Assembly (NCBI GenBank): GCA_050125095.1
Contig: JASFEA010000002.1
Coordinates: 69-64,068 of the forward strand
Source: a bacterium
GTDB taxonomy: Bacteria; Arandabacterota; Arandabacteria; Arandabacterales; JALGWA01
DNA: 64,000 nucleotides
Direction: 5' to 3'
In this document: one piece after another, positions 1 through 64,000 of the stretch
Numbering within the stretch: the first letter of the stretch is position 1
How the letters are laid out: each line of letters begins with the position of its first letter
Notes under the pieces: generated by a model
The model's database searches: none
The model's input: only the letters and a program-made list of their open reading frames with translations
What the model was told of the DNA's origin: nothing
Translations under genes and position numbers: made by a program

Positions 1-253
1 CCGCGCCGGGGGACGAGACCTCCAGGAAATACCTCCCCTTGAAGAGGTCGCTCTCGTCCAGGACGCCGCTTATGGCCCGGCTGGCGGCGGCGCAATCGCC
101 CACGTTCACGCCCCCGGGCTTGTATATGAAAACCCTTAAGGTCCGCCTGCCGTGCGAAACCACAAGCCTGGTCTCGACCAGGTCGTAGCCAATCGCCTCC
201 AGAACAGGCAGAATCGCCGCGCTAACATTATCCTGTAAATCCGCACGGTTCAT
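1..253 (-). CDS. rimP: ribosome maturation factor RimP, N-terminal part (gene runs off the window start)
   Basis: Own minus-strand translation from ATG at 253..251: MNRADLQDNVSAAILPVLEAIGYDLVETRLVVSHGRRTLRVFIYKPGGVNVGDCAAASRAISGVLDESDLFKGRYFLEVSSPGA. It has the RimP hallmarks (LRVFIDKPGGV..DC...SR.IS..LD....Y.LEVSSPG). It is absent from the ORF track because the window edge truncates it. Confidence 0.6.
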   Translation of the reverse strand, partial: MNRADLQDNVSAAILPVLEAIGYDLVETRLVVSHGRRTLRVFIYKPGGVNVGDCAAASRAISGVLDESDLFKGRYFLEVSSPGA

Positions 254-343
254 AGACTTACCCTGGCCGTACATACTCTAAGAGTGGGCGTGGCCCACTC
301 ATGTCAAACTTACAACAGGTTCTAATAGAATGCAAGCGAAATC

Positions 344-3300
344 CTAGAACTTAATGAGTACAGAGACGTTGACGCCTATTGTCCTGCGGGTCTCATTGAG
401 CTTCTTGTTCGAGATCTGCTCGAAACGGGCATTGGCGGATCCCGTAATGCTCTTGGAGAAGGAGTAGGAGAGCTTGGGGATGAGGCTGAATCTGGATGTG
501 TGGAGATCGGTTATGTTGGCTTCCGGCGTCCGGTTGAGCTTGGTCTCATATGTGACGTCCATCGACAGCGAAAGATTGCTCTTGAACCTCAAGGTACGGC
601 CCGCGAATGAGATTCCCTGCGGTGCGCTGAACGAGTGCTTCACCGATATATTGACCGAAGTGGTCTTGGTCGTCTTGCGGCTGGCCGCCGCCAGGAAGGT
701 GTTGGACTCCCCACTGGAGTGCCTGATGTTGAAAGTGGTCCTCACCCCGTTCTTCCAGGTGGCGTCCCAGCCCACGAGGGGAACGAAGTCGGTGGTGTTA
801 TCCTCCCTGGTGATACTGGACTCGTTCTCACCATCCAGATTGGTGGTGGTCTTGTAACCGAAGTTGAGGGACGAGTTGGTCAGCGCCCCCCCGAACAGGG
901 CCGAGTAGAACGCCGAGGAGACGTTGGCCGAAACGTCCGGCCAGGTGCTCGTTTCCTTGTATGTCGTTCCGCCCGACCTCTCCTGCCGGGTCTTGTCATT
1001 CTTGTACTTGACACTGACGTTGAGGGCCTGGAAGGGCCGGAAGTCGGTTGAGACGTTGAGGCCGTCGCGGCGAGTTATCTCGTCCCGCCTCTGGGCAGTC
1101 GAACTCAACGAGTAGTTGAGTTCCTCGGGTACATAGACGGTGAACCCGAACTGGTAGGCCAGGTCAGGGCGTTCCGTGAGTTTGTAGTACCTGGACTTGC
1201 GGTCCAGGAGATAGCTCATGTTTATGTCGGGTAACCTGGATACGGTGCGCTTGAGCCACGAAATGCCCACAGTGTCTCCCGGCGCGGGCATTTTGAACAT
1301 ACCCTCGGGGGATACTATGAAGTCCACCGAAGCACGGCTGGATGATGAGACCCTTCGGACCCCGGGCGGGTCTCCCCCTTCCCTGACGGTGGGTCCCGAG
1401 TCCTCGGCGTAGTCGCCGTCATACGCGAACGTCGGGCGCAGCCACCTGCCCACCGTAGGCGTAATGCGGGTCAGATACCTCTGGGATCGCTGTATCTCCT
1501 GGCCCAGTCCGATGCTCTGCGGTATCGCGACATTCTTGTTGGTGTCGAGGTCGCGCGTCATCTTGAAACTGTAATCCGTATCAAGCGCCCTTCCCGTCAG
1601 GGGCTTCACTCCAATGTTGATGTCGCTCTTGATGACCCGGGTGTACTTGTCCGTGGTGACGACTCCCTTGCGCAGGTTGACCTTCTTGGTGTCGTTTACC
1701 GACCCGTAGACCTTGAGGTCCATCACGTCAGGCATGAAGGCCACCGCATAGCCCTTGAACAGAGTCAATGAATGTTTCCACCACGGCCTGAGCGAGTAGT
1801 TGAAATTACCGTTATACGTGATATTCGTGTCGGCGAACTCGGGCGTCCTGTCCCGCTTCCGGCTCATGCTGACGTTGACGTTCATCAGGTCCATGGTGAG
1901 CTTCATGAAGAGGTTCCTCGACTTGGCCGGCCTTGAGATATTCAGGCTATACGACTCGCTCTCCCGCGTGGTGCTCTCCGCCCTGCGCTGGTCCTCTTCC
2001 AGCGCAATGTCCGATTTGCTCTTGAGGGTCGGCACGGAGCGGGCTTTGGTGTACCTGGCGTTGAGGGGGAGCGAAATGCCGATGTCGGGGAGAAACCTGT
2101 CGACCTTGGTTGAGGCCGAAAGGGTTACATTGGTGTCGTCGCTTCCCTTGCGCTTGGCACCCCTCGTGGTGAACTCGGTGTCCGTGCGCTTGACGTCGGC
2201 CGAAAGCGTGAGCACGTCGGAGAACGACGCGCCCATCGAAACCCTGCTCGCGTAGCCCGGCTCGCGCCGGACGTCGGTAAGCCGAATGTCATCGAACCAC
2301 ACCTCCCCGTCCGCAGGGGCGCCGCCCAGGTTCATTACGCCGCCGGTGATCCGGGCGATCCTGGTGATCGAAGGCTCCCCGTAAACGGCCATCCACCCAC
2401 CGCCCACGGCGACCTTGCGCACGGGCACTTTCTCCACGCCGTATATGGTCACGGAGTCCGCGTCTTCGAGCTTAAGATTGGTAATATCGTCGAAGGATAT
2501 CTCCACCGTCTGCCAGCCCGGCTCGACCTTGACGGCGTATTCATAGAAGTTGACGCTGTCGGCCCCGAACCTTGTGTAGTGATATATGTCCTGGTCGGCC
2601 GAGGCCAGGTCGCCGTGGACGTAATAGGACAGCGTCTGGTAGGTCGTATAATCCTCCGGCGAGGCCATGGTTCTGTAGGCCGGGCCCATATTGCCCGGCT
2701 GGAGGTCGATGTACCTGAAGACCAGAGACTGCTCGCGCTTGCTGAAACCGTCGGGGTCCTTGCCCGGGTCGTAAGGCGGATTGTAATCGGGGTCGTCCGT
2801 GGTGTTCTTGGTCGCAAGGCCGTAGAGCTCGCCGGCCGCCGGGGGCACCCATTCCATTGTCACGGCGTCCCTCAAGCCTTCCTCCAGCCAGCTCGTGCCC
2901 ACGACCTGCAGATACGCCATCTGGAAGACATCCGCGGAATCGATGTTGGTGAGGAAGAAGCGGATATAGCGCGTGGATATCCAGTTGGGCGAACCACCCA
3001 GCGAGTCCGCGACCTCGAGGGGCACCCTGAAGTTGTACCAGTCGTTGCTCCTCTTGGTGAAGTAGGGCGAGTCCTCCGAAATGTCGAAGGAAAAGCGGAA
3101 GTGGGTGTTGGTCACATCGAGGTTGCCGTCACCGCTCAGGTCCTCCGTCTGGGGAATCCGGCTTGGATCCTCCTCATAGCCGTTGATATGGGCGTACCTC
3201 TCGGCGCCCGTCACATTGTCGTCAAAGAAGTAGTCGTCGTCGGGGTCGTCCCCTTCAGTGCCGGTGAACACGCCGTCGAGCCCCGTGTTTTCAGTATCAA

Positions 3301-6300
3301 GAAGTTCGCCGTCATTGTCCTTGTCCTCTGTGTGAAGCACGTCGGCCAGCCAGGGGCGGTAGAAGTCCTCGCTTACCGATCCCAGGTCGACGTTCATGGT
3401 CGCCGTTCCGTCGCCGGACTTCTGCCTGATCCAAACCTCCAGGAACTTGAGCCGGGAATAGTCGGCCCCGGCGCGGGAAATGAGCCTCATGAGGCCGCTC
3501 CACTGCTGGGCCGGGTCCGCCGAACCGCCCTCCGGGTACTTGAAGCCCTTGATGTCCATCTCGAGCACCGGGATAAAGGCCTCCCCGGGCCTCGACTCGG
3601 CGTCCGGGAATATGTCCTCCTGCGTAACCTCGCGGTCCTTGAGGTACCACCACATGCCCCTGTTGTCCGGCCAGTCGTAATTGGTGGGCGGGCTCGCAGG
3701 CACCCACGATTCCCTGGTCATGGAGTAGCTCCGGGTCTCGCTCACGCCTTCCATGTCATCGACATAGACGTCGTCCTTGGTATTGGGATTGGGGAAGCTC
3801 GCGGCGATCTCGCCCGATATGTCGAGCTTGGACGGCTCGTTGGCCCGCACGATGGGAAGCGCATTCATCATGGATGTCATCAAGTAGGGCCGCCAGCCGA
3901 ACTGGGCATTGAGATCGCCCATGAGAAGGCTACTGGGCTCCTGGCCGAGGCGCGGCCGCTCTTCGGGTGACTTCCTGCTCTGATACAGCCAAACCGTGGC
4001 CACATGCGACCTGTCCGCCAGGGAGTAGACCCCCTGCAGGCCCCCCAGGAACTCCTGGGCGAAAGAGATAAGCGGAACGTATTCGTAGTCTATGGTGATC
4101 TTGGCGTTGGGATCGGCCGCCTCCTCCGTCTTGAACCTTATCTGGCCTATATCGTAGTAGATGTCGTAGTCGGTTCCCCTGACGAGGCGCCTTCCGTCGA
4201 TCATCACCACCTCGCTGCCCTGGAGGATATTCATTCGGCCCAGGTTGAAGGTCGCCTGGGGAGTGGAGTAGCGGACTACCATGTAGTACTTCTGATGGCT
4301 CTTGATATCCTGGGAGAGCTCCCTGTAATGCGTGTTGTAGATGACGGGGTTCTGATCCTCCAGGTCCGCCGGCCTCGTCCCGGCAGGATAAGTCCCGGGG
4401 GCAAAAGGCTGGAGGTCCGGGAATTCGAGAAGACCGATGTCGCCGTATATCCTGCCCGGGTCGACGTAGTCATCAGTGGCCCACCCGTTTGCCTCCGTGG
4501 CCGGATTGGCTTCTTCGTCATAGAGGTCGAGTCCCATGATCTTGCGATACTGGTACTGGCCCTGCAGGTTATCGCCCCCCGTTCCCGCCTCTATCCTGTA
4601 AATCTCCGCCTCCACGCCCTGCTCGGAAACGAAACTCGCCCGCAGCGAATAAACGTTCTTCCTCTCCAGCCTGATGGTCTGCTGCCAGTACTCGGTGTCC
4701 GCCTGGTAGTCGTTGTAGGGCAGGCGTATCATCTTGAGTATGAGCCTGTTCTCCTCGTCCAACCCTCCCACCTGCTCGGTAGTCTCGCCGTTGCTGTACA
4801 CATACGCAACGGCCAGCGTATGCTCTTCGCTCAGGGCGCGCGTCAGGTCGAGGCCCCCCGTGAGGTCGTTGAGGGCATAGTCGCGGTTTCTCTCGAGAAG
4901 GCTGAACTTGCCCGGATACGTAAAGCCCTTCTCGGCCCATTCCAGGCTGTCCAGCGGCGCGGCGTTCACAAAGGGGTATGCGTCAATGACGCCCTCTCCT
5001 TCGTTGTTGGTGCCGATGCCGTCGTCAAGGTAAACCTGCACGTCGACTATCGTGTAGCCTTGCTTGATGTCTTCCGGATTGATGATGAAGAAGAAGCGGT
5101 CCCTGAGGAAGTCGGTGTCGTAGAGAACCACGGAGTCCTTCTTGGCCGCGCCCTCGAAGCGCGACGAGGCCGTCTGGCCCTCCTGCTTGCTCATGATGGC
5201 CGTGAAGTCCACCGGCCCCATCTTGCCGACCATCTTGGCCCCGAAGAGACCCTGATGCTGGCCGCTGTAGCTCACGAATTGCGAGCCGGGAATCGAAAGG
5301 TTGGTATTGCCCATCTCGACGCTCTGGACTATCTCATCGTCATAGCCCTCGTACCTCAGCTTGATCCTGTTCTCGAGCGGGGTCTGTACCTCGCTGTCAT
5401 GATGAACGCCGACATGTATCTTCTCGCCCACTGTGCCGTTGAGGTCTATCTTGAGGTGCTGCTTCATGTCGAGCTGGGGGAACTTGGACTTGGAGCCCCT
5501 CTCGGTGAGTTTTTCGTCCACTATATAGCTCGACTGGCCGCCGAAGGTTATCTGCTCGCTTCCCGACACGCTGAGATTGGCGCCCTGGCCGATCACGCGG
5601 CCTATTGTGTCGGGGAACTTGATCGGGATATCGATCTCGCTGAAGTCAGAGAGACTGCGCTCCTCGGCCTCGTATGTTCTCCGAGAAGCGTGGTCGAGCC
5701 AGATTTCGTCTATTGCCGCGTCGAAGTCGTACTCGATATCGGGATCTTCCCGGAACTCAGGGGGCCTGAACCGAATATGCGTCTTGGGACGGTACGACTT
5801 GAGGGTGAGAGTGTACCCGTACCTGGCGCTGCGGTCCTCGCTCACGGCCCTGGGCGGGCCCATGATCTCCCCACCCGGCGGAAGCGCCTCAGCCGCGCCG
5901 GTGGGGGCAGCGGCCGGGGGCGGGGCTTCATCGGGGCCCGGCTCTCTGTCGCCTTCAGCGCCTGCGCGCTCCCGCCCGGCCTCGCCGGGAGCCGGCGGGC
6001 CCTCGGGTACCTCGGGGCCGGTGTATGGAACGCCGGGAGAGACCGCCCTTTTCCCTTCCTCCCCGGCGCCCTCGGGCGCCTCCTCACCTCCGGGAGGCGT
6101 CACGTCGGCGTCGCCGGCGCGCTCTTCCTCGCGCTTCGCGCCGGGCGCGCTCCCGGAATCCGCTGGTTCGGCCTCCCCCGCGTCCTCGGCTTCCCCTTCC
6201 TCTCTCTCTTCGTGCCTGGCCTCCGCACCCAGGACGGGAGGGCCCATTATCTCGGCGTCGCCCACCGCCGTGCTGTCCCCGGGCTCCACTGCGGGCTCCG

Positions 6301-6382
6301 TCGCAGGCTTCTCCTGCGACCGGACCGCCAGGCCCGTCCCAATGAGAACCAGAACGATGCTTATGCCTATCAGGGCTTTCAT
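344..6382 (-). CDS. sprA: giant outer-membrane beta-barrel protein, SprA-like (candidate T9SS translocon)
   Basis: 2012-aa ORF. It has an N-terminal signal peptide (MKALIGISIVLVLIGTGLA), then a ~320-aa Glu/Pro/Ala/Gly-rich acidic low-complexity region, then ~1650 aa of alternating-polarity strands rich in S/T/N/Y/G that end in a C-terminal aromatic residue (..VLIKF). Its size and architecture fit the SprA family (TIGR04189-like). T9SS cargo and PorV-like genes elsewhere in the window make a T9SS translocon plausible. No search was possible. Confidence 0.5.
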   Translation of the reverse strand: MKALIGISIVLVLIGTGLAVRSQEKPATEPAVEPGDSTAVGDAEIMGPPVLGAEARHEEREEGEAEDAGEAEPADSGSAPGAKREEERAGDADVTPPGGEEAPEGAGEEGKRAVSPGVPYTGPEVPEGPPAPGEAGRERAGAEGDREPGPDEAPPPAAAPTGAAEALPPGGEIMGPPRAVSEDRSARYGYTLTLKSYRPKTHIRFRPPEFREDPDIEYDFDAAIDEIWLDHASRRTYEAEERSLSDFSEIDIPIKFPDTIGRVIGQGANLSVSGSEQITFGGQSSYIVDEKLTERGSKSKFPQLDMKQHLKIDLNGTVGEKIHVGVHHDSEVQTPLENRIKLRYEGYDDEIVQSVEMGNTNLSIPGSQFVSYSGQHQGLFGAKMVGKMGPVDFTAIMSKQEGQTASSRFEGAAKKDSVVLYDTDFLRDRFFFIINPEDIKQGYTIVDVQVYLDDGIGTNNEGEGVIDAYPFVNAAPLDSLEWAEKGFTYPGKFSLLERNRDYALNDLTGGLDLTRALSEEHTLAVAYVYSNGETTEQVGGLDEENRLILKMIRLPYNDYQADTEYWQQTIRLERKNVYSLRASFVSEQGVEAEIYRIEAGTGGDNLQGQYQYRKIMGLDLYDEEANPATEANGWATDDYVDPGRIYGDIGLLEFPDLQPFAPGTYPAGTRPADLEDQNPVIYNTHYRELSQDIKSHQKYYMVVRYSTPQATFNLGRMNILQGSEVVMIDGRRLVRGTDYDIYYDIGQIRFKTEEAADPNAKITIDYEYVPLISFAQEFLGGLQGVYSLADRSHVATVWLYQSRKSPEERPRLGQEPSSLLMGDLNAQFGWRPYLMTSMMNALPIVRANEPSKLDISGEIAASFPNPNTKDDVYVDDMEGVSETRSYSMTRESWVPASPPTNYDWPDNRGMWWYLKDREVTQEDIFPDAESRPGEAFIPVLEMDIKGFKYPEGGSADPAQQWSGLMRLISRAGADYSRLKFLEVWIRQKSGDGTATMNVDLGSVSEDFYRPWLADVLHTEDKDNDGELLDTENTGLDGVFTGTEGDDPDDDYFFDDNVTGAERYAHINGYEEDPSRIPQTEDLSGDGNLDVTNTHFRFSFDISEDSPYFTKRSNDWYNFRVPLEVADSLGGSPNWISTRYIRFFLTNIDSADVFQMAYLQVVGTSWLEEGLRDAVTMEWVPPAAGELYGLATKNTTDDPDYNPPYDPGKDPDGFSKREQSLVFRYIDLQPGNMGPAYRTMASPEDYTTYQTLSYYVHGDLASADQDIYHYTRFGADSVNFYEYAVKVEPGWQTVEISFDDITNLKLEDADSVTIYGVEKVPVRKVAVGGGWMAVYGEPSITRIARITGGVMNLGGAPADGEVWFDDIRLTDVRREPGYASRVSMGASFSDVLTLSADVKRTDTEFTTRGAKRKGSDDTNVTLSASTKVDRFLPDIGISLPLNARYTKARSVPTLKSKSDIALEEDQRRAESTTRESESYSLNISRPAKSRNLFMKLTMDLMNVNVSMSRKRDRTPEFADTNITYNGNFNYSLRPWWKHSLTLFKGYAVAFMPDVMDLKVYGSVNDTKKVNLRKGVVTTDKYTRVIKSDINIGVKPLTGRALDTDYSFKMTRDLDTNKNVAIPQSIGLGQEIQRSQRYLTRITPTVGRWLRPTFAYDGDYAEDSGPTVREGGDPPGVRRVSSSSRASVDFIVSPEGMFKMPAPGDTVGISWLKRTVSRLPDINMSYLLDRKSRYYKLTERPDLAYQFGFTVYVPEELNYSLSSTAQRRDEITRRDGLNVSTDFRPFQALNVSVKYKNDKTRQERSGGTTYKETSTWPDVSANVSSAFYSALFGGALTNSSLNFGYKTTTNLDGENESSITREDNTTDFVPLVGWDATWKNGVRTTFNIRHSSGESNTFLAAASRKTTKTTSVNISVKHSFSAPQGISFAGRTLRFKSNLSLSMDVTYETKLNRTPEANITDLHTSRFSLIPKLSYSFSKSITGSANARFEQISNKKLNETRRTIGVNVSVLIKF

Positions 6383-6474
6383 GGTCGCAAACTTCCCCAG
6401 TAGATATACTCCCGCACTGAATTACGGCAAGTTCCATGCCAGGCGGACCCCGGCGGCCCACATCCGTAAATGCC

Positions 6475-6484
6475 TGTATATAAT
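6475..6484 (+). promoter_or_regulatory. AT-rich -10-like element TGTATATAAT in the divergent sprA/lptF intergenic region (candidate lptFG promoter)
   Basis: A perfect TATAAT at 6479..6484 preceded by TGTA, which stands out in an otherwise GC-rich genome. It lies ~80 nt upstream of the lptF ATG at 6564. The -35 is weak (cccaca). Confidence 0.3.
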
Positions 6485-6563
6485 GGGCTTGCCCTCGGGG
6501 TCCATCTGGTGTAACTTGGCGTGGGGCCTGTTCATGTCCCTCTGGGGGACGCTTCTGTACAAA

Positions 6564-7901
6564 ATGAGAACACTTAGCCGATACATTCTCGGACAGCAGA
6601 TCGCGCCGTTTCTCTTCGGCATCTTCATCATCATGTTCATCCTGATCCTGGACTTCCTCTACAAGAACCTGGAGGTTCTGATAGGCAAGGGCGTCCCCAT
6701 AATGGTATCCATCGAGCTGCTCGTCCTCAGCATGGGCTGGATGATCGTCATGGCCATCCCCATGGCAGTCCTCATAGCCACGCTCATATCATTCATGCGC
6801 ATGTCATCGGACAATGAGGTCGTCGCGATGAAGACAGGGGGCATGAGCCTCCTCGCCATCGCCCGGCCCGTACTTGTCGCCGGCACAGTGCTCTCTTTCC
6901 TGATGATCCCGGTGCATAACTTCGTCGTCCCCGAGACCAATCACATGCTCGCCAATCTGCTCGTCTCCATCCACAGGAAAAAGCCGGCCCTGCAGCTCAG
7001 AGACGGCGTGTTCATGAACGACATAAAGGGATACAGCATACTCGTCGACAAGTCCAGAGGTCGTGACATAGAGGGCGTGACAATCTCCAAGCTCGAAGAG
7101 GGCAGGCCGGCCCAGACCATCAGGGCCGACCGCGGCGAGATATACTTCTCCGACGACGAAAACACGCTGGTGTTGAAGCTCTACGACGGCGAGATTCACG
7201 ACGTGGACGAGAGAGACCCCAAGAGATATCTCCGTCTGAGCTTCACGGAACACACAATGTACATCCCCGAAGCGGGGACGCAGCTCATCCGGCTGGAGAG
7301 GGAGCACCGGGGCGAGAGAGAAATGAGCATCACCGACCTCAGGGCCGAGATGGAGAAGGTCGAGGGCAAGATCGGCCAGGAGGCCGCGAAGGCGGATAAG
7401 ATAATCCGCGAGGCCGCCGAGGACCTCGAGGTATTCTACATCACCAGGACTTCGGAGACCGACAGCCGGGAGAGGACGGTATCGAAGGCGGCGACTTCGG
7501 TCATCTCATCGACCGAGGACAGGCTCTCCAGCGTCAGGCACCAGATAAACTCCCACAGGCGGCGACTCCGGTCGCTCTCGGTGGAGGTGCACAAGAAAGT
7601 GGCGCTTTCGTTCGCCTGCCTCGTATTCGTGTTCATAGGGGTTTCCATCGGGGTGCGCGCCAGGGAGGCCAGCGCCGGCGCGGGCATGATGATCAGCATT
7701 CTGTTCTTCGCGGTCTATTACGCCTTTCTGAAAGTCGGCGAGAACCTGGCCGACCGGGGTCTCATGCCGCCGGTGCTGTCAATGTGGGCCGCCAATATAG
7801 TGCTCGGCGCCGTGGGCCTGTGGCTTTTCATTCGAGCCGGCAGGGAACTCCCGTTCATACCCTTGGGCCTCCGGCGCGGCAGGAAGGCGGAGCGCCGGTG
7901 A
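6564..7901 (+). CDS. lptF: LPS export ABC permease, LptF/LptG (YjgP/YjgQ) family
   Basis: Translation MRTLSRYILGQQIAPFLFGIFIIMFILILDF... has the typical YjgP/YjgQ N-terminus and TM segments plus a central periplasmic beta-jellyroll-like insert. It is the first of two tandem paralogs. I moved the start to the ATG at 6564; the ORF-track start at 5577 is an antisense extension into sprA. Confidence 0.75.
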   Translation: MRTLSRYILGQQIAPFLFGIFIIMFILILDFLYKNLEVLIGKGVPIMVSIELLVLSMGWMIVMAIPMAVLIATLISFMRMSSDNEVVAMKTGGMSLLAIARPVLVAGTVLSFLMIPVHNFVVPETNHMLANLLVSIHRKKPALQLRDGVFMNDIKGYSILVDKSRGRDIEGVTISKLEEGRPAQTIRADRGEIYFSDDENTLVLKLYDGEIHDVDERDPKRYLRLSFTEHTMYIPEAGTQLIRLEREHRGEREMSITDLRAEMEKVEGKIGQEAAKADKIIREAAEDLEVFYITRTSETDSRERTVSKAATSVISSTEDRLSSVRHQINSHRRRLRSLSVEVHKKVALSFACLVFVFIGVSIGVRAREASAGAGMMISILFFAVYYAFLKVGENLADRGLMPPVLSMWAANIVLGAVGLWLFIRAGRELPFIPLGLRRGRKAERR

Positions 7902-8980
7902 AGATACTGGACAGGTACTCCATTCGCGAGTTCACGAAGACCACACTCATCGCCCTCTTCGCCTTCATCACCATCTTCATAACTCTCGACGTAGTGGAGT
8001 ATGTCGATGACTTCATCGACAACGACGTCGCCGTCCCCACGGTGATTAAATTCTACGCTTTTCAGATACCTCACATCTTCATCCTCTCGGTCCCGGTGGC
8101 CATTCTGATATCGGCCCTGCTCACTGTTGGACAGATGGCCAGGCACAACGAGCTCACGGCCATGAAGGCGTCGGGTATAAGGCTGTCCCGGGCGGTGCTT
8201 CCCCTGATCGTGGTCGGGGTCATCGCCAGTTTCATCTCGCTTGCCGTGGGGGAGATAATAATGCCGCGCACCGACACGGAGGTGATGCGCATCAAGACAA
8301 GCGATATCAAGAAGACGGGGGGCAGTCAGCCCCGCATTCAAAGAAACATCTCCTATCGCGGCAAGAACGGCCTATTCTACTTCGCCCCCGAGTACGATAC
8401 GCGCCGGCATGTCATGAAAGAAGTCGTCATCGAGAAATGGGACGAAAGCCTTGTATTCAGGATCAACGCCAGCAAGGCGACCTGGGTGGACTCGGTATGG
8501 GTGCTGACCGAAGCCTGGGTGAGGTGGTTCGACCGCGAAGGAGAGGTCGAGCGGGAGGATTACATCGAGGAGGACTCCTTCGGCGGGATCAGCGACTATC
8601 CGCGGGACATAAGCAAGGAACAGAAGGACCCCGAGGAGATGAGTTACTGGGAGCTCAAAACCCTTATCTCGCGCATAGAGGAGAGCGGCGCCGACGCCAC
8701 CAGGTACCATGTGGGGCTGCACATGAAGATAGCCTTTCCCTTCACCAATGTAATAGTGATCCTCCTGGGCGCGCCGCTCTCGGCAAGGCTCAGGCGGGGT
8801 GGCATAGCAGTGGGGGCGGGGCTGGGGCTGGGGCTGTGCTTCGTATACTACGGTTTCATACGCGTCGGCCAGGCCCTGGGCGACCACGGAGTGCTCGCCC
8901 CCATGCCGGCGGCCTGGATAGGCAACGTCCTCTTCGCCGTCGCCGGCATCATCCTTCTATTCCGGGCCGAAAGACACTAA
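7898..8980 (+). CDS. lptG: LPS export ABC permease, LptF/LptG (YjgP/YjgQ) family, second paralog
   Basis: VKILDRYSIREFTKTTLIALFAFITIF... is the conserved permease N-terminus. The GTG start at 7898 overlaps the lptF stop (GTGA). The ORF-track N-terminal extension (MGRQYSARRRG...) lies inside lptF and is rejected. Confidence 0.7.
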   Translation: MKILDRYSIREFTKTTLIALFAFITIFITLDVVEYVDDFIDNDVAVPTVIKFYAFQIPHIFILSVPVAILISALLTVGQMARHNELTAMKASGIRLSRAVLPLIVVGVIASFISLAVGEIIMPRTDTEVMRIKTSDIKKTGGSQPRIQRNISYRGKNGLFYFAPEYDTRRHVMKEVVIEKWDESLVFRINASKATWVDSVWVLTEAWVRWFDREGEVEREDYIEEDSFGGISDYPRDISKEQKDPEEMSYWELKTLISRIEESGADATRYHVGLHMKIAFPFTNVIVILLGAPLSARLRRGGIAVGAGLGLGLCFVYYGFIRVGQALGDHGVLAPMPAAWIGNVLFAVAGIILLFRAERH

Positions 8981-8987
8981 AAAAGCA

Positions 8988-9176
8988 GGGGTCAGGTCTT
9001 GAAATGCACAACACCCTCGGCGCGTTCGCGAAGGCGTTCCGCCGAGGCTTCGTGTTGTAAAGAAGCCAGCGGTGGAATGCCGATTAATCCGCAGGAGGTC
9101 GGCCAGTGTGCATTTCAAGACCTGACCCCTTAAACGCTTGAGGTCGGCCAGTGTGCATTTCAAGACCTGACCCCTC
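8988..9176. repeat. structured intergenic repeat element, copy 1
   Basis: Left arm GGGGTCAGGTCTTGAAATGCACA (8988..9010). A conserved ~95-nt core follows (…CCTCGGCG[cgttcgcgaaggcgttc]CGCCGAGG, GGCTTC[gtgttgtaaa]GAAGCC, GCGG…CCGC hairpins). The right arm TGTGCATTTCAAGACCTGACCCC is at 9107..9129 and repeats directly at 9152..9174 as part of a 37-nt direct repeat (9094..9130 and 9140..9176). The element fills the convergent lptG/ahcY intergenic region. A second copy sits at 43549..43725. Confidence 0.8.
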
Positions 9177-9181
9177 AAATG

Positions 9182-11594
<2,413 letters not shown>

Positions 11595-11627
11595 TGCACC
11601 TCCCCTTGCACTTCCAGGAAAAACGAA

Positions 11628-12602
11628 TTAGGAAAAATCAATCTCGGAGGAATCTCCCACGTTCAGCTTCTTAAAGAGCCCCCTCACCACCGCATTGTCG
11701 CCTATGAGCGACGAATCCAGCAGCGCGTCCTCCACGAGCGCGCCGCTTCCCAGTATTGAATTCCTGATTATGGACTTCCTGACCACAGTCCTGTCGGATA
11801 TGGACACATAGGGCCCTATCACGGACGATTCGATCTCTACGTCATCCCCGATGTTCACCGGGTCTATTATGATGCTGCCGGGCACGCTGACCCTGGAGCC
11901 CGCCATCTCGAGAAGGTCACGGTTCGTCTCGAGCAGGGTCTCGGGCTTGCCGCAGTCATACCAGCCTTCTATCTCAAATGCCTTCAGGTCAACGCCCCTC
12001 CTGATCATGAGATTCAGAGCGTCGGTGAGCTGGTACTCACCCCGGGTCTTGAGATCATCCGAGATGATGGTCTCGAGCGCGTCATAGAGCTTCGCCCCGT
12101 CCTGTATGCAGTAAATGCCGACGATGGCGAGATTCGACCGCGGCTCGGCGGGCTTCTCCACCAGGTTCACGATGCTGCCGCCGTCCACCTCCACCACGCC
12201 GAAGCGCTCCGGGTCCGGCACTTCCTTGACTCCCAGGTAGTTGCCGCCCGCCCCGACTATGCGCGCGAAGTCGCCCTTGAATATGGTGTCGCCCAGCATC
12301 ACCAGCACAGGCTCCGCTCCGACAATGTCCTTCGTGAGGTAGATGGCATGGCCGAGCCCCAGCCTCTCCCCCTGCTCCACGAAAGACACCTTCAGATCGT
12401 AGTTCGCCTCCACGTAATCGACTATATGCCTGCCCCTGTAACCGACGATGAGCACCACTTCGCTTATGCCGAGATGTACGACGTCATCAAGTATGTGGCC
12501 GAGTATGGCTTTTCCCGCGACTTTCAGCAGCGGTTTGGGAACGGTGTGGGTGTGGGGCCTTAATCTCGTGCCCTCGCCCGCAACCGGTATGACAGCTTTC
12601 AT
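11628..12602 (-). CDS. sugar-phosphate nucleotidyltransferase (RmlA/GlmU-like) with C-terminal left-handed beta-helix
   Basis: N-terminus MKAVIPVAGEGTRLRPHTHTVPKPLL is the G-x-G-T-R-L nucleotidyltransferase signature. The C-terminal ~100 aa are hexapeptide-like repeats (IIIDPVNIGDDVEIESSVIGPYVSI…). Substrate is unknown. Confidence 0.7.
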   Translation of the reverse strand: MKAVIPVAGEGTRLRPHTHTVPKPLLKVAGKAILGHILDDVVHLGISEVVLIVGYRGRHIVDYVEANYDLKVSFVEQGERLGLGHAIYLTKDIVGAEPVLVMLGDTIFKGDFARIVGAGGNYLGVKEVPDPERFGVVEVDGGSIVNLVEKPAEPRSNLAIVGIYCIQDGAKLYDALETIISDDLKTRGEYQLTDALNLMIRRGVDLKAFEIEGWYDCGKPETLLETNRDLLEMAGSRVSVPGSIIIDPVNIGDDVEIESSVIGPYVSISDRTVVRKSIIRNSILGSGALVEDALLDSSLIGDNAVVRGLFKKLNVGDSSEIDFS

Positions 12603-12609
12603 AACCTGT

Positions 12610-13650
12610 CTAACTCCCCTTCAGACGGACCTTCAGCTTCTCGATTGTGCCGACCGGCGTGGGGTCGACTCCGCGGAGGATCGCAAGATAGAAACTTACA
12701 TAATCGCCGAGTACAATCAAGGAGAACATCTGCGAAAGCAGGCCCCTTCCCTCCCCCTCGTAGTCACCCAGAAGGGCGTCCTTCTTCCCCGCGAGTTCGG
12801 CGAGGAAGCGGAAACGCTTGGACATCTGAGCGTTGTCATCGGACCACCTCAGGAGGATCACGCCCGGCTCCATGCTGTCGTCATCAACTTCCCAGCCCAT
12901 AATCTCGTTATGGTTCATTTCCGGCAGGACGTTGGCGAAGGCCAGCTTCTTCGAGTTCTCCGCCAGCTGGCCCTTCCACCTTATTCCCACCGTATCAAGC
13001 CTGTTGGAGGTATAGATGAGAGGGACGCGGCCCGCGAGCTTCTCCGCCAGCAGGACGGCCTCATTGTCACCGCCGCCCGCCGAGTAGACGCCGATAAGGC
13101 GCTCCAGGACCTCTATACACTCCTCGTACTCGTCAGGGTCATGCTCTGAGAATCCGACGGCCGAGGCCAGCGCAAGGAGCGGGGCGAAAGAGTAACCCAG
13201 CGCCCCCCTGGGCGGAAGCCCCGGCGGAATCACGGCATGAGGCAACTTAAGGCCCCTGGCTCTTTCCAGCACCGCGCCGTCCGTGCTGATGCACACCATT
13301 CGGGCGCCCCTTGCCACTGCGTCCTCCAGGCATGACACCGCCTCCTCAGTGTTGCCCGAATAGGAGGAGACGACGACCAGTGTGTTTGAACCCACGAAGG
13401 CCGGCAGGCCGTAGTCGCGGCAAACGAATACCGGGCGCTTCCCCCTGCCGACAAGATACGCGCGCAGCACGTCCGCCCCGATGGCCGAGCCCCCCATGCC
13501 GGCGACCACTATCTCCCCGGGCGAGACGTCCCCCAACCCTTCCCATGCCTTACGGCCGATCTCCAGGCCCTCCCTGAGCTGGGCGGGCAGGGAAGCTATC
13601 GTACCCAACATGTCCGACTTGTCGAGGCGACTTATTTCATTCTCGAGCAT
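12610..13650 (-). CDS. bifunctional phosphoglucose/phosphomannose isomerase (SIS-domain, PGI/PMI family)
   Basis: 346 aa with an SIS-type fold (…VVAGMGGSAIGADVL…VVVSSYSGNTEE…) and the C-terminal PGI/PMI region. It is adjacent to the nucleotidyltransferase, suggesting activated mannose/glucose synthesis. Confidence 0.65.
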   Translation of the reverse strand: MLENEISRLDKSDMLGTIASLPAQLREGLEIGRKAWEGLGDVSPGEIVVAGMGGSAIGADVLRAYLVGRGKRPVFVCRDYGLPAFVGSNTLVVVSSYSGNTEEAVSCLEDAVARGARMVCISTDGAVLERARGLKLPHAVIPPGLPPRGALGYSFAPLLALASAVGFSEHDPDEYEECIEVLERLIGVYSAGGGDNEAVLLAEKLAGRVPLIYTSNRLDTVGIRWKGQLAENSKKLAFANVLPEMNHNEIMGWEVDDDSMEPGVILLRWSDDNAQMSKRFRFLAELAGKKDALLGDYEGEGRGLLSQMFSLIVLGDYVSFYLAILRGVDPTPVGTIEKLKVRLKGS

Positions 13651-13683
13651 AATTGAACCTCTCAGGCGCCGACGGGAGCCGCG

Positions 13684-15444
13684 TTAGAGCAGGAGTTCGG
13701 GAAGGTCTCTCTCCATCTTCTCCAGGACCGCCTGCTCGACCTCCGAGGCCGTGCTCAGCGTCAGCGCATGCCGGGCGATCTTCTCCGCTTCCGCGAAGTA
13801 GATGGAACGCACCTTCTCCTTGATCTCGGGAACCACGTAGGGACTGGTGCTCAGCTCGTCGATGCCCAGCCCGATCAGCACGTACGCGCAGACGACGTCG
13901 CTGGACATCTCGCCGCAGAGCCCGACCCAGATTCCCGATTCCCTGCCGACTTTTATCGTCTCGTCTATGAACCTCAGCACAGCCGGGTGAAGCGGCTGGT
14001 AGAGGTATGCGACCTTCTCATTGCCCCGGTCGGCCGCAAGCGCGTACTGGATAAGATCATTCGAGCCGATGCTGAAGAAGCTGACATGCCTGGCGAGATC
14101 GCGCGCGATCATCACCGCCGCGGGCGTTTCCACCATTATCCCGACCTCGCACTGGTTGTCGAATTCATGCCCCTCCCGCCTTAGCTCGGCCTTGGCCTCC
14201 TCAAGGACCTGGTTGGCGTCCACGAGCTCGTCCAGGCCGGATATCATGGGATACATGACCTTGACGTCGCCGAAAGGCGTGGCCCTGAGTATGGCCCTGA
14301 GCTGCGTCTTGAATATGTCCTTCCTCGCCAGGCAGAACCTTATTCCGCGCCAGCCCAGGTAGGGATTTATCTCCTTCGGGCTCTCAAAAGCCGACAGGAA
14401 CTTGTCCCCGCCCAGGTCCATGGTGCGGATGATGACGGGCATCGGCGCCAGCCTCGACGCCACGTCCTTATAAATGAGGAACTGCTCGTCCTCGGTTGGA
14501 AGGCCCTCCCGCCCTATGTATATGAACTCCGTCCTGTAAAGACCTATACCTTCGGCGCCGTGCTCCAGGACCGACTCCACTTCGTCGTGCAGCTCAATGT
14601 TGGCGGACAGCGTCACCGTGTGCCCGTCTATGGTGGTCGCCGGAAGGTCCTTGTATCTCAGGAGCCCCCGCGTAAAGCGCTTATAGCGCTCGATCTCCTC
14701 GGCGTACCTGGCCATGGTCTCGGCGCCGGGAGATACGATAAGCCGGCCGCGGTTGCCGTCCAGGATGACGAAGTCGCCGTCGGTCGTCTTGGTGGTGACA
14801 TCGTTGAGACCAACCACCGCCGGTATCTCCAGCGACCTCGCCATGATGGCGGTATGCGAGGTCCGCCCGCCGATGTCGGTTGCGAACCCCAGCACCTTCT
14901 CGCGGCGCATCTGCGCTGTGTCCGCGGGCGAGAGATCATGGGCGATCACGATCGCCTGCTCGTCTATCTTGGAGAGGTCGCCCCGCGCCGGCCGCGCCCC
15001 CAGCAGATTGGACAGCACCCTACGCCTCACGTCCCGGATATCACCGGCCCTGTCCTTGATATAGGTGTCGCCCTTCTCCCACAGCAGCCTCTCGTGCTTG
15101 GAAAAGACGGCGTTGAAGGCGAATTCGGCGTTGTAGCCGCCGTCTATTTTCTCCATCACCTGGTCCAGCGAGCCCTTGTCTTCGAGGATCATCACGTGGG
15201 CATCGAAGATCTTGGAATAGGACTCGCCCATATCCCTGGCCACCTTGTCCCGGGTCTCCATGAGCTGCTCCCGGGCGCGGCTCATGGCCTCCTCGAGGCG
15301 CTTCTTCTCTTGCGCGGCCTCGCCGGTATCTAGATGCCTGAACGGGACATTGATGTCGCGGCGCGTCACCACCATAACCCGGCCCATTGCTATGCCGGGC
15401 GAGGCTGCGATCCCGTTTACCACGACTTCCGGCTTATCCGTCAA
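13684..15444 (-). CDS. ptsI: phosphoenolpyruvate-protein phosphotransferase (PTS Enzyme I)
   Basis: 586 aa. N-terminus VNGIAASPGIAMGRVMV, the phospho-His region, and the PEP-utilizing C-terminal domain (GLYRTEFIYI, CGEM). Its size fits classical EI rather than GAF-containing EI-Ntr. Confidence 0.9.
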   Translation of the reverse strand: MTDKPEVVVNGIAASPGIAMGRVMVVTRRDINVPFRHLDTGEAAQEKKRLEEAMSRAREQLMETRDKVARDMGESYSKIFDAHVMILEDKGSLDQVMEKIDGGYNAEFAFNAVFSKHERLLWEKGDTYIKDRAGDIRDVRRRVLSNLLGARPARGDLSKIDEQAIVIAHDLSPADTAQMRREKVLGFATDIGGRTSHTAIMARSLEIPAVVGLNDVTTKTTDGDFVILDGNRGRLIVSPGAETMARYAEEIERYKRFTRGLLRYKDLPATTIDGHTVTLSANIELHDEVESVLEHGAEGIGLYRTEFIYIGREGLPTEDEQFLIYKDVASRLAPMPVIIRTMDLGGDKFLSAFESPKEINPYLGWRGIRFCLARKDIFKTQLRAILRATPFGDVKVMYPMISGLDELVDANQVLEEAKAELRREGHEFDNQCEVGIMVETPAAVMIARDLARHVSFFSIGSNDLIQYALAADRGNEKVAYLYQPLHPAVLRFIDETIKVGRESGIWVGLCGEMSSDVVCAYVLIGLGIDELSTSPYVVPEIKEKVRSIYFAEAEKIARHALTLSTASEVEQAVLEKMERDLPELLL

Positions 15445-15449
15445 AGCCC

Positions 15450-15719
15450 TTATGCCTCCTCATTGAACTTGGCGTTGAAGAGCGCCACCACAGCCCTCAC
15501 CGCGTCCTCTTCATCCGCCCCGTCCGCTTTAACAGTGACTTCCGACCCCATGGAGGCCGCCAGCGTTATTATCCCCATGATGCTCTTGGCGTCGGCCTGC
15601 ACCCCGTCCTTCAAGAGCCAGACATTGCATTTGAAGCCGGATGCGGCCTTAACCACCTCGGCCGCCGCGCTGAGATGAAGACCCTTTACATTTGACACTA
15701 GGACTTTTTGCTGAACCAT
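15450..15719 (-). CDS. ptsH: phosphocarrier protein HPr
   Basis: 89 aa with the HPr fold signature (NVKGLHLSAAAEVVKAAS…GIITLAASMGSEVTV…). Confidence 0.85.
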   Translation of the reverse strand: MVQQKVLVSNVKGLHLSAAAEVVKAASGFKCNVWLLKDGVQADAKSIMGIITLAASMGSEVTVKADGADEEDAVRAVVALFNAKFNEEA

Positions 15720-15775
15720 GGTTATTCAAAGGTATTGCACCCGGCGGCGGTAGTCAAGCAGGGTGTTGAGGCCCC

Positions 15776-16741
15776 TTACTCCATGTCCCTGTATTCGAAG
15801 CCGCGCTTGCCGTCCCTCTTCATGCGGTCTATGAGGTTCTGGTTGAGGACCTGCGCCGCGTTGTAACCGTAGGCCTTGAGGATGTGGTTCAGGGCGACGA
15901 CCTCGACTATTACCCCGATGTTCTTGCCGGCGACAAGCGGCACGGACAGGGCGGGTACCCGCACGCCCAGGATCTCGGTTTCGCGCTCTTCGAGACCGGT
16001 CCTGTCCGCGTGTACCCCTTGCTCCCAGTCGGTGAGCTCCACATTGACCTCTATGCGCTTCTGTCTCCTCAGGGCCCGTATGCCGAAAATGCTCCCTATA
16101 TCTATGGGGCCCACGCCCCTCACCTCAACGAAGTTCTGCAGGGGTTCGGCGCTTCTCGCTATCAGAATGCCGGGCGGCATGGCTACCACCCGGATGAGGT
16201 CGTCGGCGACCAGCCTGTGTCCCCGCTCGACAAGGTCGAGCGCGCACTCGCTCTTGCCTATGCCGCTCCTCCCGGTCAGCAATATCCCCACGCCGTAGAC
16301 GTCGACCATGGTGCCGTGCATCGCCGTTTCGGGGGCCAGCTTTCCCAGCAGGTAGGAGTAGAGGCACTGGACGGTCTCCGTGGCCGAGAGCGGGGTCGAG
16401 AGCAGCGGGGCGCGCCCCCGCGTGGCTCTCTCGACGAGCGGATCCGGCAACCGGCGGCCGTCGGTTATCATCACGCACGGCACCTGCTCTCCCAGCAGCC
16501 TCTCGAGCGCCTGCAGCCTCTCGGCGTCGTCGAGGCGCTCCAGGTAGAGCACTTCCGTCTCACCGAATACCTGTATGCGCTCCGACGGGAATCCCTCACC
16601 GAAGCCCGCGAGCATAAGCCCCGGCCTGCCGATGTCGGGGCTCGAGATGGTTATGCCGAGGCTCACCGACTCGTTCACACGGGTAAGCTTGAGCCTGTCC
16701 TTGAGGTCGCCGTAAAGCCGCGACAGCAGCACCTGTTTCAT
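15776..16741 (-). CDS. hprK: HPr kinase/phosphorylase
   Basis: 321 aa. Walker A loop LLTGRSGIGKSECALDLVERGHRLVADD and the HprK C-terminal domain. It overlaps hpf by 4 nt. Confidence 0.88.
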   Translation of the reverse strand: MKQVLLSRLYGDLKDRLKLTRVNESVSLGITISSPDIGRPGLMLAGFGEGFPSERIQVFGETEVLYLERLDDAERLQALERLLGEQVPCVMITDGRRLPDPLVERATRGRAPLLSTPLSATETVQCLYSYLLGKLAPETAMHGTMVDVYGVGILLTGRSGIGKSECALDLVERGHRLVADDLIRVVAMPPGILIARSAEPLQNFVEVRGVGPIDIGSIFGIRALRRQKRIEVNVELTDWEQGVHADRTGLEERETEILGVRVPALSVPLVAGKNIGVIVEVVALNHILKAYGYNAAQVLNQNLIDRMKRDGKRGFEYRDME

Positions 16742-17115
16742 TTCGTGGGCTCTTCGTACTCCTCGACCATTTCGTCGAGATCTTCGTCCCCGGAATCCTC
16801 CACTACCTGGACTTCGGGCTTCCGGCCTTTCCGTTTTCTCACTTTGTCCTTGTGCTTCCGCACCTGCCGTTCCATCTTGCCTGCCGCCGCGTCAAAAGCG
16901 GCGAAGAGGTCCTCGGCGCGGGCTTCGGCGAAGAGGTCGAAGCCGTTGCCGTGCAGCGTGATTTCGAAGTCATATATGAAGCGCTCGACTTTGAGTATGA
17001 CATGGCATTCAATTAACTTGTCGAAGTACCGCGTGAGCTTGTTGAGTCTCTCTTCGACGTACTCCCTGACATTATCGGTTATCTCAAATGACTTCGAGGT
17101 GATTTCTATGCGCAT
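16738..17115 (-). CDS. hpf: ribosome hibernation promoting factor / sigma-54 modulation protein (RaiA/HPF)
   Basis: MRIEITSKSFEITDNVREYVEERLNKLTRYFDKLIECHVILKVE… matches the HPF/YfiA family N-terminal domain. It sits downstream of rpoN as in many proteobacteria. Confidence 0.88.
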   Translation of the reverse strand: MRIEITSKSFEITDNVREYVEERLNKLTRYFDKLIECHVILKVERFIYDFEITLHGNGFDLFAEARAEDLFAAFDAAAGKMERQVRKHKDKVRKRKGRKPEVQVVEDSGDEDLDEMVEEYEEPTK

Positions 17116-17981
17116 CGCTGCCTCCTCAGATTCGCATCTATATAGGCCTCGCCTGCGAGGTAAGAACTCCTGACCCTCGGACCGGCCACGGCGACCAGCC
17201 CGAGTCCCTCCCCATGGCGTCTGAGCTCCTCAAACTCATCCGGGGCGTAGTACCTGTCCACGGGATGGTGTTTTCTGGAGGGCCGCATGTATTGCCCTAT
17301 GGTCACTATATTGCATCCGGCGTCCCTCAGGTCCCCCAGCGTGCTTCTCACCTCCTCGACGGTCTCGCCAAGGCCCACCATGAGCCCCGACTTCACCATC
17401 ACGTCCGGGAACCCGCTTGCCACCACATGCAGTATTTCCAGAGAACGACTATAGTCCGCCCCGTCCCGGATATAGGGAAAGAGCCTCTCAACCGTTTCGA
17501 TATTGTGAGCGAAGACCTCCGCTCCCGATGCGGCGACCGTCTCGACCGGTCCGCGCGCCCCCCTGAAGTCGGGAACAAGCGTCTCCACAACGGGCGCTCC
17601 GTCCAGCTCCTTTATCGCCCTGACGCAATCCGCGAAATGGGCTGCCCCGCCGTCCGCCAGGTCGTCTCTCGTCACCGAGGTCAGCACGACGTATTTCATC
17701 CCGAGCGCGGCGCAGGCCTCCTTGAGACGAAGCGGCTCCGACGGGTTCAACTCGTCGGGGGGCTCGCTCGAGACGTTACAGAACCTGCAGCGCCTGGTGC
17801 AGTTCTTTCCGAGAAGAAGAAAACTCACCGAGCCCACGCTGAAGCAATGCTCCTTGTTGGGGCATCTCGCCTCGAAGCAGATGGCGTGGAGCCCGGCGGC
17901 CGTCACGCTGCGGTGTATGGGCGCAAGCGCCGTCAGGTCCGGCAGTTTGGTCTTGAGCCAATCGGGAATACGCCCTGCCAA
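17106..17981 (-). CDS. lipA: lipoyl synthase
   Basis: Radical-SAM motif CTRRCRFCNV plus the N-terminal auxiliary-cluster cysteines (CPNKEHC); 291 aa. Confidence 0.88.
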   Translation of the reverse strand: MAGRIPDWLKTKLPDLTALAPIHRSVTAAGLHAICFEARCPNKEHCFSVGSVSFLLLGKNCTRRCRFCNVSSEPPDELNPSEPLRLKEACAALGMKYVVLTSVTRDDLADGGAAHFADCVRAIKELDGAPVVETLVPDFRGARGPVETVAASGAEVFAHNIETVERLFPYIRDGADYSRSLEILHVVASGFPDVMVKSGLMVGLGETVEEVRSTLGDLRDAGCNIVTIGQYMRPSRKHHPVDRYYAPDEFEELRRHGEGLGLVAVAGPRVRSSYLAGEAYIDANLRRQRCA

Positions 17982-18001
17982 TTCCCCTCCCGAATCTGCT
18001 A

Positions 18002-19414
18002 TCAGTATTCCTTCCGCATCCTGGCTCTCAAGATGCCGAGCTGGTCGCGGTACTTGGCGACGGTGCGGCGGGCCACGCTGAAACCGTCCTCCTTGAGCCT
18101 GGCCGCGATGTCCTGGTCGCTGAGCGGTTTCTTTCTGTCTTCGGTCTCGACCATTTCCTGGATTCTCGCCTTGATTCTCTTCGAAGAGGCGTCCTCGCCG
18201 TTGTCGGTCTTGAGTCCGGGCGAGAAGAAGTACTTGAGTTCATAAACCCCGCGCGGCGTCTGGACATATTTGCCGTTGGTGACTCTGCTGACGGTCGACT
18301 CGTGCATCTCCACGACGTTGGCGATCTGCTGAAGAGTGAGGGGCTTTATGTGCTCGACTCCCTTGTCGAAGAAACTCCTCTGGGCGTCGAGGATGGCCTC
18401 CATCACCCTGACCATGGTCCGCCTTCTCTGGTCTATTGTCTTTATTAGCCAGCGGGCCGAGTCCAGCTTCTTCTTGACGTAGTCTTCTTCTGTCTTGTTC
18501 TTCTTCCTGGCCCCCGAGAGGATGTCCCTGTAAGCGCGCGAAACGCGGAGGCGCGGTATATTCCTGTCATTGAGCTGCACAACATAGCCGTCTTCAACCT
18601 TGTCGACGATGAGATCCGGCACTATGTACCTGGGCTCTTCCGCCGAATACCTGGCGCCTGGCCGGGGATCCAGGCCTGCCACCACGTCCGCCGCCACCTG
18701 TATTTCCTTCACCGTCTTCTTGAGACTCCGCGCGATCTCGCGGTACCGCTTCTCCAGAAGGTCGTCCAGGTGTTCGCGCACCAGCCGGGCCGCCAGGCTA
18801 TCCGAGAGCCCCTGCTGGTCGAGCTGTATGAGCAGCGACTCCCTGAGGTCCGAGGCGCCCACGCCGGGCGGGTCGAAGGTCTTGATCACGGCGAGCACGT
18901 CTTCGACCTGTTTGAGGTCGGCGCTCGTGAAACCCACTATCTCCTCGGGCGAGCATGTGAGGAATCCGTTGCTGTCCAGGCTGCCGATTATGAACTCGCC
19001 GACCTTCAGCTCCTCAGGTGAAGCCACGGACATCCTGAGCTGGCCGATCAGGTGATCTTCGAGGCTGGAGCGGACCACAGGCACGCGCTCGTAGAAGTCA
19101 TCCGACTCCTCGCGCTCGCCGATCTCCTGTCCCCCCATCTCGAAACCGTCCCTGAGGTACCTGTCCCAGTCGATCTCGTCTTCCCCGGCCTTGAATTCGC
19201 CTTCGTCCTCGGCCGACCGGGCCTCGACCTCCTGCGCCTCTTCATCTTCGGGCTCTTCGACGTCCTCGAGCATAGGGTTGTGCAGCAGCTCATGCTTGAG
19301 CTTCTGCTGAAGTTCGAGCGCCGGCATCTGCAGAAGCTTGATCGCCTGCTGGAGCTTGGGCGTCATCACCAGCCTCTGCTGGAGCTCCGGCCTCATCTCA
19401 TGTCTCATGTCCAT
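18002..19414 (-). CDS. rpoN: RNA polymerase sigma-54 factor
   Basis: 470 aa with an acidic region II, the C-terminal HTH, and the RpoN box ARRTVAKYR near the C-terminus. Confidence 0.92.
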   Translation of the reverse strand: MDMRHEMRPELQQRLVMTPKLQQAIKLLQMPALELQQKLKHELLHNPMLEDVEEPEDEEAQEVEARSAEDEGEFKAGEDEIDWDRYLRDGFEMGGQEIGEREESDDFYERVPVVRSSLEDHLIGQLRMSVASPEELKVGEFIIGSLDSNGFLTCSPEEIVGFTSADLKQVEDVLAVIKTFDPPGVGASDLRESLLIQLDQQGLSDSLAARLVREHLDDLLEKRYREIARSLKKTVKEIQVAADVVAGLDPRPGARYSAEEPRYIVPDLIVDKVEDGYVVQLNDRNIPRLRVSRAYRDILSGARKKNKTEEDYVKKKLDSARWLIKTIDQRRRTMVRVMEAILDAQRSFFDKGVEHIKPLTLQQIANVVEMHESTVSRVTNGKYVQTPRGVYELKYFFSPGLKTDNGEDASSKRIKARIQEMVETEDRKKPLSDQDIAARLKEDGFSVARRTVAKYRDQLGILRARMRKEY

Positions 19415-19437
19415 TTGCTGCTACCCCCGGAACACGC

Positions 19438-20166
19438 CTAACGGAGCGAGAAACTCTCGCCCAGGTACACTTGCCTCGCAACGGCGTTGCTCGCGAGTTC
19501 GTCCGGCCTGCCCGCCACCAGTATCTTGCCGTCGGCCATGATGTACGACCTGTCGGTGATGGACAGAGTCTCTCTCACATTGTGGTCTGTTATAAGAAGG
19601 CCCAGGTCCCTGGTCCTCAGTTTTGTTATGATGGTCTGGATATCGCTCACGGCTATGGGATCTATGCCGGAGAACGGCTCATCAAGGAGCATGAAGCTCG
19701 GGTTGGTGACAAGGGCCCTGGCAATCTCCACCCTCCGCCGCTCCCCACCCGACAGCGTGTAGGCCATGGAGCGCCGCAGGTGTGAAACGCCCAGCTCGCC
19801 GAGCAGGCTCTCCAGTCTCTCCTCCTTTTCCTCTCTATCTATATCGAGCGTTTCGAGGATGGCCTTTACATTGTCTTCAACGTTTAATTTGCGGAAAACC
19901 GAGGGCTCCTGGCTCAGGTAGCCTATGCCCCTCCTGGCCCGCCGGTACATGGGAAGCTCGGTCACGTCCCTCTCGTCCAGCACAATCCGGCCGCCATCCG
20001 GCCTCACCAGCCCCATTATCATGTAAAACGTGGTTGTCTTGCCCGCCCCGTTCTGGCCGAGCAGCCCGACAATCTCACCTCTCTTGACATCGAGCGACAC
20101 GCCGTCAACCACCTTGCGGCCCCTGTAGTATTTGACCAGATTCTCGGTCCTCAGCCCGCTAATCAA
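19438..20166 (-). CDS. lptB: LPS export ABC transporter ATP-binding protein
   Basis: 242 aa with Walker A GQNGAGKTT, the ABC signature LSGGERRRVEIARAL and a Walker B. It sits immediately upstream of rpoN, as in the conserved lptCAB-rpoN arrangement. Confidence 0.85.
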   Translation of the reverse strand: MISGLRTENLVKYYRGRKVVDGVSLDVKRGEIVGLLGQNGAGKTTTFYMIMGLVRPDGGRIVLDERDVTELPMYRRARRGIGYLSQEPSVFRKLNVEDNVKAILETLDIDREEKEERLESLLGELGVSHLRRSMAYTLSGGERRRVEIARALVTNPSFMLLDEPFSGIDPIAVSDIQTIITKLRTRDLGLLITDHNVRETLSITDRSYIMADGKILVAGRPDELASNAVARQVYLGESFSLR

Positions 20167-20734
20167 CGGTCCCTCCCGGCTGCTCTTCTTCCTGGGCGCG
20201 AATGGTCGCCTTCATGTCCCTGAGGATCTCGAAAGACCCCAGGTCGGGCTCGCCCCTGAAACCGACGCCCGTAAGGACGTCGCCGCCCCTCACCACTCTG
20301 ACCGAATCGTCGGATACTATCCGGCGCGTCTTGCTTATCCAGTTAAGCGTCTCGGTATGAAGCGTCACGCCGGAGTTGCTCGTCACGGTCACGTGTCCCC
20401 TGGCTTCCATGTCGTCGGTTCCCCGGTTTATGACCCCCCTGTCGGCGACCAGGGTTGACTTGATCTCCCCCTCTTCGTCATAGAAGCCGACTTCCATGCC
20501 CTCGGTCTCTATGAGCCCCCTGCTATCGTAAATGTAAGCTCTCCTGGCCGACATATTCCACTCCTTCTTGCCGGACGCCGTCTCGGTAAGGCGGAAGTCC
20601 GTTATGACCTGGTCCGGGAGCGGCTTGTCCCGCTCGACAGCCCTGGCGCCGGGCTCTTCCCGGCCGCAGCCGCAGGCTATTAGAAGAGCGGCCAGCAGCG
20701 CTAACGATAGAGGTCTGGTTGAACCGATTTCCAT
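20159..20734 (-). CDS. LptC/LptA-family (OstA-N-like) periplasmic LPS transport protein, lipoprotein-like signal
   Basis: 191 aa. N-terminal hydrophobic segment with a Cys (LLIACGCG), then beta-rich sequence. It overlaps the lptB start by 8 nt. Its position between the KDO genes and lptB matches lptC/lptA of the E. coli kdsD-kdsC-lptC-lptA-lptB cluster. Whether it is LptC or LptA is unresolved. Confidence 0.4.
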   Translation of the reverse strand: MEIGSTRPLSLALLAALLIACGCGREEPGARAVERDKPLPDQVITDFRLTETASGKKEWNMSARRAYIYDSRGLIETEGMEVGFYDEEGEIKSTLVADRGVINRGTDDMEARGHVTVTSNSGVTLHTETLNWISKTRRIVSDDSVRVVRGGDVLTGVGFRGEPDLGSFEILRDMKATIRAQEEEQPGGTVD

Positions 20735-21597
20735 CTCTTATGCATCCATACCCACTGGTCGGGCTGTTTGCGTATGAACTCCTCCACGGCGTTCGAGCAC
20801 TTCCTGACGTCCTCGGGAAGCGTTCCGGGTTTCCCCACTATACAAAGGGGTTCCCTTATCTCAACATGGTACTTGCCGTCGTCCGTCATAAGCATGGCGG
20901 CGGGAAGTATGGCCGCGCCGGTCTTGGCCGAGAGCCTCACGGGCCCCACGGCCGTCTTGGCCGGCACGCCCATGAACTCGACCTCGACGCTCTGAACCGA
21001 GGTATCCTGGTCGATCAGTACCCCGAGCACCTCTCCGCGCTTGAGCGAACGCATGGCGCCCATGGTCCCCTTTCTCCTCTCCAGCACTCTCATCCCCGAG
21101 CCCTCGCGTATGACGTTTATGATATCGTTAAGCTTGTTGTCCCTCAACGTGGTCGCCACCACGTTGATCGGATAACCCATTAGAGCGAAATAGGCTCCCA
21201 TTAGTTCCCAGTTGCCGATATGGCCGGTCAGCGCTATGACCCCGTTGCCCCTCGCCAGGGCCCTCTCGAAATGGCTCTTGCCCGTCACCCTGACGATCTT
21301 CGATATGCTCTTCTCCGTCTGCACGGGGAGCCTCGCGACGTCGAAAGCGAACTTGCCCATGCTTGCGAAGGACGCGCGCGCTATCCGGTCAATCTCGGCG
21401 TCGGGCAGGTCGTTCTTGAAAACCAGCTTCAGATTGGTCCAGGCCACTCTTCTGGACCTGGGCAGGAGGTAATAAGCCAGCGCTCCCAGGCTTCCGAACA
21501 GCGCGATGCCCATGCCCCGGGGCATCACCTGAGCCATCAGCATGAGGAACTTTACGAAGACAAATGAAATGAAACGCCGTATTCTCTTAAACATCAT
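20701..21597 (-). CDS. lipid A biosynthesis (Kdo2-lipid IVA) acyltransferase, LpxL/HtrB family
   Basis: 298 aa. N-terminal TM, the H(x)4E acyltransferase motif (TGHIGNWELMG), and an LpxL-like overall layout. Confidence 0.65.
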   Translation of the reverse strand: MMFKRIRRFISFVFVKFLMLMAQVMPRGMGIALFGSLGALAYYLLPRSRRVAWTNLKLVFKNDLPDAEIDRIARASFASMGKFAFDVARLPVQTEKSISKIVRVTGKSHFERALARGNGVIALTGHIGNWELMGAYFALMGYPINVVATTLRDNKLNDIINVIREGSGMRVLERRKGTMGAMRSLKRGEVLGVLIDQDTSVQSVEVEFMGVPAKTAVGPVRLSAKTGAAILPAAMLMTDDGKYHVEIREPLCIVGKPGTLPEDVRKCSNAVEEFIRKQPDQWVWMHKRWKSVQPDLYR

Positions 21598-21681
21598 TAA
21601 CTTACATGACCTGCCTCATGCAGTTCCCGTTTCGATGTTAGGCGAACGAGCCCTTCATGTCAAGCAAATCGTATGCCAGAA

Positions 21682-22719
21682 TCAGGCGATGCCCGTTCTG
21701 AGGCAGTCGTGCATGTGGACAATGCCGGTCGGCCGGCCGTCGCTGTCGACTATCATCAGGCTGGTAATGAGGCGGCCGGCATCGGCCTCCATGGTCTGGA
21801 TGGCCTTCGCGACCAGCTCTCCGGCGCCTATTGTGCGCGGGTTCCTTGTCATCACGCTACCCACCTCAATGTCGCGGATATCCTTGACGTCGGGATTGCC
21901 CATAAGGATGCGCTTGATGTCACCGTCCGTGATGATGCCGACCAGCTTCCCGTCGTCGCCGGTGACGCCCGTCACTCCCAGCCGCTTCTCGATGATCTCG
22001 ACAAGCGCCTCCCTCATGGTGGCGTTTTCCCCGACCAGCGGGACCTCCTCCCCGACGTGCATGATGTCGCCCACCGTAAGGAGCAGCCGCTTCCCCAGGG
22101 ACCCGCCCGGATGGTGGAAGGCGAAGTGCTCGGCCCTGAGGCCGCGGCGCACGAAAATCGCGACGGCAAGAGCGTCGCCCATGGCCAGCGCGCAGGAAGT
22201 CGACGCAGTGGGAACCAGGTCGAAGGGGCAGGCTTCGGCGTCCACGCCGACGTCGAGCGCGACGGCGCTCTCGCGCGCCAGGTCGGACTCGAGGTCTCCG
22301 GTGAGGGCGATAATGGCTGTTCCCAGCCTCTTGAAAGTGGGAAGCAGGGCGGCGAGCTCCTCGCTCTTGCCGCTCTTGGATATGGCGACGACCACGTCGC
22401 CCGAGTTCACCATTCCCAGGTCGCCGTGCACGGCTTCCACCGGGTGCATGAAGAAGGCCGTAGTCCCCGTGCTGTTCATGGTGGCCGCGATCTTCTTCGC
22501 GATAATGCCGCTCTTGCCCACGCCGGTGACGATTATCTTGCCGCCGGCCTCCACGCATTCCACCATGGTCTCCACGGCGCGCCTGAAGTCATCGCCCAGC
22601 CTCTCCTCCAGCCGCGCGACGCCGTCGGCTTCTATTCTGATGACCGCCCTGGCCGTCTCAAGGACGTCCATGTCGGCCTCTATTCTCGAAGGGGCCTTTT
22701 GCCTCGATTTGTCTTTCAC
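21682..22719 (-). CDS. kdsD: arabinose-5-phosphate isomerase (KpsF/GutQ family; SIS + tandem CBS)
   Basis: 345 aa with an SIS domain (…IIVTGVGKSGIIAKKIAATMNSTGT…) followed by two CBS-like repeats. It overlaps kdsC by 4 nt. Confidence 0.85.
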   Translation of the reverse strand: MKDKSRQKAPSRIEADMDVLETARAVIRIEADGVARLEERLGDDFRRAVETMVECVEAGGKIIVTGVGKSGIIAKKIAATMNSTGTTAFFMHPVEAVHGDLGMVNSGDVVVAISKSGKSEELAALLPTFKRLGTAIIALTGDLESDLARESAVALDVGVDAEACPFDLVPTASTSCALAMGDALAVAIFVRRGLRAEHFAFHHPGGSLGKRLLLTVGDIMHVGEEVPLVGENATMREALVEIIEKRLGVTGVTGDDGKLVGIITDGDIKRILMGNPDVKDIRDIEVGSVMTRNPRTIGAGELVAKAIQTMEADAGRLITSLMIVDSDGRPTGIVHMHDCLRTGIA

Positions 22720-23261
22720 ATTTCCCTCGCCCGTGCTTCCCCCTCACGGAAGCGGGCAGCCAGCCCGTCAAGCAATCCCGCCTCTTTCAGCACGTATTCG
22801 CAGGCCTCCCTCAACCCTCCGCGGCCGCCGCCCGCGCGGGTAACGTGTCTGGCCACCTGTTTGATTTCCCCGCGCGCGTTGGCCACCGCTATCGGGAGAC
22901 CGACTCTTACCATGACGCAGAGATCAGAAAGATCATCGCCCACATAGGCCGTCTCGTCAAGCCCCGCGCCGCGCCTCTCGAGTATATCCATAAGGCAGCC
23001 GATCTTGTCCGTTACTTTCTGGTGGACTTCCTCTATGCCCAGCTCGTCGGCGCGCCGCTTTACGGCTTCGCAGCCGCGAGCCGTGATAATACACGGGACT
23101 ATTCCCGCCATCCTGAGAAGCGTGACTCCCATGCCGTCCTGGGCGTCGAAACGCTTGAGTTCCAGGGCGGGCTCGCCGTAGTAGATCCCGCCGTCGGTGA
23201 GCACGCCGTCAACGTCCATGCCGAAGAGCTTTATGGCCAAGCCTGCCTCCCTGTCTCTCAT
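22716..23261 (-). CDS. kdsC: 3-deoxy-D-manno-octulosonate 8-phosphate phosphatase (HAD family)
   Basis: 181 aa. HAD motif I FGMDVDGVLTDG, a conserved Asp motif GDDLSD, and its position between kdsA and kdsD. Confidence 0.8.
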   Translation of the reverse strand: MRDREAGLAIKLFGMDVDGVLTDGGIYYGEPALELKRFDAQDGMGVTLLRMAGIVPCIITARGCEAVKRRADELGIEEVHQKVTDKIGCLMDILERRGAGLDETAYVGDDLSDLCVMVRVGLPIAVANARGEIKQVARHVTRAGGGRGGLREACEYVLKEAGLLDGLAARFREGEARAREM

Positions 23262-23274
23262 GGGGAACCTGGTC

Positions 23275-24099
23275 TCAAGATCTCACGACCCTGTCGATGT
23301 CCGCGATCTGGCGAAGCAGCCCGTCCATGTCTGCCAGCGGATACATGCTGACCGCGTCGCATTTGGCATCCGACGGACAGGGGTGGGTCTCCAGGAAGAG
23401 CCCGTCCACCCCGCATGCCGTACCCGCCCGCGCCAGATATGGTACATACTCGGGCTCGCCTCCCCTGGGGTCCGAGCTGGGATAGCCGTAAATGCGTATT
23501 GCATGCGTGACGTCGAAGATGACGGGGCAGCCGAGTGACCGCATAATGGGAAGCGATCGCATGTCGACCACCAGCCTCCTGTAGCCGAAGCAGCTGCCGC
23601 GCTCGGTGAGTATCACCTGTTCGTTACCGGTCTCCCTTATCTTCGAGACCACCCCGCTCATGTCTTCGGGAGCGACGAACTGTCCCTTCTTGACGTTGAC
23701 GGGCTTGCCGGTTCTGCCGACCGCGAGGGCCAGCTCCGTCTGCTGGCTCAGATAGGCCGGGATCTGGATTATGTCCAGCACCTCGGCCGCCGCTTTGACC
23801 TGCACGCGGCAATGCACGTCCGAGAGAACGGGTACTCCCGTCTTCTCCCTGACCGCCGCCAGGATCTCAAGCCCGCGCTCGAGTCCCGGTCCGACATACG
23901 ATGTCGCCTTCGAGCGGTTGTCCTTCTCGAATGACGACTTGAACACGTAGTTCATGCCATGCTTCGAGCAGAGGTCCTTCATCTCACCGGCCACCTCGAA
24001 GCATACATCCTCGCTCTCTATAACGCAGGGCCCTCCGATAATCGTGAGCGCGCCTCCGCCTATCTCGAAGTCTCCCACGCGCACTTTCTTCACCGTCAC
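23275..24099 (-). CDS. kdsA: 2-dehydro-3-deoxyphosphooctonate aldolase (KDO-8-P synthase)
   Basis: Translation [27 protein letters not shown]… is the typical KdsA N-terminus. I moved the start to GTG at 24099..24097, preceded by GGAGG 7 nt upstream. The ORF-track 5' extension (MVRGLPVPS…) overlaps pyrG and is rejected. Confidence 0.85.
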
Positions 24100-25733
24100 G
24101 AAGACACCTCCCCGCCCGCATAAGTCCTGGTCCTCATGCGATAGCCCTTGGCCGCCGCCACGAACTCCCTGAACAGGGGATGCACGTTGCGCGGGCGAGA
24201 CCTGAGCTCGGGATGGAACTGGCAGCCCACGAACCACGGATGGTCGGCGATCTCCACTATCTCGACGAGGCTCGCGTCGGGCGAGGTGCCGCTCACGATC
24301 ATACCGGCGTTCTCAATGGACTCGCGGAACATGTTGTTGAACTCGTAGCGGTGCCGGTGCCTCTCCGAGACTTCCGGTCCGCCGTATGCCATGTGAGCCG
24401 CCGTCTCCGGTTTGAGTTTGCACTTATACGCCCCCAGCCGCATGCTGCCTCCCATGTTCGATACCGCGCGCTGCTCCGGCATGAGGTCTATCACCGGGTA
24501 CGGCGTACTCGGGTCGAATTCGGACGAATTCGCCCCCTCGAAACCGCACACGTTGCGCGCGAACTCGATGACGGCGCACTGCATTCCCAGGCAGATCCCG
24601 AAGAACGGGACACGGTTCTCGCGCGCGTACCTCACGGCCTCGAACTTGCCGCTCGTGCCGCGTTCGCCGAACCCGCCGGGGACTAGTATGCCGTCGTATT
24701 TGCCCAGCAGGCTGTCCGCCGTTTCGCGCCTGACCCTGCTCGAGTCCACCCACTCGGTCTTGACCCTGACGTCGCTTGCGATCCCGCCGTGAACCAGGGA
24801 CTCGTTTATGCTCTTATAGGCATCCTGCAGGTCCACGTACTTCCCCACCATGCCGATGCTGACGCTGCCCCCGGGGTGCTTTATTCTCTCGATCATACCT
24901 TCCCAGTCCTCGAGATCGGGCACGGTGCAGCTTAAGTTCAGACCGTTGACCACCAGTTCATCAAGCCTGTTGGCGTGAAGAGCCAGCGGTACCTCGTACA
25001 CCGACTCCACGTCCCTTGCCTCTATCACCGCGTCATGGCTCACGTTGCAGAACAGGGCGATCTTGGTCCGCGCTTCATCTCCAATGGGCTTCTCGGTGCG
25101 GCAGAGCAGTATGTCGGGCTGGATGCCGATCTCGCGCAGGGCGCGCACGCTGTGCTGCGTCGGCTTGGTCTTGAGCTCCCTGGCCGCCCCGATGAAGGGA
25201 ACCAGCGTGAGATGCACGAACATTGTATTATTCGCCCCGAGCTCGAGGCGCATCTGCCTGATGGCCTCCAGGAACGGCAGGCTCTCTATGTCTCCCACGG
25301 TGCCGCCTATCTCGGTGATGCAGACGTCCACTCCCCTGCCCGCCCCGACCCTCACGATGCGCGACTTAATCTCGTCGGTCACATGCGGGATTACCTGCAC
25401 GGTTTTTCCCAGATAATCGCCGCGCCTCTCGCGCTGGATTATGGCGTCATAGACCTGCCCCGCCGTGACGTTGTGGTCGCTCGTCAGGCTCTCGTCGAGA
25501 AAGCGCTCATAATGGCCCAGGTCGAGGTCGGTCTCGGCTCCGTCGTCGGTGACGAAGACCTCGCCGTGCTGGAAAGGGCTCATGGTACCCGGGTCCACGT
25601 TAAGGTAGGGGTCGAATTTCTGCAGAGAGACACTGAGCCCGCGTCTCTTGAGCAGCATGCCGAGAGAAGCCGCAGCAATGCCTTTGCCGAGTGATGACAC
25701 AACACCGCCGGTGACGAAGATATACTTTGTCAT
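24096..25733 (-). CDS. pyrG: CTP synthase
   Basis: 545 aa. N-terminus [19 protein letters not shown] and the C-terminal glutamine amidotransferase domain (GICLGMQ). Confidence 0.95.
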
Positions 25734-26497
25734 TTCTCTGCCTTTCCAGTGTTCATCGCCTGCTCGATTCTCTCGATATCCAGAGGCACGTCCACGCAGG
25801 GGCTCGCGCCCCCGACGAAGCCGACCTTAATCTTGATGCCCAGGTGAAGCGCCCGGAGCTGCTCAAGCGACTCGAGGTCCTCCATCTCGCATTTGCCGGC
25901 ATCGGCCATCGAGATGAGGGCTTCCCTCCTGTAGCCGTAGACTCCGACGTGCCGGAGATAGGTCGAGTCCTCCAGGTCCACGTCCACGCCCTTCTCCAGG
26001 TACTTGCGCGGAAACGGGATTGCGTGCCTTGAGAAATAGACTGCGTAGCCATCCCGGTCTATCACGACCTTTACCACGTTCTGGTCCAGGAGATCGCCTC
26101 TCGTTTCGATCCGCGAGACCAGCGTACTCATCTGGTCTCCGTCCGCGATCAGACCGGCGCATATGTCTATGAAGGCGGGATCGATGAGCGGCTCGTCGCC
26201 CTGGATATTCACGTAACCGGGCGCCTGGATGCCGCGCGCTATCTCGGCGACCCTGTCGGTTCCGCTCGAATGCGCCTGGGAGGTCATTACGGCGCGGCCG
26301 CCGAAATTCTCGACGGCCTGTCTTATCCTGTCGTCGTCCGTTGCGACAATGACTTCAGAGAGGAGACGGGCGTGCCGGGCCCGTTCGTATACGTGCTGTA
26401 CCATGGGCCTGCCGGCAATGAGAGCGAGGGGTTTTCCGGGGAAGCGCGTGGAACCGTACCGGGCCGGGATGACTCCTATTATCCCCTTATCATCCAC
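25730..26497 (-). CDS. kdsB: 3-deoxy-manno-octulosonate cytidylyltransferase (CMP-KDO synthetase)
   Basis: 255 aa. [18 protein letters not shown]-terminus. It overlaps pyrG by 4 nt. Confidence 0.88.
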
Positions 26498-27050
26498 CGA
26501 TCTCGAATTCCTCTCTCCCTTTTAAATACAGGTCGTTGCCCTGAGCGTCGATCGCCACTATCGCCGGGAAGTCCTCGACTTCCATTCTTCTGACCGCCTC
26601 GGCCCCCAACTCGGGATACGCTATGACTTCGGCCTTCTTGATGGACTTGGACATCAGCGCGCCGGCGCCGCCGATGGCGGCCAGGTAAACGGCGACATGC
26701 TTCACCATCGACTCTTTAACCGCGTCCGACCGCCCGCCCTTGCCTATCATGCCCTTGAGCCCGTGCTCGATGAGCATCGGCGAATACGGGTCCATGCGGT
26801 AAGATGTCGTCGGGCCGGCCGATCCCACGGCGTAGCCCGGCTTGGCGGGCGCTGGCCCCACGAAATAAATCACCGCGCCCTTGAGGTCGAAAGGCAGTTC
26901 CTCGCCTTTCTCTATGAGTTCCACGAGCCGCTTATGCGCGGCGTCTCTGGCCGAATAGATGACTCCCGTTATGCTGACCTTCTCGCCGATCTTGAGGCCC
27001 TTTATGACATCGTCGGTGAGAGGGGTTGTGATTTTCTTTGCCTCCGACAT
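26490..27050 (-). CDS. Fe-S hydro-lyase beta subunit (class I fumarate hydratase / L(+)-tartrate dehydratase beta)
   Basis: 186 aa with the family motifs (…GVIYSARDAAHKRL…GPTTSYRMDPY…). It pairs with the alpha subunit immediately upstream. Confidence 0.8.
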   Translation of the reverse strand: MSEAKKITTPLTDDVIKGLKIGEKVSITGVIYSARDAAHKRLVELIEKGEELPFDLKGAVIYFVGPAPAKPGYAVGSAGPTTSYRMDPYSPMLIEHGLKGMIGKGGRSDAVKESMVKHVAVYLAAIGGAGALMSKSIKKAEVIAYPELGAEAVRRMEVEDFPAIVAIDAQGNDLYLKGREEFEIGG

Positions 27051-27068
27051 CCTGTTCCTCCGGGTTAT

Positions 27069-27911
27069 CTAAATGACGCGCTCGCCGTGCCGCGTCGCAT
27101 GGCAGTTCAGGTTGACCGCAACCGGCAGTGTCGCTATATGGCACGGGCCCTGCACTATGTGAACGTCAAGCGCCGTTATTCTTCCCCCCAGCCCCTGCGG
27201 CCCGACGCCGGTCGAGTTTATGCGCTCGAGGAGCTCCTCCTCAACCTCGGCGTAAAACGGGTCGGGATTCCTCTGGCCGAGCGGAATGAGAAGAGCTTGC
27301 TTCGCGCGCAGGGCCACTTTCTCGAAGGGTCCCCCCAGGCCCACTCCGACTACGACCGGCGGACACGGATTGCCGCCCGCCTCGGATACCGCCTGGACCA
27401 CGAAGTCCTTTACTCCTTCGATGCCCTCGGCCGGCTTCAGGGCCCTGAAGCGGCTCATGTTCTCGCTTCCGCCGCCCTTGGGGGCTATTACGATCTTCAC
27501 CTTCTCGCCCGGCACGATTCTGGTATGGATGAAAGCCGGCGTGTTGTCCCCGGTGTTGACCCTCTTTATGGAGTCGGCGAGAATGGACTTCCTGAGATAG
27601 CCCTCTTCATAGCCCCTCCTGACGCCGTCGTTGACCGCTTCCTCCAGGTCCCCCCCCACGAGGTGCACGTCCTGGCCGATCTCCAGGAACACCACCGTCA
27701 TGCCGGTATCCTGGCATATCGGAATCATCTCCTCGCGCGAGATGCGCGCGTTCTCGAGCATCATGTCGAAGATCTCTTTGCCCGTGGGAGACGTCTCCAT
27801 CGCGGCCATCTTCTTGAAGTACTCGATCTCGTGGTCACCCAAGACGCAGTTGGACTCTATCGCCATGTCCCGCAACGCGTCGCTGATGTCTTTGACATTC
27901 ACCTCTCTCAT
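27069..27911 (-). CDS. Fe-S hydro-lyase alpha subunit (class I fumarate hydratase alpha)
   Basis: 280 aa with the conserved Cys ligands (…ICQDTGM…, CPPVVVGVGLGG, NLNCHATRH). The two-gene split form is typical of anaerobes and archaea. Confidence 0.8.
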   Translation of the reverse strand: MREVNVKDISDALRDMAIESNCVLGDHEIEYFKKMAAMETSPTGKEIFDMMLENARISREEMIPICQDTGMTVVFLEIGQDVHLVGGDLEEAVNDGVRRGYEEGYLRKSILADSIKRVNTGDNTPAFIHTRIVPGEKVKIVIAPKGGGSENMSRFRALKPAEGIEGVKDFVVQAVSEAGGNPCPPVVVGVGLGGPFEKVALRAKQALLIPLGQRNPDPFYAEVEEELLERINSTGVGPQGLGGRITALDVHIVQGPCHIATLPVAVNLNCHATRHGERVI

Positions 27912-27943
27912 ACCAAGAAACCTCCTGAGACTCCCGGGGTGCT

Positions 27944-28597
27944 TCAGAGCTCGTGCTCGAGCACCTGTATCCTCCTCGAGCCCATGTCGTCTTTGGTGAG
28001 CTCTATTTCATAGGTGTCCGCCCTGTCGTGGTCGCCCGCAAGCGACAGGAAATCCTCGACCGGCGCTATGGGGAAGCCCAGCACTTCGGTCTTATAATGC
28101 ATGGGGATCGTTATGGCCGGGTCCAGCGTCCTGATCACTTCCAGGGCCTCCTTCGGCCCTATAGTGAAGTAGCCGCCTACCGGGACCAGAAGCACGTCCA
28201 CCCTGCCCACCGCGGCCGCGTCCTCCGCCGAGAGGGTATGTCCGAGGTCGCCGAGATGGCACACGCGCACGCCGTCCATCTCCACGGTGAAGATGATGTT
28301 GCGGCCCCGCTCCTTACCTCCCGAAGTGTCGTGATACGTCTTGACGCCGGTAATGGAAAACCCCGCGACATCGTGCTTGCCTGGGGTCTTGACGACTTCG
28401 TAGCCATCGGGAAGTCCGTCTGTGCAGAAGTGGTCCTCGTGCTCGTGGCTCGCCGTGACGACGTCCACCTTCTCGGTGATGGGCTTGTACCCCACGGCCC
28501 CGTCATAGCTTCCGCTTTCGTATGGGTCCATGAGGACTTTGCTGCCGTCATCCGAGGTCAAAACGAACGCAGAATGGCCCAGATACTTGATCTTCAA
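27944..28597 (-). CDS. metal-dependent hydrolase, metallo-beta-lactamase fold (UPF0173-like)
   Basis: 217 aa with the HxHxDH motif (ASHEHEDH) and downstream His/Asp ligands. Likely TTG start with AGGGGG upstream. Confidence 0.7.
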   Translation of the reverse strand: MKIKYLGHSAFVLTSDDGSKVLMDPYESGSYDGAVGYKPITEKVDVVTASHEHEDHFCTDGLPDGYEVVKTPGKHDVAGFSITGVKTYHDTSGGKERGRNIIFTVEMDGVRVCHLGDLGHTLSAEDAAAVGRVDVLLVPVGGYFTIGPKEALEVIRTLDPAITIPMHYKTEVLGFPIAPVEDFLSLAGDHDRADTYEIELTKDDMGSRRIQVLEHEL

Positions 28598-28694
28598 AAC
28601 TCGTCACCCCCTTGGCAGGATAATGCAGATTACTCAAACATAGAGGTGGGGATACGGGTTCGAGGCCTGTCAGCTGAAGCCGGATTCAAACCCG

Positions 28695-28946
28695 TTAGGC
28701 GTAGACACTAACCCTCTTCTTATGACGTCCCTGTCTCTCGAAGGTGACTTTACCGTCGATAAGCGCAAACAGCGTGTCGTCCCTGCCCAGGCCGACGTTC
28801 TCGCCGGGGATGAAACGCGTCCCGCGCTGCCTGACGATAATGCTGCCGGTGGTTACGCTCTGGCCCGCGTAAATCTTCACACCGAGCCTCTGCGCGTTGC
28901 TGTCGCGCCCGTTTCTTGAGCTTCCGACGCCTTTCTTATGAGCCAT
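28695..28946 (-). CDS. rpmA: 50S ribosomal protein L27
   Basis: [24 protein letters not shown]… is the universal L27 N-terminus. Confidence 0.95.
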
Positions 28947-28961
28947 TATGTGCCGTCCTCC

Positions 28962-29273
28962 CTACGCGGCGATATCGGAGATCTTGACTTCCGTGTAGGG
29001 CTGCCTGTGACCCCTCTTCCTCCGGTAGAACTTGCGCCGCTTGTACTTATATACGATCACCTTGTCAGCTTTGCCGTGGGAGAGAACCTCCGCGGTCACC
29101 CTGGCGCCCTTCACCGTGGGCGTCCCTATCTTGACCTCGCCGTCCGTCCTCAGCGCGAACACGCGGTCGAATGTCACCGGCGACCCGACGTCCGCCTCGA
29201 GCAGAGGCACTCTCACAACTTCTTCGGGGCTCACTCTCAGCTGCTTGCCCCCTACGTCAATAATTGCATACAT
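28962..29273 (-). CDS. rplU: 50S ribosomal protein L21
   Basis: MYAIIDVGGKQLRVSPEEVVRVP… is the L21 N-terminus; 103 aa. Confidence 0.95.
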   Translation of the reverse strand: MYAIIDVGGKQLRVSPEEVVRVPLLEADVGSPVTFDRVFALRTDGEVKIGTPTVKGARVTAEVLSHGKADKVIVYKYKRRKFYRRKRGHRQPYTEVKISDIAA

Positions 29274-29306
29274 TTGCGCTGCTCCTATGCGTAATGATAC
29301 CTGAAA

Positions 29307-29335
29307 TATGTAACAAACGGGAACGCCGGTGTCAA
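29307..29335 (-). promoter_or_regulatory. sigma70-like promoter candidate for rplU-rpmA (TTGACA-17-TACATA)
   Basis: Minus strand -35 TTGACA (29335..29330), a 17-nt spacer, and -10 TACATA (29312..29307). The predicted TSS is ~27 nt upstream of the rplU ATG, which has a GGAG RBS. Confidence 0.35.
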
Positions 29336-29369
29336 GACCTTATTGGGGCGCTCCGGCGCAGGGTCTCGA

Positions 29370-30917
29370 TCATGTCTTAATGAGGTGGGACAGGTCCTCT
29401 CCCGTCTTGGAGGACCGCACCAGGACTTCGTCTCTCTTGAGGTTGGGGTCGTCCTTCACGTCTATTTCCATCTTGAAGCGCCTCTCCAGTCGTATTATCC
29501 GGTAGGCGCTCTCTGAGAGCATATGGAAGGCCACTTCGGGGTTCAAGAAGACCTCGATCCGCTTCTCGCGGCAACGCGCCCTCAGGCGCCTCAAGTGCCT
29601 CTCCACCCTCCCCTCTATGGACTTGAGAGACAGCACCCGCCCCGATCCCCCGCAGGTCGGGCAGGTCTCGCCCAGAAGCTGCAGGAGCGACGGCCGCACG
29701 CGCTGCCTGGTCATCTCCACCAGCCCTATCTCGCTCACCCTCAGTGTCTTGGTCCTGGAGCGGTCGCGTTTGAGGCCGGCCCGGAGCTCGTCGATGACCT
29801 TCTTGCGGTTTTCCTCCATCTCCATGTCGATGAAGTCTATCACTATGATGCCGCCGAGATCGCGGAGCCGGAGCTGCCGCGGGACCTCCTTGGCGGCCTC
29901 GAGATTGGTCCTCAAGGCTGTGTCCTCCTGGCCCTTGCCGCCCCTGAACCTGCCGCTGTTGACGTCTATGGAGACCAGCGCCTCGGTGTGGTCGATTGTG
30001 ATGAAACCGCCCTTCTTGAGCGGGACCGTCCTCGATAGCAGCCTCCCGGTCTCTCTCTCGATCTCGTAGGCGTCGAATATGGGCGTGTCCTCGCGGTACA
30101 AATGTACACGGTCCCTGAGGCCGGGAGCGTAGGAGCGCAGATAGGACTGAATCTCCTTGTACTCCTTCTTGGAGTCTATGGCCACGCTGGTGACCTCGTC
30201 CGTAAACAGGTCCCTCACCAGCCGCGTGATGATCTCCATGTCCTTGTGGATGAGGCAGGGCGCCGGGTTCTTCTCGCCCTTCTTCTCCAGCCTGCGCCAC
30301 AGTTTCTTCAGGAACTTGGCGTCCGACGCGAACTGCTTCTTCTCCATGCCCTCGCCGGCCGTGCGCACTATGATGCCCATATCTTCCGACTTCAGGGGGC
30401 TCACGATTTCCTTGAGCCGGCGGCGCTCATCGCGGTCCTCTATCTTCCGCGACACGCCCACCAGTTCGGCGCCGGGCATGAGCACCAGGTACCTTCCCGG
30501 AAGCGATATCTGCGAGCTCACGCGGGGGCCTTTGTTGCCGATCGGCTCCTTGGTGATCTGGACCAGGATCTGGTCGCCTTTTTTGAGCAGCTGCTCTATG
30601 AGCACTTCCCTGTCGCGGGGGGCCGGGGTCGAATCGTATTCGCCGCCGCCCTCATACCTCTCGTCTATGTCTTCATAGTCCGACACGTCAACGCTCATGT
30701 CCGAGACATGGAGGAAGGCGCTCTTCTCGCATCCTATGTCGAGAAACGCGGCCTGCATGCCCGGAAGCACAGCCGTGACTCTGGCCTTGTGTATGTCGCC
30801 GACCCCGATTCTCTCGCCGGATCTCGCCACCATGTACTCGACCAGCTGGCCGCCTTCCTTGATGCCGATGCGAGTCTCAATGGGCTCGACGTTTATGATT
30901 ATCTCTCTGTTTATCAT
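29370..30917 (-). CDS. rng: ribonuclease G/E family endoribonuclease
   Basis: 515 aa. N-terminal S1 domain, the DNase I-like catalytic core, and a zinc-link CxxC region (CPTCGGSG). The size fits RNase G. Confidence 0.85.
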   Translation of the reverse strand: MINREIIINVEPIETRIGIKEGGQLVEYMVARSGERIGVGDIHKARVTAVLPGMQAAFLDIGCEKSAFLHVSDMSVDVSDYEDIDERYEGGGEYDSTPAPRDREVLIEQLLKKGDQILVQITKEPIGNKGPRVSSQISLPGRYLVLMPGAELVGVSRKIEDRDERRRLKEIVSPLKSEDMGIIVRTAGEGMEKKQFASDAKFLKKLWRRLEKKGEKNPAPCLIHKDMEIITRLVRDLFTDEVTSVAIDSKKEYKEIQSYLRSYAPGLRDRVHLYREDTPIFDAYEIERETGRLLSRTVPLKKGGFITIDHTEALVSIDVNSGRFRGGKGQEDTALRTNLEAAKEVPRQLRLRDLGGIIVIDFIDMEMEENRKKVIDELRAGLKRDRSRTKTLRVSEIGLVEMTRQRVRPSLLQLLGETCPTCGGSGRVLSLKSIEGRVERHLRRLRARCREKRIEVFLNPEVAFHMLSESAYRIIRLERRFKMEIDVKDDPNLKRDEVLVRSSKTGEDLSHLIKT

Positions 30918-33442
30918 GCAATCCTCGCTCTGAACCCCGTAAGGGGCGAATAAAGTGTTCCGGCCCTGTCCACGTAAAGGGCCTTTCGGTTCACCTTGAG
31001 ACGCAGCTCCCCGGTCGCAAGATGCTCGGACAGCACCTTGTCCGGACGTACGCCCTTACCTTTCAGTCTCACGGTGGCCGCAATCTCCAGTTTATTATTC
31101 TCAACATCGCCCGCCTTGAAGTCAATAAGATTACCGCTGGCCTCCATGGCGTCCCTGAGCACGTCGGCCTGCCCGGCAAGGAGCCCGGAGTCTTCGCTCC
31201 AAAGCCGTATCGCGTAAGCCGCGGCGTTGACGCTCGCCATCAGCGACGGCGCCGATTTCTCTATCAAGTTGCCCTCCAGGGCTTCGAGGCCTTCCGGCAG
31301 GCATTTATTGAGCCGGTCGAGCCAGCCTTCGCCCGGCGCCTCCGAGAGGAGCGCGTCGAAGTACTCAGCCTCCCCGGTCTCCCCGAGGGGCAGCGGCGGC
31401 CCGAAGGCTATTCGCGGATGCGGCGAGAAACCCTGTGAATAGGCCACACCTATATCGGCCCGCCTCATGCCCCGCTGCACCGCCCTGGTCACGTCAAGAT
31501 GGGACGTGAGCCGCATGGGGTCACACTTGGCGAATCTCACCCTGAAACGCATGGACATGACGGGCGCAGCACCAGCGGAAACGTCCACCGCGCTATTCGC
31601 AGCGCTGCCCGCCGAGCTGCCCGCCGGGCTACCCGCCGAGCTCTTCCCCGCCAGCGGCGGCACGCCGGGCCTCGGACGTTCGCCGCACGCGCCGCAGTCC
31701 GTGCACTGGCCTTCGCGGCAATCGGGGGTGAGTTCGCCCGCGGCGGCCCTGTCGCGTTCACTCTCCAGGAAGGCCCGGCTCACTCCCGCGTCCACATGGT
31801 CCCAGGGCAGCTGCACGTCCGCGGGCCTCGCCCCGAGCTCGCCGGCGATATCGACCCCGCATTCGCCCAGGGCGCGTTTCCAGAGGTCGAAGTCAAACGA
31901 ATCCGTCCAGCCGTCGAAACGCGCGCCCATGCGGTAGGCCGCCATTATGCAGCGCGACAGGCGGCTGTCTGCGCGCGCGAGCAGGCCTTCGAGCACCGAA
32001 ACCCAGGGGTCGCGCCACTTGATCTTGATCCTGCCCTCGGGCAGGCGCTTCTTCATCAGCGAGAGCTTCGCAAGAACGCTCTCAGCGCCCTCCTGCTCTT
32101 CCCATTGAAACGGCGTGTGCGGCCGCGGCACGAAGGGGGACAGGGACACGGTCACCCGCTTGCGCCTGCCGTACCCGCGGCATATGGTCTCAACCCCTCG
32201 CACCATCTTGATTATGGCCTCGACGTCGGCCATGTCCTCCCCCGGCAGGCCCAGCATGAAATACAGCTTCATCGACTCCCAGTCGTTCCTGAATGCCGTT
32301 TCCACCGTCGAATAGAGTTCGCTTTCGTCGATGTTCTTGTTTATCGCGCGCCTCAGCCCGGAGCTCCCCGCCTCGGGCGCGAAGGTCAGGCCCGTCTTCT
32401 TGATGCCGCCTATTATCTCGGCTATCTCCTCGGTAAACGTACCCGGGCGCATAGAGGGGAGGGATATGCTGACCCGTCTCTTCCCGAGGGCGCCGGCCAG
32501 CCCGGCCACCAGGCTCTTGAGATCGCAGTAGTCCGAAGTGGAAAGCGAAACCAGCGAGACCTCTTCCCAACCGCTCGCCGCTATCCCCTCCTCGGCAAGC
32601 CGCACTATGGAGTCGACGCTGCGCTGCCTTACCGGCCGCCCGGTCATGCCGGCGGAGCAGAACCTGCAGCCCCTTGTGCAGCCTCGCATTATCTCTATGG
32701 AGAGCCTGTCATGCGTGATCGGTATGAGGGGCACAATCGGCTTAAGGGGAAAATGCTCGTCCTTGAGTTCCGGCTCAACGCGCCGCCTTACGCTTGCCGC
32801 CGGCGGCGTCAGGCCGTGAACGGCGGGCACGTAGACGCCGTCTATCCCGGCGAGGCGCTCCACCGTTCGCGCGCGCGTAAGCCCCTCTTCCCTCGCCCTC
32901 AGCACCGCCGCCGCGATTTCGACGCATACCGTCTCGCCGTCCCCTATGGCGAAGGCGTCGACGAACGCCGACATGGGAGCCGGGTTGGACGCGCTGGGCC
33001 CGCCGGCGACCACCACCGGGTCCCCGTCCACCCGCGCTCCCGACTCCAGGGCTACTCCTGCCAGGTCCAGCATTGCGAGCACGTTGGTATACTGGAGCTC
33101 GTGCTGCAGCGAGAAACCCAGCACATCGAAATCGCGCGCGGCAAGCCCCGTACCCAGCCCGTAAAGCGGCATCCCTCGCGCCCCCATGAACTCGGCCATG
33201 TCGTTCCAGGGCGCGAAAGCCAGGTCGGCCATGAAGTCCTCATGGCCGTTGAGAACGTGGTAGAGGATACGTATCCCGAGGTGGGACATGCCGATTTCAT
33301 AGAGGTCCGGGAAGAGGATGAGGAACTTCAGCCGCCCGCCAGACTTTCGCGGGAAATTGATTTCGTTGTTGAAGTACCGTCCCGGTTTGCGGACGCGCTG
33401 GAGCATCTCCGAGATGGTCGCGTCACTGAACCTCGTGACCAA
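30914..33442 (-). CDS. radical SAM protein (TIGR03960-like, B12-binding-like N-domain) fused to a DUF2344 (TIGR03936-like) C-domain
   Basis: 842 aa with radical-SAM cysteines CTRGCRFC. A Ser/Ala/Gly/Pro linker (GKSSAGSPAGSSAGSAANS) is encoded by a 3x12-nt tandem repeat at 31603..31638. The C-terminal half (RFRVRFAKCDPMRLTSHLDVTRAVQRGMRRADIGVAYSQGFSPHPR…) resembles DUF2344. The gene overlaps rng by 4 nt, the widely conserved pairing. Confidence 0.7.
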   Translation of the reverse strand: MVTRFSDATISEMLQRVRKPGRYFNNEINFPRKSGGRLKFLILFPDLYEIGMSHLGIRILYHVLNGHEDFMADLAFAPWNDMAEFMGARGMPLYGLGTGLAARDFDVLGFSLQHELQYTNVLAMLDLAGVALESGARVDGDPVVVAGGPSASNPAPMSAFVDAFAIGDGETVCVEIAAAVLRAREEGLTRARTVERLAGIDGVYVPAVHGLTPPAASVRRRVEPELKDEHFPLKPIVPLIPITHDRLSIEIMRGCTRGCRFCSAGMTGRPVRQRSVDSIVRLAEEGIAASGWEEVSLVSLSTSDYCDLKSLVAGLAGALGKRRVSISLPSMRPGTFTEEIAEIIGGIKKTGLTFAPEAGSSGLRRAINKNIDESELYSTVETAFRNDWESMKLYFMLGLPGEDMADVEAIIKMVRGVETICRGYGRRKRVTVSLSPFVPRPHTPFQWEEQEGAESVLAKLSLMKKRLPEGRIKIKWRDPWVSVLEGLLARADSRLSRCIMAAYRMGARFDGWTDSFDFDLWKRALGECGVDIAGELGARPADVQLPWDHVDAGVSRAFLESERDRAAAGELTPDCREGQCTDCGACGERPRPGVPPLAGKSSAGSPAGSSAGSAANSAVDVSAGAAPVMSMRFRVRFAKCDPMRLTSHLDVTRAVQRGMRRADIGVAYSQGFSPHPRIAFGPPLPLGETGEAEYFDALLSEAPGEGWLDRLNKCLPEGLEALEGNLIEKSAPSLMASVNAAAYAIRLWSEDSGLLAGQADVLRDAMEASGNLIDFKAGDVENNKLEIAATVRLKGKGVRPDKVLSEHLATGELRLKVNRKALYVDRAGTLYSPLTGFRARIA

Positions 33443-33494
33443 GGGTCATACCTCGCTTGAGCGGGAGATGAGAGCAGGGGCGGAGCCCGGCCGC

Positions 33495-34031
33495 TCACGC
33501 AACCTCTTCAAAACCTTTCTTGAGCGCCTTCCTGTTGAGATCAAGCAAAGGCATAGCCCGTTCCGAAAGCACCTTCTCGAGGCATCCGCTCAGGGACTCC
33601 AGGTTCACGACACCGGTCTTCTTTGCTACACCGCCGAGCATTACCATGTTGGCTGCCCGCGCATTGCCGAGGGCCTCGGCGATCTCGTTGGCCGGCACCC
33701 TGATTTCGGTAACGTCGTCTCTCCCGACTTTCCTGTCGATGAGCGAGGAGTTGACGAAGATGGTGCCGCCCGGCCTCACACGGCTCTCAAACTTGTTGAG
33801 CGACGCTATGTTCATGGCAATAATACAATCGGGCTGATTGACTATGGGGGATGCGATCTCCCGGTCGGAAACGACCACCGAGCAGTTGGCCGTCCCTCCG
33901 CGCATCTCGGCTCCGTAGGAAGGGAAGAAAGTCGTGTGCTTGCCTTCCACCATGGCCGTGTAGGTGAGCAGCGTGCCCATCAACACGACCCCCTGTCCCC
34001 CGAAACCAGCCATAATCGTCTTGGTCGTCAT
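33495..34031 (-). CDS. 2-oxoacid:ferredoxin oxidoreductase gamma subunit
   Basis: 178 aa. MAGFGGQGVVLMG… and the gamma-subunit fold motifs. It is the last gene of the delta-alpha-beta-gamma operon. Confidence 0.8.
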   Translation of the reverse strand: MTTKTIMAGFGGQGVVLMGTLLTYTAMVEGKHTTFFPSYGAEMRGGTANCSVVVSDREIASPIVNQPDCIIAMNIASLNKFESRVRPGGTIFVNSSLIDRKVGRDDVTEIRVPANEIAEALGNARAANMVMLGGVAKKTGVVNLESLSGCLEKVLSERAMPLLDLNRKALKKGFEEVA

Positions 34032-34064
34032 TTACGCCCCCTTATATTCACTCAACTCCTGATT

Positions 34065-34811
34065 TCAGTCCTCTGCGGTAACGTCTTTGAACACACCCAG
34101 AGGGTAATACGGGATCATGTTCTCCTCGAGCCAGTTCACGGCGTCCTTGGGCAGCTGTCCCCAGCCGGTGGGGCACTGGGAAATGACCTCTACCAGCGAG
34201 AAACCCAGCTCCCTGTCCTGCACCTCGAAGGCCTTTCTCAGGGCCTTCTTGGCCTTGTTCATGTGGGCCGGCGTATCCACCGCGACCCGCTCGAGATAGG
34301 CTACTCCCTTCAGGTCCTTAAGCAGCTCGCAGACGCGAAGGGGATGACCCGCAACGTCGGTATCCCTGCCCAGCTGGCAGGTGGACGTTCTCATGCCGGC
34401 CAGAGTCGTCGGAGCCATCTGGCCCCCCGTCATACCGTAAATTGCGTTATTCACGAACACGATGGTGATCTTCTCGCCGCGGTTCGCGGAGTGAACCATC
34501 TCGGCCGCCCCGATGGACGCCAGGTCGCCGTCCCCCTGATGGGTGAAAACGATGCAGTCGGGTTTGGAGCGCTTCATGCCCGTCGCCACCGCCGGAGCCC
34601 TGCCGTGGGCCGCCTGTATGAAGTCGAAGTCGAAGTAGTCGTCTGCGAATACCGAGCATCCCACCGACGCCACTCCCATGCACCTGTCCTTGAGCCCGAG
34701 CGCATCAATGGCCTCCGCCGTCAGCCTGTGCGCGAGCCCGTGCCCGCAGCCCGGGCAGTACATATTGGCCTTCGTGCTCAGACTCTCAGGTCTTCCGAAT
34801 ACTTTTTTCAC
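34065..34811 (-). CDS. 2-oxoacid:ferredoxin oxidoreductase beta subunit (TPP-binding)
   Basis: CPGCGHG Fe-S/TPP region and the GDG…N TPP motif (HQGDGDLASIG…NNAIYGMTGGQ). I moved the start to GTG at 34811..34809 with GGAGG 8 nt upstream. The ORF-track 5' extension overlaps the alpha subunit and is rejected. Confidence 0.8.
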   Translation of the reverse strand: MKKVFGRPESLSTKANMYCPGCGHGLAHRLTAEAIDALGLKDRCMGVASVGCSVFADDYFDFDFIQAAHGRAPAVATGMKRSKPDCIVFTHQGDGDLASIGAAEMVHSANRGEKITIVFVNNAIYGMTGGQMAPTTLAGMRTSTCQLGRDTDVAGHPLRVCELLKDLKGVAYLERVAVDTPAHMNKAKKALRKAFEVQDRELGFSLVEVISQCPTGWGQLPKDAVNWLEENMIPYYPLGVFKDVTAED

Positions 34812-34831
34812 GTCATTTACCTCCAGCCTTG

Positions 34832-35947
34832 TTACGCTTCGGGATAGACCTCTATAGGTCCGCCGCTTGTTTTCACCTTTTTCGCGACTTCGATGATCTC
34901 CTCTTCTGTGGGCAGTCCGCCGCCCGTATGCGCCAGCAGGGAGACGTCCGCCTTGCCGCATGTCGCGAGAAGCGCGTCCTCGCGCATCTGGCCGAGACTC
35001 ATCTCCACGACGAGCAGCTTCTTGCCCTTCCCGGCGTACTCATTAATGATCTTCCTGGGATAGGGCCAGAGCGAGATAAGACGGATGAGCCCCAGTTTGA
35101 TGTCTCCCGACTCCTTGGCCATGGCCACGGCCGACTTGGCGACCCTGGCGCTCGTGCCGTAGGCGACGATCACAACGTCGGCATCGTCGACGTCGGTGAG
35201 CTCGTAGCGCTGCTCCTTCTCCTCTATCTCCTCGTACTTCTTATGGAGTTTCATGTTGTGTTTCTCAAGCGTGCCCGGCGCCAGCCTCACAGACGTGATG
35301 ACGTGCTTCTCCCTTCCCGCCGAGTTTCCGAGGGCCCACTTGCTCTTGGTGCTTTCGTCGTACTTGACGGGGTCCCTGAGGACAAGCGGCTCCCTCATCT
35401 GGCCGAGAATCCCGTCCCCGAGGATCATCGCGGGGTTGGAGTACTTGTCGGCGAGCTCGAAGCCCAGCATGGTAAGGTCGAAAAGCTCCTGGACCGTGCT
35501 CGGGGCCAGCACGATTACGCGATAGTCCCCGTGGCCCCCGCCCCGGGTCGCCTGGAAGTAATCGGATTGCGCCGGGGCGATATTGCCGAGGCCCGGGCCT
35601 CCCCTGACGATGTTGGCATAGAAGCAGGGCAGCTCGGCGCCGCACATATAGGAAATCCCTTCCTGCTTGAGGCTTATGCCCGGGCCCGACGACGACGTCA
35701 TCACCCGGGCGCCCGTTGCTGACGCGCCGTAGACCATGTTGATCGCGGCAACCTCGCTCTCGGCCTGAACGAATACGCGCCCCGCCTTGGGCATGTTAAG
35801 CGACATGTACTCCGTCAGCTCGTTCTGAGGCGTTATGGGATAGCCCGCATAGAACCGGCAGCCGGCCCTGATGGCGGCTTCCCCGATGGCCTCGTTTCCC
35901 TTCATCAACACTCGTTCTTCGGGCATATTAACCTCCCCGGATCTCAT
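34832..35947 (-). CDS. 2-oxoacid:ferredoxin oxidoreductase alpha subunit
   Basis: 371 aa with alpha-subunit domains I and II (…AGYPITPQNEL…). Confidence 0.8.
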   Translation of the reverse strand: MRSGEVNMPEERVLMKGNEAIGEAAIRAGCRFYAGYPITPQNELTEYMSLNMPKAGRVFVQAESEVAAINMVYGASATGARVMTSSSGPGISLKQEGISYMCGAELPCFYANIVRGGPGLGNIAPAQSDYFQATRGGGHGDYRVIVLAPSTVQELFDLTMLGFELADKYSNPAMILGDGILGQMREPLVLRDPVKYDESTKSKWALGNSAGREKHVITSVRLAPGTLEKHNMKLHKKYEEIEEKEQRYELTDVDDADVVIVAYGTSARVAKSAVAMAKESGDIKLGLIRLISLWPYPRKIINEYAGKGKKLLVVEMSLGQMREDALLATCGKADVSLLAHTGGGLPTEEEIIEVAKKVKTSGGPIEVYPEA

Positions 35948-36169
35948 CTATTTGTAGACTTCGATTGCGACTTCGGGGCACATGATGGCGCAGATGGCGC
36001 ATCCTGTGCAGCTCTCCGGCTCGAAACACTCAGGATAGTGATAGCCTTTCTCATTGAAGTCCTCGGAGAACCTCAGTATCTCCTTGGGGCAGTTGATTAT
36101 GCAGAGCTCGCAGCCTTTGCATCTCTCCACATCTACCTTGATTTCCGGCATTTTACCTCCCTTGCACAA
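35948..36169 (-). CDS. 2-oxoacid:ferredoxin oxidoreductase delta subunit (2x[4Fe-4S] ferredoxin)
   Basis: 73 aa with two CxxCxxCxxxCP motifs (CKGCELCIINCP, CTGCAICAIMCP). Strong RBS GGAGGTAAAATG. Confidence 0.85.
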   Translation of the reverse strand: MCKGGKMPEIKVDVERCKGCELCIINCPKEILRFSEDFNEKGYHYPECFEPESCTGCAICAIMCPEVAIEVYK

Positions 36170-36196
36170 TCAGCCTTGAAATTACCAAACCGTCTT

Positions 36197-36225
36197 AATT
36201 TAGCAGAATAGCGGCAAGTAGTCAA
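36197..36225 (-). promoter_or_regulatory. sigma70-like promoter candidate for the oxidoreductase operon (TTGACT-17-TAAATT)
   Basis: Minus strand -35 TTGACT (36225..36220), a 17-nt spacer, and -10 TAAATT (36202..36197), within the 101-bp gap upstream of the delta-subunit gene. Confidence 0.35.
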
Positions 36226-36270
36226 CCAACTCCGTGGGGACCGCAGGGGGCGGATAATCGCTTGAAAAAC

Positions 36271-36897
36271 CTAGGAATAGAGGCCCTCTCTGCGAACATA
36301 GGCCTCCACCGGGCGGGGCACCAGGAAACGGATGCTCTTGCCCCGGGTCACCCTCTTGCGTATATCCGTCGAGGAGATATCGAGGCCTGTAATCTCTACG
36401 AATCTGCACTTCCTCCTGATGCTTCTGGCGACCGCCCTGGCCATGTAGCGGCCTCTTGAGTATCCGGGTCTCGCGGCAACGGCGAACCGGCACTCGCTCA
36501 ATATTACTTCGGGATCCTTCCACCGGTGCACTTCCAGAAAAGCGTCCATTCCGAGCATCAACCAGATCTCCGGCCCGGCGCCCACGGTGCCGCGCAGGCC
36601 GCGTATGGTGTGGGCCGTGTAGGACACCCCCCCCCTCCTGATCTCCATGTCGGAGACCTTGAAGGCCGGGTACCTGCGGGTCGCCGCCCGCAGCATGGCC
36701 AGCCTGTGGGCGGGGTCGGAGGGAACGTATCCGGGCTTATGAGGCTGCCTGTTGCAGGGAATGAACAACACCACATCGAGCCCCACCGCCTCCCTGAGTT
36801 GCTCCGCACAGACCAGGTGCCCGTAGTGAACCGGGTCGAAAGTGCCTCCGAAGACGCCGATGCGGCCGGCGGCCCTGAGGTCACTCTTCCTCGTCAT
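36271..36897 (-). CDS. nadD: nicotinate-nucleotide adenylyltransferase
   Basis: GVFGGTFDPVHYGHL is the (H/T)xGH nucleotidyltransferase motif at the N-terminus; 208 aa. Confidence 0.85.
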   Translation of the reverse strand: MTRKSDLRAAGRIGVFGGTFDPVHYGHLVCAEQLREAVGLDVVLFIPCNRQPHKPGYVPSDPAHRLAMLRAATRRYPAFKVSDMEIRRGGVSYTAHTIRGLRGTVGAGPEIWLMLGMDAFLEVHRWKDPEVILSECRFAVAARPGYSRGRYMARAVARSIRRKCRFVEITGLDISSTDIRKRVTRGKSIRFLVPRPVEAYVRREGLYS

Positions 36898-37651
36898 TTT
36901 CGTCCCCGCTTGAGATCTGGTCGATCCTCATGCCGGCCCTTCCATAGGGCTCGGTGTCCGGGTAGTCGTCGAGGACCTTGTTGTAAAGCTCCAGCGCTTT
37001 CCCGGTATTCCCTTCCCTGTCGTATGTCTGGGCCTTCCCGAGCAGCGACCAGGCCGCCCACTCGGTGTCGGAATACTCGTTTATGACCAGGTCGAAACAG
37101 ATCCGGGCGGCGCGGAAATACTCCATATTGAGGTACAGCTTGCCGTTCAGGTACTCCTTCCGGGCAAGCTTAGCCCTGGCCTCCGCGAGAGCCGCCTCCG
37201 CCTCCTGCCGGACGTTGCTTTCCGGATATTCCCTGAGCATGAACTCGAGTTCACTGGCCGCCTTTTCCGTGTAAGTCTGGTCGCGCTCGGCGCGGGGCGA
37301 CTGCCTCAGGTATGCTATGCCTATCATGTACATGGCGTCGTCTACCAGGTCGCCCTGAGGATATGAATCGATGTAGTCCTCGAACTCGTTGATGGCCAGG
37401 TCATAGTCCTCCAGCTCCACCCTGCACCTGGTGCGGTTGAACCTGGCGCGCTCGGCTATCTCCGGGGGCGGGAACTCGGCCAGCAGCTCCTCGTACTTGA
37501 GAATGGCCTTGCGGCAGTCGCCTCTTTCGGCCAGCCCGTCGGCCTGCGCCAGACGGTCGGTGGGTTCAACCTCCACCCTGGACCGGGACCCGGAGCAGCA
37601 GGCGAGACAGAGCGACAGCAGCGCCGATATGAGTACAATCCTTTGTATCAT
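36881..37651 (-). CDS. bamD: TPR-repeat outer-membrane lipoprotein, BamD-like
   Basis: Start moved to ATG at 37651. Signal peptide plus Cys (MIQRIVLISALLSLCLACCSGS), TPR repeats, and a C-terminal …DDYPDTEPYGRAG similar to the BamD/YfiO C-terminal motif. The ORF-track N-terminal extension is rejected. Confidence 0.55.
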   Translation of the reverse strand: MIQRIVLISALLSLCLACCSGSRSRVEVEPTDRLAQADGLAERGDCRKAILKYEELLAEFPPPEIAERARFNRTRCRVELEDYDLAINEFEDYIDSYPQGDLVDDAMYMIGIAYLRQSPRAERDQTYTEKAASELEFMLREYPESNVRQEAEAALAEARAKLARKEYLNGKLYLNMEYFRAARICFDLVINEYSDTEWAAWSLLGKAQTYDREGNTGKALELYNKVLDDYPDTEPYGRAGMRIDQISSGDENDEEE

Positions 37652-37670
37652 ATATCGACCTTTGTGCACG

Positions 37671-38321
37671 TCAGGAGGCGGTCTTATTGGAATAGAAGAG
37701 ATAAACCAGCACGCCGATAATGGCCAGCACAAGCCCTCCCTCGAGGTACTTGTCGCTGTTGCCCTTCTCGAGCTCGGGGGCGGCGAAAGCGTACTTGGAA
37801 TCGCTGAGGACTTCGAGGGCACCCGCGGGCACAACGTCACGGGCCTCCGCCGAGGTGCTCACCGACTCCATGATCTTTCCCCTGACCATGTCGACGAGCT
37901 CGATGTGAAAAGAGGCCCTGGCCACTCTCTCAACCACCTTCGAGGTGATGAGATAGCGGCGCCACTGCCTGGCGTAGACCATGTCGAGCTGGACGATCTT
38001 GACGCGGAGCACGTAGGGCGTCCGCGCGCCGCTTGCCGAATCGGGCTCTTCCGATGTCACGCTGATGTCCCAGCCCCGCTCTATCATGCGCTCGTTGAGT
38101 ATCCTGTTGACGAGCCAGGCCCCCGCGTGGCCGGCCTCCACCAAGATCTGGATATCGCTTTCGGGAGCCGGCGGCGCGGAGACTCGCACCGAGTCAAAAG
38201 CGGCCGAGGCGGCGGCCTCAATCATCTCCAGGTTCGTAGGGTATTCCTCTTCCGAGAGGGCCGGGGCGGCCGACAGGGCAATCAGCGCAAGCAGGGCCCC
38301 CGCCGTTATGGCTCTGATCAT
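37671..38321 (-). CDS. hypothetical secreted protein with C-terminal transmembrane anchor
   Basis: 216 aa with an N-terminal signal peptide (MIRAITAGALLALIALSAAPALS) and a C-terminal hydrophobic helix (LVLAIIGVLVYLFY). RBS ACGGAG. No family recognised. Confidence 0.5.
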   Translation of the reverse strand: MIRAITAGALLALIALSAAPALSEEEYPTNLEMIEAAASAAFDSVRVSAPPAPESDIQILVEAGHAGAWLVNRILNERMIERGWDISVTSEEPDSASGARTPYVLRVKIVQLDMVYARQWRRYLITSKVVERVARASFHIELVDMVRGKIMESVSTSAEARDVVPAGALEVLSDSKYAFAAPELEKGNSDKYLEGGLVLAIIGVLVYLFYSNKTAS

Positions 38322-38510
38322 GAAGCGGCTCCGTATACTAATCAGTTGACTTAGGTATCGGGCATTCTGCTATACTCATGTATACTTCAATACACCCGAC
38401 TCTATTTAAACTTCGGCACGTTGTCAAATTGATTTTACTCAAAGATACGGCCGCGGGTGCCGATTAGAACTATGAGATGTGCCACATCCAAAATCGAGGT
38501 GGGTAATTCA

Positions 38511-38948
38511 ATGTCAGAAACGGCAAAGCTCGTCAACCAGATGTTCGTGAACCTGGTCAAACTGCGGCTCGACGACCGCATCGCCAAGCAGGCCGCCAGC
38601 GTCGTGGACGGCGTCGTCGAGAAAGTGCTTAAGGAGTCACCCGAGACAACGGACGAGACCCGCCGCAGAATACGCATAGCCCTGTGCGGCATGCTTGCGC
38701 ACGGCTGGGCCCTGGGTATGAATCCCTATAATAGCCCGGATATCACCGTGGACAGGAAGCCCCTCGAAGTCAGGGTGTCTAAGGACATACTCATACCAAT
38801 GGAGTCGCTCAAGGCCCTGAGATGCGTCAAGACCGACAAGCTGGGCAGGGTGGAGAAGGCCTTCTTCGAGCCCAGCGCGGAGTCCAAGGTCAAGGAGAGA
38901 ATCGACAAGATCCTGGACGAGATCGCGCGCAAACACTGGGCCAAGTAG
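38511..38948 (+). CDS. hypothetical protein
   Basis: ORF in a good coding frame. The start is chosen at ATG 38511, preceded by GGTGGG 8 nt upstream; ORF-track alternatives are at 38457 and 38472. No recognisable motif. Confidence 0.45.
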   Translation: MSETAKLVNQMFVNLVKLRLDDRIAKQAASVVDGVVEKVLKESPETTDETRRRIRIALCGMLAHGWALGMNPYNSPDITVDRKPLEVRVSKDILIPMESLKALRCVKTDKLGRVEKAFFEPSAESKVKERIDKILDEIARKHWAK

Positions 38949-38965
38949 AGCGGACAGGACGCGGC

Positions 38966-39247
38966 TCAGGAGGTTTCGGTGTCTGAGCCCACGGCCTTGT
39001 CCCCGGGCCCTGCGGACTTATCCCCGGGCTCTGCGGACCTGTTTCCGGACCCGCCGGGGCCGCCGCTTTTCTTGTAATCCGTGATGTAGAAGCCCGAACC
39101 CTTGAAAATCAGGTTGAGGGATCTGGGCAGCAGCTTCCTGAGCTTGCCCCCGCATTTCCTGCATTTCTTAAGCGGCCTGTCGTTCATGCTCTGCTCTACG
39201 CAGAACTCATGGCCGCATTTCGTGCATTCATAGTCATAGGTCGGCAA
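38966..39247 (-). CDS. FmdB-family zinc-ribbon protein (CxxC-CxxC) with disordered Gly/Pro-rich tail
   Basis: MPTYDYECTKCGHEF…CRKCGG is the classic FmdB/putative regulatory zinc ribbon. Confidence 0.8.
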   Translation of the reverse strand: MPTYDYECTKCGHEFCVEQSMNDRPLKKCRKCGGKLRKLLPRSLNLIFKGSGFYITDYKKSGGPGGSGNRSAEPGDKSAGPGDKAVGSDTETS

Positions 39248-39372
39248 TTATCCAACACCTCCCGCGAATGAAGATAAGTCTCCCGGCCAAAAGATGCAAG
39301 TGGACTCAATGGAGTTGACACCAATCCGGCCTTTTGTTAATCTCGGGCCGGCAAGGAGAAAGGAGGCGAGTA

Positions 39373-39909
39373 ATGTTAAGGATAACGCTTGCTTGCCTTT
39401 TGGCGGTTGCTTTCCTCGCTTCTTACGCCCACGCCACTGACCCCGTGTCGCCGCCCCCTGATGATAAGGACCCCATTCGCTCCCGCCAGGAGCAGCAGAT
39501 GCACGATGAGGCCCAGACCCGGTCCGGCACCGCTCTGCCCTTCCCGAGGCAGTTCATCATGGGACAGGTCAGGGACTCCGGAGGTATCGGTATTGGCGGA
39601 ACAACGGTCAAGCTCTTCGCGGACGGGGTGTTTGTGGAAGAGGACCGCACCAATTCGTCGGGCGAGTTCGAGCTCAACCTGCCCCTCAATATCGAGACGG
39701 ATGAGACGGTAGTGTTGTGGGTGGTGCCACCAACCGACCGGTATGCCATGCAATGCGTCGTCATCAAGAAGAGCGAGGTCGCCAGAAACAGCCGCCTGTT
39801 CGGCCCATGCGCCATAGAGGTCGAGATGAAGGAGCAGATGCGGGTGGAAGTCGCGCTGCTCACGCCGGATGAGCTGCTGCAGTCCGTCAGGGCGAGGGGC
39901 TGCTACTAG
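39373..39909 (+). CDS. secreted protein with carboxypeptidase-regulatory-like (transthyretin-like) domain
   Basis: Start at ATG 39373 with AGGAGG 6 nt upstream. Signal peptide MLRITLACLLAVAFLASYAHA. Domain motif GQVRDSGGIGIGGTTVKLFADGVFVEEDRTNSSGEFEL. Confidence 0.6.
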   Translation: MLRITLACLLAVAFLASYAHATDPVSPPPDDKDPIRSRQEQQMHDEAQTRSGTALPFPRQFIMGQVRDSGGIGIGGTTVKLFADGVFVEEDRTNSSGEFELNLPLNIETDETVVLWVVPPTDRYAMQCVVIKKSEVARNSRLFGPCAIEVEMKEQMRVEVALLTPDELLQSVRARGCY

Positions 39910-40014
39910 GCCTTCGGGCGGGAGGCTATCACCTTCGTCCATCGGTTGATGGAATCGCTCTAATCTATTGCTATATAAAGGATTAGTGCATCTTCACTCT
40001 GGCCTGCCCGCGCT

Positions 40015-40665
40015 TTACAACTCCTCTTCCCTATCGGCCTGCGGCATGAGGAGGGCGATGAGGAGATATACGATAAGCCCGATTCCCCTCGACAGTATGA
40101 TGAAAAGCGCCAGCACGAATCTTACGATATTGGGATCGACGTTGAAGTACTCACCCAGCCCGCCGCAGACGCCCAGGATCATGCGGTCTTCGGTCGAGCG
40201 CCGGAAGGGCGTTCTCTGGCCGGAGGTCTCCCGCCAGTACATGTAGATGAGGAATCCGCCTCCCCCTATCAGGCACAGCGGCCAGAGGACGCTGAAGGCG
40301 ACTCCCCAGGGGTCCCAGATGCTGAAGGTCATTACGCCTACGAAGCGAAGCACGATCACGGCGCCGATACAGACCAGTATTATCCCGGATATGAGAAAGC
40401 CCGTCCCTCGCCTCGGTGCGGCCCGCACCTCCACCCGCCCCTCTCCCCGCGGGAAAAGATACATGCCCAGCAGATACGCCAGTACGCCTATGCCGCCGGC
40501 CAGCGCCAGCGCGGCCCAGGCTATGCGCACCCACAGCGGGTCGATGCCCGCATAGGCTGCCGCCCCGCCGCAGACGCCGTCGATGATGCGGCCTTCCCTT
40601 ACTTTGAATATCTTCTTCGGACCGGCCAGTTTGCGCCTCCTTGTCTCGGTCAGTACGCCAAACAT
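40015..40665 (-). CDS. membrane protein with two PspC domains (phage-shock protein C family)
   Basis: Two copies of the PspC signature followed by TM helices: KKIFKVREGRIIDGVCGGAAAYAGIDPLWVRIAWAALAL and FRRSTEDRMILGVCGGLGEYFNVDPNIVRFVLALFIIL. Confidence 0.75.
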   Translation of the reverse strand: MFGVLTETRRRKLAGPKKIFKVREGRIIDGVCGGAAAYAGIDPLWVRIAWAALALAGGIGVLAYLLGMYLFPRGEGRVEVRAAPRRGTGFLISGIILVCIGAVIVLRFVGVMTFSIWDPWGVAFSVLWPLCLIGGGGFLIYMYWRETSGQRTPFRRSTEDRMILGVCGGLGEYFNVDPNIVRFVLALFIILSRGIGLIVYLLIALLMPQADREEEL

Positions 40666-40757
40666 CTAGCATCGGCCCGGTGCCAAGTCAAGCTATTCCA
40701 CCACGGGGGCCAAAAGGCCTGCTTCAGGCTCCGGCCGGCGCCGGAACGTCACGGCCT

Positions 40758-42149
40758 CTAGCCGTGGAGCGGTCTGCCCGCCGAGCCCTGGGCGGCTTCC
40801 CAGACGATCTCCGACATGGTCGGATGGGGATGTATTACCCGCGCCACCTCTTCCGCCGTGAGGCCCCCCGCCATAGCAGTGGAGACTTCCGAGAGAAGCT
40901 CGGAAGCGTGCGGCGCCAGGAGATGAAAACCTATTACCCTGCCCGTCTGCTTGTCGCAGGTCATCTTGGCCAGGCCGAAGGTCTCACCCAGCGTCAGCGC
41001 CCGGCCGACTCGCCCCAGCTGGACCTTGTACACGGACGCCTCGATGCCCGCTTCCGCGGCCTCCGCCTCCGTCATGCCCACGGCCGCGTACTCAGGGCTG
41101 GTGAAGACGCAGCGCGGAACCGCCGCGTAGTCGATTTCGGAATCAACGCCACATGCGTTCTCAGCTGCCACGACGCCCTGGGCGCTCGCAACATGCGCCA
41201 GCATGAACTTGCCAGTTACGTCGCCTATGGCGTAGATGCCGGTAACGCCGGTGCGCATACGCTTATCCACCGCTATGCGCTTGCCGTCTAGGTCAACACC
41301 CGCCTGCTCCAGGCCCAGGCCCGCAGTGCTCGGCGCTCTGCCCACGGCCACCATTATTTTCTCGGCCTCAATGGCCTTGCCGTCCTCGGTAAGCAATCTG
41401 AGCGGCCCTCTGCCCCTCTCAAGGCCGGTCACGCGCGTCTTCGAGGCCACCCCGATGCCTTTGCGCTTGAGCGCGGCCTCGAGCCTCCTCGCCAGCTCGG
41501 CGTCCTCCCCGGGAAGGAGCTGGGGCATCATCTCGACTATTGTGGTCTCGATACCCAGCGCGCTGTATATCTCGGCGAATTCGCAGCCTACCGCCCCGCC
41601 CCCCACTATGGCAATGCTGCCTGGCAGGTCGTCCAGCGCGAAGGCGTCATCGCTGGTGATTACGCGGTCGCCGTCGGTCTCGAGCCCGGGGAGCTCGATC
41701 CACTCGGATCCCGTCGCTATTATGACGGCCCCGCATTCAAGCGTTAGGGTGCCCCCGGCGGTATCCACCCCCACCTTATCGGGTCCCAGCAGCGCCCCGC
41801 TACCCCTGATAAGCCTGACCCCGGCGTGAGACAGGAGGTCCTCGACCCCCTTTCGCATGGTCTCCACCACGCCCCTGGAGCGTGACGCGATCACGGAGGC
41901 GTCGAACCTCACGTCGCCGACGCTTATGCCGAACTCCCGCGAACCGGAAATGGCGCGCAAGAGGCCCGTGCTGGCCAGCAGGGCCTTTGTGGGTATGCAG
42001 CCCCTGTTGAGGCAGGTGCCGCCTACTACATCTTTCTCTATCACGGCGACCGAGGCCCCGAGGCCCGCTGCCCTCAGGGCGGATACATAGCCGCCCGGCC
42101 CGGCGCCTATTACCGCTACATCAACGCGCTCGTCACTCAACGCCCGCAA
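40758..42149 (-). CDS. lpdA: dihydrolipoyl dehydrogenase (E3)
   Basis: 463 aa. FAD motif VIGAGPGG, redox-active disulfide GGTCLNRGCIPTKALL, NAD-binding GGGAVGCEFA, and the C-terminal HPHPTMSE interface motif. Confidence 0.85.
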   Translation of the reverse strand: MRALSDERVDVAVIGAGPGGYVSALRAAGLGASVAVIEKDVVGGTCLNRGCIPTKALLASTGLLRAISGSREFGISVGDVRFDASVIASRSRGVVETMRKGVEDLLSHAGVRLIRGSGALLGPDKVGVDTAGGTLTLECGAVIIATGSEWIELPGLETDGDRVITSDDAFALDDLPGSIAIVGGGAVGCEFAEIYSALGIETTIVEMMPQLLPGEDAELARRLEAALKRKGIGVASKTRVTGLERGRGPLRLLTEDGKAIEAEKIMVAVGRAPSTAGLGLEQAGVDLDGKRIAVDKRMRTGVTGIYAIGDVTGKFMLAHVASAQGVVAAENACGVDSEIDYAAVPRCVFTSPEYAAVGMTEAEAAEAGIEASVYKVQLGRVGRALTLGETFGLAKMTCDKQTGRVIGFHLLAPHASELLSEVSTAMAGGLTAEEVARVIHPHPTMSEIVWEAAQGSAGRPLHG

Positions 42150-43008
42150 TCCCCCCCGCTTTGACCTTGTGCATGTCCAGCCCCAGTTCGGAGGCCGTCC
42201 CGCCCATGGCCAAACACAAGAGCTGGCTTAGGTAGAAAACAGGCAGACCATACTTCCTGCCCGTCTTGCGCTCGAGAAGCGTCTGGCCGACGTCGAACTG
42301 CTCGAAGCAGAACGGGCAGGCCAGCACTATCGCCTGGGCGCCGGCTTCCTTCATTGCGCTGAGCTTGCGCTCCAGTATGCCCGTTGAAGTCTCCTCGTCC
42401 AGCGATGGCCTTCCGCAGCACAGGTACTTGTCTTCATAGGTTATAGACTCGGCCCCCACAAGAGCCACAAGCTCGTCCAGGCATCTCGGCTTCTCGGGGT
42501 CGTCGAAATCGACCGCACCCGAGGGCCGCGTAAGATGGCAGCCGTAGTGACAGGCTATTCTGAGGCCGTCAAGCCTCCTCTTCACCCCGGCCGCTATCTC
42601 TTTCATGCGCTCCTCATCGAAGAGAATCTCGAGAAAGTGCGATACCGGCGGGAGGTTGAGGTCCAGCCCGAGTTTCCCGATGCGCGCCGCGGCGTCCGTG
42701 CGCGACCCGGGATCCTCCGAAAGAAGATGCCTGGCCTCCGAAAGAGATGAAGCGCAGCCCGGGCAGAGCGTCACGATGGGCTTCTCGCCGTCCAGAGACA
42801 GGTTGCGGGCCGCCAGGCTCAGCCAGTCGCTCCTCGATGAGGATCTGAACACCACGGGATCGGGGCAGCAGGTGAAGCGTGCATCATCCTCCAGGCCGAT
42901 CCCCAGGCTCTCCAGGACCCGCCTCACCGAAACCTCGATATGAGGCAGTTTGGTCCTTGCGAGGCAGCCGGGGAAAAAGCGGTAGGCGGATGCGCGGTTT
43001 TCACTCAT
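42133..43008 (-). CDS. heterodisulfide reductase subunit B-like protein (two CCG cysteine-rich domains)
   Basis: 291 aa with two CCG-type domains (…CCPDPV…CPGC… and …CHYGCH…YLCCGRPSL…CPFCFEQF). It overlaps lpdA by 17 nt and the HdrC-like gene by 8 nt. Confidence 0.6.
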   Translation of the reverse strand: MSENRASAYRFFPGCLARTKLPHIEVSVRRVLESLGIGLEDDARFTCCPDPVVFRSSSRSDWLSLAARNLSLDGEKPIVTLCPGCASSLSEARHLLSEDPGSRTDAAARIGKLGLDLNLPPVSHFLEILFDEERMKEIAAGVKRRLDGLRIACHYGCHLTRPSGAVDFDDPEKPRCLDELVALVGAESITYEDKYLCCGRPSLDEETSTGILERKLSAMKEAGAQAIVLACPFCFEQFDVGQTLLERKTGRKYGLPVFYLSQLLCLAMGGTASELGLDMHKVKAGGIAGVE

Positions 43009-43465
43009 GGCCCGTAATCAACCCCAGTTCTTTTGCGTCGCCGGGCTCCGCCGCGGGGAGGCCCATCTTCTCTCTCAATTCCATGGCGCGCCGGGTGAGC
43101 GCGCCGGCCACTCCCTTCTCGATAACGCTCCGGCGTATGTTGGCCACGCCCTCGGGAGAGGTCCCCTCGCGGAAGCTCAGGTTTCTGAGCGCTATGATGA
43201 CTTCGAGCGGCTTGACACCGGCGGGGCAGCGCTCATGGCAGGTATAGCAGGTGGTGCATTTCCAGATCGGCGATTCCCGGCCCACCAGTTCCCGGCCTAT
43301 TCCCAGGCATACCCTGAGAAAGATCTGCCTCGGATTGAAATCATCCGAGAACCTGGCCGCCGGGCAATCACCCACGCAGATGCCGCAGGAATAACAGAGC
43401 CTGGCCAGCTCCCGCCCGCCGATTATGTCTATTTCCTCACTGGTTGCGCTTCCTACCGTATGCAT
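43001..43465 (-). CDS. heterodisulfide reductase subunit C-like 2x[4Fe-4S] ferredoxin
   Basis: 154 aa with CYSCGICVGDCP and CTTCYTCHERCP motifs. Confidence 0.6.
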   Translation of the reverse strand: MHTVGSATSEEIDIIGGRELARLCYSCGICVGDCPAARFSDDFNPRQIFLRVCLGIGRELVGRESPIWKCTTCYTCHERCPAGVKPLEVIIALRNLSFREGTSPEGVANIRRSVIEKGVAGALTRRAMELREKMGLPAAEPGDAKELGLITGHE

Positions 43466-43548
43466 TGCACTTCATATCTACCATAATCGGCAGCGCAGGA
43501 CAACAGCGGATTTCGCCCGGGAAGGTTACAAGCAAGGGGTCAGGGGAA

Positions 43549-43725
43549 GGGGTCAGGTCTGAAAATGCACATTGTGCATAAGGAAGGGGTCAGGTCTTGG
43601 TTGCACAATACCCTCGACGCGAATGCGAAGGCGTTCCGCCGAGGCTCCGTGTTGTAAAGAAGCCACCGGCGGAATGCCGAGCAAACCGCAGGGCCGGCCA
43701 TTGTGCAACCAAGACCTGACCCCCA
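43549..43725. repeat. structured intergenic repeat element, copy 2
   Basis: Mini-palindrome GGGGTCAGGTCTGAAAATGCACATTGTGCAT (43549..43579). Left arm GGGGTCAGGTCTTGGTTGCACAAT (43587..43610), a core ~90% identical to copy 1, and right arm ATTGTGCAACCAAGACCTGACCCCC (43700..43725). The arm interior differs from copy 1 (GGTTGCACAAT vs AAATGCACA) but stays complementary to its own partner. Confidence 0.8.
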
Positions 43726-43734
43726 GGAGAGAAA

Positions 43735-44721
43735 CTACCATCTCAATCTCATGGAGATCCTGTGGACGCCGCTGAAGACGCCGAACTCGGTATAAGCGTA
43801 GTCGACGGCGGTGGCGCCGAAGGACGTGTCCAGCTTGACGCCGGCGCCGCCTGATATGCCCATTTCCTCCGCGTTGGTGGTATAGCCCATCCTCACGAAC
43901 ACGGTGTTGTTCCAGCCGTATTCGCCGCCGAGGTGAACCCGCTCGGAGTAATCGGTAGGATGGGTGGCGTCCAGGGCCATGGTGAGCACGCTGTTCTGGC
44001 CGAATTCCCAATCGTAGGCAATGCCCAGCCGGAAGTTGAGGGGCAGGTCATTGCTCCCGAACATGCGCACTTCCTCTATATGCGATGTGCCTATGTAGTA
44101 CTTGTCTGTATACGACCCGTCGTAAACGAGGTCCGGGCCGAAGTTGGTGGTCGCCATCGCCAGCCTGAGCGAGTTAAATCCGGTGTGGTATACCGTGCCG
44201 AAGTCAAAGGCGACTCCCCTGGCGCTGTAGTCGTAGATCGACTGGTCGATGTATTTGAACGTTCCCCCGACATAGAGCATGTCGGTCCACCTCTTGGCGT
44301 ATGTGAAACCGACGGCTATGTCCCGGGCCGTGAAGGTGCCGGAGGCCTCAGTGGAGGAGTGCTCGCTCACCAGCTGCATTTCGCCGTAATCGGCCGTAAG
44401 AACGCTGAACGCGAAAGTGCCGAGCTCTTTGTACTTGAAAGCATAGGCACCGCCTATGAGCCTGACGTCAGCCAGCCATTCGGCATCGCTCACGAAGACT
44501 TCATCCCCGTCCAGGCCCGCCAGCCCGGCCGGGTTGCTGAACACCGAGGGCGCGCCCCAGACGCTGGCAGCATAGGCCTCGCCCATGGCCACTCCCCTCG
44601 AATCTATGCCTATCTTAAGAAACAGGGCGCTGGAACTTCCCACCTTGTCAACGGCCGCTGACGCAGTGCCGGCGCCCGCGAGCAGGGCACATATAGCGGC
44701 CAGCGCGATCGTCTTCCTCAT
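43735..44721 (-). CDS. FadL-fold outer-membrane beta-barrel, PorV/PorP-like (T9SS-associated candidate), module 1
   Basis: 328 aa. Signal peptide, N-terminal motif KVGSSSALFLKIGIDSRGVAMGEAYAA…SNPAGLA (shared by FadL/PorV-type barrels), and a C-terminal aromatic residue (…RLRW). It is a paralog of 59138..60115 and sits directly downstream of a T9SS-CTD protein. Confidence 0.5.
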   Translation of the reverse strand: MRKTIALAAICALLAGAGTASAAVDKVGSSSALFLKIGIDSRGVAMGEAYAASVWGAPSVFSNPAGLAGLDGDEVFVSDAEWLADVRLIGGAYAFKYKELGTFAFSVLTADYGEMQLVSEHSSTEASGTFTARDIAVGFTYAKRWTDMLYVGGTFKYIDQSIYDYSARGVAFDFGTVYHTGFNSLRLAMATTNFGPDLVYDGSYTDKYYIGTSHIEEVRMFGSNDLPLNFRLGIAYDWEFGQNSVLTMALDATHPTDYSERVHLGGEYGWNNTVFVRMGYTTNAEEMGISGGAGVKLDTSFGATAVDYAYTEFGVFSGVHRISMRLRW

Positions 44722-44741
44722 GGTCAGGTCCTCCTTAGGTT

Positions 44742-46625
44742 TTATCGGTCACCACGTATGACTGCAAATTTGCCTATTGCTTCACCGTACTCGTCGCTCA
44801 CGACCCTGTAGATGTATATACCGCTCGCTATCGACATGTTGTTGTAGGTCAGCATGTCCCATCTCTCGCCGCCGGTCTCGCTCCCCTCGGTGTCGGGCGT
44901 CTCATCACCCGGCATATTGTGGTAGATGGTGCTTACGAGCTCGCCGGTAAGCGAATAGACGAATATGGAGCAGCGCTTGGGCAGGTTCTGGAACATGATG
45001 GTGCCCTCGAAGTCGCTCCTCTCCCAGTCGGCGCTCCCCCTGTAAGGATTGGGAGCCACGAGTATATTGTCGAGCGCGCGGGACTTCCTGCCCGCCATGC
45101 ATTCTTGCATGCATCTCTCATAGCATTCGTCACAGCCCTGGCAGTGCTCCGTGCAGTCGTACTCGCAGTCGCCGCTCCAGTCTGTGGGAAGCGTGGTGGC
45201 GACCACCCCGGTGAGGGTCTTTACGTCCCAGGCGCCCTTGGTGGTCTCGTTCTCATTGCTGTCATAGGCGGTTACGCAGTAGAAGGCCGGGAATCCGATC
45301 TTTACCGTATCAAGCGCGGCGTTTACGTAGGGCCTGCCGCTGTAGTCCCGGATCAGGTCCCAGGGACCCGTGTTGGAGACATAGCTCTTGTAGACCCTGT
45401 AGCCGGCGAAATCGGCGTCCTCTTCCGAGTCCGATTCCCACTCGAGGCTGACCAGCGTGCCCTCGAGAAGAGGCTCCTCGAGCACGGGGGCGCTGGGCGC
45501 CGGGTCGTCCACCTGGAGGCCGTTTGCGTAGAGGTGGCGCACCGCGTCCACGTGATCGACCAGCGTGCCCATATCAGACGCTCCGGCCCCGATCCTCCTC
45601 CAGTAATCGGCGTCGAAACCCTGCCCGAAGACAATGGCCATATAGAAGGTGGCCTCGTCCCCGGCCCGGGCCTCATAGGGGCCGACCGCGCTCAATATCC
45701 TGTAATCAAAAGGCGTGTCCGGCGGGTATTCCCTGATGGTCCCCGAGGAGATCCTGTCATAGGCGGCTGCGTGGCCGGTGGCGTCATTGTTCCAGTCCCA
45801 CCAGGTGAACGTCTCCCAGGTCGTCGACGGCGTGGGCGCCTCGGTCACCGAACCGCCCGGGGGCGGCGCGGAAAGGAGGATCTGGCCCACGTGCTGCGCC
45901 GAGAGGAGGCCGCTCGACGGATCGTCTATGATCGCCGGGTCGCCGTCATCGTCGTACATGTAGGCGATATCTCTTGTCTCGTCGTAGGCCGTCAGATCGT
46001 CATAGTAATAATCCTTGAGGCTGTTGTTGCCTATATCGCAGTCGGTCATCCAGCCCCACCAGTAGTGGTTGAGGTCCTTGGAAAATTCCAGGTCGACTTT
46101 GATGACTATGAAGTCGTCGTAGCGAGGGTCCTCCCACATCATATAGCGGGTGGTTACCTTCACGCCGAGGTCGCGCGGCGAATAGCCCGTGTCGAACTCG
46201 CTCTCGACATCCAGGTTGCTCTGGCCGGGGCTGGCGAAGGCGAAACCGCTGCAGACCGAATCGTAGATGTAGAAGTCGAGCTGGTCGAACGTGGCAGCGG
46301 CCACCCAGGGGTCTCCGGCCTCGTTCTCGTCGGCATAGCCGCCCATCCAGATGCCCGACTGGAAGACCTGCTGGTCCTGGCTCGCGCCCGGGTAATAGCC
46401 CGAATAGAGAGCCAGCCCGATGCTGTAGACCCCGGGATACCAGAGGTCGCCTATGGTATAGCTGGAGGTCACGCCGACACAGCTGGTCGGGGACGCCGTT
46501 CCCCCCAGGATCGCCGGCGCTTGACTCCCGAACTCCGCGATTACCGCCTCGTCGTAGGCCAGCGCCGAGTGGCCCGTCGCAAACAGCGCGAGCAGCACAA
46601 CCGCAATCCTCATGCTCAATCTCAT
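44742..46625 (-). CDS. secreted protein with C-terminal T9SS type-A sorting domain (Por_Secre_tail/FlgD-Ig-like), FN3-like region and Cys-rich insert; module 1 cargo
   Basis: 627 aa with a signal peptide. The C-terminus (ILVAPNPYRGS…FQNLPKRCSIFVYSLTGELV…RWDMLTYNNMSIASGIYIYRVV…GKFAVIR) fits the type-A CTD consensus. An FN3-like stretch (GYRVYKS…FYCVTAYD) is present. A 10-Cys cluster DCEYDCTEHCQGCDECYERCMQECM lies at ~45100..45190. It is a paralog of 60141..62255. Confidence 0.65.
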   Translation of the reverse strand: MRLSMRIAVVLLALFATGHSALAYDEAVIAEFGSQAPAILGGTASPTSCVGVTSSYTIGDLWYPGVYSIGLALYSGYYPGASQDQQVFQSGIWMGGYADENEAGDPWVAAATFDQLDFYIYDSVCSGFAFASPGQSNLDVESEFDTGYSPRDLGVKVTTRYMMWEDPRYDDFIVIKVDLEFSKDLNHYWWGWMTDCDIGNNSLKDYYYDDLTAYDETRDIAYMYDDDGDPAIIDDPSSGLLSAQHVGQILLSAPPPGGSVTEAPTPSTTWETFTWWDWNNDATGHAAAYDRISSGTIREYPPDTPFDYRILSAVGPYEARAGDEATFYMAIVFGQGFDADYWRRIGAGASDMGTLVDHVDAVRHLYANGLQVDDPAPSAPVLEEPLLEGTLVSLEWESDSEEDADFAGYRVYKSYVSNTGPWDLIRDYSGRPYVNAALDTVKIGFPAFYCVTAYDSNENETTKGAWDVKTLTGVVATTLPTDWSGDCEYDCTEHCQGCDECYERCMQECMAGRKSRALDNILVAPNPYRGSADWERSDFEGTIMFQNLPKRCSIFVYSLTGELVSTIYHNMPGDETPDTEGSETGGERWDMLTYNNMSIASGIYIYRVVSDEYGEAIGKFAVIRGDR

Positions 46626-46640
46626 CTCATACCTCCGTGG

Positions 46641-49247
46641 CTAAAACACCAGACGAAATCCTGCGCGAATCTCCCTCGGTCCCCCGTAGACCTTCACGTT
46701 GTTATACGGGCCGGTCCACGTGCCGTAGAGCCGCAGATATCTCATGAGGTCCGTATTGTCGTCGTTGAAATTGACGAGGTTCTTCTTGTCAAAGAGGTTG
46801 TAGACCTCCAGGAACACCTGCTCCTTCTGGGTGAAGAGCTGGAAGTCTTTGGACAGCCTCATGTTGACCAGGGAGATGTCCGGGAATCTCGCAGTGTTCT
46901 GCTCTGGCTGCAGCGACCTCGTTGCCTCGGTCGGCGTGTAAGGAGATCCCGTTGCATACTTGACCAGGAAGTTGATGGCCCAGTTGTCCACCCTGCCGTA
47001 GCCGATGTCGAATACCAGGCTGTGCCTCCTGTCCCAATCAAGGTAATACTCTCTCGTGGCGGCTTGGGTGCCGTCGAAGAGCTGGTTGTAGCCTTCGACC
47101 ACGTCCGAACTCCGTCCCTTGCCTATCATGAACGTATAGATGACGCGCCCCATCCACGACTCCTTGAAGCGCTTCCTCAGCGTGAACTCGAACCCCCTGA
47201 CGTTGCCGTAGTCGGTGTTCATGTAAGTCGTGTACTGCGTTGCGTCGGCGGGGGTGTCGACGTCCCTGGAGTCGTTGATGGTAACCGTGGATACCAGGTT
47301 GTCGAGGTTCTTATAGAAACCGGTAATGTCTATGACCATGCCCTCGGCCACCACGCTCTCGATGCCGACCTCGTATGAGACGGTCTTCTCGGGCTGCAGG
47401 TCCGGGTTTCCAACGAGCGGCCAGTGGCCGCCCATGTCGTACTTGGTGTTGGTGTAGAGGTATCCGAACGGCGGCACCTGGAAGTAATGGCCGTAGGCGA
47501 AGTGAAGCACGGAGGACTCGCCCACCGGATGCGAAATACCGAGCCTGGGGCTTACCCTGGCCTTGGTCGCCGCGTCCGTAAGATTCCACAGCGGGGGCTC
47601 CGTCGCGTCCGGCCCGGCGCACTCGGGGCCGGGGACCTGGACGCTGGGGTCCCACGGATAGGTCTCGTCGGAGGGTATCTTCATGGCCGGGGCGAACACG
47701 TCAAGCCGGAGGCCCGCGTTCACGATCAGGCCGCTGTACTCGATCTTGTCCTGAGCGTAGGCCACCGCATAGGTCGGTCTCACGAGATACTGGTTCTTGT
47801 ATATGTTGCCCGGGGACGCGTACACCTCATGATGCCTCGTCTTGTACCTGGTGTACTCGCCGCCGAGCTTGAACTGGTGGCTGCTGTTGGCCTGCAATGT
47901 GTAGCTTCCCCGGATGCTGTTCACGGTCGACTCGGAGTCGTGGAAGAGATTGTTGTCGCCGCCTATGATGAAGTTGTCCTCATCGTATACGGTGTTGAGA
48001 TCGATCCCGCCGCCGCCGTCTTCGACGGGTGTGGTGTTCCACTCCTGGGACTGATTCATGTCCCACCACCTGCCGGGCTGCGCGACATGGTAATTGGTCT
48101 CGAAGCGCGAGAATGAAATATCATAATACGAGCTGGTGCTGACCATATGGTTCATGCCCAGCACGGCCGCGAGGCTCCACCTGTCGTAACCCAGAAACGT
48201 CTCAGGAACGTACTGGCGCTGTGCGTTCCAGACGCTGAACTGAGTGTCATAGAACAGACCCTCGAAATAGAGCTTCACCCCGCCCGCCGGGAATCCCGTG
48301 AACTTCCAGATGGCCTGGGTGCGGTCGCGCCACTGATTATCGAGCACGTGCACGCGCGGATCCCAGTCGTCCCACTTCGAAGATTCCACCGACATGAAGT
48401 ACTTGAGGTCCTGCGTCCATGGGCTGGGCCCGCTCAGGCTCAGGGTGGCGGTCCTGTAGCCGGTGTCGTACTTGCCGGCGTCGTCGGCCGATTCCCAGAG
48501 GCCCTCGATGGGAAGATAGAAAGCTGTGCCGAATTCCCCGCGGAACTCCTGCCCGCCCTCCTTGGACACGACATTTACGATGGCGCTCTGGGCGTTGCCG
48601 TACTCGGGGTTGTAGCCGCCGGTCAGGATCATCATCTCCTGAATCGAGGCTTCGTCGTACCCCGCTGCGGCCTGCGAGAAAATGGGATCGAGAATCGACG
48701 CGCCGTTGATGGTATAGGCGACTTCGTTCTCCCGGCCTCCCCTTATGTGTATGCCCCTGCGGTCGGTCGTCGCGCCCGCCTGGAAGGAGACTATGTCGAA
48801 GGGCGTCTCGACCGGAAGCATCTCGATCTCATCATGTTCTATGATATTGAGCGAAGAAGTCTTGTCCTTCCGGATCAGCGGCCTCTCGGCGGTGACCACG
48901 ATCTCCTCGACCACGTCGAGGACGGCGGGACTGAGTTCGAAGTCGATGCTGCTCGTAAAGTCCGCGTTGACCGAGGCATCCGCCTTCATGATGGTCTCGT
49001 ATCCCATCATCGCCGCCTTGACGCTATACGTCCCCGGCGGGACATTGACGATGTGATAGCGGCCCTCGGGATTGGTGATCGCCCCCATCGTCGTACCGTC
49101 CAGGGTCACATTGACGGCGACGAGCGGTTCGCCCGTGTCACTGTCGACCACGATGCCTGCGACTTTACCGGCAGTGCCCGCCCACAGCGTCAGGGCGCCG
49201 CCGAAAAGCACGAACGCAAAAACAGCTAACGCCAGCCTTCTACGCAT
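46641..49247 (-). CDS. TonB-dependent receptor with N-terminal carboxypeptidase-regulatory-like domain (SusC/RagA-like architecture), module 1
   Basis: Signal peptide. CarbopepD_reg-like domain (GKVAGIVVDSDTGEPLVAVNVTLDGTTMGAITNPEGRYHIVNVPPGTYSV), a plug domain, a long barrel, and a C-terminal …GFRLVF. Start likely ATG at 49247, preceded by GGAGGGG 8 nt upstream; the ORF track gives 49262. Confidence 0.8.
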   Translation of the reverse strand: MRRRLALAVFAFVLFGGALTLWAGTAGKVAGIVVDSDTGEPLVAVNVTLDGTTMGAITNPEGRYHIVNVPPGTYSVKAAMMGYETIMKADASVNADFTSSIDFELSPAVLDVVEEIVVTAERPLIRKDKTSSLNIIEHDEIEMLPVETPFDIVSFQAGATTDRRGIHIRGGRENEVAYTINGASILDPIFSQAAAGYDEASIQEMMILTGGYNPEYGNAQSAIVNVVSKEGGQEFRGEFGTAFYLPIEGLWESADDAGKYDTGYRTATLSLSGPSPWTQDLKYFMSVESSKWDDWDPRVHVLDNQWRDRTQAIWKFTGFPAGGVKLYFEGLFYDTQFSVWNAQRQYVPETFLGYDRWSLAAVLGMNHMVSTSSYYDISFSRFETNYHVAQPGRWWDMNQSQEWNTTPVEDGGGGIDLNTVYDEDNFIIGGDNNLFHDSESTVNSIRGSYTLQANSSHQFKLGGEYTRYKTRHHEVYASPGNIYKNQYLVRPTYAVAYAQDKIEYSGLIVNAGLRLDVFAPAMKIPSDETYPWDPSVQVPGPECAGPDATEPPLWNLTDAATKARVSPRLGISHPVGESSVLHFAYGHYFQVPPFGYLYTNTKYDMGGHWPLVGNPDLQPEKTVSYEVGIESVVAEGMVIDITGFYKNLDNLVSTVTINDSRDVDTPADATQYTTYMNTDYGNVRGFEFTLRKRFKESWMGRVIYTFMIGKGRSSDVVEGYNQLFDGTQAATREYYLDWDRRHSLVFDIGYGRVDNWAINFLVKYATGSPYTPTEATRSLQPEQNTARFPDISLVNMRLSKDFQLFTQKEQVFLEVYNLFDKKNLVNFNDDNTDLMRYLRLYGTWTGPYNNVKVYGGPREIRAGFRLVF

Positions 49248-49355
49248 AGTGCACCCCTCCATGAATCCGTTTTTGTGGTTTTTGCCTTACTGACTAAGCC
49301 CTTGATAAATATCGGCCAGAAATCGGAGGGGCTTGAGAAAAACCGGAGGGTTATA

Positions 49356-49364
49356 AAGCGCTGT
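49356..49364 (-). promoter_or_regulatory. extended -10 promoter candidate (TGTTAAAAT) upstream of the module-1 TBDR operon
   Basis: Minus strand reads CTTGTTAAAAT, i.e. TG-n-TAAAAT, ~100 nt upstream of the TBDR start, in the 113-bp gap after the epimerase gene. Confidence 0.3.
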
Positions 49365-49375
49365 ATTTTAACAAG

Positions 49376-50407
49376 TTAGGATATGGGACGAACCCCTATT
49401 CCCGGAGCGTCGGTGAGTCTGAGTACGCCGCCCTGCCCCCGTATGCCCTCGAAGGGGTCGTCGGCTATGAGAAGATTGCCGTCCAGGTCGCAGAAGTCGA
49501 CAAGGGGCGCTATCTGCGCCGCGGCGCTTATGCCTACCGAGGTCTCAACCATACAGCCCAGCATGACCTTGAGGCCCGCGGCGCGGGCGGCGGCGATCAT
49601 TGCCAGCGTTTCCCTGATCCCGCCTGATTTCATGAGCTTTAGGTTCACGGCATGGGCGAGACCCGCCCATCCGAACACGTCCGCGGAGGAGGTCACGCTC
49701 TCGTCCACCATGATCGTAGACCCGCTTTCCGCCATGAGCCGCCGGTAACCCTCCGTGTCCGTCCTGGGAAGCGGCTGCTCGTAGAACTCTATGGAGTAGG
49801 CTTCATCATAGCGCGCCATCTTCTCCAGGGCGGTTTCGACGTCCCAGCCCTCGTTGACGTCCGCTCTAAGCACGGCATCAGTCTCGCCCCTCAGGAGATC
49901 GAGCAGTTCCCCCTCCCGCCCGAATCCCAGTTTCACCTTGAGAATCGGGTAGGATCTCAGGCGGTCCAACTGGCCTCTTATGAGGTCGACGTCCTCCACC
50001 CCGACCGTATAGGAGGTCTCTGGCGGATCCATGCCCGCGAGCCCCAGCATCTTATGAAGAGGGAGGCCGGCGGTCTTGCCCGCGACATCGTAAAGCGCGG
50101 TCTCCACGGCGGCCCTGCCCGACGGGCTCTCCGGGAACCTGGCTTTGAGAAGCCTCGAGGCCGCCGACAGAGCGAACGGGTCCTCGCCCGCTTCGGACCC
50201 CGAGAGCGCGGCTTCGGACTCCTCTATCGTACGCGCCGCCGCGTCTATGGAGTCGCCGTAGTAGGCCGATGGCGAGGCCTCCCCGTAGCCTGTGACTCCG
50301 CCGTGGTCGATCTCGGCGATCAGGACTTGCTTAACCGCCGTCGTTCCCCTCGCTATGGTGAAGGGTATTTCCAGGGTGAGTTTCTCAAGCCTGCATTTCA
50401 CTCTCAA
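49376..50407 (-). CDS. L-Ala-D/L-Glu (dipeptide) epimerase, enolase superfamily
   Basis: Enolase-superfamily layout with the KxK region (ILKVKLG), metal ligands, and the C-terminal barrel (…MLGCMVETSVGISAAAQIA…). Start likely TTG at 50407 with GGAGG 7 nt upstream, overlapping the DUF1611 stop. Confidence 0.7.
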   Translation of the reverse strand: MRVKCRLEKLTLEIPFTIARGTTAVKQVLIAEIDHGGVTGYGEASPSAYYGDSIDAAARTIEESEAALSGSEAGEDPFALSAASRLLKARFPESPSGRAAVETALYDVAGKTAGLPLHKMLGLAGMDPPETSYTVGVEDVDLIRGQLDRLRSYPILKVKLGFGREGELLDLLRGETDAVLRADVNEGWDVETALEKMARYDEAYSIEFYEQPLPRTDTEGYRRLMAESGSTIMVDESVTSSADVFGWAGLAHAVNLKLMKSGGIRETLAMIAAARAAGLKVMLGCMVETSVGISAAAQIAPLVDFCDLDGNLLIADDPFEGIRGQGGVLRLTDAPGIGVRPIS

Positions 50408-51492
50408 TATGGTGCCTCCACGGCCCGGGCGATCCGCCCGCACCCCCACCTTATCACATCGGCGACGGGAAGCCCGGTCAGGTCTTCGAGGCGCGCGGCC
50501 TCCCGCTTTGCGGGTGCTTCCTCCATGTCGAAGGTGTTTATGGCCACGCCCACCACGCGGGACGGGTGCACGAGTCCCGCGACATCCTCATGGAGCTTTA
50601 TGAGATCCGGAAGCGGCGGGATGCTGACGTCGTAGCCGGGTATGGCGGTTCTGGTCGGCTGGTGACACAGTATCATGGCGTCCGGACAGCTGCCGTGCAT
50701 AATTCCCAGGGCCACGGCGGAATAAGCCGGGTGTATGAGCGACCCCTGCCCCTCCACTATGGCGAGGCCGGCCCGCCCGAGGGCCTCCGTTGTTATGTTC
50801 TCGGTCACGGCCGACATGAAATCCCCCGGAACGCGGTCCACCGCTTCCCCCCAGCCTGCGAGCATTATGCCCGTCTGGCCCGTGGGCACGAACTCGGCGC
50901 GGGAGCCGCTCCGGTTCAGGAAACGGGCGAGCTCGAATGCAACCGTCATTTTGCCGATCCTGCAGTCGGAGCCCACAGTGAGCACCACCCTGCCCTTCTT
51001 GCGGCGCAGCGAACCCGAAGCGATGGTGTCGGGAACCCGGGGCACGCGCACGTCCCATATCCTCACCCCCGCCTCCGCGGCGGCACTCGATATCTCATCA
51101 TCTTCCCCCATCACGTGATGCAGGCCGTTGACGATGTCGAGGCCCCCGGCTATGGCCTTAAGGACCACCCCCCTCCACTCCGCGGGAAGCGCGCCTCCCC
51201 TCGGCGCGATCCCTATGAGCAGGGCGTCGGGCGAGCGGGCCAGCGCCTCCTCTATGGTGGCGACCACGGGGATTCCGCCCCCGAAGCCCAGCACATCCTC
51301 CACAGACGCCCCGGCCCGCGTGCTGTCGATGACACATGCTACGCGCTCCGGGACGTACCTTATGACGCATGCGGCAGTCTTCGAAGTGATGACGCCGAAC
51401 TCGCCCTGGGCGAGAATAGCCAGGCGCCCGTACTTATCTATGCGATCGGCCTTGTCGCCCACGCGAATCTCTCCCTGAGGTCGGCCCTGCAA
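50404..51492 (-). CDS. DUF1611-family protein (DgcN-like; partner of dipeptide epimerases)
   Basis: 362 aa. The pattern …GKMTVAFELARFLNRSGSRAEFVPTGQTGIMLAGWG… and the size match DUF1611. It sits immediately upstream of and overlapping the epimerase, the arrangement usually seen for this family. Confidence 0.5.
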   Translation of the reverse strand: MQGRPQGEIRVGDKADRIDKYGRLAILAQGEFGVITSKTAACVIRYVPERVACVIDSTRAGASVEDVLGFGGGIPVVATIEEALARSPDALLIGIAPRGGALPAEWRGVVLKAIAGGLDIVNGLHHVMGEDDEISSAAAEAGVRIWDVRVPRVPDTIASGSLRRKKGRVVLTVGSDCRIGKMTVAFELARFLNRSGSRAEFVPTGQTGIMLAGWGEAVDRVPGDFMSAVTENITTEALGRAGLAIVEGQGSLIHPAYSAVALGIMHGSCPDAMILCHQPTRTAIPGYDVSIPPLPDLIKLHEDVAGLVHPSRVVGVAINTFDMEEAPAKREAARLEDLTGLPVADVIRWGCGRIARAVEAPY

Positions 51493-52229
51493 TCCGGCGC
51501 GCCCGGATCAAGGCTCTCGATGCGGACATGTCCCGAAGCATGCAGCATGGAAAGGCCACCCAGATGTATGCCTACATGATCAATGCGGCCGGTGCCGGCG
51601 AAGAAGATCAGGTCCATGGGTCTCAGGCGCGACATGGACTTGAGCCTTCGGCCTTGAGCGGCCTGGTCGCCCGAGTCACGGGGCAACCTCAGGCCGATGA
51701 ATTCGTACAGCGCCTGCACGAGACCCGAGCAGTCGAAGCCGAAAGTGCTCTTGCCGCCCCAGAGATATGGCGTACCTATGACTTCGGGGATCAGACCGTT
51801 GAGGAGGGCCAGGGCGCGTCTGGGGCCGCCGGGCCTGCGGGGCCCCACCCTGCCGCCCGTGAGGTTCTTAAGGTCCCCCGCCCTCAGCCTGCCCGGGACG
51901 CCGTCGGGGCCCGTGATCACGGCCGTGGCGCCGCGCGCGCTTTCCACGGCCACGAGGCTCCCGATAGGGAGCATTATGTCGCCGAGCTTTCCGCGCCTGA
52001 GCCTGGCGAACCGGCGGACTACCGCGTGCGTCGGCCTGTAGGAAGGGGCTTCAACGACAGCCGAGGCCGGCGTCCAGCCTCTCATCCCGTCCGCTGTCTC
52101 GCAGCGGAGCCAGTCGCCCTTTCTCCGGACCGCGACGAGCCGTCTGCCCCAGACCTCCTGAGTGACAAGCTCGGACCGGGTACTCGGACCCGATCTGAGG
52201 CCAATAACGGGGCGGGCTGCAATGGCCAT
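51438..52229 (-). CDS. NlpC/P60 gamma-D-glutamyl-L-diamino acid endopeptidase with N-terminal SH3b-like domain (YkfC-like), no signal peptide
   Basis: 263 aa. Catalytic Cys motif GTPYLWGGKSTFGFDCSGLVQ, a downstream His (HVGIHLG), and an N-terminal SH3b-like region. The absence of a signal peptide suggests a cytoplasmic murein-peptide hydrolase. Confidence 0.7.
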   Translation of the reverse strand: MAIAARPVIGLRSGPSTRSELVTQEVWGRRLVAVRRKGDWLRCETADGMRGWTPASAVVEAPSYRPTHAVVRRFARLRRGKLGDIMLPIGSLVAVESARGATAVITGPDGVPGRLRAGDLKNLTGGRVGPRRPGGPRRALALLNGLIPEVIGTPYLWGGKSTFGFDCSGLVQALYEFIGLRLPRDSGDQAAQGRRLKSMSRLRPMDLIFFAGTGRIDHVGIHLGGLSMLHASGHVRIESLDPGAPDCRADLRERFAWATRPIA

Positions 52230-52246
52230 GTGCTATGGTCCCGGGT

Positions 52247-53500
52247 CTAGTAGTCTTCGGTGAGGCGGTAATCGCCGAAGCCCAGCTCGTCAACAAACAC
52301 GAAGCGTCTGCCGAGGCTGTTGTAATACCAGACCTCGGTCGCGTCCCGGTCAGCATCGTAAGGATATGATTCGATCTGGTCGGGCTCGCCGTAGATGATA
52401 TAGATTCGCCCGCGGTCGGTCTTCCAGCCCGCGGTCTGGGGCGCGCCAAAACGGACATTCGCGGTGTCGAATCTCCGGACATGCTCGTCATAGAATTCGT
52501 TCTCTTCAGTGTCGGGAGTGGGGTCTTTTTCCTTCCAGAACTCGTCCCAGAGCACCTTGCGCTCCTCGGGGCCGGCCTTGCGGAGCCTGTCGAGGAAGCT
52601 CCCGCTGGCGATATAGTGGAGCAGGTCCACCGCGCTCTCGACGTCCTTGCCCCAGTAGAAGAACTGGCTTCTTACCTCGAAAACCTTGGCCCTGGCTACC
52701 CTGAAGTCCCCGCCATCGCCCTCATCACGCGGAATGCCCACGATCAGATTGAAGACGCCGTTGGAGATCGCCTCGGCGGGAATATCGATCTCGACGGGGG
52801 CCGTGCCCGCCTCGGTGACGGTGACGGTGTCCTGGTAAGCCGTCTCCTCCTGTGACTTCATGACCCTGTAGACGACATCGAGCGGCACCTGTTCTTCCTC
52901 GGCGTAGACTTCGAAATAAACCGGGATGGACGTCAATTCACCCCTGTATGAGCGTATGACGTTCGGATAGACGCGCGATCGCCCGCGCGTTCCCTGTTCC
53001 TCGAAGCGCAGGTCGCTCAGCGAAGGGAGGTCATCGAGTCCGGGGATCATGAACTTGACCTCGACCTTGCTTCTCATGTTGGTGTCGCGGTCGCAGAGGG
53101 AAACGGTGAGACTGAAGTCCCCCGCCGGCGCCGGGAAAGACATCACGCCCGTTCGCACCGAGTCGCTTGAAGTAGTCTCCTCGTACTTATCAGCCCTCAG
53201 TCTGAGACGCTGGGTGTCGCCGGCAACCTGAGAGCTGCCGCTTTCGAAGAGGATGACGGAGAAGTCCGCGCTTGCGCTGTAATCGCCCTTGTTCGATCTC
53301 ACGAACTGGAGCGCGCGGTTGGTGACCCTGAAGTAAACCTCCACCCAGTACCTGTCGCCCCGTTTGAAATAGGCGGCGTCAGTGCAGAAGAAGGGAATTC
53401 CGCTCGAGCATGAGGGCAGGGTTAGCTCATCGGCGGCGGTGAGCCCGGCCGCGGCAATCAAGATCGCCACGAATAGATATGAGGACCTGATTGAACTCAT
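52247..53500 (-). CDS. GWxTD-domain secreted protein, paralog 1
   Basis: 417 aa with a signal peptide. The C-terminal motif FYDEHVRRFDTANVRFGAPQTAGWKTDRGRIYIIYGEPDQIES…EVWYYNSLGRRFVFVDELGFGDYRL contains the eponymous GWxTD(R)G…YI.YG.PD signature. Confidence 0.7.
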   Translation of the reverse strand: MSSIRSSYLFVAILIAAAGLTAADELTLPSCSSGIPFFCTDAAYFKRGDRYWVEVYFRVTNRALQFVRSNKGDYSASADFSVILFESGSSQVAGDTQRLRLRADKYEETTSSDSVRTGVMSFPAPAGDFSLTVSLCDRDTNMRSKVEVKFMIPGLDDLPSLSDLRFEEQGTRGRSRVYPNVIRSYRGELTSIPVYFEVYAEEEQVPLDVVYRVMKSQEETAYQDTVTVTEAGTAPVEIDIPAEAISNGVFNLIVGIPRDEGDGGDFRVARAKVFEVRSQFFYWGKDVESAVDLLHYIASGSFLDRLRKAGPEERKVLWDEFWKEKDPTPDTEENEFYDEHVRRFDTANVRFGAPQTAGWKTDRGRIYIIYGEPDQIESYPYDADRDATEVWYYNSLGRRFVFVDELGFGDYRLTEDY

Positions 53501-53549
53501 AGTAACCGGCGCAGATGCTGCGGCGCTCGGCGCCCGGGCCCTTCTTTAA

Positions 53550-54857
53550 TTACCGCAGGCCGACGGCCCTGGCGAGTAGCGCCAGTGAAATCACGTAATC
53601 ATACCGGGCCTCGACGTAGGAGGTCCGGGCCTCGCTGAGAGACACCTGTGAATCTATCTGCTCGAGCATCGTGGCGGCGCCTAGCCTGTATCGCTCCACG
53701 GCGAGTTTGAACTCCTCTTCGGACAGCTCCACGGTTTCGGCGCTCACCTTCATCCTCTGTCTTGCTTCTTCGACATTATAATAGGCTTCCTTGACCTCGA
53801 GTGCAACATCCCTCTTGACCTGCGCCAGGTCTTCTTTGGCAGTATTGAGCTGGGCCCTGTACTGCTTGCCCCTGCCCCAGCGGCTGAGACCGGTGAAGAT
53901 GTCAAAGGACATGCTGAGTCCCCAGGTCAGCTCCGACTCCTCCCAGGCCTCGGAGAGCTTGAGCCGGTCCTCGCCCGACCAGGAGTAGTTGGCGGAGAAA
54001 TTGAAACGAGGCAGCCAGTTTCCGCGGTTCTGCCATACGCCGTAATTCCGCGACTTCACGACCTCCTCGGCCCCTCTCACTTCGGGCCGCATCCTCATGG
54101 CCGAATCGAGAATCTCATCGAGATTGTATTCGCGCTCCTCTATGCCCAGGTCTTCGTCCAGGACTATACTGCACTCCCCGTCGATGGCCAGGAAGTGGCA
54201 TAGCCCCGTCTCCGCAAGCCGGAGATCATTCTCGGCCGAAATCAGATCGAGCTTGTTCCGGCTCACCTCGACGCCGGCGCGGAGCACGTCCGAAATCACC
54301 GCCGAGCCCACCTCCACCAGGGCCTCCGCTCTCTCGAGCTGCTTCTGGCTCAGTTCATAGGCCTCCTGGCGCACCTCCAGGAGCTTCTGCGCCTTGAGCA
54401 CGTCAAGGAACCGCTGCCTGGCAGTGAGGGCGATGTCGGCTTCCACCGAGAACATGGACTGCACCGCGGCTCTCTTGTCGGCCTCCGCTCCCAGCCATCC
54501 TGCAATGTTGGAGCCACCGTGAAAAATGGGCTGGCTGAAGTAAAGGGCTGTGTTGAACGACCCCGGGGGTACCAGCCTGTCGCCCACCACGCCCGCGAAA
54601 GGCGATCTTCGATAGTTGACGCTGTAGGATACCTGAGGCAAGAGGTTCGAGAGCGCGCTAAGTCCGGCGCCCTCGGCCCGTTCCACGTTGTAATTCGCCT
54701 GCAGGACGGCCACATTGACCTCGAGGGCCCGCTCCACGCAATCGTCTATGCTGAGCTCCATAACCCTGTCAGCGCAGTGGCCTGGATTGAAGCCCCCCGT
54801 CAGAACCGCCGTCGCCGCAGCTGCGGCCAGCACCATCTTGAAGCACCTTCTACTCAT
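53550..54857 (-). CDS. TolC-family outer-membrane efflux protein
   Basis: 435 aa with a signal peptide and two repeated coiled-coil/beta regions with TolC/OprM-type motifs (…LPQVSYSVNYRRS…; …ISLALLARAVGLR C-terminus). RBS AAGGAGG. Confidence 0.8.
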   Translation of the reverse strand: MSRRCFKMVLAAAAATAVLTGGFNPGHCADRVMELSIDDCVERALEVNVAVLQANYNVERAEGAGLSALSNLLPQVSYSVNYRRSPFAGVVGDRLVPPGSFNTALYFSQPIFHGGSNIAGWLGAEADKRAAVQSMFSVEADIALTARQRFLDVLKAQKLLEVRQEAYELSQKQLERAEALVEVGSAVISDVLRAGVEVSRNKLDLISAENDLRLAETGLCHFLAIDGECSIVLDEDLGIEEREYNLDEILDSAMRMRPEVRGAEEVVKSRNYGVWQNRGNWLPRFNFSANYSWSGEDRLKLSEAWEESELTWGLSMSFDIFTGLSRWGRGKQYRAQLNTAKEDLAQVKRDVALEVKEAYYNVEEARQRMKVSAETVELSEEEFKLAVERYRLGAATMLEQIDSQVSLSEARTSYVEARYDYVISLALLARAVGLR

Positions 54858-54881
54858 TATGTCCTCCTTTCATACCGTCAG

Positions 54882-54910
54882 AGCATAGCAAGACTGCCAA
54901 ATGTAATCAA
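54882..54910 (-). promoter_or_regulatory. sigma70-like promoter candidate upstream of tolC (TTGATT-17-TATGCT)
   Basis: Minus strand -35 TTGATT (54910..54905), a 17-nt spacer, and -10 TATGCT (54887..54882), ~25 nt upstream of the tolC ATG. Confidence 0.3.
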
Positions 54911-55067
54911 TCATCTACCGGCACAAACGGCGCGGCCGCCGGACGGACTGCGCCGCTGCGCTGGCGTCAAGGGGAGACAGGATATCTCACAGGGGGCTTT
55001 CCGGCAGCCCGAAAGGTGCCGAAACTCGCCCGCTTGCGCCGTCCTCTCCAGGTAAGGCAGGACAGCG

Positions 55068-55679
55068 TCACTGCGTGAGAGTAAACCTGAACGGGATGCT
55101 GATCGTCGCCTTTACAGGCACGTCGCGCTGCTTTGCCGGACTGAATCTGAACCTGTACGCGGCCGCTATAGCGGCGTTGTTGAGGATCTCGGCTTCACTC
55201 TGCCCGACCCAGGCGCTTATGACGCGGCCGCTCTCGTCAATCGTGACCATGACTACGACGAGCCCTTCCACCTCGGCGCTTCTCGCCAGGTCCGGGTACT
55301 CGGGTTCGGCTGCCTGCAGGACCTGCGGGTAAGTGTCGAAGGCGAAGAACATCTCCGGCTCCGGCGGGGGCGGAGGCGGCGCGGGCGGAAGATTCTCGGC
55401 GTCGAGGAACGTGGGCGCGATAGTCTCCTCCTCGCTCACGTCGTCGCTCGCCTCGATCTCCACCGCGACCTCGGGTCGGACAATTTCCTCTGGCGGAGGA
55501 GGAATCTCGATCTCCGGCGGCACTTCGACCACCTCGATCCTCTCCTCGCGCAGTTTGTAGACGCCCGGAACGTATTCGGGCCAGAAGGCAAAGGCAACAG
55601 CATGAATCAGAATCGCGCCAAGGAAGCCGATCTCCAGGTACTTCTTGTACTTCTTCTTGAACTCAGCGTGAGCTGTCAC
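55068..55679 (-). CDS. tonB: energy transducer TonB
   Basis: 203 aa with an N-terminal TM anchor, a Pro/Glu-rich spacer (PPEIEIPPPPEE…PPAPPPPPPEPE), and a C-terminal TonB domain (…VEGLVVVMVTIDESGRVISAWV…). Confidence 0.85.
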   Translation of the reverse strand: MTAHAEFKKKYKKYLEIGFLGAILIHAVAFAFWPEYVPGVYKLREERIEVVEVPPEIEIPPPPEEIVRPEVAVEIEASDDVSEEETIAPTFLDAENLPPAPPPPPPEPEMFFAFDTYPQVLQAAEPEYPDLARSAEVEGLVVVMVTIDESGRVISAWVGQSEAEILNNAAIAAAYRFRFSPAKQRDVPVKATISIPFRFTLTQ

Positions 55680-55689
55680 CTGAACGCTC

Positions 55690-56109
55690 CTATCTGAATC
55701 TCATCTTCTCTTTCTTGGAGGCAAACGACACCCTGACGGCGCTTGCCCGCTTGAGCGACTCCATGATGTCCGCCATCACGGCATAGGGCGCCATCTCGTC
55801 GGTGTAGAAAGCGACGATTATGCCAGGATTGGCCCTCACGCGCTGGGCTATAATGCCCTCCACGGCATTGGGCGCCACTATCATGTCGTTGATGGAAATC
55901 CTGCCGGTGCGGTCCACCCAGATATGCGCGACGTTCTCCCTGGGGATGTCCTGGGCCGCCTCCGCTTTGGGAAGCGATATGGGAAGGCCCTCCTCCAGCT
56001 TCAGAACCGTCGTCACCATGAAGAATACGAGCAGCAGGAAGGCGATATCGGCCATCGAGGAGGTCGGGATAGTGGCGGTTACCTTCTGCTTCTTCTCGAA
56101 ATGTGCCAT
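55690..56109 (-). CDS. exbD: biopolymer transport protein ExbD/TolR
   Basis: 139 aa. N-terminal TM (IAFLLLVFFMVTT) plus a periplasmic domain; typical ExbD. Confidence 0.85.
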   Translation of the reverse strand: MAHFEKKQKVTATIPTSSMADIAFLLLVFFMVTTVLKLEEGLPISLPKAEAAQDIPRENVAHIWVDRTGRISINDMIVAPNAVEGIIAQRVRANPGIIVAFYTDEMAPYAVMADIMESLKRASAVRVSFASKKEKMRFR

Positions 56110-56126
56110 TTCTCTCTCCCCTGCTC

Positions 56127-56531
56127 CTATTTCTCCAGAGTCTTGAGCGAGACCCTCTGGGCCTGCGCCAGCTTGAGCTCGTCCAGCATGTCGATCATCA
56201 GGCCGTATGTCGCATTGGGGTCGGTCTCCACTACAACGATGAGCTTGTCGTTCTCCATCATGGCCTGCTCGACGCGCCCGCGCACGTCGTGCAGGTTCAC
56301 GACTTCGTCATCGATGGTGACCGTGCCATCGGCGTAGCCGGACACTCTCATGATGTTCTTCCGCGAGATCTTCTTCGCCACGGCCTCCTTGCTCGGGAGG
56401 TCCAGAATGAGCCCCTCCTCTATGGCGAACACGGTGGAGACCATGAAGAAGATAAGGAGCAAGAACGCAATGTCCGACAGAGATGAATTGGGTATCTCGG
56501 TCGAGACTTTGGATCTCTTCTTGAACTTCAA
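56127..56531 (-). CDS. exbD: biopolymer transport protein ExbD/TolR (second copy)
   Basis: 134 aa. DIAFLLLIFFMVSTVF TM plus a periplasmic domain. It is a paralog of the downstream exbD. Confidence 0.85.
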   Translation of the reverse strand: MKFKKRSKVSTEIPNSSLSDIAFLLLIFFMVSTVFAIEEGLILDLPSKEAVAKKISRKNIMRVSGYADGTVTIDDEVVNLHDVRGRVEQAMMENDKLIVVVETDPNATYGLMIDMLDELKLAQAQRVSLKTLEK

Positions 56532-56533
56532 CT

Positions 56534-57427
56534 CTATTCACCTACCTTGGGCGGCTGCATCTTGCCGAGAATGACAAGCGTATCCACCAGGTCAGCACTT
56601 GATTCTTCCATCTCGATAATGAACCGGTCGATCTGGGACACGAAGTAGTTATGGAAGGTCTGCATCGGGATGGCGATGATGAGACCCGTCGCAGTGGTGA
56701 TAAGAGCCTCCGAGATACCGGAGGCCACGAGCTTGGCGTTTACCTGCTCGGCTTCGGCGATGGCGTTGAACGCCCTGATCATACCCGACACCGTCCCGAG
56801 GAAGCCCAGGAGCGGCGCCACCGTGGCGACGGTCGAGAGCCAGATGAGGCCCCTCTCCAGGAACGAGGTCTCCACGGTCCCGGCGGCGACGATGGACCTC
56901 TCTACCGCCTCGGTACCCATGTCGGCCCGCTTGAGACCGGCGTGAAGAATGCTGGCGATCGGGCCTCTCGTCCTCTCGCACTCCTGTGCGGCGGCTTCGA
57001 CACCCTTTGAGTGGAGCGCGTCGAGCACTTTCTTCATGAGCCGGCGTGTATCGGTGCGTGCGCGCGTCAACGTTATGAGCCTTTCAATGATAACGGCCAC
57101 GCCGATGATGGACGTGACCAGCAGAGCGTACATGAAGTTCCCGCCCTTGAAGAAGAGTGTCACGAGCCCGCTCTCTCTGAGCCGGGTCATCATGCCGCCT
57201 TCGGGCATTTCGGCCTCTTCAACCGGAGTCTCCACCGAAGCCAGAAGGTCAGCCAGAGAACTGTCGACCTGAGCTTCCATAGCGGCTCCTTCAGCACCTT
57301 CGGCGCCCTCCTCGGCGGTCGCCCCGGCTGCCTCCGCAGATCCCTCCTGAGCAAGGCAGAAACCTGCGACTGAAATTACGAGCATACTGATGACGATTAG
57401 GGACACCCAGATCCTGACGTGAGTCAT
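56534..57427 (-). CDS. exbB: MotA/TolQ/ExbB proton-channel protein with cleavable signal peptide and acidic N-terminal periplasmic extension
   Basis: Start chosen at ATG 57427, preceded by AGGAG 8 nt upstream: MTHVRIWVSLIVISMLVISVAGFCLA. An Ala/Glu/Gly-rich ~60-aa region follows, then three TM helices of the MotA/ExbB family (…LGFLGTVSGMIRAFNAIA…). Confidence 0.8.
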   Translation of the reverse strand: MTHVRIWVSLIVISMLVISVAGFCLAQEGSAEAAGATAEEGAEGAEGAAMEAQVDSSLADLLASVETPVEEAEMPEGGMMTRLRESGLVTLFFKGGNFMYALLVTSIIGVAVIIERLITLTRARTDTRRLMKKVLDALHSKGVEAAAQECERTRGPIASILHAGLKRADMGTEAVERSIVAAGTVETSFLERGLIWLSTVATVAPLLGFLGTVSGMIRAFNAIAEAEQVNAKLVASGISEALITTATGLIIAIPMQTFHNYFVSQIDRFIIEMEESSADLVDTLVILGKMQPPKVGE

Positions 57428-57524
57428 TGACAAATCTCCTTGATTGGCTGTTGACCCAGAACGCACTACCCTTGTAGGGATGGCATTCAACGATTACCTA
57501 AAAGAAGCAAAATCAACTCTCAAA

Positions 57525-57553
57525 ACCTTAATACCGGGTATTTTTGTTGTCAA
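57525..57553 (-). promoter_or_regulatory. sigma70-like promoter candidate for exbB-exbD-exbD-tonB (TTGACA-17-TAAGGT)
   Basis: Minus strand -35 TTGACA (57553..57548), a 17-nt spacer, and a weak -10 TAAGGT (57530..57525), in the 133-bp gap upstream of exbB. Confidence 0.25.
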
Positions 57554-57560
57554 CCCTTTT

Positions 57561-59153
57561 TTAGTGCTCGTGTTTCTCGGTGCTGTAGATCAGGCGGTAG
57601 TTGCCATTCCCGGTCTCATCGGCGAATATGAAGCGCACTCTCGCCTGGGTGGAGGAGCGCTTGGCAAGCCGCCTTACCGGATTGCCTGGACCTTCATAAG
57701 TCCATATCTCGTAGGCTTTTCCATGCACGGTCTCCCCCCCGCGCTGGTCGAGATGTTCGTCGGTTTCTCCGGTAGTCCTGGTGTAACCCCCAGTCCCCTG
57801 CCCCCCCGACTCCAGAAACTCGCGCGAGTACGGGTCTGTCAGCACCGGTTCGGTCCCGCCGCCTATATCGCGCGTGCCCTGTACGAACTCATAGTCCGAG
57901 AAGTGGCTCTGTATGTCGTCGGGAGGCCCGTACTTTATGTAAAGCCTGCCCATGTCCGAAAGGGCGCCGCGCACCTCGGTCGAGTAGTGAAGATCGGCGT
58001 AGTGCACTCGCCTGTAGTGCTCCTCCAGGGCCTCGTTTCCAAGCGTGCCCGGGCTGGGGTCCAGCTCGGTCCAGAATTCGGTGAGGTACTGCTCGCGGGC
58101 CCCCGTGGAGAGAGCCCTGAATTCCTCCATCTCGTCTTCCTTCATTATATACAGCATGTCCTCCTCGACCTCATGCCCGTACTTGCCCCAGGAGAGCACC
58201 GTCCATGCGATATCGAACTTGGCCTGGGTCAGAGCGAGCCTGGCCCCGTCCGAATCCAGGGCCTCCACCCTGAGGAGATAGGTGCCGGCCGACAGCGAGC
58301 TTATGTCGAAGAGGGCCGCGTTGCCCACGCTCCAGCCCTCAATCGCCACCGTTCTCTGGTCTCTGAATATGGTGTCGCCCGTCGTGTTGATAATGGAGTA
58401 CGCCGTCACCAGGCTGTCGCCCGCGCCCTCCTCGGTGAAATCATAGATCTCATAGAAAAGCGAGAGCTCGTTGACCAGCAGGCCATACAGCCGGCTCGGA
58501 TTGGGGACCACCTCGTAGCCCGATTTCTCGAAGAGCCCGCTGGAGCGCCTGGATATGCTCCTCGCGAACTCGATGTCGCTCATGGCCACGGCTCCCCTCT
58601 CGAAGTCCCTGGAGACGACATTCATCTCGGCCATGCCCGTGTTCTTCTTCTTCAGAAGGTAGGAGACTATGGCCTTCTTGAGGGCGTTCTGGTCCTCTAT
58701 GGTGACTTTCACGGTGTATTGACCGGGGCTCACTTCGAAGCTCGACTCGAATACCTGGATTATGGTCCGGTCGGCTGTCTCGTTTTCGGTGTCGGCGAAG
58801 ACCTCCACTTCCTTCTCGGTCCGCGCCACCTGGGCGCCGTCCATGTCATATACGACGACTTCATAGATGAGATCGCCCTTAAACCTTGTCTGCCTGTCTA
58901 TGAACTCGATCTGGTCATTGGATACGACGCAGTACACTTCCTCCGTATTCCTGCCATCCGAGCCATAGAAGGTCACCACGTCCGCGTGGAAGATTATGTC
59001 CCCCTCGCTCGGCCGCGGGACCTCCTGGTCCGCGACGGCCTGCCGGGGTCCGACTGCCGCAAGGGCTGCGGCGGCAAATAGAATCAGGGGCAGCCTTGAG
59101 CCGGCCGCCCCTGCTTTAGATTTTAGATTGCACATATTTAGAAATTCGCCCAC
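57561..59153 (-). CDS. GWxTD-domain secreted protein, paralog 2 (divergent motif, C-terminal insertion)
   Basis: 530 aa. It aligns with paralog 1 by eye: TEFWTELDPSPGT vs DEFWKEKDPTPDT; LEEHYRRVHYADLHYSTEVRGALSDMGRLYIKYGPPDDIQS vs FYDEHVRRFDTANVRFGAPQTAGWKTDRGRIYIIYGEPDQIES; ARVRFIFADETGNGNYRL vs RRFVFVDELGFGDYRL. It overlaps the upstream PorV-like gene by 16 nt. Confidence 0.65.
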   Translation of the reverse strand: MGEFLNMCNLKSKAGAAGSRLPLILFAAAALAAVGPRQAVADQEVPRPSEGDIIFHADVVTFYGSDGRNTEEVYCVVSNDQIEFIDRQTRFKGDLIYEVVVYDMDGAQVARTEKEVEVFADTENETADRTIIQVFESSFEVSPGQYTVKVTIEDQNALKKAIVSYLLKKKNTGMAEMNVVSRDFERGAVAMSDIEFARSISRRSSGLFEKSGYEVVPNPSRLYGLLVNELSLFYEIYDFTEEGAGDSLVTAYSIINTTGDTIFRDQRTVAIEGWSVGNAALFDISSLSAGTYLLRVEALDSDGARLALTQAKFDIAWTVLSWGKYGHEVEEDMLYIMKEDEMEEFRALSTGAREQYLTEFWTELDPSPGTLGNEALEEHYRRVHYADLHYSTEVRGALSDMGRLYIKYGPPDDIQSHFSDYEFVQGTRDIGGGTEPVLTDPYSREFLESGGQGTGGYTRTTGETDEHLDQRGGETVHGKAYEIWTYEGPGNPVRRLAKRSSTQARVRFIFADETGNGNYRLIYSTEKHEH

Positions 59154-60115
59154 AGGGATATCTTATGCGAGGTTCCCAGGAGCCCGAAATCCGAGAAACC
59201 GTAATCTACGCCCCAGATGGAGGGCTTGTTGGTCAGTCCGATCCTCACGAACGGGAACTTCACGCCGAAGCCGCCTGTGAGACCTTCTTCATCCCTGTTG
59301 AACCTGTAACCGCCTCTGACAGCGACCTCGAAGTTGGGCCCGTATTTCTGATACACATACTCCCCGCCGAGGTTAATGCGCTCGGCTCCGTCCGGCGGAT
59401 GGTTGAACTCGAAGGCGCCCAGGAACCTGTGGTCCGGGACGTCCAAGAGGGGCATGGACGCGCCCACCTTGAAGGTGATGGGCATGGGGCTCTCCTTGCC
59501 GTCATCGCGGAACTTGTAGCCGGCCCCCATGTTCTGGAAGCACATGCCCAGCTTGATGCCCTTGAACCCGGTGTCGTAGAGCGTCCCCAGGTCCACCGCG
59601 AAAGTCTCGCCGCTGTAATCCGCAAGTCCTTCGTGGATCCACTTGAGAGTGACTCCGAAGGAAAACCTGTCGGTAAACATATTGGCATACGTCAGAGCGA
59701 AGGCCATGCTGCCCGCATCGAAGGAGTAGCCCGTACCGTCCGGCCTGTACTCCGTGGTCTCGGGCATCGGGTCCATCTGAAGGACCGTGGCGCTGACGCC
59801 CAGGACTCCCGGCAGGAACTTGTATGAGAAGACATAAGTGGCGAACTCATGGCTTATCTCCGCCGGCCAGCTGCCGTGGCTGAGATTGAACTCGCTCCCT
59901 TCGATGAGAGCTATGCCCGCGGGATTCCAGTAGATGGCTGTCGCGTCATCCGAAACCGCCACGAAGGCCTCGCCCATGGCAATAGCGCGGGCCCCCACTC
60001 CGATCTTAAGGAACTGGGCTCCGACCGTCCCGACCTTCTCGAAGATCTCCGCGGACCAGCTAGTCGCACCAATGACCAGTATCAGCGTCACCGCGACAGT
60101 CAGCGTTCTCTTCAA
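59138..60115 (-). CDS. FadL-fold outer-membrane beta-barrel, PorV/PorP-like (T9SS-associated candidate), module 2
   Basis: 325 aa. Signal peptide, motif KVGTVGAQFLKIGVGARAIAMGEAFVAVSDDATAIYWNPAGIA, and C-terminal …ISLWANF. It is a paralog of 43735..44721. Confidence 0.5.
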   Translation of the reverse strand: MKRTLTVAVTLILVIGATSWSAEIFEKVGTVGAQFLKIGVGARAIAMGEAFVAVSDDATAIYWNPAGIALIEGSEFNLSHGSWPAEISHEFATYVFSYKFLPGVLGVSATVLQMDPMPETTEYRPDGTGYSFDAGSMAFALTYANMFTDRFSFGVTLKWIHEGLADYSGETFAVDLGTLYDTGFKGIKLGMCFQNMGAGYKFRDDGKESPMPITFKVGASMPLLDVPDHRFLGAFEFNHPPDGAERINLGGEYVYQKYGPNFEVAVRGGYRFNRDEEGLTGGFGVKFPFVRIGLTNKPSIWGVDYGFSDFGLLGTSHKISLWANF

Positions 60116-60140
60116 AGTACTCCTCCTTCCTTCCTCTCTC

Positions 60141-62255
60141 CTATCTGACCACGACGAACTTGTTGATTTCCGTACCCAGAGGTGATTCCGTATGGACTAT
60201 ATATATTCCGCTAACGATTTCCTGGTTGTTCCTCGATACGAGGTTCCATCCCGGCGGCTCGCCGCTGGGGTCGGTGGGGTCCTCGAAGTACCTCTCCCAT
60301 ACGAGGTCGCCCGAGAGGCTGTATATCCTCACTGTGGCCTGCCGCGGCAGGTTGAGGAAGCGGACCCTCCTGCCGGACGGGTCCCTTTCATACTCTACCA
60401 TGTCTCCTATCGCGTGGCCCGTCTGCCTGGCCTCTTCGCTCATGCCCGGATAGGGATTGGGCACTATGCGGACCTTGCCCGTAACCCTCGCCGGCGTCCC
60501 TCTGGGATAGACCAGCTGCATCGACTGCGAGTAACTCCCGTAACGGGGCACGGGCGTCAGCTCTCCCGTGGCGGGATTCCTGATGACCTCCGCGCTGCCG
60601 TCGTCGTACGCCGTGACGGCATACCAGTACGGAATACCGTTATGGACGTCCGAATCCACATAGCGGTACTTGCCTATGCCGTTCAGGCCGGTATCTACGA
60701 GCGGCAGGTCCTTCTTGTTGATGTCCATTAAGAGCTGCCACTGGTCGGCCGACGGCACCTCGCTCTCATGCCTCCAGCCCTTGGCTTTCCAGATGCGGTA
60801 GCCGTCGAAGTCGTACACGCGCTGCAGCGGGTCCGGCACCGTCTCGGAGTAATCGTCCCACTCGATGAAGATCTTGCCGTCCCCCGCGATGAGTCTCTGC
60901 TTGGGCGGAGGGGGCGGGCTCGAGCCCAGCCAGTTGACGAAGACCTGCTGGCCTCCGGGACCCGCCATTGGCCCGCCGTTATAGACTTTCTGGGCGTTGG
61001 TGGCGTTCGCTATGAGGTCGCTGAAGGGGTCGCCGCATACGAAGGCGACCTGGAAAACCAGCGTGCTTCCGGCCGGAATCTCGGCGAAACGGCCCGCGGA
61101 TACGAGGAACCTGTAGTCCGCCGCCTTGGTCGTCGGGGGGTCTATGGTCTTCTCGGTGTCCGACACGCCCCTCATATAGCGGTACCTCTCCTTGTCGTTC
61201 TCAGGGTCCTGCTCGCCGCTCGACCAGCGTTTGAACATATGAATGCCGACCTCGGACGGCGCCAGGTTGCCCTGCGGGTCGGTAGTATGCCCGAGGAACA
61301 TTACCCCGATATATCCGGGCACATCGCCGTCTTCACCCCCGGGGTAGTCGTACATATAGCCCATGGTGATGTGATAGTCCACCGCTACCTCGCCCCCCTC
61401 CGGGCTTATTTCACGGCGGATTACGGTGGTGTCTATATAGGCGGCCATGTCGTCCACGTAGGACTGCGGGACCTGGCGCACCGGGCCCACGTCGCCGTCC
61501 ACCATGAAGGCGATATAGGCGTTATGGATGGAGCGGTCGCCGTCATTGGTGACCTTGTATTCGATACCTATGAAGTCCTCTATAGCGGGACTGGTCCACG
61601 CGTAGCTCTCCTGCCTGACCTTCAGGTAGAGAGGCACATGGAAGTCCTCTGTCCTGGTCCTGTTAAAAGAGGTCGCCGAGTCGTAGAAGACGGCCGTATA
61701 CATCTGCTGGGAAATGGCGGCGAAGTCCTCGTCCACAAGGCCGTCGCCGTCATTGTCATAGCCGTCGAGCGGGTCCTCGTCATAGAGGTTGTCGGCGTCA
61801 TCGTCCTGCAGCCTGTTTCCGCTTGGCTGCCCCTCGAAAGTCTCGTAGACGATGTCCCTGGGGTCGGGCTTGGGATAGAACTCGAGCTGGTAGACAGCCG
61901 CGGTGACGAGCGTGTCCTCTCTTCCGCTCTCGCGCACGACGCCGCCCACCCACAGACCCGCGGCAAACAGGTACTCGATGCTGCTGCCGGCGGGCCACTC
62001 GCCCGACGGCGAGGTCGGGTCCGCATTGTAATCCCCGAGCATGCCGAGGTTGGAGGTATGCAGGAGGAGCTGGTTCACATTGTGGTATATGCCCCTGAAC
62101 CTGACGAGCCCCTGCTGGCCCTCGAGCCCGGGATCGTCATATACCGCCTCCTCATAATAGGCCAGCGCGCCCGCGGCCATGAGCGCAGCGAATAGTGCGG
62201 CGATCACCGGAATCCTCAAGACCGGCATCCGGCTCGCCCTCTTCTTGTTGTCCAT
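60141..62255 (-). CDS. secreted protein with C-terminal T9SS type-A sorting domain; module 2 cargo (paralog of 44742..46625)
   Basis: 704 aa with a signal peptide. Shared N-terminal motifs with the module-1 cargo (ALAYYEEAV; GLWVGG; GYRIWKAKG…YAVTAYDDGS FN3-like). CTD …VRIVPNPYPGMS…FLNLPRQATVRIYSLSGDLV…GWNLVSRNNQEIVSGIYIVHTES…NKFVVVR. Confidence 0.65.
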   Translation of the reverse strand: MDNKKRASRMPVLRIPVIAALFAALMAAGALAYYEEAVYDDPGLEGQQGLVRFRGIYHNVNQLLLHTSNLGMLGDYNADPTSPSGEWPAGSSIEYLFAAGLWVGGVVRESGREDTLVTAAVYQLEFYPKPDPRDIVYETFEGQPSGNRLQDDDADNLYDEDPLDGYDNDGDGLVDEDFAAISQQMYTAVFYDSATSFNRTRTEDFHVPLYLKVRQESYAWTSPAIEDFIGIEYKVTNDGDRSIHNAYIAFMVDGDVGPVRQVPQSYVDDMAAYIDTTVIRREISPEGGEVAVDYHITMGYMYDYPGGEDGDVPGYIGVMFLGHTTDPQGNLAPSEVGIHMFKRWSSGEQDPENDKERYRYMRGVSDTEKTIDPPTTKAADYRFLVSAGRFAEIPAGSTLVFQVAFVCGDPFSDLIANATNAQKVYNGGPMAGPGGQQVFVNWLGSSPPPPPKQRLIAGDGKIFIEWDDYSETVPDPLQRVYDFDGYRIWKAKGWRHESEVPSADQWQLLMDINKKDLPLVDTGLNGIGKYRYVDSDVHNGIPYWYAVTAYDDGSAEVIRNPATGELTPVPRYGSYSQSMQLVYPRGTPARVTGKVRIVPNPYPGMSEEARQTGHAIGDMVEYERDPSGRRVRFLNLPRQATVRIYSLSGDLVWERYFEDPTDPSGEPPGWNLVSRNNQEIVSGIYIVHTESPLGTEINKFVVVR

Positions 62256-62275
62256 TGACCTGCCCTCCGTTGCGA

Positions 62276-64000
62276 TTACCAGTCGAATGAAACGCCGACC
62301 TTGAAACTGCGTGGCGGTGAGTAGACACGCGGGTCATAGATGGGCACGTATATGACTTCCTGTATGCCCAGAAGCTCGCCCTCGTCATACGCGCCGCCCA
62401 GTTCTCCCTCTGTCGTATAGTACGCCGTGTAGTTTCCTGAACCGCCCGGCCAGCTGCCCGGGTTCATGTTGGCTATGTTCTGAGTGTCCAGGATGTTCCT
62501 GCCTTCGAGGAACAGCGAGATCTCCTGCCCCGCGATCCTGAACCTCTTGTCGGCTCTCACGTTGATCGTGCTCCTGGCCGGGAGCCTCTCCGAGTTGATG
62601 AGCTCCGCCCGGACCTCCCTCTCCCTGGGGTAAATGGGCGTATACGGACGGCCGGTAGAGTAGTTCCAGTCCAGGTTGGCGCCCCAGAGGCCCGGCTCGC
62701 TGAGATAGAAGTTGGCGCTGAAGACGTGGTTCCTGTCCCAGTCCAGAGGCAGCTCGGTGATGGGAGCGCGGTCGAGGCCGCCGCCCACAACATTGGCGCC
62801 CTGGAGCTCGTTGGAGCTCGACCCTGTCGCCTGGGAGAACGTATAGGTGAAACCTCCGGAGAAGCGGTGGCTGAACCTCTTGGTCAGCTTGAACTCGATG
62901 CCCCTTACGGACCCGTAGTCCATATTGACGTAGACCACGGGTTCGGCCGTCGGCCCGTAGATCTGCTGGAACTCCGAATCCTCCACCAGGTCGCCGGCCC
63001 TGGTTCCCACCAGGCCGAATATGTCCTTGTAGAACATGGCTATGTCGCCGACCAGCGTATTGCTGAACTGGTGCTGAATGCCGATCTCATAGGAGATGGT
63101 CGTCTCGGCGTCCATGAGCGGGTTCCCGAAGGGCAGGAGGCCCGTCTCCGTCTGGCCGAGGAACTGGAACAGCACCTCGAGCCTCGGTATCTGGTAGAAC
63201 CTTCCGTAGTTGAAGTACAGCGCGTCCCTCTCCGATATGGGATAGGAGACGCCCAGCCTCGGGCTGATCTGCCACTCGGTCCTGTCCAGGAAGCTGTCGG
63301 GCTCCCTCGTCTCCAGCGTCTGGAAGAGGAAATCGTTATAGGCGTCGACGGCGTCCTTGCCAGGGTCGAAGAGGTCGAGCCTCAACCCGGCCCTCACGTT
63401 CATACCCTCGAACTTGATCCTGTCCTGCAGGAATGCCGAGAGGCCCCAACAATTGAACTTGTAGATATCGGTGAACACGCCCAGGGGACTGTCGTAGGAC
63501 GGGTAAGTGATATCCATCATCTCGAGCCTGTAGTAGTTGAACTCGCCGCCGAACTTGACCTGATGCGTGACGCCTTTCTGTATGGTCATGTCCGCCTTGG
63601 CGGTGGACATACGCGTTTCATAGCGCTGGTAGTAAGGGAGGTCGCCCGTCACCATGAAGTACCTGTTCTCCGGGTCCAGCCGTTCGTTCTGCGACGGCGT
63701 GACGTACTGGTAGGGCTCCTTGTCCAGCACCTGCTGCCTGCTGAGAGTCTTGTAGGTCCCGATCCTCGCCGTGTAGAACGAAGTCGGGCTCAGCGTGTGG
63801 TTCCACACGAACTTGAACTGGTTGTGACTGGTGTTGACGTCCGGCGTATGGGCCGGGGCGATGTACAGCGTGTAAGTCGAATCCAGCGGCTCAAACCACC
63901 AGTGCTCCAGGGTCTCCGACCAGTAGCCCACCCTGCTCATGGAATGATTGTACCTGTCGAACTTGCCGCCCGAAGACAGCATCTCGAAAGACAGCTTCTT
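62276..64000 (-). CDS. TonB-dependent receptor, C-terminal ~575 aa (gene start lies beyond window end), module 2
   Basis: The reading frame is open through position 64000; the ORF-track M at 63982 is internal. It has barrel-region similarity to the module-1 TBDR (…RAGLRLDLFDPG… vs …NAGLRLDVFAPA…) and a C-terminal …KVGVSFDW. Confidence 0.7.
   Translation of the reverse strand, partial: KKLSFEMLSSGGKFDRYNHSMSRVGYWSETLEHWWFEPLDSTYTLYIAPAHTPDVNTSHNQFKFVWNHTLSPTSFYTARIGTYKTLSRQQVLDKEPYQYVTPSQNERLDPENRYFMVTGDLPYYQRYETRMSTAKADMTIQKGVTHQVKFGGEFNYYRLEMMDITYPSYDSPLGVFTDIYKFNCWGLSAFLQDRIKFEGMNVRAGLRLDLFDPGKDAVDAYNDFLFQTLETREPDSFLDRTEWQISPRLGVSYPISERDALYFNYGRFYQIPRLEVLFQFLGQTETGLLPFGNPLMDAETTISYEIGIQHQFSNTLVGDIAMFYKDIFGLVGTRAGDLVEDSEFQQIYGPTAEPVVYVNMDYGSVRGIEFKLTKRFSHRFSGGFTYTFSQATGSSSNELQGANVVGGGLDRAPITELPLDWDRNHVFSANFYLSEPGLWGANLDWNYSTGRPYTPIYPREREVRAELINSERLPARSTINVRADKRFRIAGQEISLFLEGRNILDTQNIANMNPGSWPGGSGNYTAYYTTEGELGGAYDEGELLGIQEVIYVPIYDPRVYSPPRSFKVGVSFDW

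Follow-up and report, generated by a model that had tools for sequence, protein, structure and literature searches.

Two intergenic hairpin-forming repeats are probably non-autonomous TIR dimers of the TIRYT/TIRtron type

Two intergenic elements in a 64-kb window (by which we mean the whole stretch of DNA that was analysed) share a conserved core, and the inverted arms on either side of that core differ between the copies while each arm matches its own partner. Does such a pattern reflect selection on a structured transcript, or does it belong to a mobile repeat? The initial annotation put a novel structured RNA forward as the primary explanation, with a REP/MITE-like palindrome whose arms are homogenised within each copy as the alternative. 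The evidence presented here leads to another identification, namely, that both copies are very probably non-autonomous dimers of terminal inverted repeats (TIRs) of the TIRYT/TIRtron type and not a new RNA gene. Membership of this family rests on the tip of the arms, on the arrangement of the repeats and on the associated gene; by analogy with related enzymes, a TIRYT would mobilise the copies in trans, with hairpins of single-stranded DNA as its substrate.

Copy 1 was found exactly where it had been annotated, between the convergent genes lptG (+) and ahcY (-), the products of which match LptF_LptG and AdoHcyase. The gene context given for copy 2 was likewise correct, as it is flanked by a PorV/PorQ-family barrel gene (-), the protein of which has the NCBI accessions MGD9140919.1 and MGD9400734.1, and a Fer4/CCG/Pyr_redox operon (-). 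There is indeed an element at this second site, but the start assigned to it, 43549, belongs to a solo arm that stands apart and includes a short fold-back (43549-43579); the element itself begins at 43586 (Table 1). The 'collapsed mini-hairpin' that had been reported upstream of copy 2 is this same solo arm together with its inverted segment; it has 2 mismatches to the 14-mer GGGGTCAGGTCTTG that represents the tip, and it is 89% complementary to the right arms of copy 1. The 14-mer occurs 6 times in the window at no more than 2 mismatches, versus 0.65 times expected, a number that 0/100 shuffles reach. The arms in the window make up two dimers, a solo arm and an additional right arm. The latter had been recognised as a 37-nt direct duplication of the right arm of copy 1, which is the exact run within a 45-nt repeat that is 93% identical overall.

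In the anatomy that we propose, each copy would be a head-to-head pair of TIRs (a 'dimer') that encloses, in this lineage, a hairpin-forming core of ~90 nt. The parts are an invariant tip of 12 nt (GGGGTCAGGTCT), an inner arm of ~12 nt that varies by lineage or locus and matches its partner, and a core that is conserved within a lineage only. The cores of copies 1 and 2 align with 88% identity over 91 nt, close to the ~95 nt and about 90% that had been estimated. The inner arm reads TTGAAATGCACA in copy 1 versus TTGGTTGCACAAT in copy 2, with the difference mirrored on the partner arm in each. Both arm pairs measure 24 nt and are 100% complementary, which bears out the observation from which the question arose.

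Table 1. Parts of the two elements and of the solo arm next to copy 2 (positions in the window)
Feature	Position	Strand	Remarks
Copy 1, whole element	8988..9129	+	~140 nt; with duplicated right end to 9174
Copy 1, left arm	8987..9010	+	24 nt, 100% complementary to 9107-9130 and 9152-9175
Copy 1, left-arm tip	8988-8999		GGGGTCAGGTCT, 12 nt, conserved; followed by variable inner arm TGAAATGCACA
Copy 1, core	9011..9106	+	88% identity to copy 2 core
Copy 1, inner hairpin	9033-9081		GGCGTTCCGCCG-A-GGCTTC / loop / GAAGCC..CGGTGGAATGCC
Copy 1, right arm	9107..9130	+	inner arm TGTGCATTTCA, then tip AGACCTGACCCC at 9118-9129
Copy 1, duplicated right-end unit	9135..9179	+	45 nt, direct repeat of 9090-9134, 93% identical
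Copy 1, second right arm	9152-9175		inside duplicated unit 9135..9179
Partial extra tip	43536..43546	+	GGGGTCAGGGG; inside 13-nt stretch absent from closely related strains (L127)
Solo left arm	43549..43579	+	common type (GGGGTCAGGTCT GAAAATGCACA), then short inverted segment TTGTGCAT
Copy 2, whole element	43586..43723	+	~140 nt; solo arm upstream
Copy 2, left arm	43586..43609	+	24 nt, 100% complementary to 43700-43723
Copy 2, left-arm tip	43586-43597		followed by inner arm TGGTTGCACAAT, a private variant
Copy 2, core	43610..43699	+	inner hairpin 43630-43678; inverted in place in closely related strains
Copy 2, right arm	43700..43723	+	ATTGTGCAACCA, then tip AGACCTGACCCC at 43712-43723

On both strands, the folding of each element is much more stable than that of shuffled sequence (z = -10 to -13). 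The best inner stem is not the pairing CCTCGGCG/CGCCGAGG listed by the initial annotation but GGCGTTCCGCCG...CGGTGGAATGCC, which encloses GGCTTC/GAAGCC in both copies (9033-9081 and 43630-43678). Elements with the same core are present at ~12 further sites among the matches listed. In the inner hairpin 95% of the cells are paired and 6 pairs have changed on both sides, versus 2.6 in shuffles. The covariation check that had been proposed thus gave a positive but modest signal, with a score of 0.116 versus 0.088 that is reached by 1/500 shuffles, in a test of which the tool itself warns that related sequences can exceed shuffles. Such a signal fits a constraint on single-strand folding, in DNA and RNA alike. 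The complementarity of the arms is not absolute: at arm positions 13-16, 1-3 mismatches are present in several copies that share the core. The inner stem also contains G-U pairs, which suggested that a single strand might be the functional one; this idea was rejected, given that folding energies show no consistent strand preference and that the core flips in nature (see below).

The extent of the family was assessed by scanning one genome per bacterial or archaeal species for the pattern GGGGTCAGGTC N95-125 GACCTGACCCC, which yielded at least 120 stretches, where by our own calculation chance would give ~1 (equal base frequencies) up to ~9 (GC-rich DNA). The hosts among the matches listed belong to the Acidobacteriota, Thermoanaerobaculia, Vicinamibacterales, Aminicenantes, Planctomycetota, Actinomycetota, Methylomirabilota, Gemmatimonadaceae, Verrucomicrobiales, Thermodesulfobacteriota, Synergistaceae and Elusimicrobia, and include many Burkholderiales (Massilia, Duganella, Pseudoduganella and Rhodoferax). 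A phage origin was rejected, as a single match was obtained among 2.9 million viral contigs. When the full text of the literature was searched for GGGGTCAGGTC and its complement, nothing came up but primers and eukaryotic sequences that are unrelated to the element.

Comparison of 137 extracted elements showed that the tip, GGGGTCAGGTC(T), is the sole feature common to all of them: the next ~12 nt follow a loose consensus (TTGAATTnnGACA) and differ from lineage to lineage, and between lineages no relation is seen among the cores. Arm positions 13-24 vary by 1.1-1.9 bits in 75 isolated dimers (median perfect arm 19 nt), and at these same positions the left and right arms of a dimer agree in 72-96% of cases, versus 30-57% in shuffled pairings. 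As this agreement within dimers holds despite the variability of the arms, being different between copies and complementary within them is a property of the whole family and not a peculiarity of the window. Nested and tandem arm repeats are common (L L R R, or L L L R R R at regular spacing, and 19-nt tandem units); copy 1 is arranged as L R R and copy 2 as L L R.

What connects these repeats to a transposase is the gene found between or next to their tips. The tip adjoins a gene encoding a Y1_Tnp domain and a helix-turn-helix (HTH) domain in 14/240 loci examined. In one of these (L094) tips at 5235 and 6615 enclose an ORF of 348 aa (5575-6621), the product of which is recognised by Pfam Y1_Tnp (E = 8e-10), by the NCBIfam model for the REP-associated tyrosine transposase and, weakly, by that for the DnaA C-terminus; a homologue with 44% identity has arms on both flanks in L054. 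A second scan, directed at metagenome contigs and at the arm type of the window (GGGGTCAGGTCT N4-5 TGCACA), gave at least 120 loci, and a profile search detected transposase homologues in at least 12 of the 120 that were listed. The tip lies ~70-80 nt upstream of the start codon in the ten loci that show both a tip and a gene start, and complete tip-gene-tip units span ~1 kb (L144, 115-1077; L182, 244-1301). The associated proteins combine an N-terminal Y1_Tnp domain, with an HUH motif (NHYHL) and a conserved tyrosine region (ARYIxLNPVRA), with a C-terminal helix-turn-helix domain (HTH_28, HTH_23 or HTH_38), and they score 80-83 bits against the NCBIfam REP_Tyr_transpos model, the cut-off of which is 80. 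A search of solved structures with the single transposase sequence found nothing, and a profile search of these structures gave only weak matches to helix-turn-helix domains and DnaA domain IV, i.e. five chains at E up to 0.1, with E. coli TnpA-REP absent from them. Neither tblastn nor a profile search detected a TIRYT/Y1 gene within the 64-kb window, and no TIRYT gene bearing the TTGAAATGCACA arm type is present among the matches listed; we assume that the cognate TIRYT is encoded elsewhere in the host genome.

An arrangement of this kind was described in 2013, when RAYT-like genes with long flanking terminal inverted repeats were named TIRYTs and the resulting units 'TIRtrons' (Di Nocera, De Gregorio & Rocco 2013, BMC Genomics 14:522, PMC3733652). 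Given that description, the claim that the repeat is novel is unsupported, as its kind was already known. According to the text of that paper the TIRs constitute moderately abundant repeat families that occur as singles, dimers and groups or clusters, and many TIRs share the motif GGGGWSAS (PMC3733652, PMC6006769). The TIRYTs were later placed in subclass 2.1 of the TnpA-Y1 proteins, with a C-terminus like Bac_DnaA_C, HTH_23 or HTH_28 (Quentin et al. 2018, BMC Genomics 19:475, PMC6006769). The likeness to the elements studied here is extensive: all window arms start with GGGGTCAG, which fits GGGGWSAS; singles, dimers and clusters are all found among the repeats; the flanked gene is a RAYT-like Y1/HUH gene with a C-terminal HTH or DnaA-C-like domain; and the hosts include Acidobacteria and many other phyla. 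Different are the conserved hairpin core of ~90 nt between the repeats, which characterises the sub-family of the window, and the invariant 12-nt tip and in-place flipping, both of which go unmentioned in the text of PMC3733652 and PMC6006769. In the literature searched we found no experimental work on TIRYT activity, TIRYTs having been described by sequence comparison alone.

A comparison of the two orthologous sites in relatives shows how a resident element changes. At the porV-hdrC site an identical strain (L121) matches the window, whereas strains with the PorV variant P0227 (three assemblies, L127, L251 and L252), the flanks of which are 97.8% identical to those of the window, have the same arms with the 90-nt core between them reverse-complemented. 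The orientation seen in the window is shared by L121, by L253 and by an 80% relative (L249). Since the flip is present in three independent assemblies, and since L253 and L249 have the orientation of the window, it cannot be attributed to assembly error and represents a change derived within a single lineage. In a 91% relative (L247) only GGGGTCAGGTCTTGAAGTGCAGACCTGACCCC remains at the site, a tip-to-tip hairpin of 32 nt in which the tips stand nearly back to back without a core. What is left in an 84% relative (L248) is a decayed remnant, whereas the element of the 80% relative (L249) is full and its arms, 29 nt in length, differ from those of the window but match each other perfectly. The orthologous arms have thus changed on both sides, i.e. 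TTGGTTGCACAAT/ATTGTGCAACCAA in the window versus TTAAAATGCACATTCGG/CCGAATGTGCATTTTAA in L249. Among the matches listed, the common arm type TTGAAATGCACA occurs at ~40 loci and the copy 2 type TTGGTTGCACAAT at one locus only (in the window, L121, L127 and L253). Its confinement to a single locus implies that the copy 2 type is a private variant that arose in place, on both arms. For copy 2 we therefore rejected the possibility of two arm sub-families with a transposase each.

The host appears to be an uncultured bacterium close to Candidatus Eisenbacteria. In the relatives found through LptG the synteny of lptF-lptG facing ahcY-metK is conserved. The spacer between lptG and ahcY measures 201 nt in the window and in a 99% relative (L242), which has the copy 1 element with few substitutions and also its 45-nt right-end duplication. 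The 86% relatives have a spacer of 159 nt with a shorter-core version of the same family, and in one of them (L243) the duplication was found to be absent; in an 80% relative (L246) the site is empty, with 5 nt between the stop codons of lptG and ahcY. Relatives with protein identities as low as 80-86% have both sites occupied, so that transposition need not have been recent, and such long retention could mean that the host makes use of the element.

Several of these findings might equally be expected of a structured non-coding or cis-regulatory RNA, the stem and inner hairpins of which are kept by selection on the transcript: the very stable folding (z about -10 to -13), the joint change of left and right arm that separates the window from L249 at the orthologous site, the inner hairpin with 95% pairing and 6 pairs changed on both sides, and the retention of the element downstream of the same genes in relatives. 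Nevertheless, we consider an RNA very unlikely as the explanation. Strains with 97.8% identical flanks have the core in opposite orientations relative to porV/hdrC, the core is dispensable (L247 retains nothing but the 32-nt tip-to-tip hairpin), the lptG/ahcY site of L246 is without any element, and the two copies in the window stand in opposite sense relative to their own upstream genes. Across phyla, moreover, the 12-nt tip alone is shared while the cores are unrelated, and the same tips flank a transposase gene; the covariation signal, for its part, is modest, and related sequences can, as the tool warns, exceed the shuffles. The Rfam search that had been suggested gave no match to Rfam 15, whether at the gathering threshold in the whole window or in the surroundings of the two copies with E values up to 1, and a search for promoter-like sites was likewise negative. 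An intrinsic terminator was rejected as well, as there is no T-run after the large hairpin and the terminator scan gives small internal stems only (a single one at copy 1, close to the mean of 0.5 in shuffled sequence, and three in the vicinity of copy 2). This last result also bears on the notion of a REP/BIME-like element that is retained for the benefit of the host, whether by binding a protein, by acting as a barrier to transcription or by stabilising 3' ends. According to the text of PMC3733652, most REPs are located downstream of coding regions and have been hypothesised to take part in termination and in the stabilisation of mRNA. The elements studied here lie exactly between the stop codons of convergent or tandem genes, their sites are occupied at 80-86% protein identity, and the tip-to-tip hairpin remains even after loss of the core. 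Relatives manage without the element, however (lptG/ahcY is empty in L246 and the porV remnant has decayed in L248), and its structure is not that of an intrinsic terminator. As the origin of the repeats we hold host benefit to be quite improbable; it is compatible with their being TIRYT repeats, as a secondary role and not as a true alternative origin.

The type of transposition can be judged from the sequence that surrounds the elements. A MITE that descends from an insertion sequence of the DDE type or from a transposon of the Tn3 family, moving by double-strand cut-and-paste or by replicative transposition, would account for inverted terminal repeats of ~24 nt, for the lack of coding capacity and for the intergenic location, and the GGGG start recalls Tn3-family ends. 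Those ends, however, measure ~38 nt, contain an internal TAAG and are accompanied by 5-bp target duplications, whereas the arms described here measure ~24 nt and are without the internal TAAG. A direct target-site duplication was found in 0/89 isolated dimers at k >= 4, with k = 2-3 near the shuffled expectation, and none flanks copy 1 or copy 2 in the window sequence. Transposition of the Y1/HUH type, as in IS200/IS605, makes no target duplication; the lack of duplications therefore fits this type and argues against a DDE- or Tn3-type MITE. As, in addition, the same tips were found to enclose no gene other than that of a Y1/HUH transposase, a DDE or Tn3 origin appears extremely unlikely.

Identification as TIRYT dimers leaves the mirrored arm mutations to be accounted for. 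That the core has been flipped between the arms at one locus indicates that the two arms interact physically. An exchange between arms, by recombination, gene conversion or hairpin-templated repair, is the likely explanation of the mirrored mutations, and the simplest account would be a single complex mutation in one arm that was copied to the partner arm; selection for a foldable substrate may add to the complementarity. The active upkeep that had been proposed for the arms is in line with their joint change at the orthologous site and with the modest covariation of the inner hairpin. The other proposal made for these sequences, a REP/MITE-like palindrome with arms homogenised within each copy, was essentially right, and the in-place flip of the core makes a gene-conversion-like process plausible.

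A further observation is that the flanks just beyond the tips are reverse-complementary far above chance, which simple cut-and-paste does not predict. Taken together with the private variant mirrored on both arms and the core inverted between near-identical strains, it leads us to a speculative and, in our estimation, rather unlikely extension, namely, that TIRYT dimers are self-homogenising palindromes, in which the tip is the transposase site and the rest is symmetrised by a process that also flips the core and extends the palindrome. The 12-nt tip, unchanged across many phyla, would then be the cleavage and recognition site, symmetry would be brought about by flip-flop or fold-back, through hairpin-templated synthesis or recombination between the arms, and growth of the palindrome into its flanks would give inverted instead of direct 'target duplications'.

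In the mechanism that we envisage for TIRYT dimers, by analogy with the IS200/IS605 and RAYT enzymes, a TIRYT encoded elsewhere in the genome would recognise the tip and arm on single-stranded DNA, with the element folded as a long hairpin, and would cut and rejoin it without target duplication. The loci that were compared show that copies settle between genes and reside there for long periods, in the course of which a resident copy evolves in place: its core is inverted or lost, its arms are duplicated, and it decays. An RNA transcribed across the element would contain a hairpin of great stability, with possible consequences for 3'-end stability or read-through that would be a side effect and not the work of a dedicated RNA gene.

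Elements of this type show partial likeness to several other systems. With REPINs and RAYTs (Bertels & Rainey 2011; Nunvar et al. 2010; Ton-Hoang et al. 2012) they have in common an inverted-repeat doublet that forms a hairpin, a non-autonomous and intergenic nature with long persistence at orthologous sites, and an association with a Y1 transposase (in the case of REPINs single-copy and IS200-related). REP units, however, carry both a GTAG tag and an internal palindrome, whereas the arms in the window are without the tag and a single arm is without a palindrome, and the TIRYT-type proteins differ from RAYTs by their extra HTH domain and barely reach the NCBIfam cut-off (80-83 versus 80 bits). 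The MITEs of DDE insertion sequences and their like (Correia/NEMIS, ERIC, RUP and the Tn3-derived TIMEs) are also short and non-coding, with inverted ends that form a long hairpin, and are frequent at gene 3' ends, where they are co-transcribed, but elements of the window type lack their target-site duplication and have a Y1/HUH and not a DDE parent gene. IS200/IS605 and derivatives (PATEs), finally, share the Y1/HUH transposase, the absence of target duplication and probably a single-stranded DNA substrate, whereas their ends are asymmetric subterminal hairpins without terminal inverted repeats, and the ends described here are inverted copies of each other.

For genome annotation the above means that stable, recurring intergenic hairpins such as these are to be regarded as TIRYT-type repeats and not as candidate small RNAs or riboswitches, and a simple pattern, GGGGTCAGGTCT facing its own reverse complement, suffices to recognise them in many phyla. 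Because contigs end at them, the elements appear to break metagenome assemblies, which matters for binning and for the analysis of synteny. The 12-nt tip provides a sharply defined candidate recognition site that can be used in binding and cleavage assays. The series of orthologous loci, in turn, represents a natural time-course of one resident element, i.e. full, flipped, core-less, decayed and absent. To our knowledge, self-homogenising upkeep or propagation has not been described for bacterial Y1 transposons; if TIRYT dimers were indeed to behave in this way, it would constitute an undescribed mode of element maintenance or propagation for these transposons.

At the porV-hdrC site, strains that share 97.8% identity in the flanks differ by an in-place inversion of the copy 2 core (90 nt). 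One orientation is carried by three assemblies (L127, L251 and L252) and the other by the window, by the strain that matches it (L121) and by the loci L253 and L249. In L247, a 91% relative, only a 32-nt hairpin is left at this site, with the tips (i.e. the outer 12 nt of the arms) almost back to back (GGGGTCAGGTCTTGAAGTGCAGACCTGACCCC). Because nothing but this hairpin is kept there, the core is dispensable for the retention of the element at the porV-hdrC site. The product of the 'barrel' gene adjacent to copy 2 belongs to the PorV/PorQ family (type IX secretion). For LptG, encoded next to copy 1, the closest relatives that carry a name come from Candidatus Eisenbacteria MAGs (~60% identity), which makes an uncultured relative of this phylum the probable source of the window.

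Directly outside both tips, reverse-complementary bases occur far more often than expected by chance among 89 isolated dimers (loci L001-L241), namely in 21 of the 89 at k = 3 (~1.4 expected), 16 at k = 4 (~0.35), 10 at k = 5 (~0.09) and 5 at k = 6 (~0.02). The inverted flanks differ between loci, each locus having its own sequence. The dimers could have been inserted into already existing hairpins, or the palindrome could be growing outward.

Within the window's sub-family, sequence resembling the inner left arm often follows directly 3' of the right tip (...TGTGCATTTCAAGACCTGACCCC-CAAAATGCACA), a junction that would put the tip into the loop of a small hairpin. Two full units stand in tandem in L210/L179, with a shared junction of this type, and in the window the two right tips of copy 1 are followed by TTAAACGC and TCAAATGC, which look like degenerate forms of the same sequence. 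Extreme arm arrays comprise five tandem 19-nt units of GGGGTCAGGTCACAGGTTT, as well as left and right arms nested at 28-nt spacing in the order L L L R R R. In L243, which is 86% identical, the tip of the element overlaps with the stop codon of lptG, and the 16-nt AAACACTAGGGGTCAG is present twice in tandem, the duplication covering the gene end and the partial tip.

Features and their coordinates
Feature	Sequence	Positions
LptG	window	7898-8980
Sequence after right tips of copy 1	window	9130-9140; 9175-9185
Core of copy 2	window	43610-43699
PorV/PorQ-family gene	window	43735-44721
porV-hdrC site, first core orientation	L127	1078-1170
	L251	2200-2340
	L252	
porV-hdrC site, hairpin only	L247	1798-1829
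lptG end with duplication	L243	4075-4110
Extreme arm arrays	L098	15-150
	L062	4687-4849
	L074	1859-2055
Dimers with reverse-complementary flanks (examples)	L037	3775-3910
	L041	7461-7599
	L088	1169-1306
Inner-left-arm-like sequence after right tip	L210 (= L179 2395-2700)	5300-5650
	L195	near 3221
	L232	near 5180
Dimer in IMG/VR contig	L254	1871-1992

A profile of the TIRYTs, the RAYT-like tyrosine transposases flanked by such tips, was built from an alignment of eight proteins (L144, L199, L054, L229, L094, L220, L219 and L182). Searched with this profile, no solved structure matched the catalytic domain by sequence, and the C-terminal helix-turn-helix gave weak matches only (YlxM-like, E = 8e-4; DnaA domain IV, E = 0.04).

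The repeats seem to break assemblies of the window's lineage, since several metagenome contigs stop within or just past an element (an 8128-nt contig of JGI sample 3300042731, L250 and L252). Among 2.9 million viral contigs a single dimer was found (L254), and the dimer family is essentially chromosomal.

Follow-up and report, generated by a model that had tools for sequence, protein, structure and literature searches.

The hdrC-hdrB-lpd genes and their products

Three ORFs on the minus strand of the window (the whole 64-kb stretch of DNA that was analyzed) overlap end to end, with a PorV-family gene on one side of the group and pspC on the other, beyond the last of the three. These are an hdrC-like gene (43001..43465, 154 aa), recognized from its ORF, Pfam matches and motifs; an hdrB-like gene (42133..43008, 291 aa), recognized from its ORF, PF02754 and position in a tree; and lpd, encoding a dihydrolipoyl dehydrogenase (E3 or L-protein), assigned by TIGR01350 and motifs, which the ORF listing of the window gives as 40758..42149 and which probably begins at 42140 instead. 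A first-pass annotation had given the three genes the same identities, and the ORFs, profile scores and intact catalytic motifs described below agree with it.

The stop of hdrC and the start of hdrB share the 8 nt ATGAGTGA (43001..43008, minus strand, read from the sequence), as had been noted previously. The overlap between the hdrB stop and the lpd start lies within 42133..42149 of the same strand, and its length depends on the choice of the start codon: TTG at 42140 yields a protein of 460 aa and an overlap of 8 nt (TTGAGTGA), and TTG at 42149 one of 463 aa and an overlap of 17 nt. Because most of the Lpd homologs are 460-461 aa long, TTG 42140 is probably the true start, so that the 17-nt overlap of the first-pass annotation is real as an overlap but is probably one of 8 nt; the translational coupling of the three genes, also claimed there, stands regardless of this correction. 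The junction leaves no intergenic room in which lpd could have a promoter of its own, and it is similarly tight in every triad locus that was measured.

The region upstream of hdrC (43466..43585, minus strand), which is the probable 5' end of the operon, was aligned with those of two related loci, L005 and L006; the blocks AAATCC..TGTTGT and TTGTGATAnATATGAAGTGCnATG are conserved in these relatives, and three copies of a GGAAGGGGTCAGGTCT-like repeat are present. A scan of positions 39900-44000 for sigma-70 promoters, with a consensus that does not cover FCB-type promoters, gave no matches, a terminator scan of the same interval gave matches at chance level only, and an Rfam search of the hdrC upstream region had no match.

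The HdrC-like protein contains two CX2CX2CX3CP motifs, at residues 24-35 and 70-81 (CYSCGICVGDCP and CTTCYTCHERCP), and matches Pfam Fer4_8/9/17; it is a predicted ferredoxin-like subunit with two [4Fe-4S] motifs, the number given in the first-pass annotation. Its score against TIGR03290, the equivalog model of CoB-CoM heterodisulfide reductase subunit C, is 100.7 bits, below the cutoff of 160. The nearest solved structure is the HdrC chain 7bkb_C (E 3.5e-23), the HdrC chain of 5odc is matched as well, and methanogen HdrC is about 30 aa longer.

The HdrB-like protein matches PF02754 (CCG domain) in two stretches (E 9e-26), again in line with the two CCG domains seen earlier, and the CXnCCXnCXXC set of cysteines accordingly occurs twice, comprising C15, C47, C48, C82, C85, C157, C197, C198, C231 and C234, all invariant in 26 sequences; these ten residues are the predicted ligand set of two non-cubane [4Fe-4S] clusters. 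The score against the subunit B equivalog TIGR03288 is 240.4 bits, below the cutoff of 345.15, yet this is the best-scoring model. Among solved structures, HdrB chains of methanogens come closest (8rvu_b, E 4.6e-61), and the alignments with HdrB of 8rvu and 5odc extend from end to end (E about 1e-58 to 1e-61) and include both CCG motifs and all ten cysteines, whereas the loop after the second CCG reads CCGRPSLDE compared with CCGAGGGVRSRD in methanogen HdrB. According to the tree and the motifs, the protein belongs to a monophyletic clade that has its own loop beside the C-terminal CCG motif and the signatures CCPDPVVF and CCGRPS[LMI]DE, and whose members are at least about 45-50% identical, below which identity drops. 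LutABC/LldEFG, GlcF and GlpC belong to the same CCG-domain superfamily, but identity with LutA/LldE, GlcF or GlpC was rejected given the scores of 64 bits for LdhH, 37 for GlcF and 19 for GlpC versus 240 for HdrB, and no LutB/LutC or GlcD/GlcE partner genes were found near the CCG gene. The model scores and the structure matches thus dispel the reservation, expressed in the first-pass annotation, that the protein might fall among LutA or GlcF.

Lpd scores 510 bits against the dihydrolipoyl dehydrogenase equivalog TIGR01350 (cutoff 408.8), and its FAD and NAD motifs (GAGPGG15, GGGAVG183), E206, the redox-active pair C46/C51 (C46LNRGC51) and the His-Glu dyad (H440PHPTMSE447) are intact; the nearest solved structure is the Thermus E3 2eq6_A (E 4.8e-98). 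It is predicted to be a normal NAD-linked dihydrolipoyl dehydrogenase, from a lineage-specific clade with at least 50% identity inside and no more than 48% to Lpds outside it.

Distribution of the triad

The hdrC-hdrB-lpd order recurs in 25 other loci (L001, L004-L006, L008-L012, L014, L017, L019, L022-L025 and L028-L036), with HdrB identities of 50-99%. Among the 16 related triad loci whose junctions were measured, the distance between hdrB and lpd ranges from -14 to +5 nt, and the closest candidate start of hdrB lies 4 to 14 nt inside hdrC (26 nt in L017). At the level of contigs, 35 of the 76 HdrB-clade clusters pair with an Lpd-clade cluster whose longest contig has the same size. The triad lineage consists of little-known sediment bacteria of the FCB superphylum, labeled Eisenbacteria at NCBI and named 'Ca. 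Arandabacterota' by Gong et al. 2022, where the MAGs that own L006, L008, L014 and L017 are so assigned; it is described as anaerobic, fermentative or sulfur-reducing rather than sulfur-oxidizing.

Most of the triads lie within one large syntenic block, and therefore their conservation may in part reflect shared ancestry rather than selection. In L001 and L014, the triad is flanked differently from the PorV...PspC block, and this second context suggests that it moves as one unit. Conversely, two loci of a sub-lineage, L026 and L027, have lpd at the same position without hdrCB, which indicates that Lpd works without HdrCB and that HdrCB is accessory. The best explanation of the gene layout is that hdrC-hdrB-lpd is a co-transcribed, translationally coupled operon particular to this one FCB-superphylum lineage. 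Literature searches on Hdr with lipoamide dehydrogenase and on heterodisulfide reductase in Eisenbacteria yielded no description of such an operon.

Known Hdr systems, lipoyl proteins and other partners of HdrCB

The sHdr gene clusters are of type I (shdrC1B1AHC2B2) or type II (shdrC1B1AHB3-etfAB-emo) (PMC11094781), and in the published model, dihydrolipoyl dehydrogenase forms NADH after the Hdr-like complex has reduced lipoamide on the GcvH-like protein LbpA; sulfur-oxidizing archaea have a dld gene linked to their hdr clusters (PMC6067878). The sHdr-LbpA systems of Hyphomicrobium, Aquifex and Sulfolobales thus combine, in this model, an HdrB/HdrC-type module with a lipoyl protein and a dihydrolipoyl dehydrogenase. 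Unlike these systems, the triad consists of one hdrC, one hdrB and lpd only, with no dedicated lipoate-assembly genes or sulfur transferases: hdrA, hyp, hdrC2B2 or hdrB3, lbpA and DsrE/TusA transferase genes were found neither in the window nor within 7-9 kb in the related loci, and none of the scanned window ORFs has a DsrE or TusA Pfam match. Membership of the triad in sHdr was rejected because all these other defining genes are absent from the window and the related loci. Furthermore, the candidate lipoyl protein is ordinary GcvH in place of LbpA, and the triad occurs in an anaerobic bacterium that ferments or reduces sulfur as opposed to oxidizing it; the likeness to sHdr put forward in the first-pass annotation is hence one of analogy only.

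The bifurcating HdrABC complex of methanogens, the CoB-CoM heterodisulfide reductase that is joined by MvhAGD or Fdh and in which HdrA is encoded with HdrBC, is not recapitulated at the triad either. There is no hdrA or mvh adjacent to it, an HdrA-like gene is absent from the 64-kb window and from the 6-9 kb around every triad locus, and no CoM/CoB-related gene was seen in the window; HdrA may be encoded elsewhere in the genome.

The window additionally encodes a lipoyl synthase, lipA (17106..17981, minus strand; 351 bits against TIGR00510, cutoff 310.25), which is unlinked to the triad and whose presence implies that the organism makes a lipoylated protein. Genes for E1, E2, GcvH or lipoyl-domain proteins were not detected among the approximately 55 ORFs scanned in the window, a tblastn search with Escherichia coli GcvH and the AceF lipoyl domain had no match in the window or in 27 loci, and no lipoyl-carrier gene was found beside the triad in 47 loci including those from a metagenome scan. 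On both points, the distant lipA and the missing E1/E2 and lipoate-binding protein, the first-pass annotation proved accurate.

Because no lipoyl-carrier gene adjoins the triad, the link to GcvH is drawn at the level of genome inventories only, which were taken from published supplementary tables for MAGs that are 75-98% complete. In the MAGs of L006, L008, L014 and L017, the sole listed K00382 (lpd) is the gene on the triad scaffold, and gcvT, gcvPA and gcvPB are on another scaffold that has no lpd (PMC9727166 Supplementary Data). The gcvT and gcvPA-gcvPB genes are separated by a one-gene gap at the expected place of gcvH, which itself is not listed; neither are aceE, pdhA, pdhB, DLAT or OGDH E1, and the glycine cleavage system is the only lipoate-dependent system listed in the four triad MAGs (PMC9727166). 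The triad Lpd appears to be the only lipoamide dehydrogenase of the organism and would therefore supply the glycine cleavage system with its L-protein. Its catalytic motifs are all those of an L-protein or E3, but its gene is coupled to hdrCB and does not lie with the gcv genes. The listing of a single lpd, and of glycine cleavage as the one lipoate-dependent system, in the four MAGs lends indirect support to the earlier suggestion of a lipoylated carrier as a possible substrate; gene adjacency does not.

Other HdrCB pairs have different neighbors. In L002, whose HdrB is nested within the triad clade, and in L018 (37% identity), hdrCB is followed by genes for a ferredoxin and a 2-oxoacid:ferredoxin oxidoreductase, and in L015 by a gene for an FdhA-like molybdoenzyme with a 4-nt overlap; the hdrCB-FdhA-like arrangement is found in Bathyarchaeia (L015, L038-L042). 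As in the triad, the two-gene cassette directly precedes the gene of a redox enzyme, but Lpd has no Fe-S clusters, whereas the FdhA-like and oxidoreductase partners contain them and can pass electrons straight to HdrC. By position, these electron-donor genes suggest that Lpd could be an electron-input partner of HdrCB rather than a co-user of its substrate. The HdrA clusters in L002 and L021 carry a fused HdrC/B-like partner of their own (409 aa and 440 aa, respectively).

Possible function of the triad

HdrB- and HdrC-like genes are widespread in non-methanogenic anaerobes, and to our knowledge few of the thiol/disulfide substrates of their products have been identified. The triad is a minimal, three-gene case in which the only conserved partner is an enzyme with a known substrate, dihydrolipoyl groups, and since essentially a single lipoyl protein system seems to be available in the genome, the question narrows to whether HdrCB reduces lipoyl-GcvH or lipoamide. 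These observations suggest, though they do not prove, that the long-sought disulfide substrate of a bacterial HdrB is the lipoyl group carried by the H protein of glycine cleavage.

With somewhat less than even confidence, we propose that HdrCB and Lpd share lipoyl-GcvH and thereby link it to Fe-S/ferredoxin electrons on one side and to NAD(H) on the other. HdrCB would be a minimal heterodisulfide-reductase-type module in which the two [4Fe-4S] clusters of HdrC relay single electrons and the two non-cubane clusters of HdrB cleave or form a disulfide. HdrCB and Lpd would act on a common dithiol/disulfide, namely the lipoyl arm of GcvH or that of some other lipoylated carrier. Through HdrCB, this arm would be tied to the low-potential Fe-S pool (ferredoxin from many 2-oxoacid:ferredoxin oxidoreductases, or HdrA/Mvh), and through Lpd to NAD(H). 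Given the textbook potentials of lipoamide (about -290 mV), NAD (-320 mV) and ferredoxin (-450 mV or lower), the favorable direction would be from reduced ferredoxin through HdrCB to dihydrolipoyl and on through Lpd to NADH; alternatively, the dihydrolipoyl group may be used directly for glycine synthesis, with gcvT, the presumed gcvH, gcvPA and gcvPB encoded away from the triad. The intact active sites, conserved gene order, mobility of the triad as a unit, co-occurrence on contigs, parallel clades, MAG tables, lipA and the sHdr precedent are the grounds for this mechanism, of which the common lipoyl substrate, the redox partner of HdrC and the direction of flow are inferred.

The genes of the operon might instead be mere co-transcribed neighbors without a common reaction, with Lpd simply acting as L-protein in glycine cleavage and HdrCB as the disulfide-reductase arm of an Mvh-HdrA complex that is encoded elsewhere and has another thiol/disulfide substrate, which we consider possible but unlikely. 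The triad MAGs carry group 3c (Mvh-type) [NiFe] hydrogenases (Gong et al.), and in a related set of 30 Joyebacterota MAGs, for which the authors proposed an Mvh-HdrABC complex, at least one hdrA2 is present in all and exactly one hdrB2 in 24 (PMC13271369; counts in Table S4), and therefore HdrCB may belong to such a complex. The largely single inherited block of synteny and the solitary lpd of L026 and L027 fit this alternative as well, but the overlap or spacing of at most 5 nt between hdrB and lpd is maintained across HdrB identities from 50% to 99%, in L001 and L014 the three genes have moved together into different surroundings, the HdrA clusters of L002 and L021 have their own fused HdrC/B-like partner, and the lone lpd lies apart from the gcv genes that it presumably serves.

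Less probable still is a single HdrCB-Lpd complex, in which Lpd would replace HdrA as the flavoprotein input and HdrB would reduce a non-lipoyl disulfide or a persulfide/polysulfide; the corresponding path from NADH (or dihydrolipoyl-GcvH) via the FAD of Lpd and the clusters of HdrC to HdrB seems to us just as improbable. The genes of electron-donating enzymes downstream of hdrB in L015, L002 and L018, the translational coupling, which suggests equimolar co-production, and the polysulfide or sulfur reduction predicted for the lineage (Gong et al.) are compatible with such a complex. Lpd, however, persists without hdrCB in L026 and L027, retains every feature of a dithiol-oxidizing E3 (C46/C51, His-Glu dyad, TIGR01350 score above the cutoff), and at 460-463 aa is of canonical length, with no Fe-S domain or extension. 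Moreover, we know of no E3 that passes electrons to a protein Fe-S cluster. As for a reduced sHdr-type system, which would oxidize protein-bound sulfane sulfur with a lipoate cofactor while Lpd passes electrons to NAD+, the adjacency of an Hdr-like module and dihydrolipoyl dehydrogenase and the dld linkage in archaeal sulfur oxidizers (PMC6067878) are its attractions; nevertheless, we deem it highly improbable because the window and every related locus are devoid not only of sHdrA, Hyp, sHdrC2B2 or B3 and LbpA but also of a specific lipoate ligase with LipS1/S2 and of DsrE3/TusA/rhodanese, HdrB scores best against the methanogen-type model, and the lineage, an anaerobic one, is expected from predictions to be sulfur-reducing.

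Returning to the shared lipoyl arm, its strongest form, in which lipoyl-GcvH is the physiological disulfide of HdrB and the H protein is a redox hub that receives low-potential single electrons through HdrCB from ferredoxin or an HdrA/Mvh hydrogenase, is in our view rather doubtful. If true, the triad would act either as a glycine synthase driven by ferredoxin or as an oxidoreductase that passes electrons from ferredoxin (or H2) to NAD+ by way of lipoate, and HdrBC would for the first time have a defined substrate in organisms other than methanogens and sulfur oxidizers. Lipoate as an electron mediator of Hdr, so far proposed for sulfur oxidizers only, would then extend to anaerobic carbon and amino-acid metabolism, and the ferredoxin and NAD pools would be connected by a new route. 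If not, the operon would still be a useful marker of the lineage and would illustrate how HdrCB modules exchange partners.

The hdrC-hdrB-lpd operon and its products

An ORF listing of the window reproduces exactly the coordinates that the first-pass annotation had assigned to three genes on the minus strand, namely those for an HdrC-like protein (43001..43465, 154 aa), an HdrB-like protein (42133..43008, 291 aa) and dihydrolipoyl dehydrogenase (Lpd; 40758..42149, 463 aa with a TTG start). As previously noted, the ends of hdrC and hdrB share 8 nt in the sequence, ATGAGTGA. The 17-nt overlap described for hdrB and lpd is obtained when lpd starts at TTG 42149, the first of two in-frame TTG codons; with the second, TTG 42140, the overlap is 8 nt, TTGAGTGA, with the same stop/start motif as at the hdrC/hdrB junction. 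Because most Lpd homologs are 460-461 aa long, TTG 42140 appears to be the more likely start. The overlap itself is real with either codon.

The HdrC-like protein contains two CX2CX2CX3CP motifs and matches Fer4 dicluster families in a domain search, and the HdrB-like protein contains two CCG domains, with ten Cys invariant among its relatives. With 510 bits, Lpd exceeds the cutoff of 408.8 set for the equivalog model of dihydrolipoyl dehydrogenase; its C46/C51 redox disulfide is intact, as are its FAD and NAD motifs and the His-Glu dyad near its C terminus. Among solved structures, the HdrC-like protein is closest to methanogen HdrC (E 4e-23), the HdrB-like protein to methanogen HdrB (E 5e-61) and Lpd to the Thermus E3 (E 5e-98). 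The domain and family searches thus agree with the original gene identities. The CoB-CoM heterodisulfide reductase models are top-scoring for HdrB and HdrC, yet both proteins fall under the equivalog cutoffs; they are HdrB/HdrC-like proteins (hereafter HdrCB) rather than bona fide CoB-CoM reductase subunits. The LdhH, GlcF and GlpC models score far below the CoB-CoM HdrB model, and these identities were rejected; the scores thus do not bear out a LutA or GlcF affiliation of the CCG protein, the outcome that the first-pass annotation named as refuting its reading.

The window contains housekeeping and envelope genes. Upstream of the operon are genes for a TonB-dependent receptor, a 627-aa protein without a family match and a PorV-family protein; downstream, pspC encodes a membrane protein with a PspC domain, and roughly 5 kb beyond it is a gene for a VorB-type 2-oxoacid:ferredoxin oxidoreductase (OFOR). 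The lipA gene reported elsewhere in the window is present at 17106..17981. No genes for E1, E2, GcvH, HdrA, DsrE or TusA were detected in the window, and tblastn with GcvH and lipoyl domain queries yielded no match there, in line with the initial reading that E1/E2 and lipoate-binding proteins are missing from it.

Conservation of the operon and variant HdrCB loci

For comparison, loci from other genomes and metagenomes (numbered with the prefix L) were collected by contig look-ups and by scanning one genome of each GTDB species as well as JGI metagenomes, and were analyzed by tblastn. The operon is conserved and translationally coupled, and encodes an intact HdrCB-type disulfide reductase module together with an intact NAD-type dihydrolipoyl dehydrogenase. 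The hdrC-hdrB-lpd order recurs in 25 further loci, two of which are 99% identical to the window. Sixteen loci were examined closely. In 15 of them, the overlap between hdrC and the nearest candidate start of hdrB is 4 to 14 nt, and in L017 it is 26 nt; the junction of hdrB with lpd ranges from -14 to +5 nt in the 16. The HdrB homologs form a tight clade at identities of at least about 45-50%, beyond which the values fall to 37-46%. This clade is monophyletic in a neighbor-joining tree, and its members share a motif of their own following the second CCG, CCGRPS[LMI]DE; at this site most other bacterial and archaeal relatives have CCG[KR]AC.. and methanogens have CCGAGGGVRSRD. In 35 of the 76 HdrB-clade clusters, the longest contig has exactly the same length as that of a cluster in the parallel Lpd clade. 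The whole block from PorV through PspC to the OFOR is common to most loci, and the synteny signal may be inflated by shared ancestry. In L001 and L014, the operon is flanked by genes for a GAF/histidine kinase and a response regulator, and has therefore moved as a unit.

Two loci, L026 (6001-7383; assembly GCA_964356335) and L027 (6001-7386), retain the PorV-lpd-PspC arrangement without hdrCB. Given that their Lpd is nested within the clade of operon-encoded Lpds, as the sister group to L001 and L014, the sequences point to secondary loss of hdrCB. Lpd does not require HdrCB, and HdrCB is the accessory part. Both loci also carry, immediately after pspC, a gene for a Fer4_5 polyferredoxin-like protein of 472-480 aa that the complete operon loci lack.

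Other HdrCB pairs have different partners. In L002 (7547-16876) and L003, an hdrCB pair from within the clade is followed by genes for a ferredoxin, OFOR alpha, beta and gamma subunits, an HdrA-like protein (in L002, a 1019-aa fusion), MvhD (FlpD) and a fused HdrC/B-like protein (409 aa in L002). Because L002 comes from the same assembly as L025, which has the complete operon, and at similar coverage (32x and 29x), the hdrCB of L002 is probably a paralogous copy. Among more distant hdrCB pairs, that of L015 (6492-9909), from a Bathyarchaeia MAG, and of the related loci L038-L042 has fdhD upstream and, downstream at a 4-nt overlap, a gene for a 677-aa FdhA-like molybdopterin oxidoreductase, a possible formate-linked HdrCB without HdrA. 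Others are accompanied by ferredoxin and OFOR in L018 (Planctomycetota), by polyferredoxins in L020 and by a nearby HdrA-like gene in L021. HdrCB therefore behaves like a cassette that combines with different redox enzymes.

Lipoate-dependent metabolism and possible functions

Gong et al. (2022) assigned to 'Candidatus Arandabacterota' four MAGs that carry the operon, namely Meg22_1012_Bin_348 (L006, scaffold_72704), Meg22_46_Bin_89 (L008, scaffold_4642), M3-30_Bin_374 (L014, scaffold_1200) and Meg22_1214_Bin_137 (L017, scaffold_20273) (PMC9727166). In the portion of their per-gene table considered here, the sole lpd gene (K00382) of each MAG is located on the operon scaffold; gcvT, gcvPA and gcvPB are present elsewhere in each, with no lpd listed at these sites, and there are no entries for aceE, pdhA, pdhB or DLAT, nor, among the rows listed, for the E1 of OGDH, the K00658 (E2) rows being outside this comparison (PMC9727166). 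A related set of 30 'Joyebacterota' MAGs, not matched to individual loci here, displays the same pattern, with a single lpd in 28 of 30 and no OGDH E1 in any; hdrB2 is present exactly once in 24, and at least one hdrA2 in all 30 (PMC13271369, Table S4). The Lpd described here is therefore most likely the only E3 of the cell, and the glycine cleavage system, in which this protein would be the L-protein, is the only lipoate-dependent system evident in the parts of these inventories considered. The usual place of gcvH is between gcvT and gcvPA. Among the rows listed, these two genes share a scaffold in three of the four MAGs and in four further MAGs, with a one-gene gap in the numbering between them (PMC9727166).

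We tentatively infer that HdrCB and Lpd act on one lipoyl arm, that of GcvH or another lipoyl carrier. HdrB would handle the lipoyl disulfide in two one-electron steps via HdrC, and Lpd would react with this group through hydride chemistry, using NAD(H). Textbook midpoint potentials of about -290 mV (lipoamide), -320 mV (NAD) and -450 mV or lower (ferredoxin) favor electron flow from reduced ferredoxin through the lipoyl group to NAD+. The same value for lipoamide is given in the sHdr literature, where a precedent has been modeled: an Hdr-like complex reduces lipoamide bound to LbpA, and dihydrolipoyl dehydrogenase makes NADH (PMC6067878). The outcome would be a lipoate-mediated link between ferredoxin and NAD+, or else ferredoxin would drive the provision of dihydrolipoyl-GcvH to glycine synthesis. 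Should HdrC receive its electrons from HdrA/Mvh, H2-dependent bifurcation to ferredoxin and the lipoyl group would, by our estimate, be near equilibrium yet feasible. With this operon, the substrate of HdrB outside methanogens becomes a question that can be tested directly.

The entries considered for the four MAGs include [NiFe] hydrogenases of groups 3c (Mvh-type) and 4g, and Gong et al. predict anaerobic polysulfide or sulfur reducers (PMC9727166). In a reading that is unlikely but deserves attention, HdrCB serves Mvh-HdrA, and Lpd is a neighbor with no common reaction. It is rather improbable that HdrCB and Lpd form a complex in which Lpd is the flavoprotein input subunit and a non-lipoyl disulfide or polysulfide is reduced. 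The position of Lpd, analogous to that of the FdhA and OFOR partners of other HdrCB pairs, supports this reading; its fully canonical E3 active site and the lack of any Fe-S relay speak against it. Among described systems, sHdr-LbpA with DLD comes closest, but the likeness suggested in the first-pass annotation extends only to the HdrCB-like pair; every other defining sHdr feature is missing from the window and the related loci, and we consider a reduced sHdr sulfur oxidizer highly improbable. The nearest structural relatives of HdrCB are methanogen HdrB and HdrC, but HdrCB scores below the equivalog thresholds and HdrA is unlinked. In full-text literature searches, no account of an hdrCB-lpd operon was found. 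We regard the operon as a lineage-specific minimal HdrCB cassette, the conserved partner of which is apparently the only lipoamide dehydrogenase of the genome.

Other features of the window

The 269-nt region between the PorV-family gene and hdrC (folding energy -118 kcal/mol, z = -6.3) contains a 138-nt hairpin (43586-43723) whose 24-nt arms, GGGGTCAGGTCTTGGTTGCACAAT, pair perfectly across a 90-nt spacer; a second stem is nested inside. The hairpin has no Rfam match and occurs once in the window. L028 and L029, which are 99% identical to the window, also have it; all other related loci lack it, and their intergenic region is shorter by about 100 nt. It has the appearance of a palindromic insertion specific to the species, or of a large terminator. 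Just upstream of hdrC (43532-43597) are three direct 16-mer repeats resembling GGAAGGGGTCAGGTCT, the core of which, GGGGTCAG / CTGACCCC, is a short inverted repeat found at the same position in L005 and L006; this element may serve as an operator or may terminate the preceding gene.

A cassette of genes for a TonB-dependent receptor, a 627- or 704-aa protein and a PorV/PorQ-family protein is present twice (43735-49262 and 59138-63982), and the first copy is conserved beside the operon in most related loci. The 627-aa and 704-aa proteins have no Pfam or NCBIfam match and are paralogs of each other (24% identity, E 4e-26). In an 842-aa fusion protein (30914-33442), a B12-binding radical SAM protein (TIGR03960) is joined to the partner that normally accompanies it (TIGR03936/DUF2344), and an RNase E/G gene (29370-30917) is located directly downstream. 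Finally, a SprA-like type IX secretion protein of 2012 aa (344-6382), two PorV-like genes and proteins with GWxTD domains or Por-secretion tails fit a host from the FCB superphylum.

Follow-up and report, generated by a model that had tools for sequence, protein, structure and literature searches.

A conserved gene module of a TonB-dependent receptor, a protein with a divergent T9SS-type C-terminal domain and a PorV/PorQ-family barrel in uncultured relatives of Bacteroidota

Organization of the two modules

The stretch of DNA that was analyzed in this work (referred to as the window; 64,000 nucleotides) contains two copies of a module in which the gene for a TonB-dependent receptor (TBDR1, TBDR2) is followed by that for a protein which we will refer to as X (X1, X2) and then by the gene for an outer-membrane barrel (B1, B2). 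The positions of these genes and of their neighbors are given in Table 1. The open reading frames for both modules were found at the minus-strand coordinates reported for them in the initial annotation, and the gaps between them, put there at 15–25 nt, are 15, 20, 20, and 25 nt. All three components had also been described as pairwise paralogous between the modules, and this was borne out by BLASTP analysis, in which the two receptors showed 30% identity (E = 4e-60), X1 and X2 showed 24% identity in a full-length alignment (E = 4e-26) and the two barrels showed 33% identity (E = 2e-51). This paralogy is well above the chance expectation, and the receptor/X/PorV-like barrel module, present in two diverged copies, is real.

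The ATG at 49247, which has a GGAGG sequence 9 nt on its 5' side, is preferred over that at 49262 as the start of TBDR1, because the GGAGG overlaps the ATG at the latter position. Scanning of the region for promoters and terminators was uninformative, as sites were rarer than in shuffled sequences, and a search for sigma-54 promoters detected none upstream of TBDR1 and no enrichment of the pattern in the window. A hairpin at 59113–59085 was considered as a terminator after B2 and rejected, as it falls within the part of the following GWxTD gene that codes for the signal peptide.

Table 1. Positions of the module genes and of neighboring features in the window.
Feature	Positions	Strand	Remarks
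SprA/Sov T9SS translocon homologue	344-6382	minus	2012 aa; TIGR04189 508.6 bits (cut-off 200), PF14349 78.5 bits
B1	43735-44721	minus	328-aa PorV/PorQ-family barrel
X1	44742-46625	minus	627 aa; same architecture as its longer paralogue X2
X1 CTD	44742-45089	minus	~112 aa; VAPNPY...GKFAVIRGDR
TBDR1	46641-49247	minus	868 aa; TonB-dependent receptor, extended at the N-terminus by CarboxypepD_reg
MR_MLE dipeptide-epimerase-like	49376-50449	minus	Pfam; upstream neighbor of module 1
DUF1611	50404-51492	minus	Pfam; upstream neighbor of module 1
NlpC/P60+SH3 peptidase	51438-52229	minus	Pfam; upstream neighbor of module 1
GWxTD protein b	52247-53500	minus	Pfam; upstream neighbor of module 1
TolC-like outer-membrane factor	53550-54857	minus	PF02321 217 bits; TIGR01844 162 bits, below cut-off
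TonB	55068-55679	minus	Pfam TonB_C
Second ExbD	55690-56109	minus	Pfam ExbD
ExbD	56127-56531	minus	Pfam ExbD
ExbB	56534-57490	minus	Pfam MotA_ExbB; Ton motor block 55068-57490
GWxTD-domain protein a	57561-59135	minus	TIGR04514 88.7 bits; conserved fourth gene in module-2-type loci
B2	59138-60115	minus	325-aa PorV/PorQ-family 14-stranded barrel
X2	60141-62255	minus	704 aa
X2 CTD	60141-60488	minus	~115 aa; ends ...NKFVVVR
TBDR2	62276->64000	minus	C-terminal 574 aa in window; N-terminus beyond window end

The TonB-dependent receptors

TBDR1 shows Pfam matches to PF00593 (113.7 bits), PF13715 (65.1 bits) and PF13620 (62 bits), and its Plug domain scores 23.7 bits, marginally below the cut-off of 23.9. 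The part of TBDR2 lying within the window matches PF00593 (111.6 bits) and PF25183 (51.6 bits). The full-length TBDR2 (899 aa; CarboxypepD_reg, Plug and barrel) was found on a conspecific contig (L089), where the encoded B2 is identical. The plug and barrel are present both in this protein and in the gene calls of receptor orthologues, and an extension of the PF13620/PF13715 type precedes the plug in TBDR1 and likewise in the full-length TBDR2.

The initial annotation considered the receptor to be SusC-like, with an N-terminal CarboxypepD_reg domain typical of SusC/RagA transporters. The domain is present, but it is not specific to SusC/RagA. The match of TBDR1 to TIGR04056 (46.9 bits versus a cut-off of 368.25) is limited to residues 33–152, which constitute the N-terminal extension. 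With a score this far under the cut-off, and no SusD/RagB-like gene downstream, membership of the receptor in SusC/RagA was rejected. The accompanying statement that no SusD-like gene comes after the receptor holds good, as the downstream X has no SusD Pfam match. Oar-type or NTE-type TonB-dependent transporter is a more fitting name for the receptor, the Oar subclass being defined by a PF13620 N-terminal extension (PMC6434023).

Protein X and its C-terminal domain

X2 consists of a signal peptide, a beta-supersandwich domain (residues ~50–440), an FN3-like domain (~450–560) and a divergent T9SS-type CTD (~590–704). The signal peptides of X1 and X2 are both of type I, with no lipobox cysteine. 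The N-domain matches the galactose-mutarotase-like beta-supersandwich fold, as seen in the N-domains of GH15, GH65, GH94, and related enzymes; only the fold search was informative in this regard, since the X-family sequence profile gave no match in the PDB and no Pfam families were detected in X1 or X2. No catalytic domain was found joined to the supersandwich, and the invariant residues of the X family are chiefly Asp, Trp and Gly, whereas Ser, His and Cys do not occur among them. The N-domains of X-type proteins are very variable in size, with the proteins ranging from ~530 to >1500 aa. Among the 240 X-family homologues listed, none has a Pfam family and few carry a name, nearly all being designated 'hypothetical protein' and two 'T9SS type A sorting domain-containing protein'.

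The partner of the receptor was initially described as bearing a type-A T9SS CTD. This homology is upheld at the family and profile level, but X1 and X2 individually fall under the curated TIGR04183 and PF18962 cut-offs. Against TIGR04183 (cut-off 23), X2 scores 16 bits and X1, with its CTD scanned alone, 16.1 bits, whereas a canonical CTD protein from a related Eisenbacteria chromosome scores 38.6 bits. X1 shows weak matches to the C-terminal regions of PorU and PorZ, and when a profile of 40 X-type CTDs was compared with the PDB, only PorZ (5m11), PorU (6za2) and a cargo CTD (8glj_D) were matched, the match to PorZ extending from end to end (E = 6.7e-5). Of the same 40 CTDs, 39 match TIGR04183 with E <= 0.1 (best 4.8e-8), and three show weak matches to the type-B model TIGR04131 (best 0.0043). 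A type-B CTD with a PorP/SprF partner was rejected on the basis of these few weak matches and the lack of a PorP/SprF-family barrel.

The motifs of the CTD occur in the order PNP ... IY.L.G.LV ... SG.Y.Y ... GKF..I[RK]-end. A phmmer search with X1 of 1.84 billion representatives yielded 2357 matches (50%-identity clusters) at E <= 0.001, most of which cover only X1 residues ~513–623 and are located at the very C-terminal end of the matched protein. The CTD motif was C-terminal in 122 of the 149 top representative matches, and for 148 of these 149, the majority of which align through the CTD, an X gene of a triad was the best match among the fetched loci. The CTD of X is a divergent, longer sub-class, which in X1 and X2 themselves fails the type-A cut-off.

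The PorV/PorQ-like barrels

B1 and B2 score 193.3 and 188 bits, respectively, against NF033709 (cut-off 90), and the NCBI name for the B2 cluster is 'PorV/PorQ family protein'. The barrels are accordingly members of the PorV/PorQ family and not unrelated porins, and the GxxAR..MGEA..NPAG motif noted earlier was found in both of them. In the predicted structure the barrel has 14 strands, with PorV as the nearest structure, and it shows the FadL fold with an N-terminal hatch. Both proteins score below the cut-offs of the PorV equivalog NF033710 (cut-off 250; B1 57.3 bits, B2 76.2 bits) and the PorQ equivalog NF033711 (cut-off 220; B1 95.4 bits, B2 96.4 bits), and they therefore form a sub-family separate from the PorV and PorQ equivalogs. 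No PorP/SprF family was present among their NCBIfam matches at E <= 0.01. More than 3000 barrel homologues were detected at E <= 1e-10 in a collection of 90%-identity clusters.

Conservation and co-diversification of the module

According to the initial annotation, adjacency of the three gene types in this genome alone would have argued for chance juxtaposition. The receptor, X and barrel genes were observed in this order on one strand in 44 of 52 testable loci, which come from many FCB phyla (Eisenbacteria, Krumholzibacteriota, Fibrobacteraceae, Marinimicrobia, WOR-3, Ignavibacteria, Zixibacteria, KSB1, and Calditrichaceae), and the reciprocal search, begun from barrel homologues, revealed the identical order. 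The X genes form a tandem pair, or the gene order differs, in the loci L047, L053, and L086, the last of which is rearranged, yet retains all three gene types together. Orphan X2-like paralogues, with no adjacent receptor or barrel, are present in L009–L012 (L011 being the same as L084), and X can thus presumably function, or be anchored, in the absence of a dedicated neighbor. No cultured carrier was found among the named homologues (the best 80 of 358 genome matches), all of which are from MAGs.

The distance matrices of the three proteins are strongly correlated (Mantel r 0.86–0.94; 0 of 2000 permutations gave a value as high) and the proteins cluster congruently (ARI 0.68–1.0). The three genes co-diversify, also through an old duplication. 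Partial Mantel analysis revealed no co-variation of the CTD and the barrel in excess of that due to the common history of the three proteins (0.26 for CTD and barrel given the receptor, versus 0.45 for CTD and receptor given the barrel), a result that is neither for nor against contact between them.

Neighboring genes and the T9SS translocon

The likely start of GWxTD protein a (59135) is situated 2–3 nt past the B2 stop codon (59138–59140), and a GWxTD gene directly follows the barrel in the Eisenbacteria, Krumholzibacteriota, and Fibrobacteraceae loci. An ExbB-ExbD-ExbD-TonB block is encoded between the two modules; the same block comes after the module in relatives, and in a WOR-3 locus (L042) it is located immediately upstream of the trio. 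The position of the TolC-like gene is also conserved in relatives, and the four genes preceding module 1 (GWxTD protein b, NlpC/P60+SH3, DUF1611 and MR_MLE) likewise precede TBDR1-X1-B1 in L057, L061, L068–L070, and L074. The neighbors vary by phylum, and include Opp and peptidases, GH130 and sugar isomerases; as they are unlike between phyla, no single substrate is indicated.

T9SS export of X is plausible because a SprA/Sov translocon homologue is encoded in the same window, and this homologue is the probable export route. The search for T9SS core genes covered SprA within the 64-kb window.

Comparison with known systems

The module resembles SusC/SusD and RagA/RagB in that a CarboxypepD_reg-extended TonB-dependent transporter is encoded directly upstream of the gene for a surface partner, and in that multiple diverged, seemingly substrate-specific modules occur in one genome. 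It differs from them in that the receptor fails TIGR04056, in that X is all-beta, carries a type I signal peptide and ends in a T9SS-type CTD, whereas SusD-like proteins are helical lipoproteins, and in having a PorV-like barrel as an obligatory third gene. The module also resembles the PorZ-PorQ and PorU-PorV pairs of the T9SS attachment complex of P. gingivalis, in which a retained type-A-like CTD is docked on a barrel of the PorV/PorQ family. The CTD profile of X is nearest to these two CTDs, and the barrels share an NCBIfam family with PorV and PorQ and are 14-stranded. However, X lacks both the beta-propeller of PorZ and the C25-like peptidase of PorU, and the barrels score below both equivalog cut-offs. 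To our knowledge, the porQ and porZ genes are not adjacent, whereas those for X and its barrel are adjacent, are joined to a receptor operon and are found as several paralogues.

The genes for type-B cargo cluster with those for their cognate PorP/SprF barrels, for which a role in holding the cargo in place and shielding its CTD has been proposed (PMC10202324). The module shares with the SprB-SprF system of Flavobacterium the clustering of a cargo gene with that for a dedicated PorV-like barrel, but the CTD of X resembles type A, the barrel is of the PorV/PorQ family and the unit includes a TonB-dependent receptor. Oar, which is required for PopC secretion in Myxococcus xanthus, likewise has a PF13620 extension and a dedicated Ton motor nearby (PMC6434023); it differs in its outward transport and in having neither a CTD-bearing partner nor a PorV-like barrel, and M. 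xanthus is without a T9SS. A non-SusD surface protein working with a TonB-dependent transporter is also exemplified by BtuG of Bacteroidota, which is described as a surface lipoprotein capping BtuB (PMC10404256) and which, being a lipoprotein, is not T9SS cargo. Lastly, BamG, likewise of Bacteroidota, is a 14-stranded barrel of FadL fold that holds a surface protein by means of its extracellular loops (PMC12578637), but BamG-BamH is part of the BAM machinery and has no link to a TonB-dependent receptor.

Proposed function and alternative explanations

The most likely explanation, which we put at roughly even chances, is that each module forms a three-part outer-membrane uptake unit, in which X leaves the cell by way of the T9SS, is kept at the surface by its cognate barrel rather than by a lipid and feeds the receptor. 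According to this proposal, X would cross the inner membrane by Sec, given its type I signal peptide with no lipobox, and would then pass the outer membrane through the T9SS, recognized via its CTD. The CTD would be neither cleaved nor attached to LPS, but would remain bound to the outside of its cognate barrel, encoded immediately downstream, in the manner of the PorZ CTD on PorQ and the PorU CTD on PorV. Such docking would keep the beta-supersandwich and FN3 domains at the surface beside the receptor, where X may capture a polymeric substrate and pass it on for import by the receptor, powered by the ExbB-ExbD-TonB motor encoded in the cluster. The fold of X weakly suggests a glycan or glycopeptide as the substrate, and the Eisenbacteria neighbors hint, again weakly, at murein-derived or other peptides. 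The suggestion made in the initial annotation that a T9SS-displayed protein acts in the place of SusD as a surface capture module fits the evidence, because the order is conserved, the fold of the N-domain is associated with carbohydrate enzymes and the CTD is nearest to those of PorZ and PorU, which are retained on PorQ and PorV, respectively (PMC10202324). A binding role for X would be favored by the invariant Asp, Trp and Gly residues and the lack of invariant Ser, His or Cys.

Several other explanations of these observations merit consideration. A fortuitous grouping of outer-membrane genes that are unrelated has next to no probability for this genome: no point in its support was found, and it is refuted by the conservation of the order in many phyla, with which the reciprocal barrel search agrees, and by duplication of the trio as a unit within the window. 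The genes could instead be co-regulated but physically independent, with X and the barrel constituting a T9SS-displayed adhesin or enzyme and the receptor importing its products or sharing its regulation, in which case there would be no complex and X would not serve as a lid. The orphan X paralogues, the tandem X genes or altered order in three loci, and the lack of a contact-specific signal in the partial Mantel analysis all accord with independence, but we regard it as unlikely, as the order and the 15–25 nt gaps are kept over phylum-level distances, all three genes co-diversify, and X lacks invariant Ser, His and Cys residues as well as a catalytic domain joined to the supersandwich.

The receptor could also be an exporter that, similar to Oar, secretes X with the aid of ExbBD-TonB, the barrel then anchoring X in a T9SS-independent display unit. 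Such a role would account for the presence of one receptor per X-barrel pair, and it draws on the Oar-defining PF13620 extension, the PF25183 match and the location of a Ton motor inside the cluster or, in WOR-3, immediately upstream of the trio. However, the NTE is also a regular feature of the SusC/RagA transporters, which are importers, the C-terminal part of X shows homology to T9SS CTDs, a SprA translocon is encoded in the window, and PopC has neither a CTD nor a barrel partner. We know of only a single case of Oar-mediated secretion, and export by the receptor seems to us rather improbable. Still less probable is a function in envelope machinery, where X and the barrel would be analogous to the PorZ-PorQ/PorU-PorV attachment sub-complex or to BamG-BamH and would act in cargo attachment or outer-membrane biogenesis. 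The nearness of the X CTD to those of PorZ and PorU, the higher scores of the barrels against PorQ than against PorV models, the resemblance of the module-2 locus, with its Ton motor and TolC-like gene, to a single-copy core locus, and the abundance of LPS and outer-membrane biogenesis genes in the window are all in its favor. Nevertheless, at least two diverged modules per genome, together with orphans and variable N-domains, make up a pattern of substrate specificity rather than that of one core machine, X is without the beta-propellers of PorZ and the peptidase domain of PorU, and we know of no place for a TonB-dependent receptor in the T9SS attachment complex or BAM.

Significance of the module

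The arrangement described here is conserved across many uncultured relatives of Bacteroidota. No description of it was found in the literature on PorV/PorQ, T9SS, TonB-dependent receptors and the carrier phyla, and it is not mentioned in the Caldithrix genome paper. If the proposal of a three-part uptake unit is correct, it would explain how lineages outside Bacteroidota display the partners of TonB-dependent transporters at the surface, and the concept of CTD retention by a cognate PorV-like barrel would apply not only to two components of the T9SS machine (PorZ and PorU) and to type-B adhesins, but also to a large family of cargo. It would also offer a concrete three-protein complex to researchers working on the T9SS and TonB-dependent transporters, and lead to better annotation of the potential for polymer degradation in abundant uncultured phyla of sediment and soil, such as Eisenbacteria, Zixibacteria, KSB1, Marinimicrobia, and Krumholzibacteriota. 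More tentatively, the trio could represent an unrecognized, FCB-wide class of TonB-dependent uptake machines whose substrate-binding surface partner, instead of being a lipoprotein, is a T9SS cargo kept permanently on a dedicated PorV/PorQ-like barrel, its CTD making up a third class that is specific for a cognate barrel. If so, the T9SS would be mechanistically tied to nutrient import.

Two paralogous gene trios

The window contains two modules, each a trio of adjacent genes for a TonB-dependent receptor (TBDR), a middle protein (X) with a T9SS-type C-terminal domain (CTD) and a small barrel (B) of the PorV/PorQ family. As described in the initial annotation, their six ORFs are on the minus strand and are separated by gaps of 15, 20, 20, and 25 nt, and the start of TBDR1 at 49247 is supported by a GGAGG motif located 9 nt 5' of its ATG. 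The proposed pairwise relationship was also borne out, as all three components are paralogous between the modules far above chance (TBDR1 and TBDR2, E = 4e-60, 30% identity; X1 and X2, E = 4e-26, 24% identity, full-length; B1 and B2, E = 2e-51, 33% identity). A same-species contig (L089), whose encoded B2 is identical to that in the window, contains the full-length TBDR2 (899 aa), which is comprised of CarboxypepD_reg, Plug, and barrel. The two modules are old paralogous lineages, each with orthologues in other phyla.

Positions of the features in the window
Feature	Position	Strand	Remarks
SprA/Sov T9SS translocon homologue	344-6382	minus	2012 aa; TIGR04189 508.6 bits, cut-off 200
Sigma-54-like element	6427-6441	minus	TGGCATGGAACTTGC (1 mismatch); about 45 nt upstream of SprA/Sov start
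LptF/G	7784-8980		OM/LPS biogenesis
Long ORFs (429, 433, 168, 438 aa)	15884-17173, 21542-23351, 26697-28013	plus	no Pfam match
rpoN	18002-19414
LptB-like ABC ATPase	19438-20166		OM/LPS biogenesis
LptC	20159-20734		OM/LPS biogenesis
Lipid A acyltransferase	20701-21597		OM/LPS biogenesis
KdsB	25730-26497		OM/LPS biogenesis
BamD/YfiO	36881-37840		OM/LPS biogenesis
B1	43735-44721	minus	module 1
X1	44742-46625	minus	module 1
TBDR1	46641-49247	minus	module 1
NlpC/P60+SH3, DUF1611, MR_MLE (dipeptide-epimerase-like)	49376-52229	minus	directly upstream of module 1
Second GWxTD-domain protein	52247-53500	minus
GWxTD-domain protein	57561-59135	minus	weak internal TIGR04183 match in N-terminal region, 27.9 bits
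Strong GC-rich hairpin, 11 pairs	59085-59113	minus	scored terminator-like just after B2; within signal-peptide coding region of GWxTD gene
B2	59138-60115	minus	module 2
X2	60141-62255	minus	module 2
X2 acidic loop	61713-61841	minus	DDDADNLYDEDPLDGYDNDGDGLVDEDF; residues about 139-181
TBDR2	62276 to beyond 64000	minus	module 2; runs past window end

Families of the receptor, the barrel and protein X

TBDR1 matched PF00593 with 113.7 bits and CarboxypepD_reg and CarbopepD_reg_2 with 62 and 65 bits; its Plug match was borderline. Although it is a TonB-dependent receptor with the N-terminal CarboxypepD_reg domain noted initially, the SusC-like assignment does not hold, as membership of the SusC/RagA family is ruled out by a TIGR04056 score of 46.9 bits, from the N-terminal extension only, where the cut-off is 368. 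TonB-dependent transporters of the "Oar subclass" are defined by this extension (PMC6434023). The designation of the barrels as PorV-like agrees with their scores of 193 (B1) and 188 (B2) bits against the curated PorV/PorQ family model (cut-off 90), and both fall below the PorV, PorQ, and PorV2 equivalog cut-offs. The sole PDB sequence match of B2 is F. johnsoniae PorV, and its AF2 model (pLDDT 82.6) is 14-stranded, with a hatch at the N-terminus.

X1 and X2 matched no Pfam family, and both have type I signal peptides without a lipobox. The AF2 model of X2 (pLDDT 74.4, pTM 0.69) consists of an N-terminal beta-supersandwich of ~400 aa, assigned from fold similarity only, then an FN3-like domain and, at the C-terminus, a beta-sandwich; the further Foldseek matches were FN3 tandems and PorU. 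Asp, Trp, and Gly make up most of the positions that are invariant across 37 homologues, and none of these positions is Ser, His or Cys. X2 also has a DxDxDG-rich acidic loop, which is near-invariant within its clade, is modeled with pLDDT < 50 and is apparently missing from X1; we take it to resemble calcium-binding thrombospondin-type-3-like repeats.

A divergent T9SS C-terminal domain in protein X

The tail of X had been described as a type-A T9SS CTD. Taken alone, the X1 and X2 tails score about 16 bits against TIGR04183, under the cut-off of 23, but the homology stands at the profile level. A phmmer search with X1 against 1.84 billion representative proteins gave 2357 matches, most of them covering only X1 residues about 513-623, and the matched tails sit at the very C-terminal end of targets 100-1600 aa long; the motif series xPNP[YF] ... 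G[KR]F..I[RK] closes 122 of the 149 best matches. In the PDB, a CTD profile built from 40 X-type tails matched exactly three entries, viz. PorZ (5m11; residues 671-758 end to end, E = 6.7e-5), PorU (6za2) and a cargo CTD of the SprA complex (8glj_D). Conversely, TIGR04183 was matched by 39, the PorZ C-terminus by 38 and the PorU C-terminus by 37 of these 40 tails. Because the tails are sub-threshold alone and yet match at the profile level, the X tail is, as judged from sequence, related to type-A CTDs but divergent from them and longer (105-115 aa). Since TIGR04183 gives 38.6 bits, above its cut-off, for a canonical CTD protein on the chromosome of a related Eisenbacteria member, and the best match among the fetched loci was a triad X gene for 148/149 representatives, these results suggest a distinct CTD sub-class, and the long tail seems to be confined for the most part to that superfamily, the X proteins.

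The window also encodes a homologue of the T9SS translocon SprA/Sov. The sigma-54-like pattern upstream of it is not enriched window-wide (29 found, about 50 expected).

Conservation of the trio in other phyla

A scan in which each GTDB species was represented by a single genome identified 358 relatives of X, and the window relatives are labeled in databases as Candidatus Eisenbacteria/Eiseniibacteriota, with some Gemmatimonadota. The window proteins were searched against six-frame ORFs of the best 80 of these loci, and gene order was counted over the 52 non-redundant loci with sufficient flank. The TBDR-X-B order on one strand was present in 41/52 by automatic scoring, and in 44/52 when three loci with ORF-boundary artefacts (L014, L020, L025) are included. 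Independent gene calls agreed on this order, and a search begun from barrel homologues recovered the same arrangement. The carriers are labeled Eisenbacteria, Krumholzibacteriota, Fibrobacteraceae, Marinimicrobia, WOR-3, Ignavibacteria, Zixibacteria, KSB1, Calditrichaceae, and "Bacteroidetes" or "Cytophagia" MAGs; none of the best 80 of the 358 genome matches was recognized as cultured. Chance juxtaposition is refuted by this conservation in related genomes and MAGs.

The association of the trio genes is kept in variant loci. Two X genes stand in tandem upstream of the barrel in L047 and L053, with a receptor detected upstream only in L047, and the rearranged locus L086 contains, in this order, X, a Por_Secre_tail (CTD) protein, a 510-aa unknown, a TBDR, and a PorV-like barrel. 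In a WOR-3 locus (L042) ExbB-ExbD-ExbD-TonB lie directly upstream of the trio. Neither neighbour was found beside X in seven loci, four of which are orphan X2-like paralogues from Eisenbacteria (L009-L012). These, including L084 (same contig as L011), are X2-like at about 47% identity and lack an adjacent receptor or PorV-like barrel; by independent gene calls, the L084 X gene adjoins TPR, FG-GAP/ASPIC, and GH113 genes.

Distance matrices for TBDR, the X N-domain, the CTD, and the barrel over 52 triads were correlated (pairwise r 0.86-0.94; 0/2000 permutations as high) and the components clustered congruently (ARI 0.68-1.0). On this evidence, the three genes have diversified together.

The wider locus

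From 43.7 kb up to its end at 64 kb, the window is occupied by a single conserved minus-strand supercluster, in which the order of transcription is TBDR2-X2-B2-GWxTD, ExbB-ExbD-ExbD-TonB, a TolC-like gene, the GWxTD, NlpC/P60+SH3, DUF1611, and MR_MLE epimerase genes, and TBDR1-X1-B1. In three phyla, module-2-type loci have a GWxTD gene as conserved fourth member immediately behind the barrel gene; in two KSB1 loci (L078, L080) GWxTD genes lie upstream of the receptor. No mention of GWxTD was found in the full-text papers searched.

The NlpC/P60+SH3, DUF1611, and MR_MLE genes are kept in Eisenbacteria, where Opp-type ABC transporter genes (near the locus in L001, L002, and L087) and TldD/PmbA peptidases recur beside the supercluster. 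The NlpC/P60+SH3 and L-Ala-D/L-Glu epimerase combination resembles the ykfABCD murein-peptide recycling genes of B. subtilis, and this likeness weakly points to peptide or muropeptide scavenging in the Eisenbacteria lineage. Neighbours vary in other phyla; L085, for instance, has genes for GH130, a sugar isomerase, and an M61 peptidase.

Elsewhere, OM and LPS biogenesis genes are dispersed over 7784-37840, and no tRNA or Rfam match was found in the 64-kb window. The first of the long plus-strand ORFs, the only one scanned against NCBIfam, had no match there either; as the sequence is 60% GC, some of these ORFs may be false, shadowing genes on the minus strand.

Possible function of the trio

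The reading that we favor, with about even confidence and with every step inferred, is that the trio is a TonB-powered import unit. X would pass through Sec and the T9SS in succession, and its CTD would be retained and docked on the cognate barrel, which would therefore tether the supersandwich and FN3 domains of X beside the receptor, where X would serve as surface substrate-binding partner. Such docking would follow the known pairs PorZ-PorQ and PorU-PorV, and the pairing of type-B cargo with PorP/SprF offers another precedent (PMC10202324). In its proposed mode of action the trio resembles both a CTD cargo paired with its own PorV-like barrel and the "transporter plus surface partner" systems SusCD, RagAB, and BtuBG.

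The uptake model should not be over-read, as CTD-barrel covariation showed no excess in a partial Mantel test, orphan X genes exist and the fold evidence is at the fold level only. It is unlikely, in our judgment, that X and the importer are co-regulated and physically independent; export of X by the receptor in an Oar-like manner seems less probable still, and the least probable of these alternatives is a machine with envelope or attachment functions comparable to PorQ-PorZ or BamG-BamH. That TonB-powered import units of this kind form a T9SS-coupled class of uptake machine found throughout the FCB group, with a third type of CTD that is specific to the barrel, is a tentative proposal that we regard as somewhat doubtful.

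By membership tests, the trio lies outside the SusC/RagA family, the PorV or PorQ equivalogs and the type-B/PorP system, and no paper describing the TBDR-X-barrel combination was found in the full-text literature searched, whose coverage excludes most subscription journals. The trio is a widespread, unnamed variant of known system types, and it is open to direct testing.
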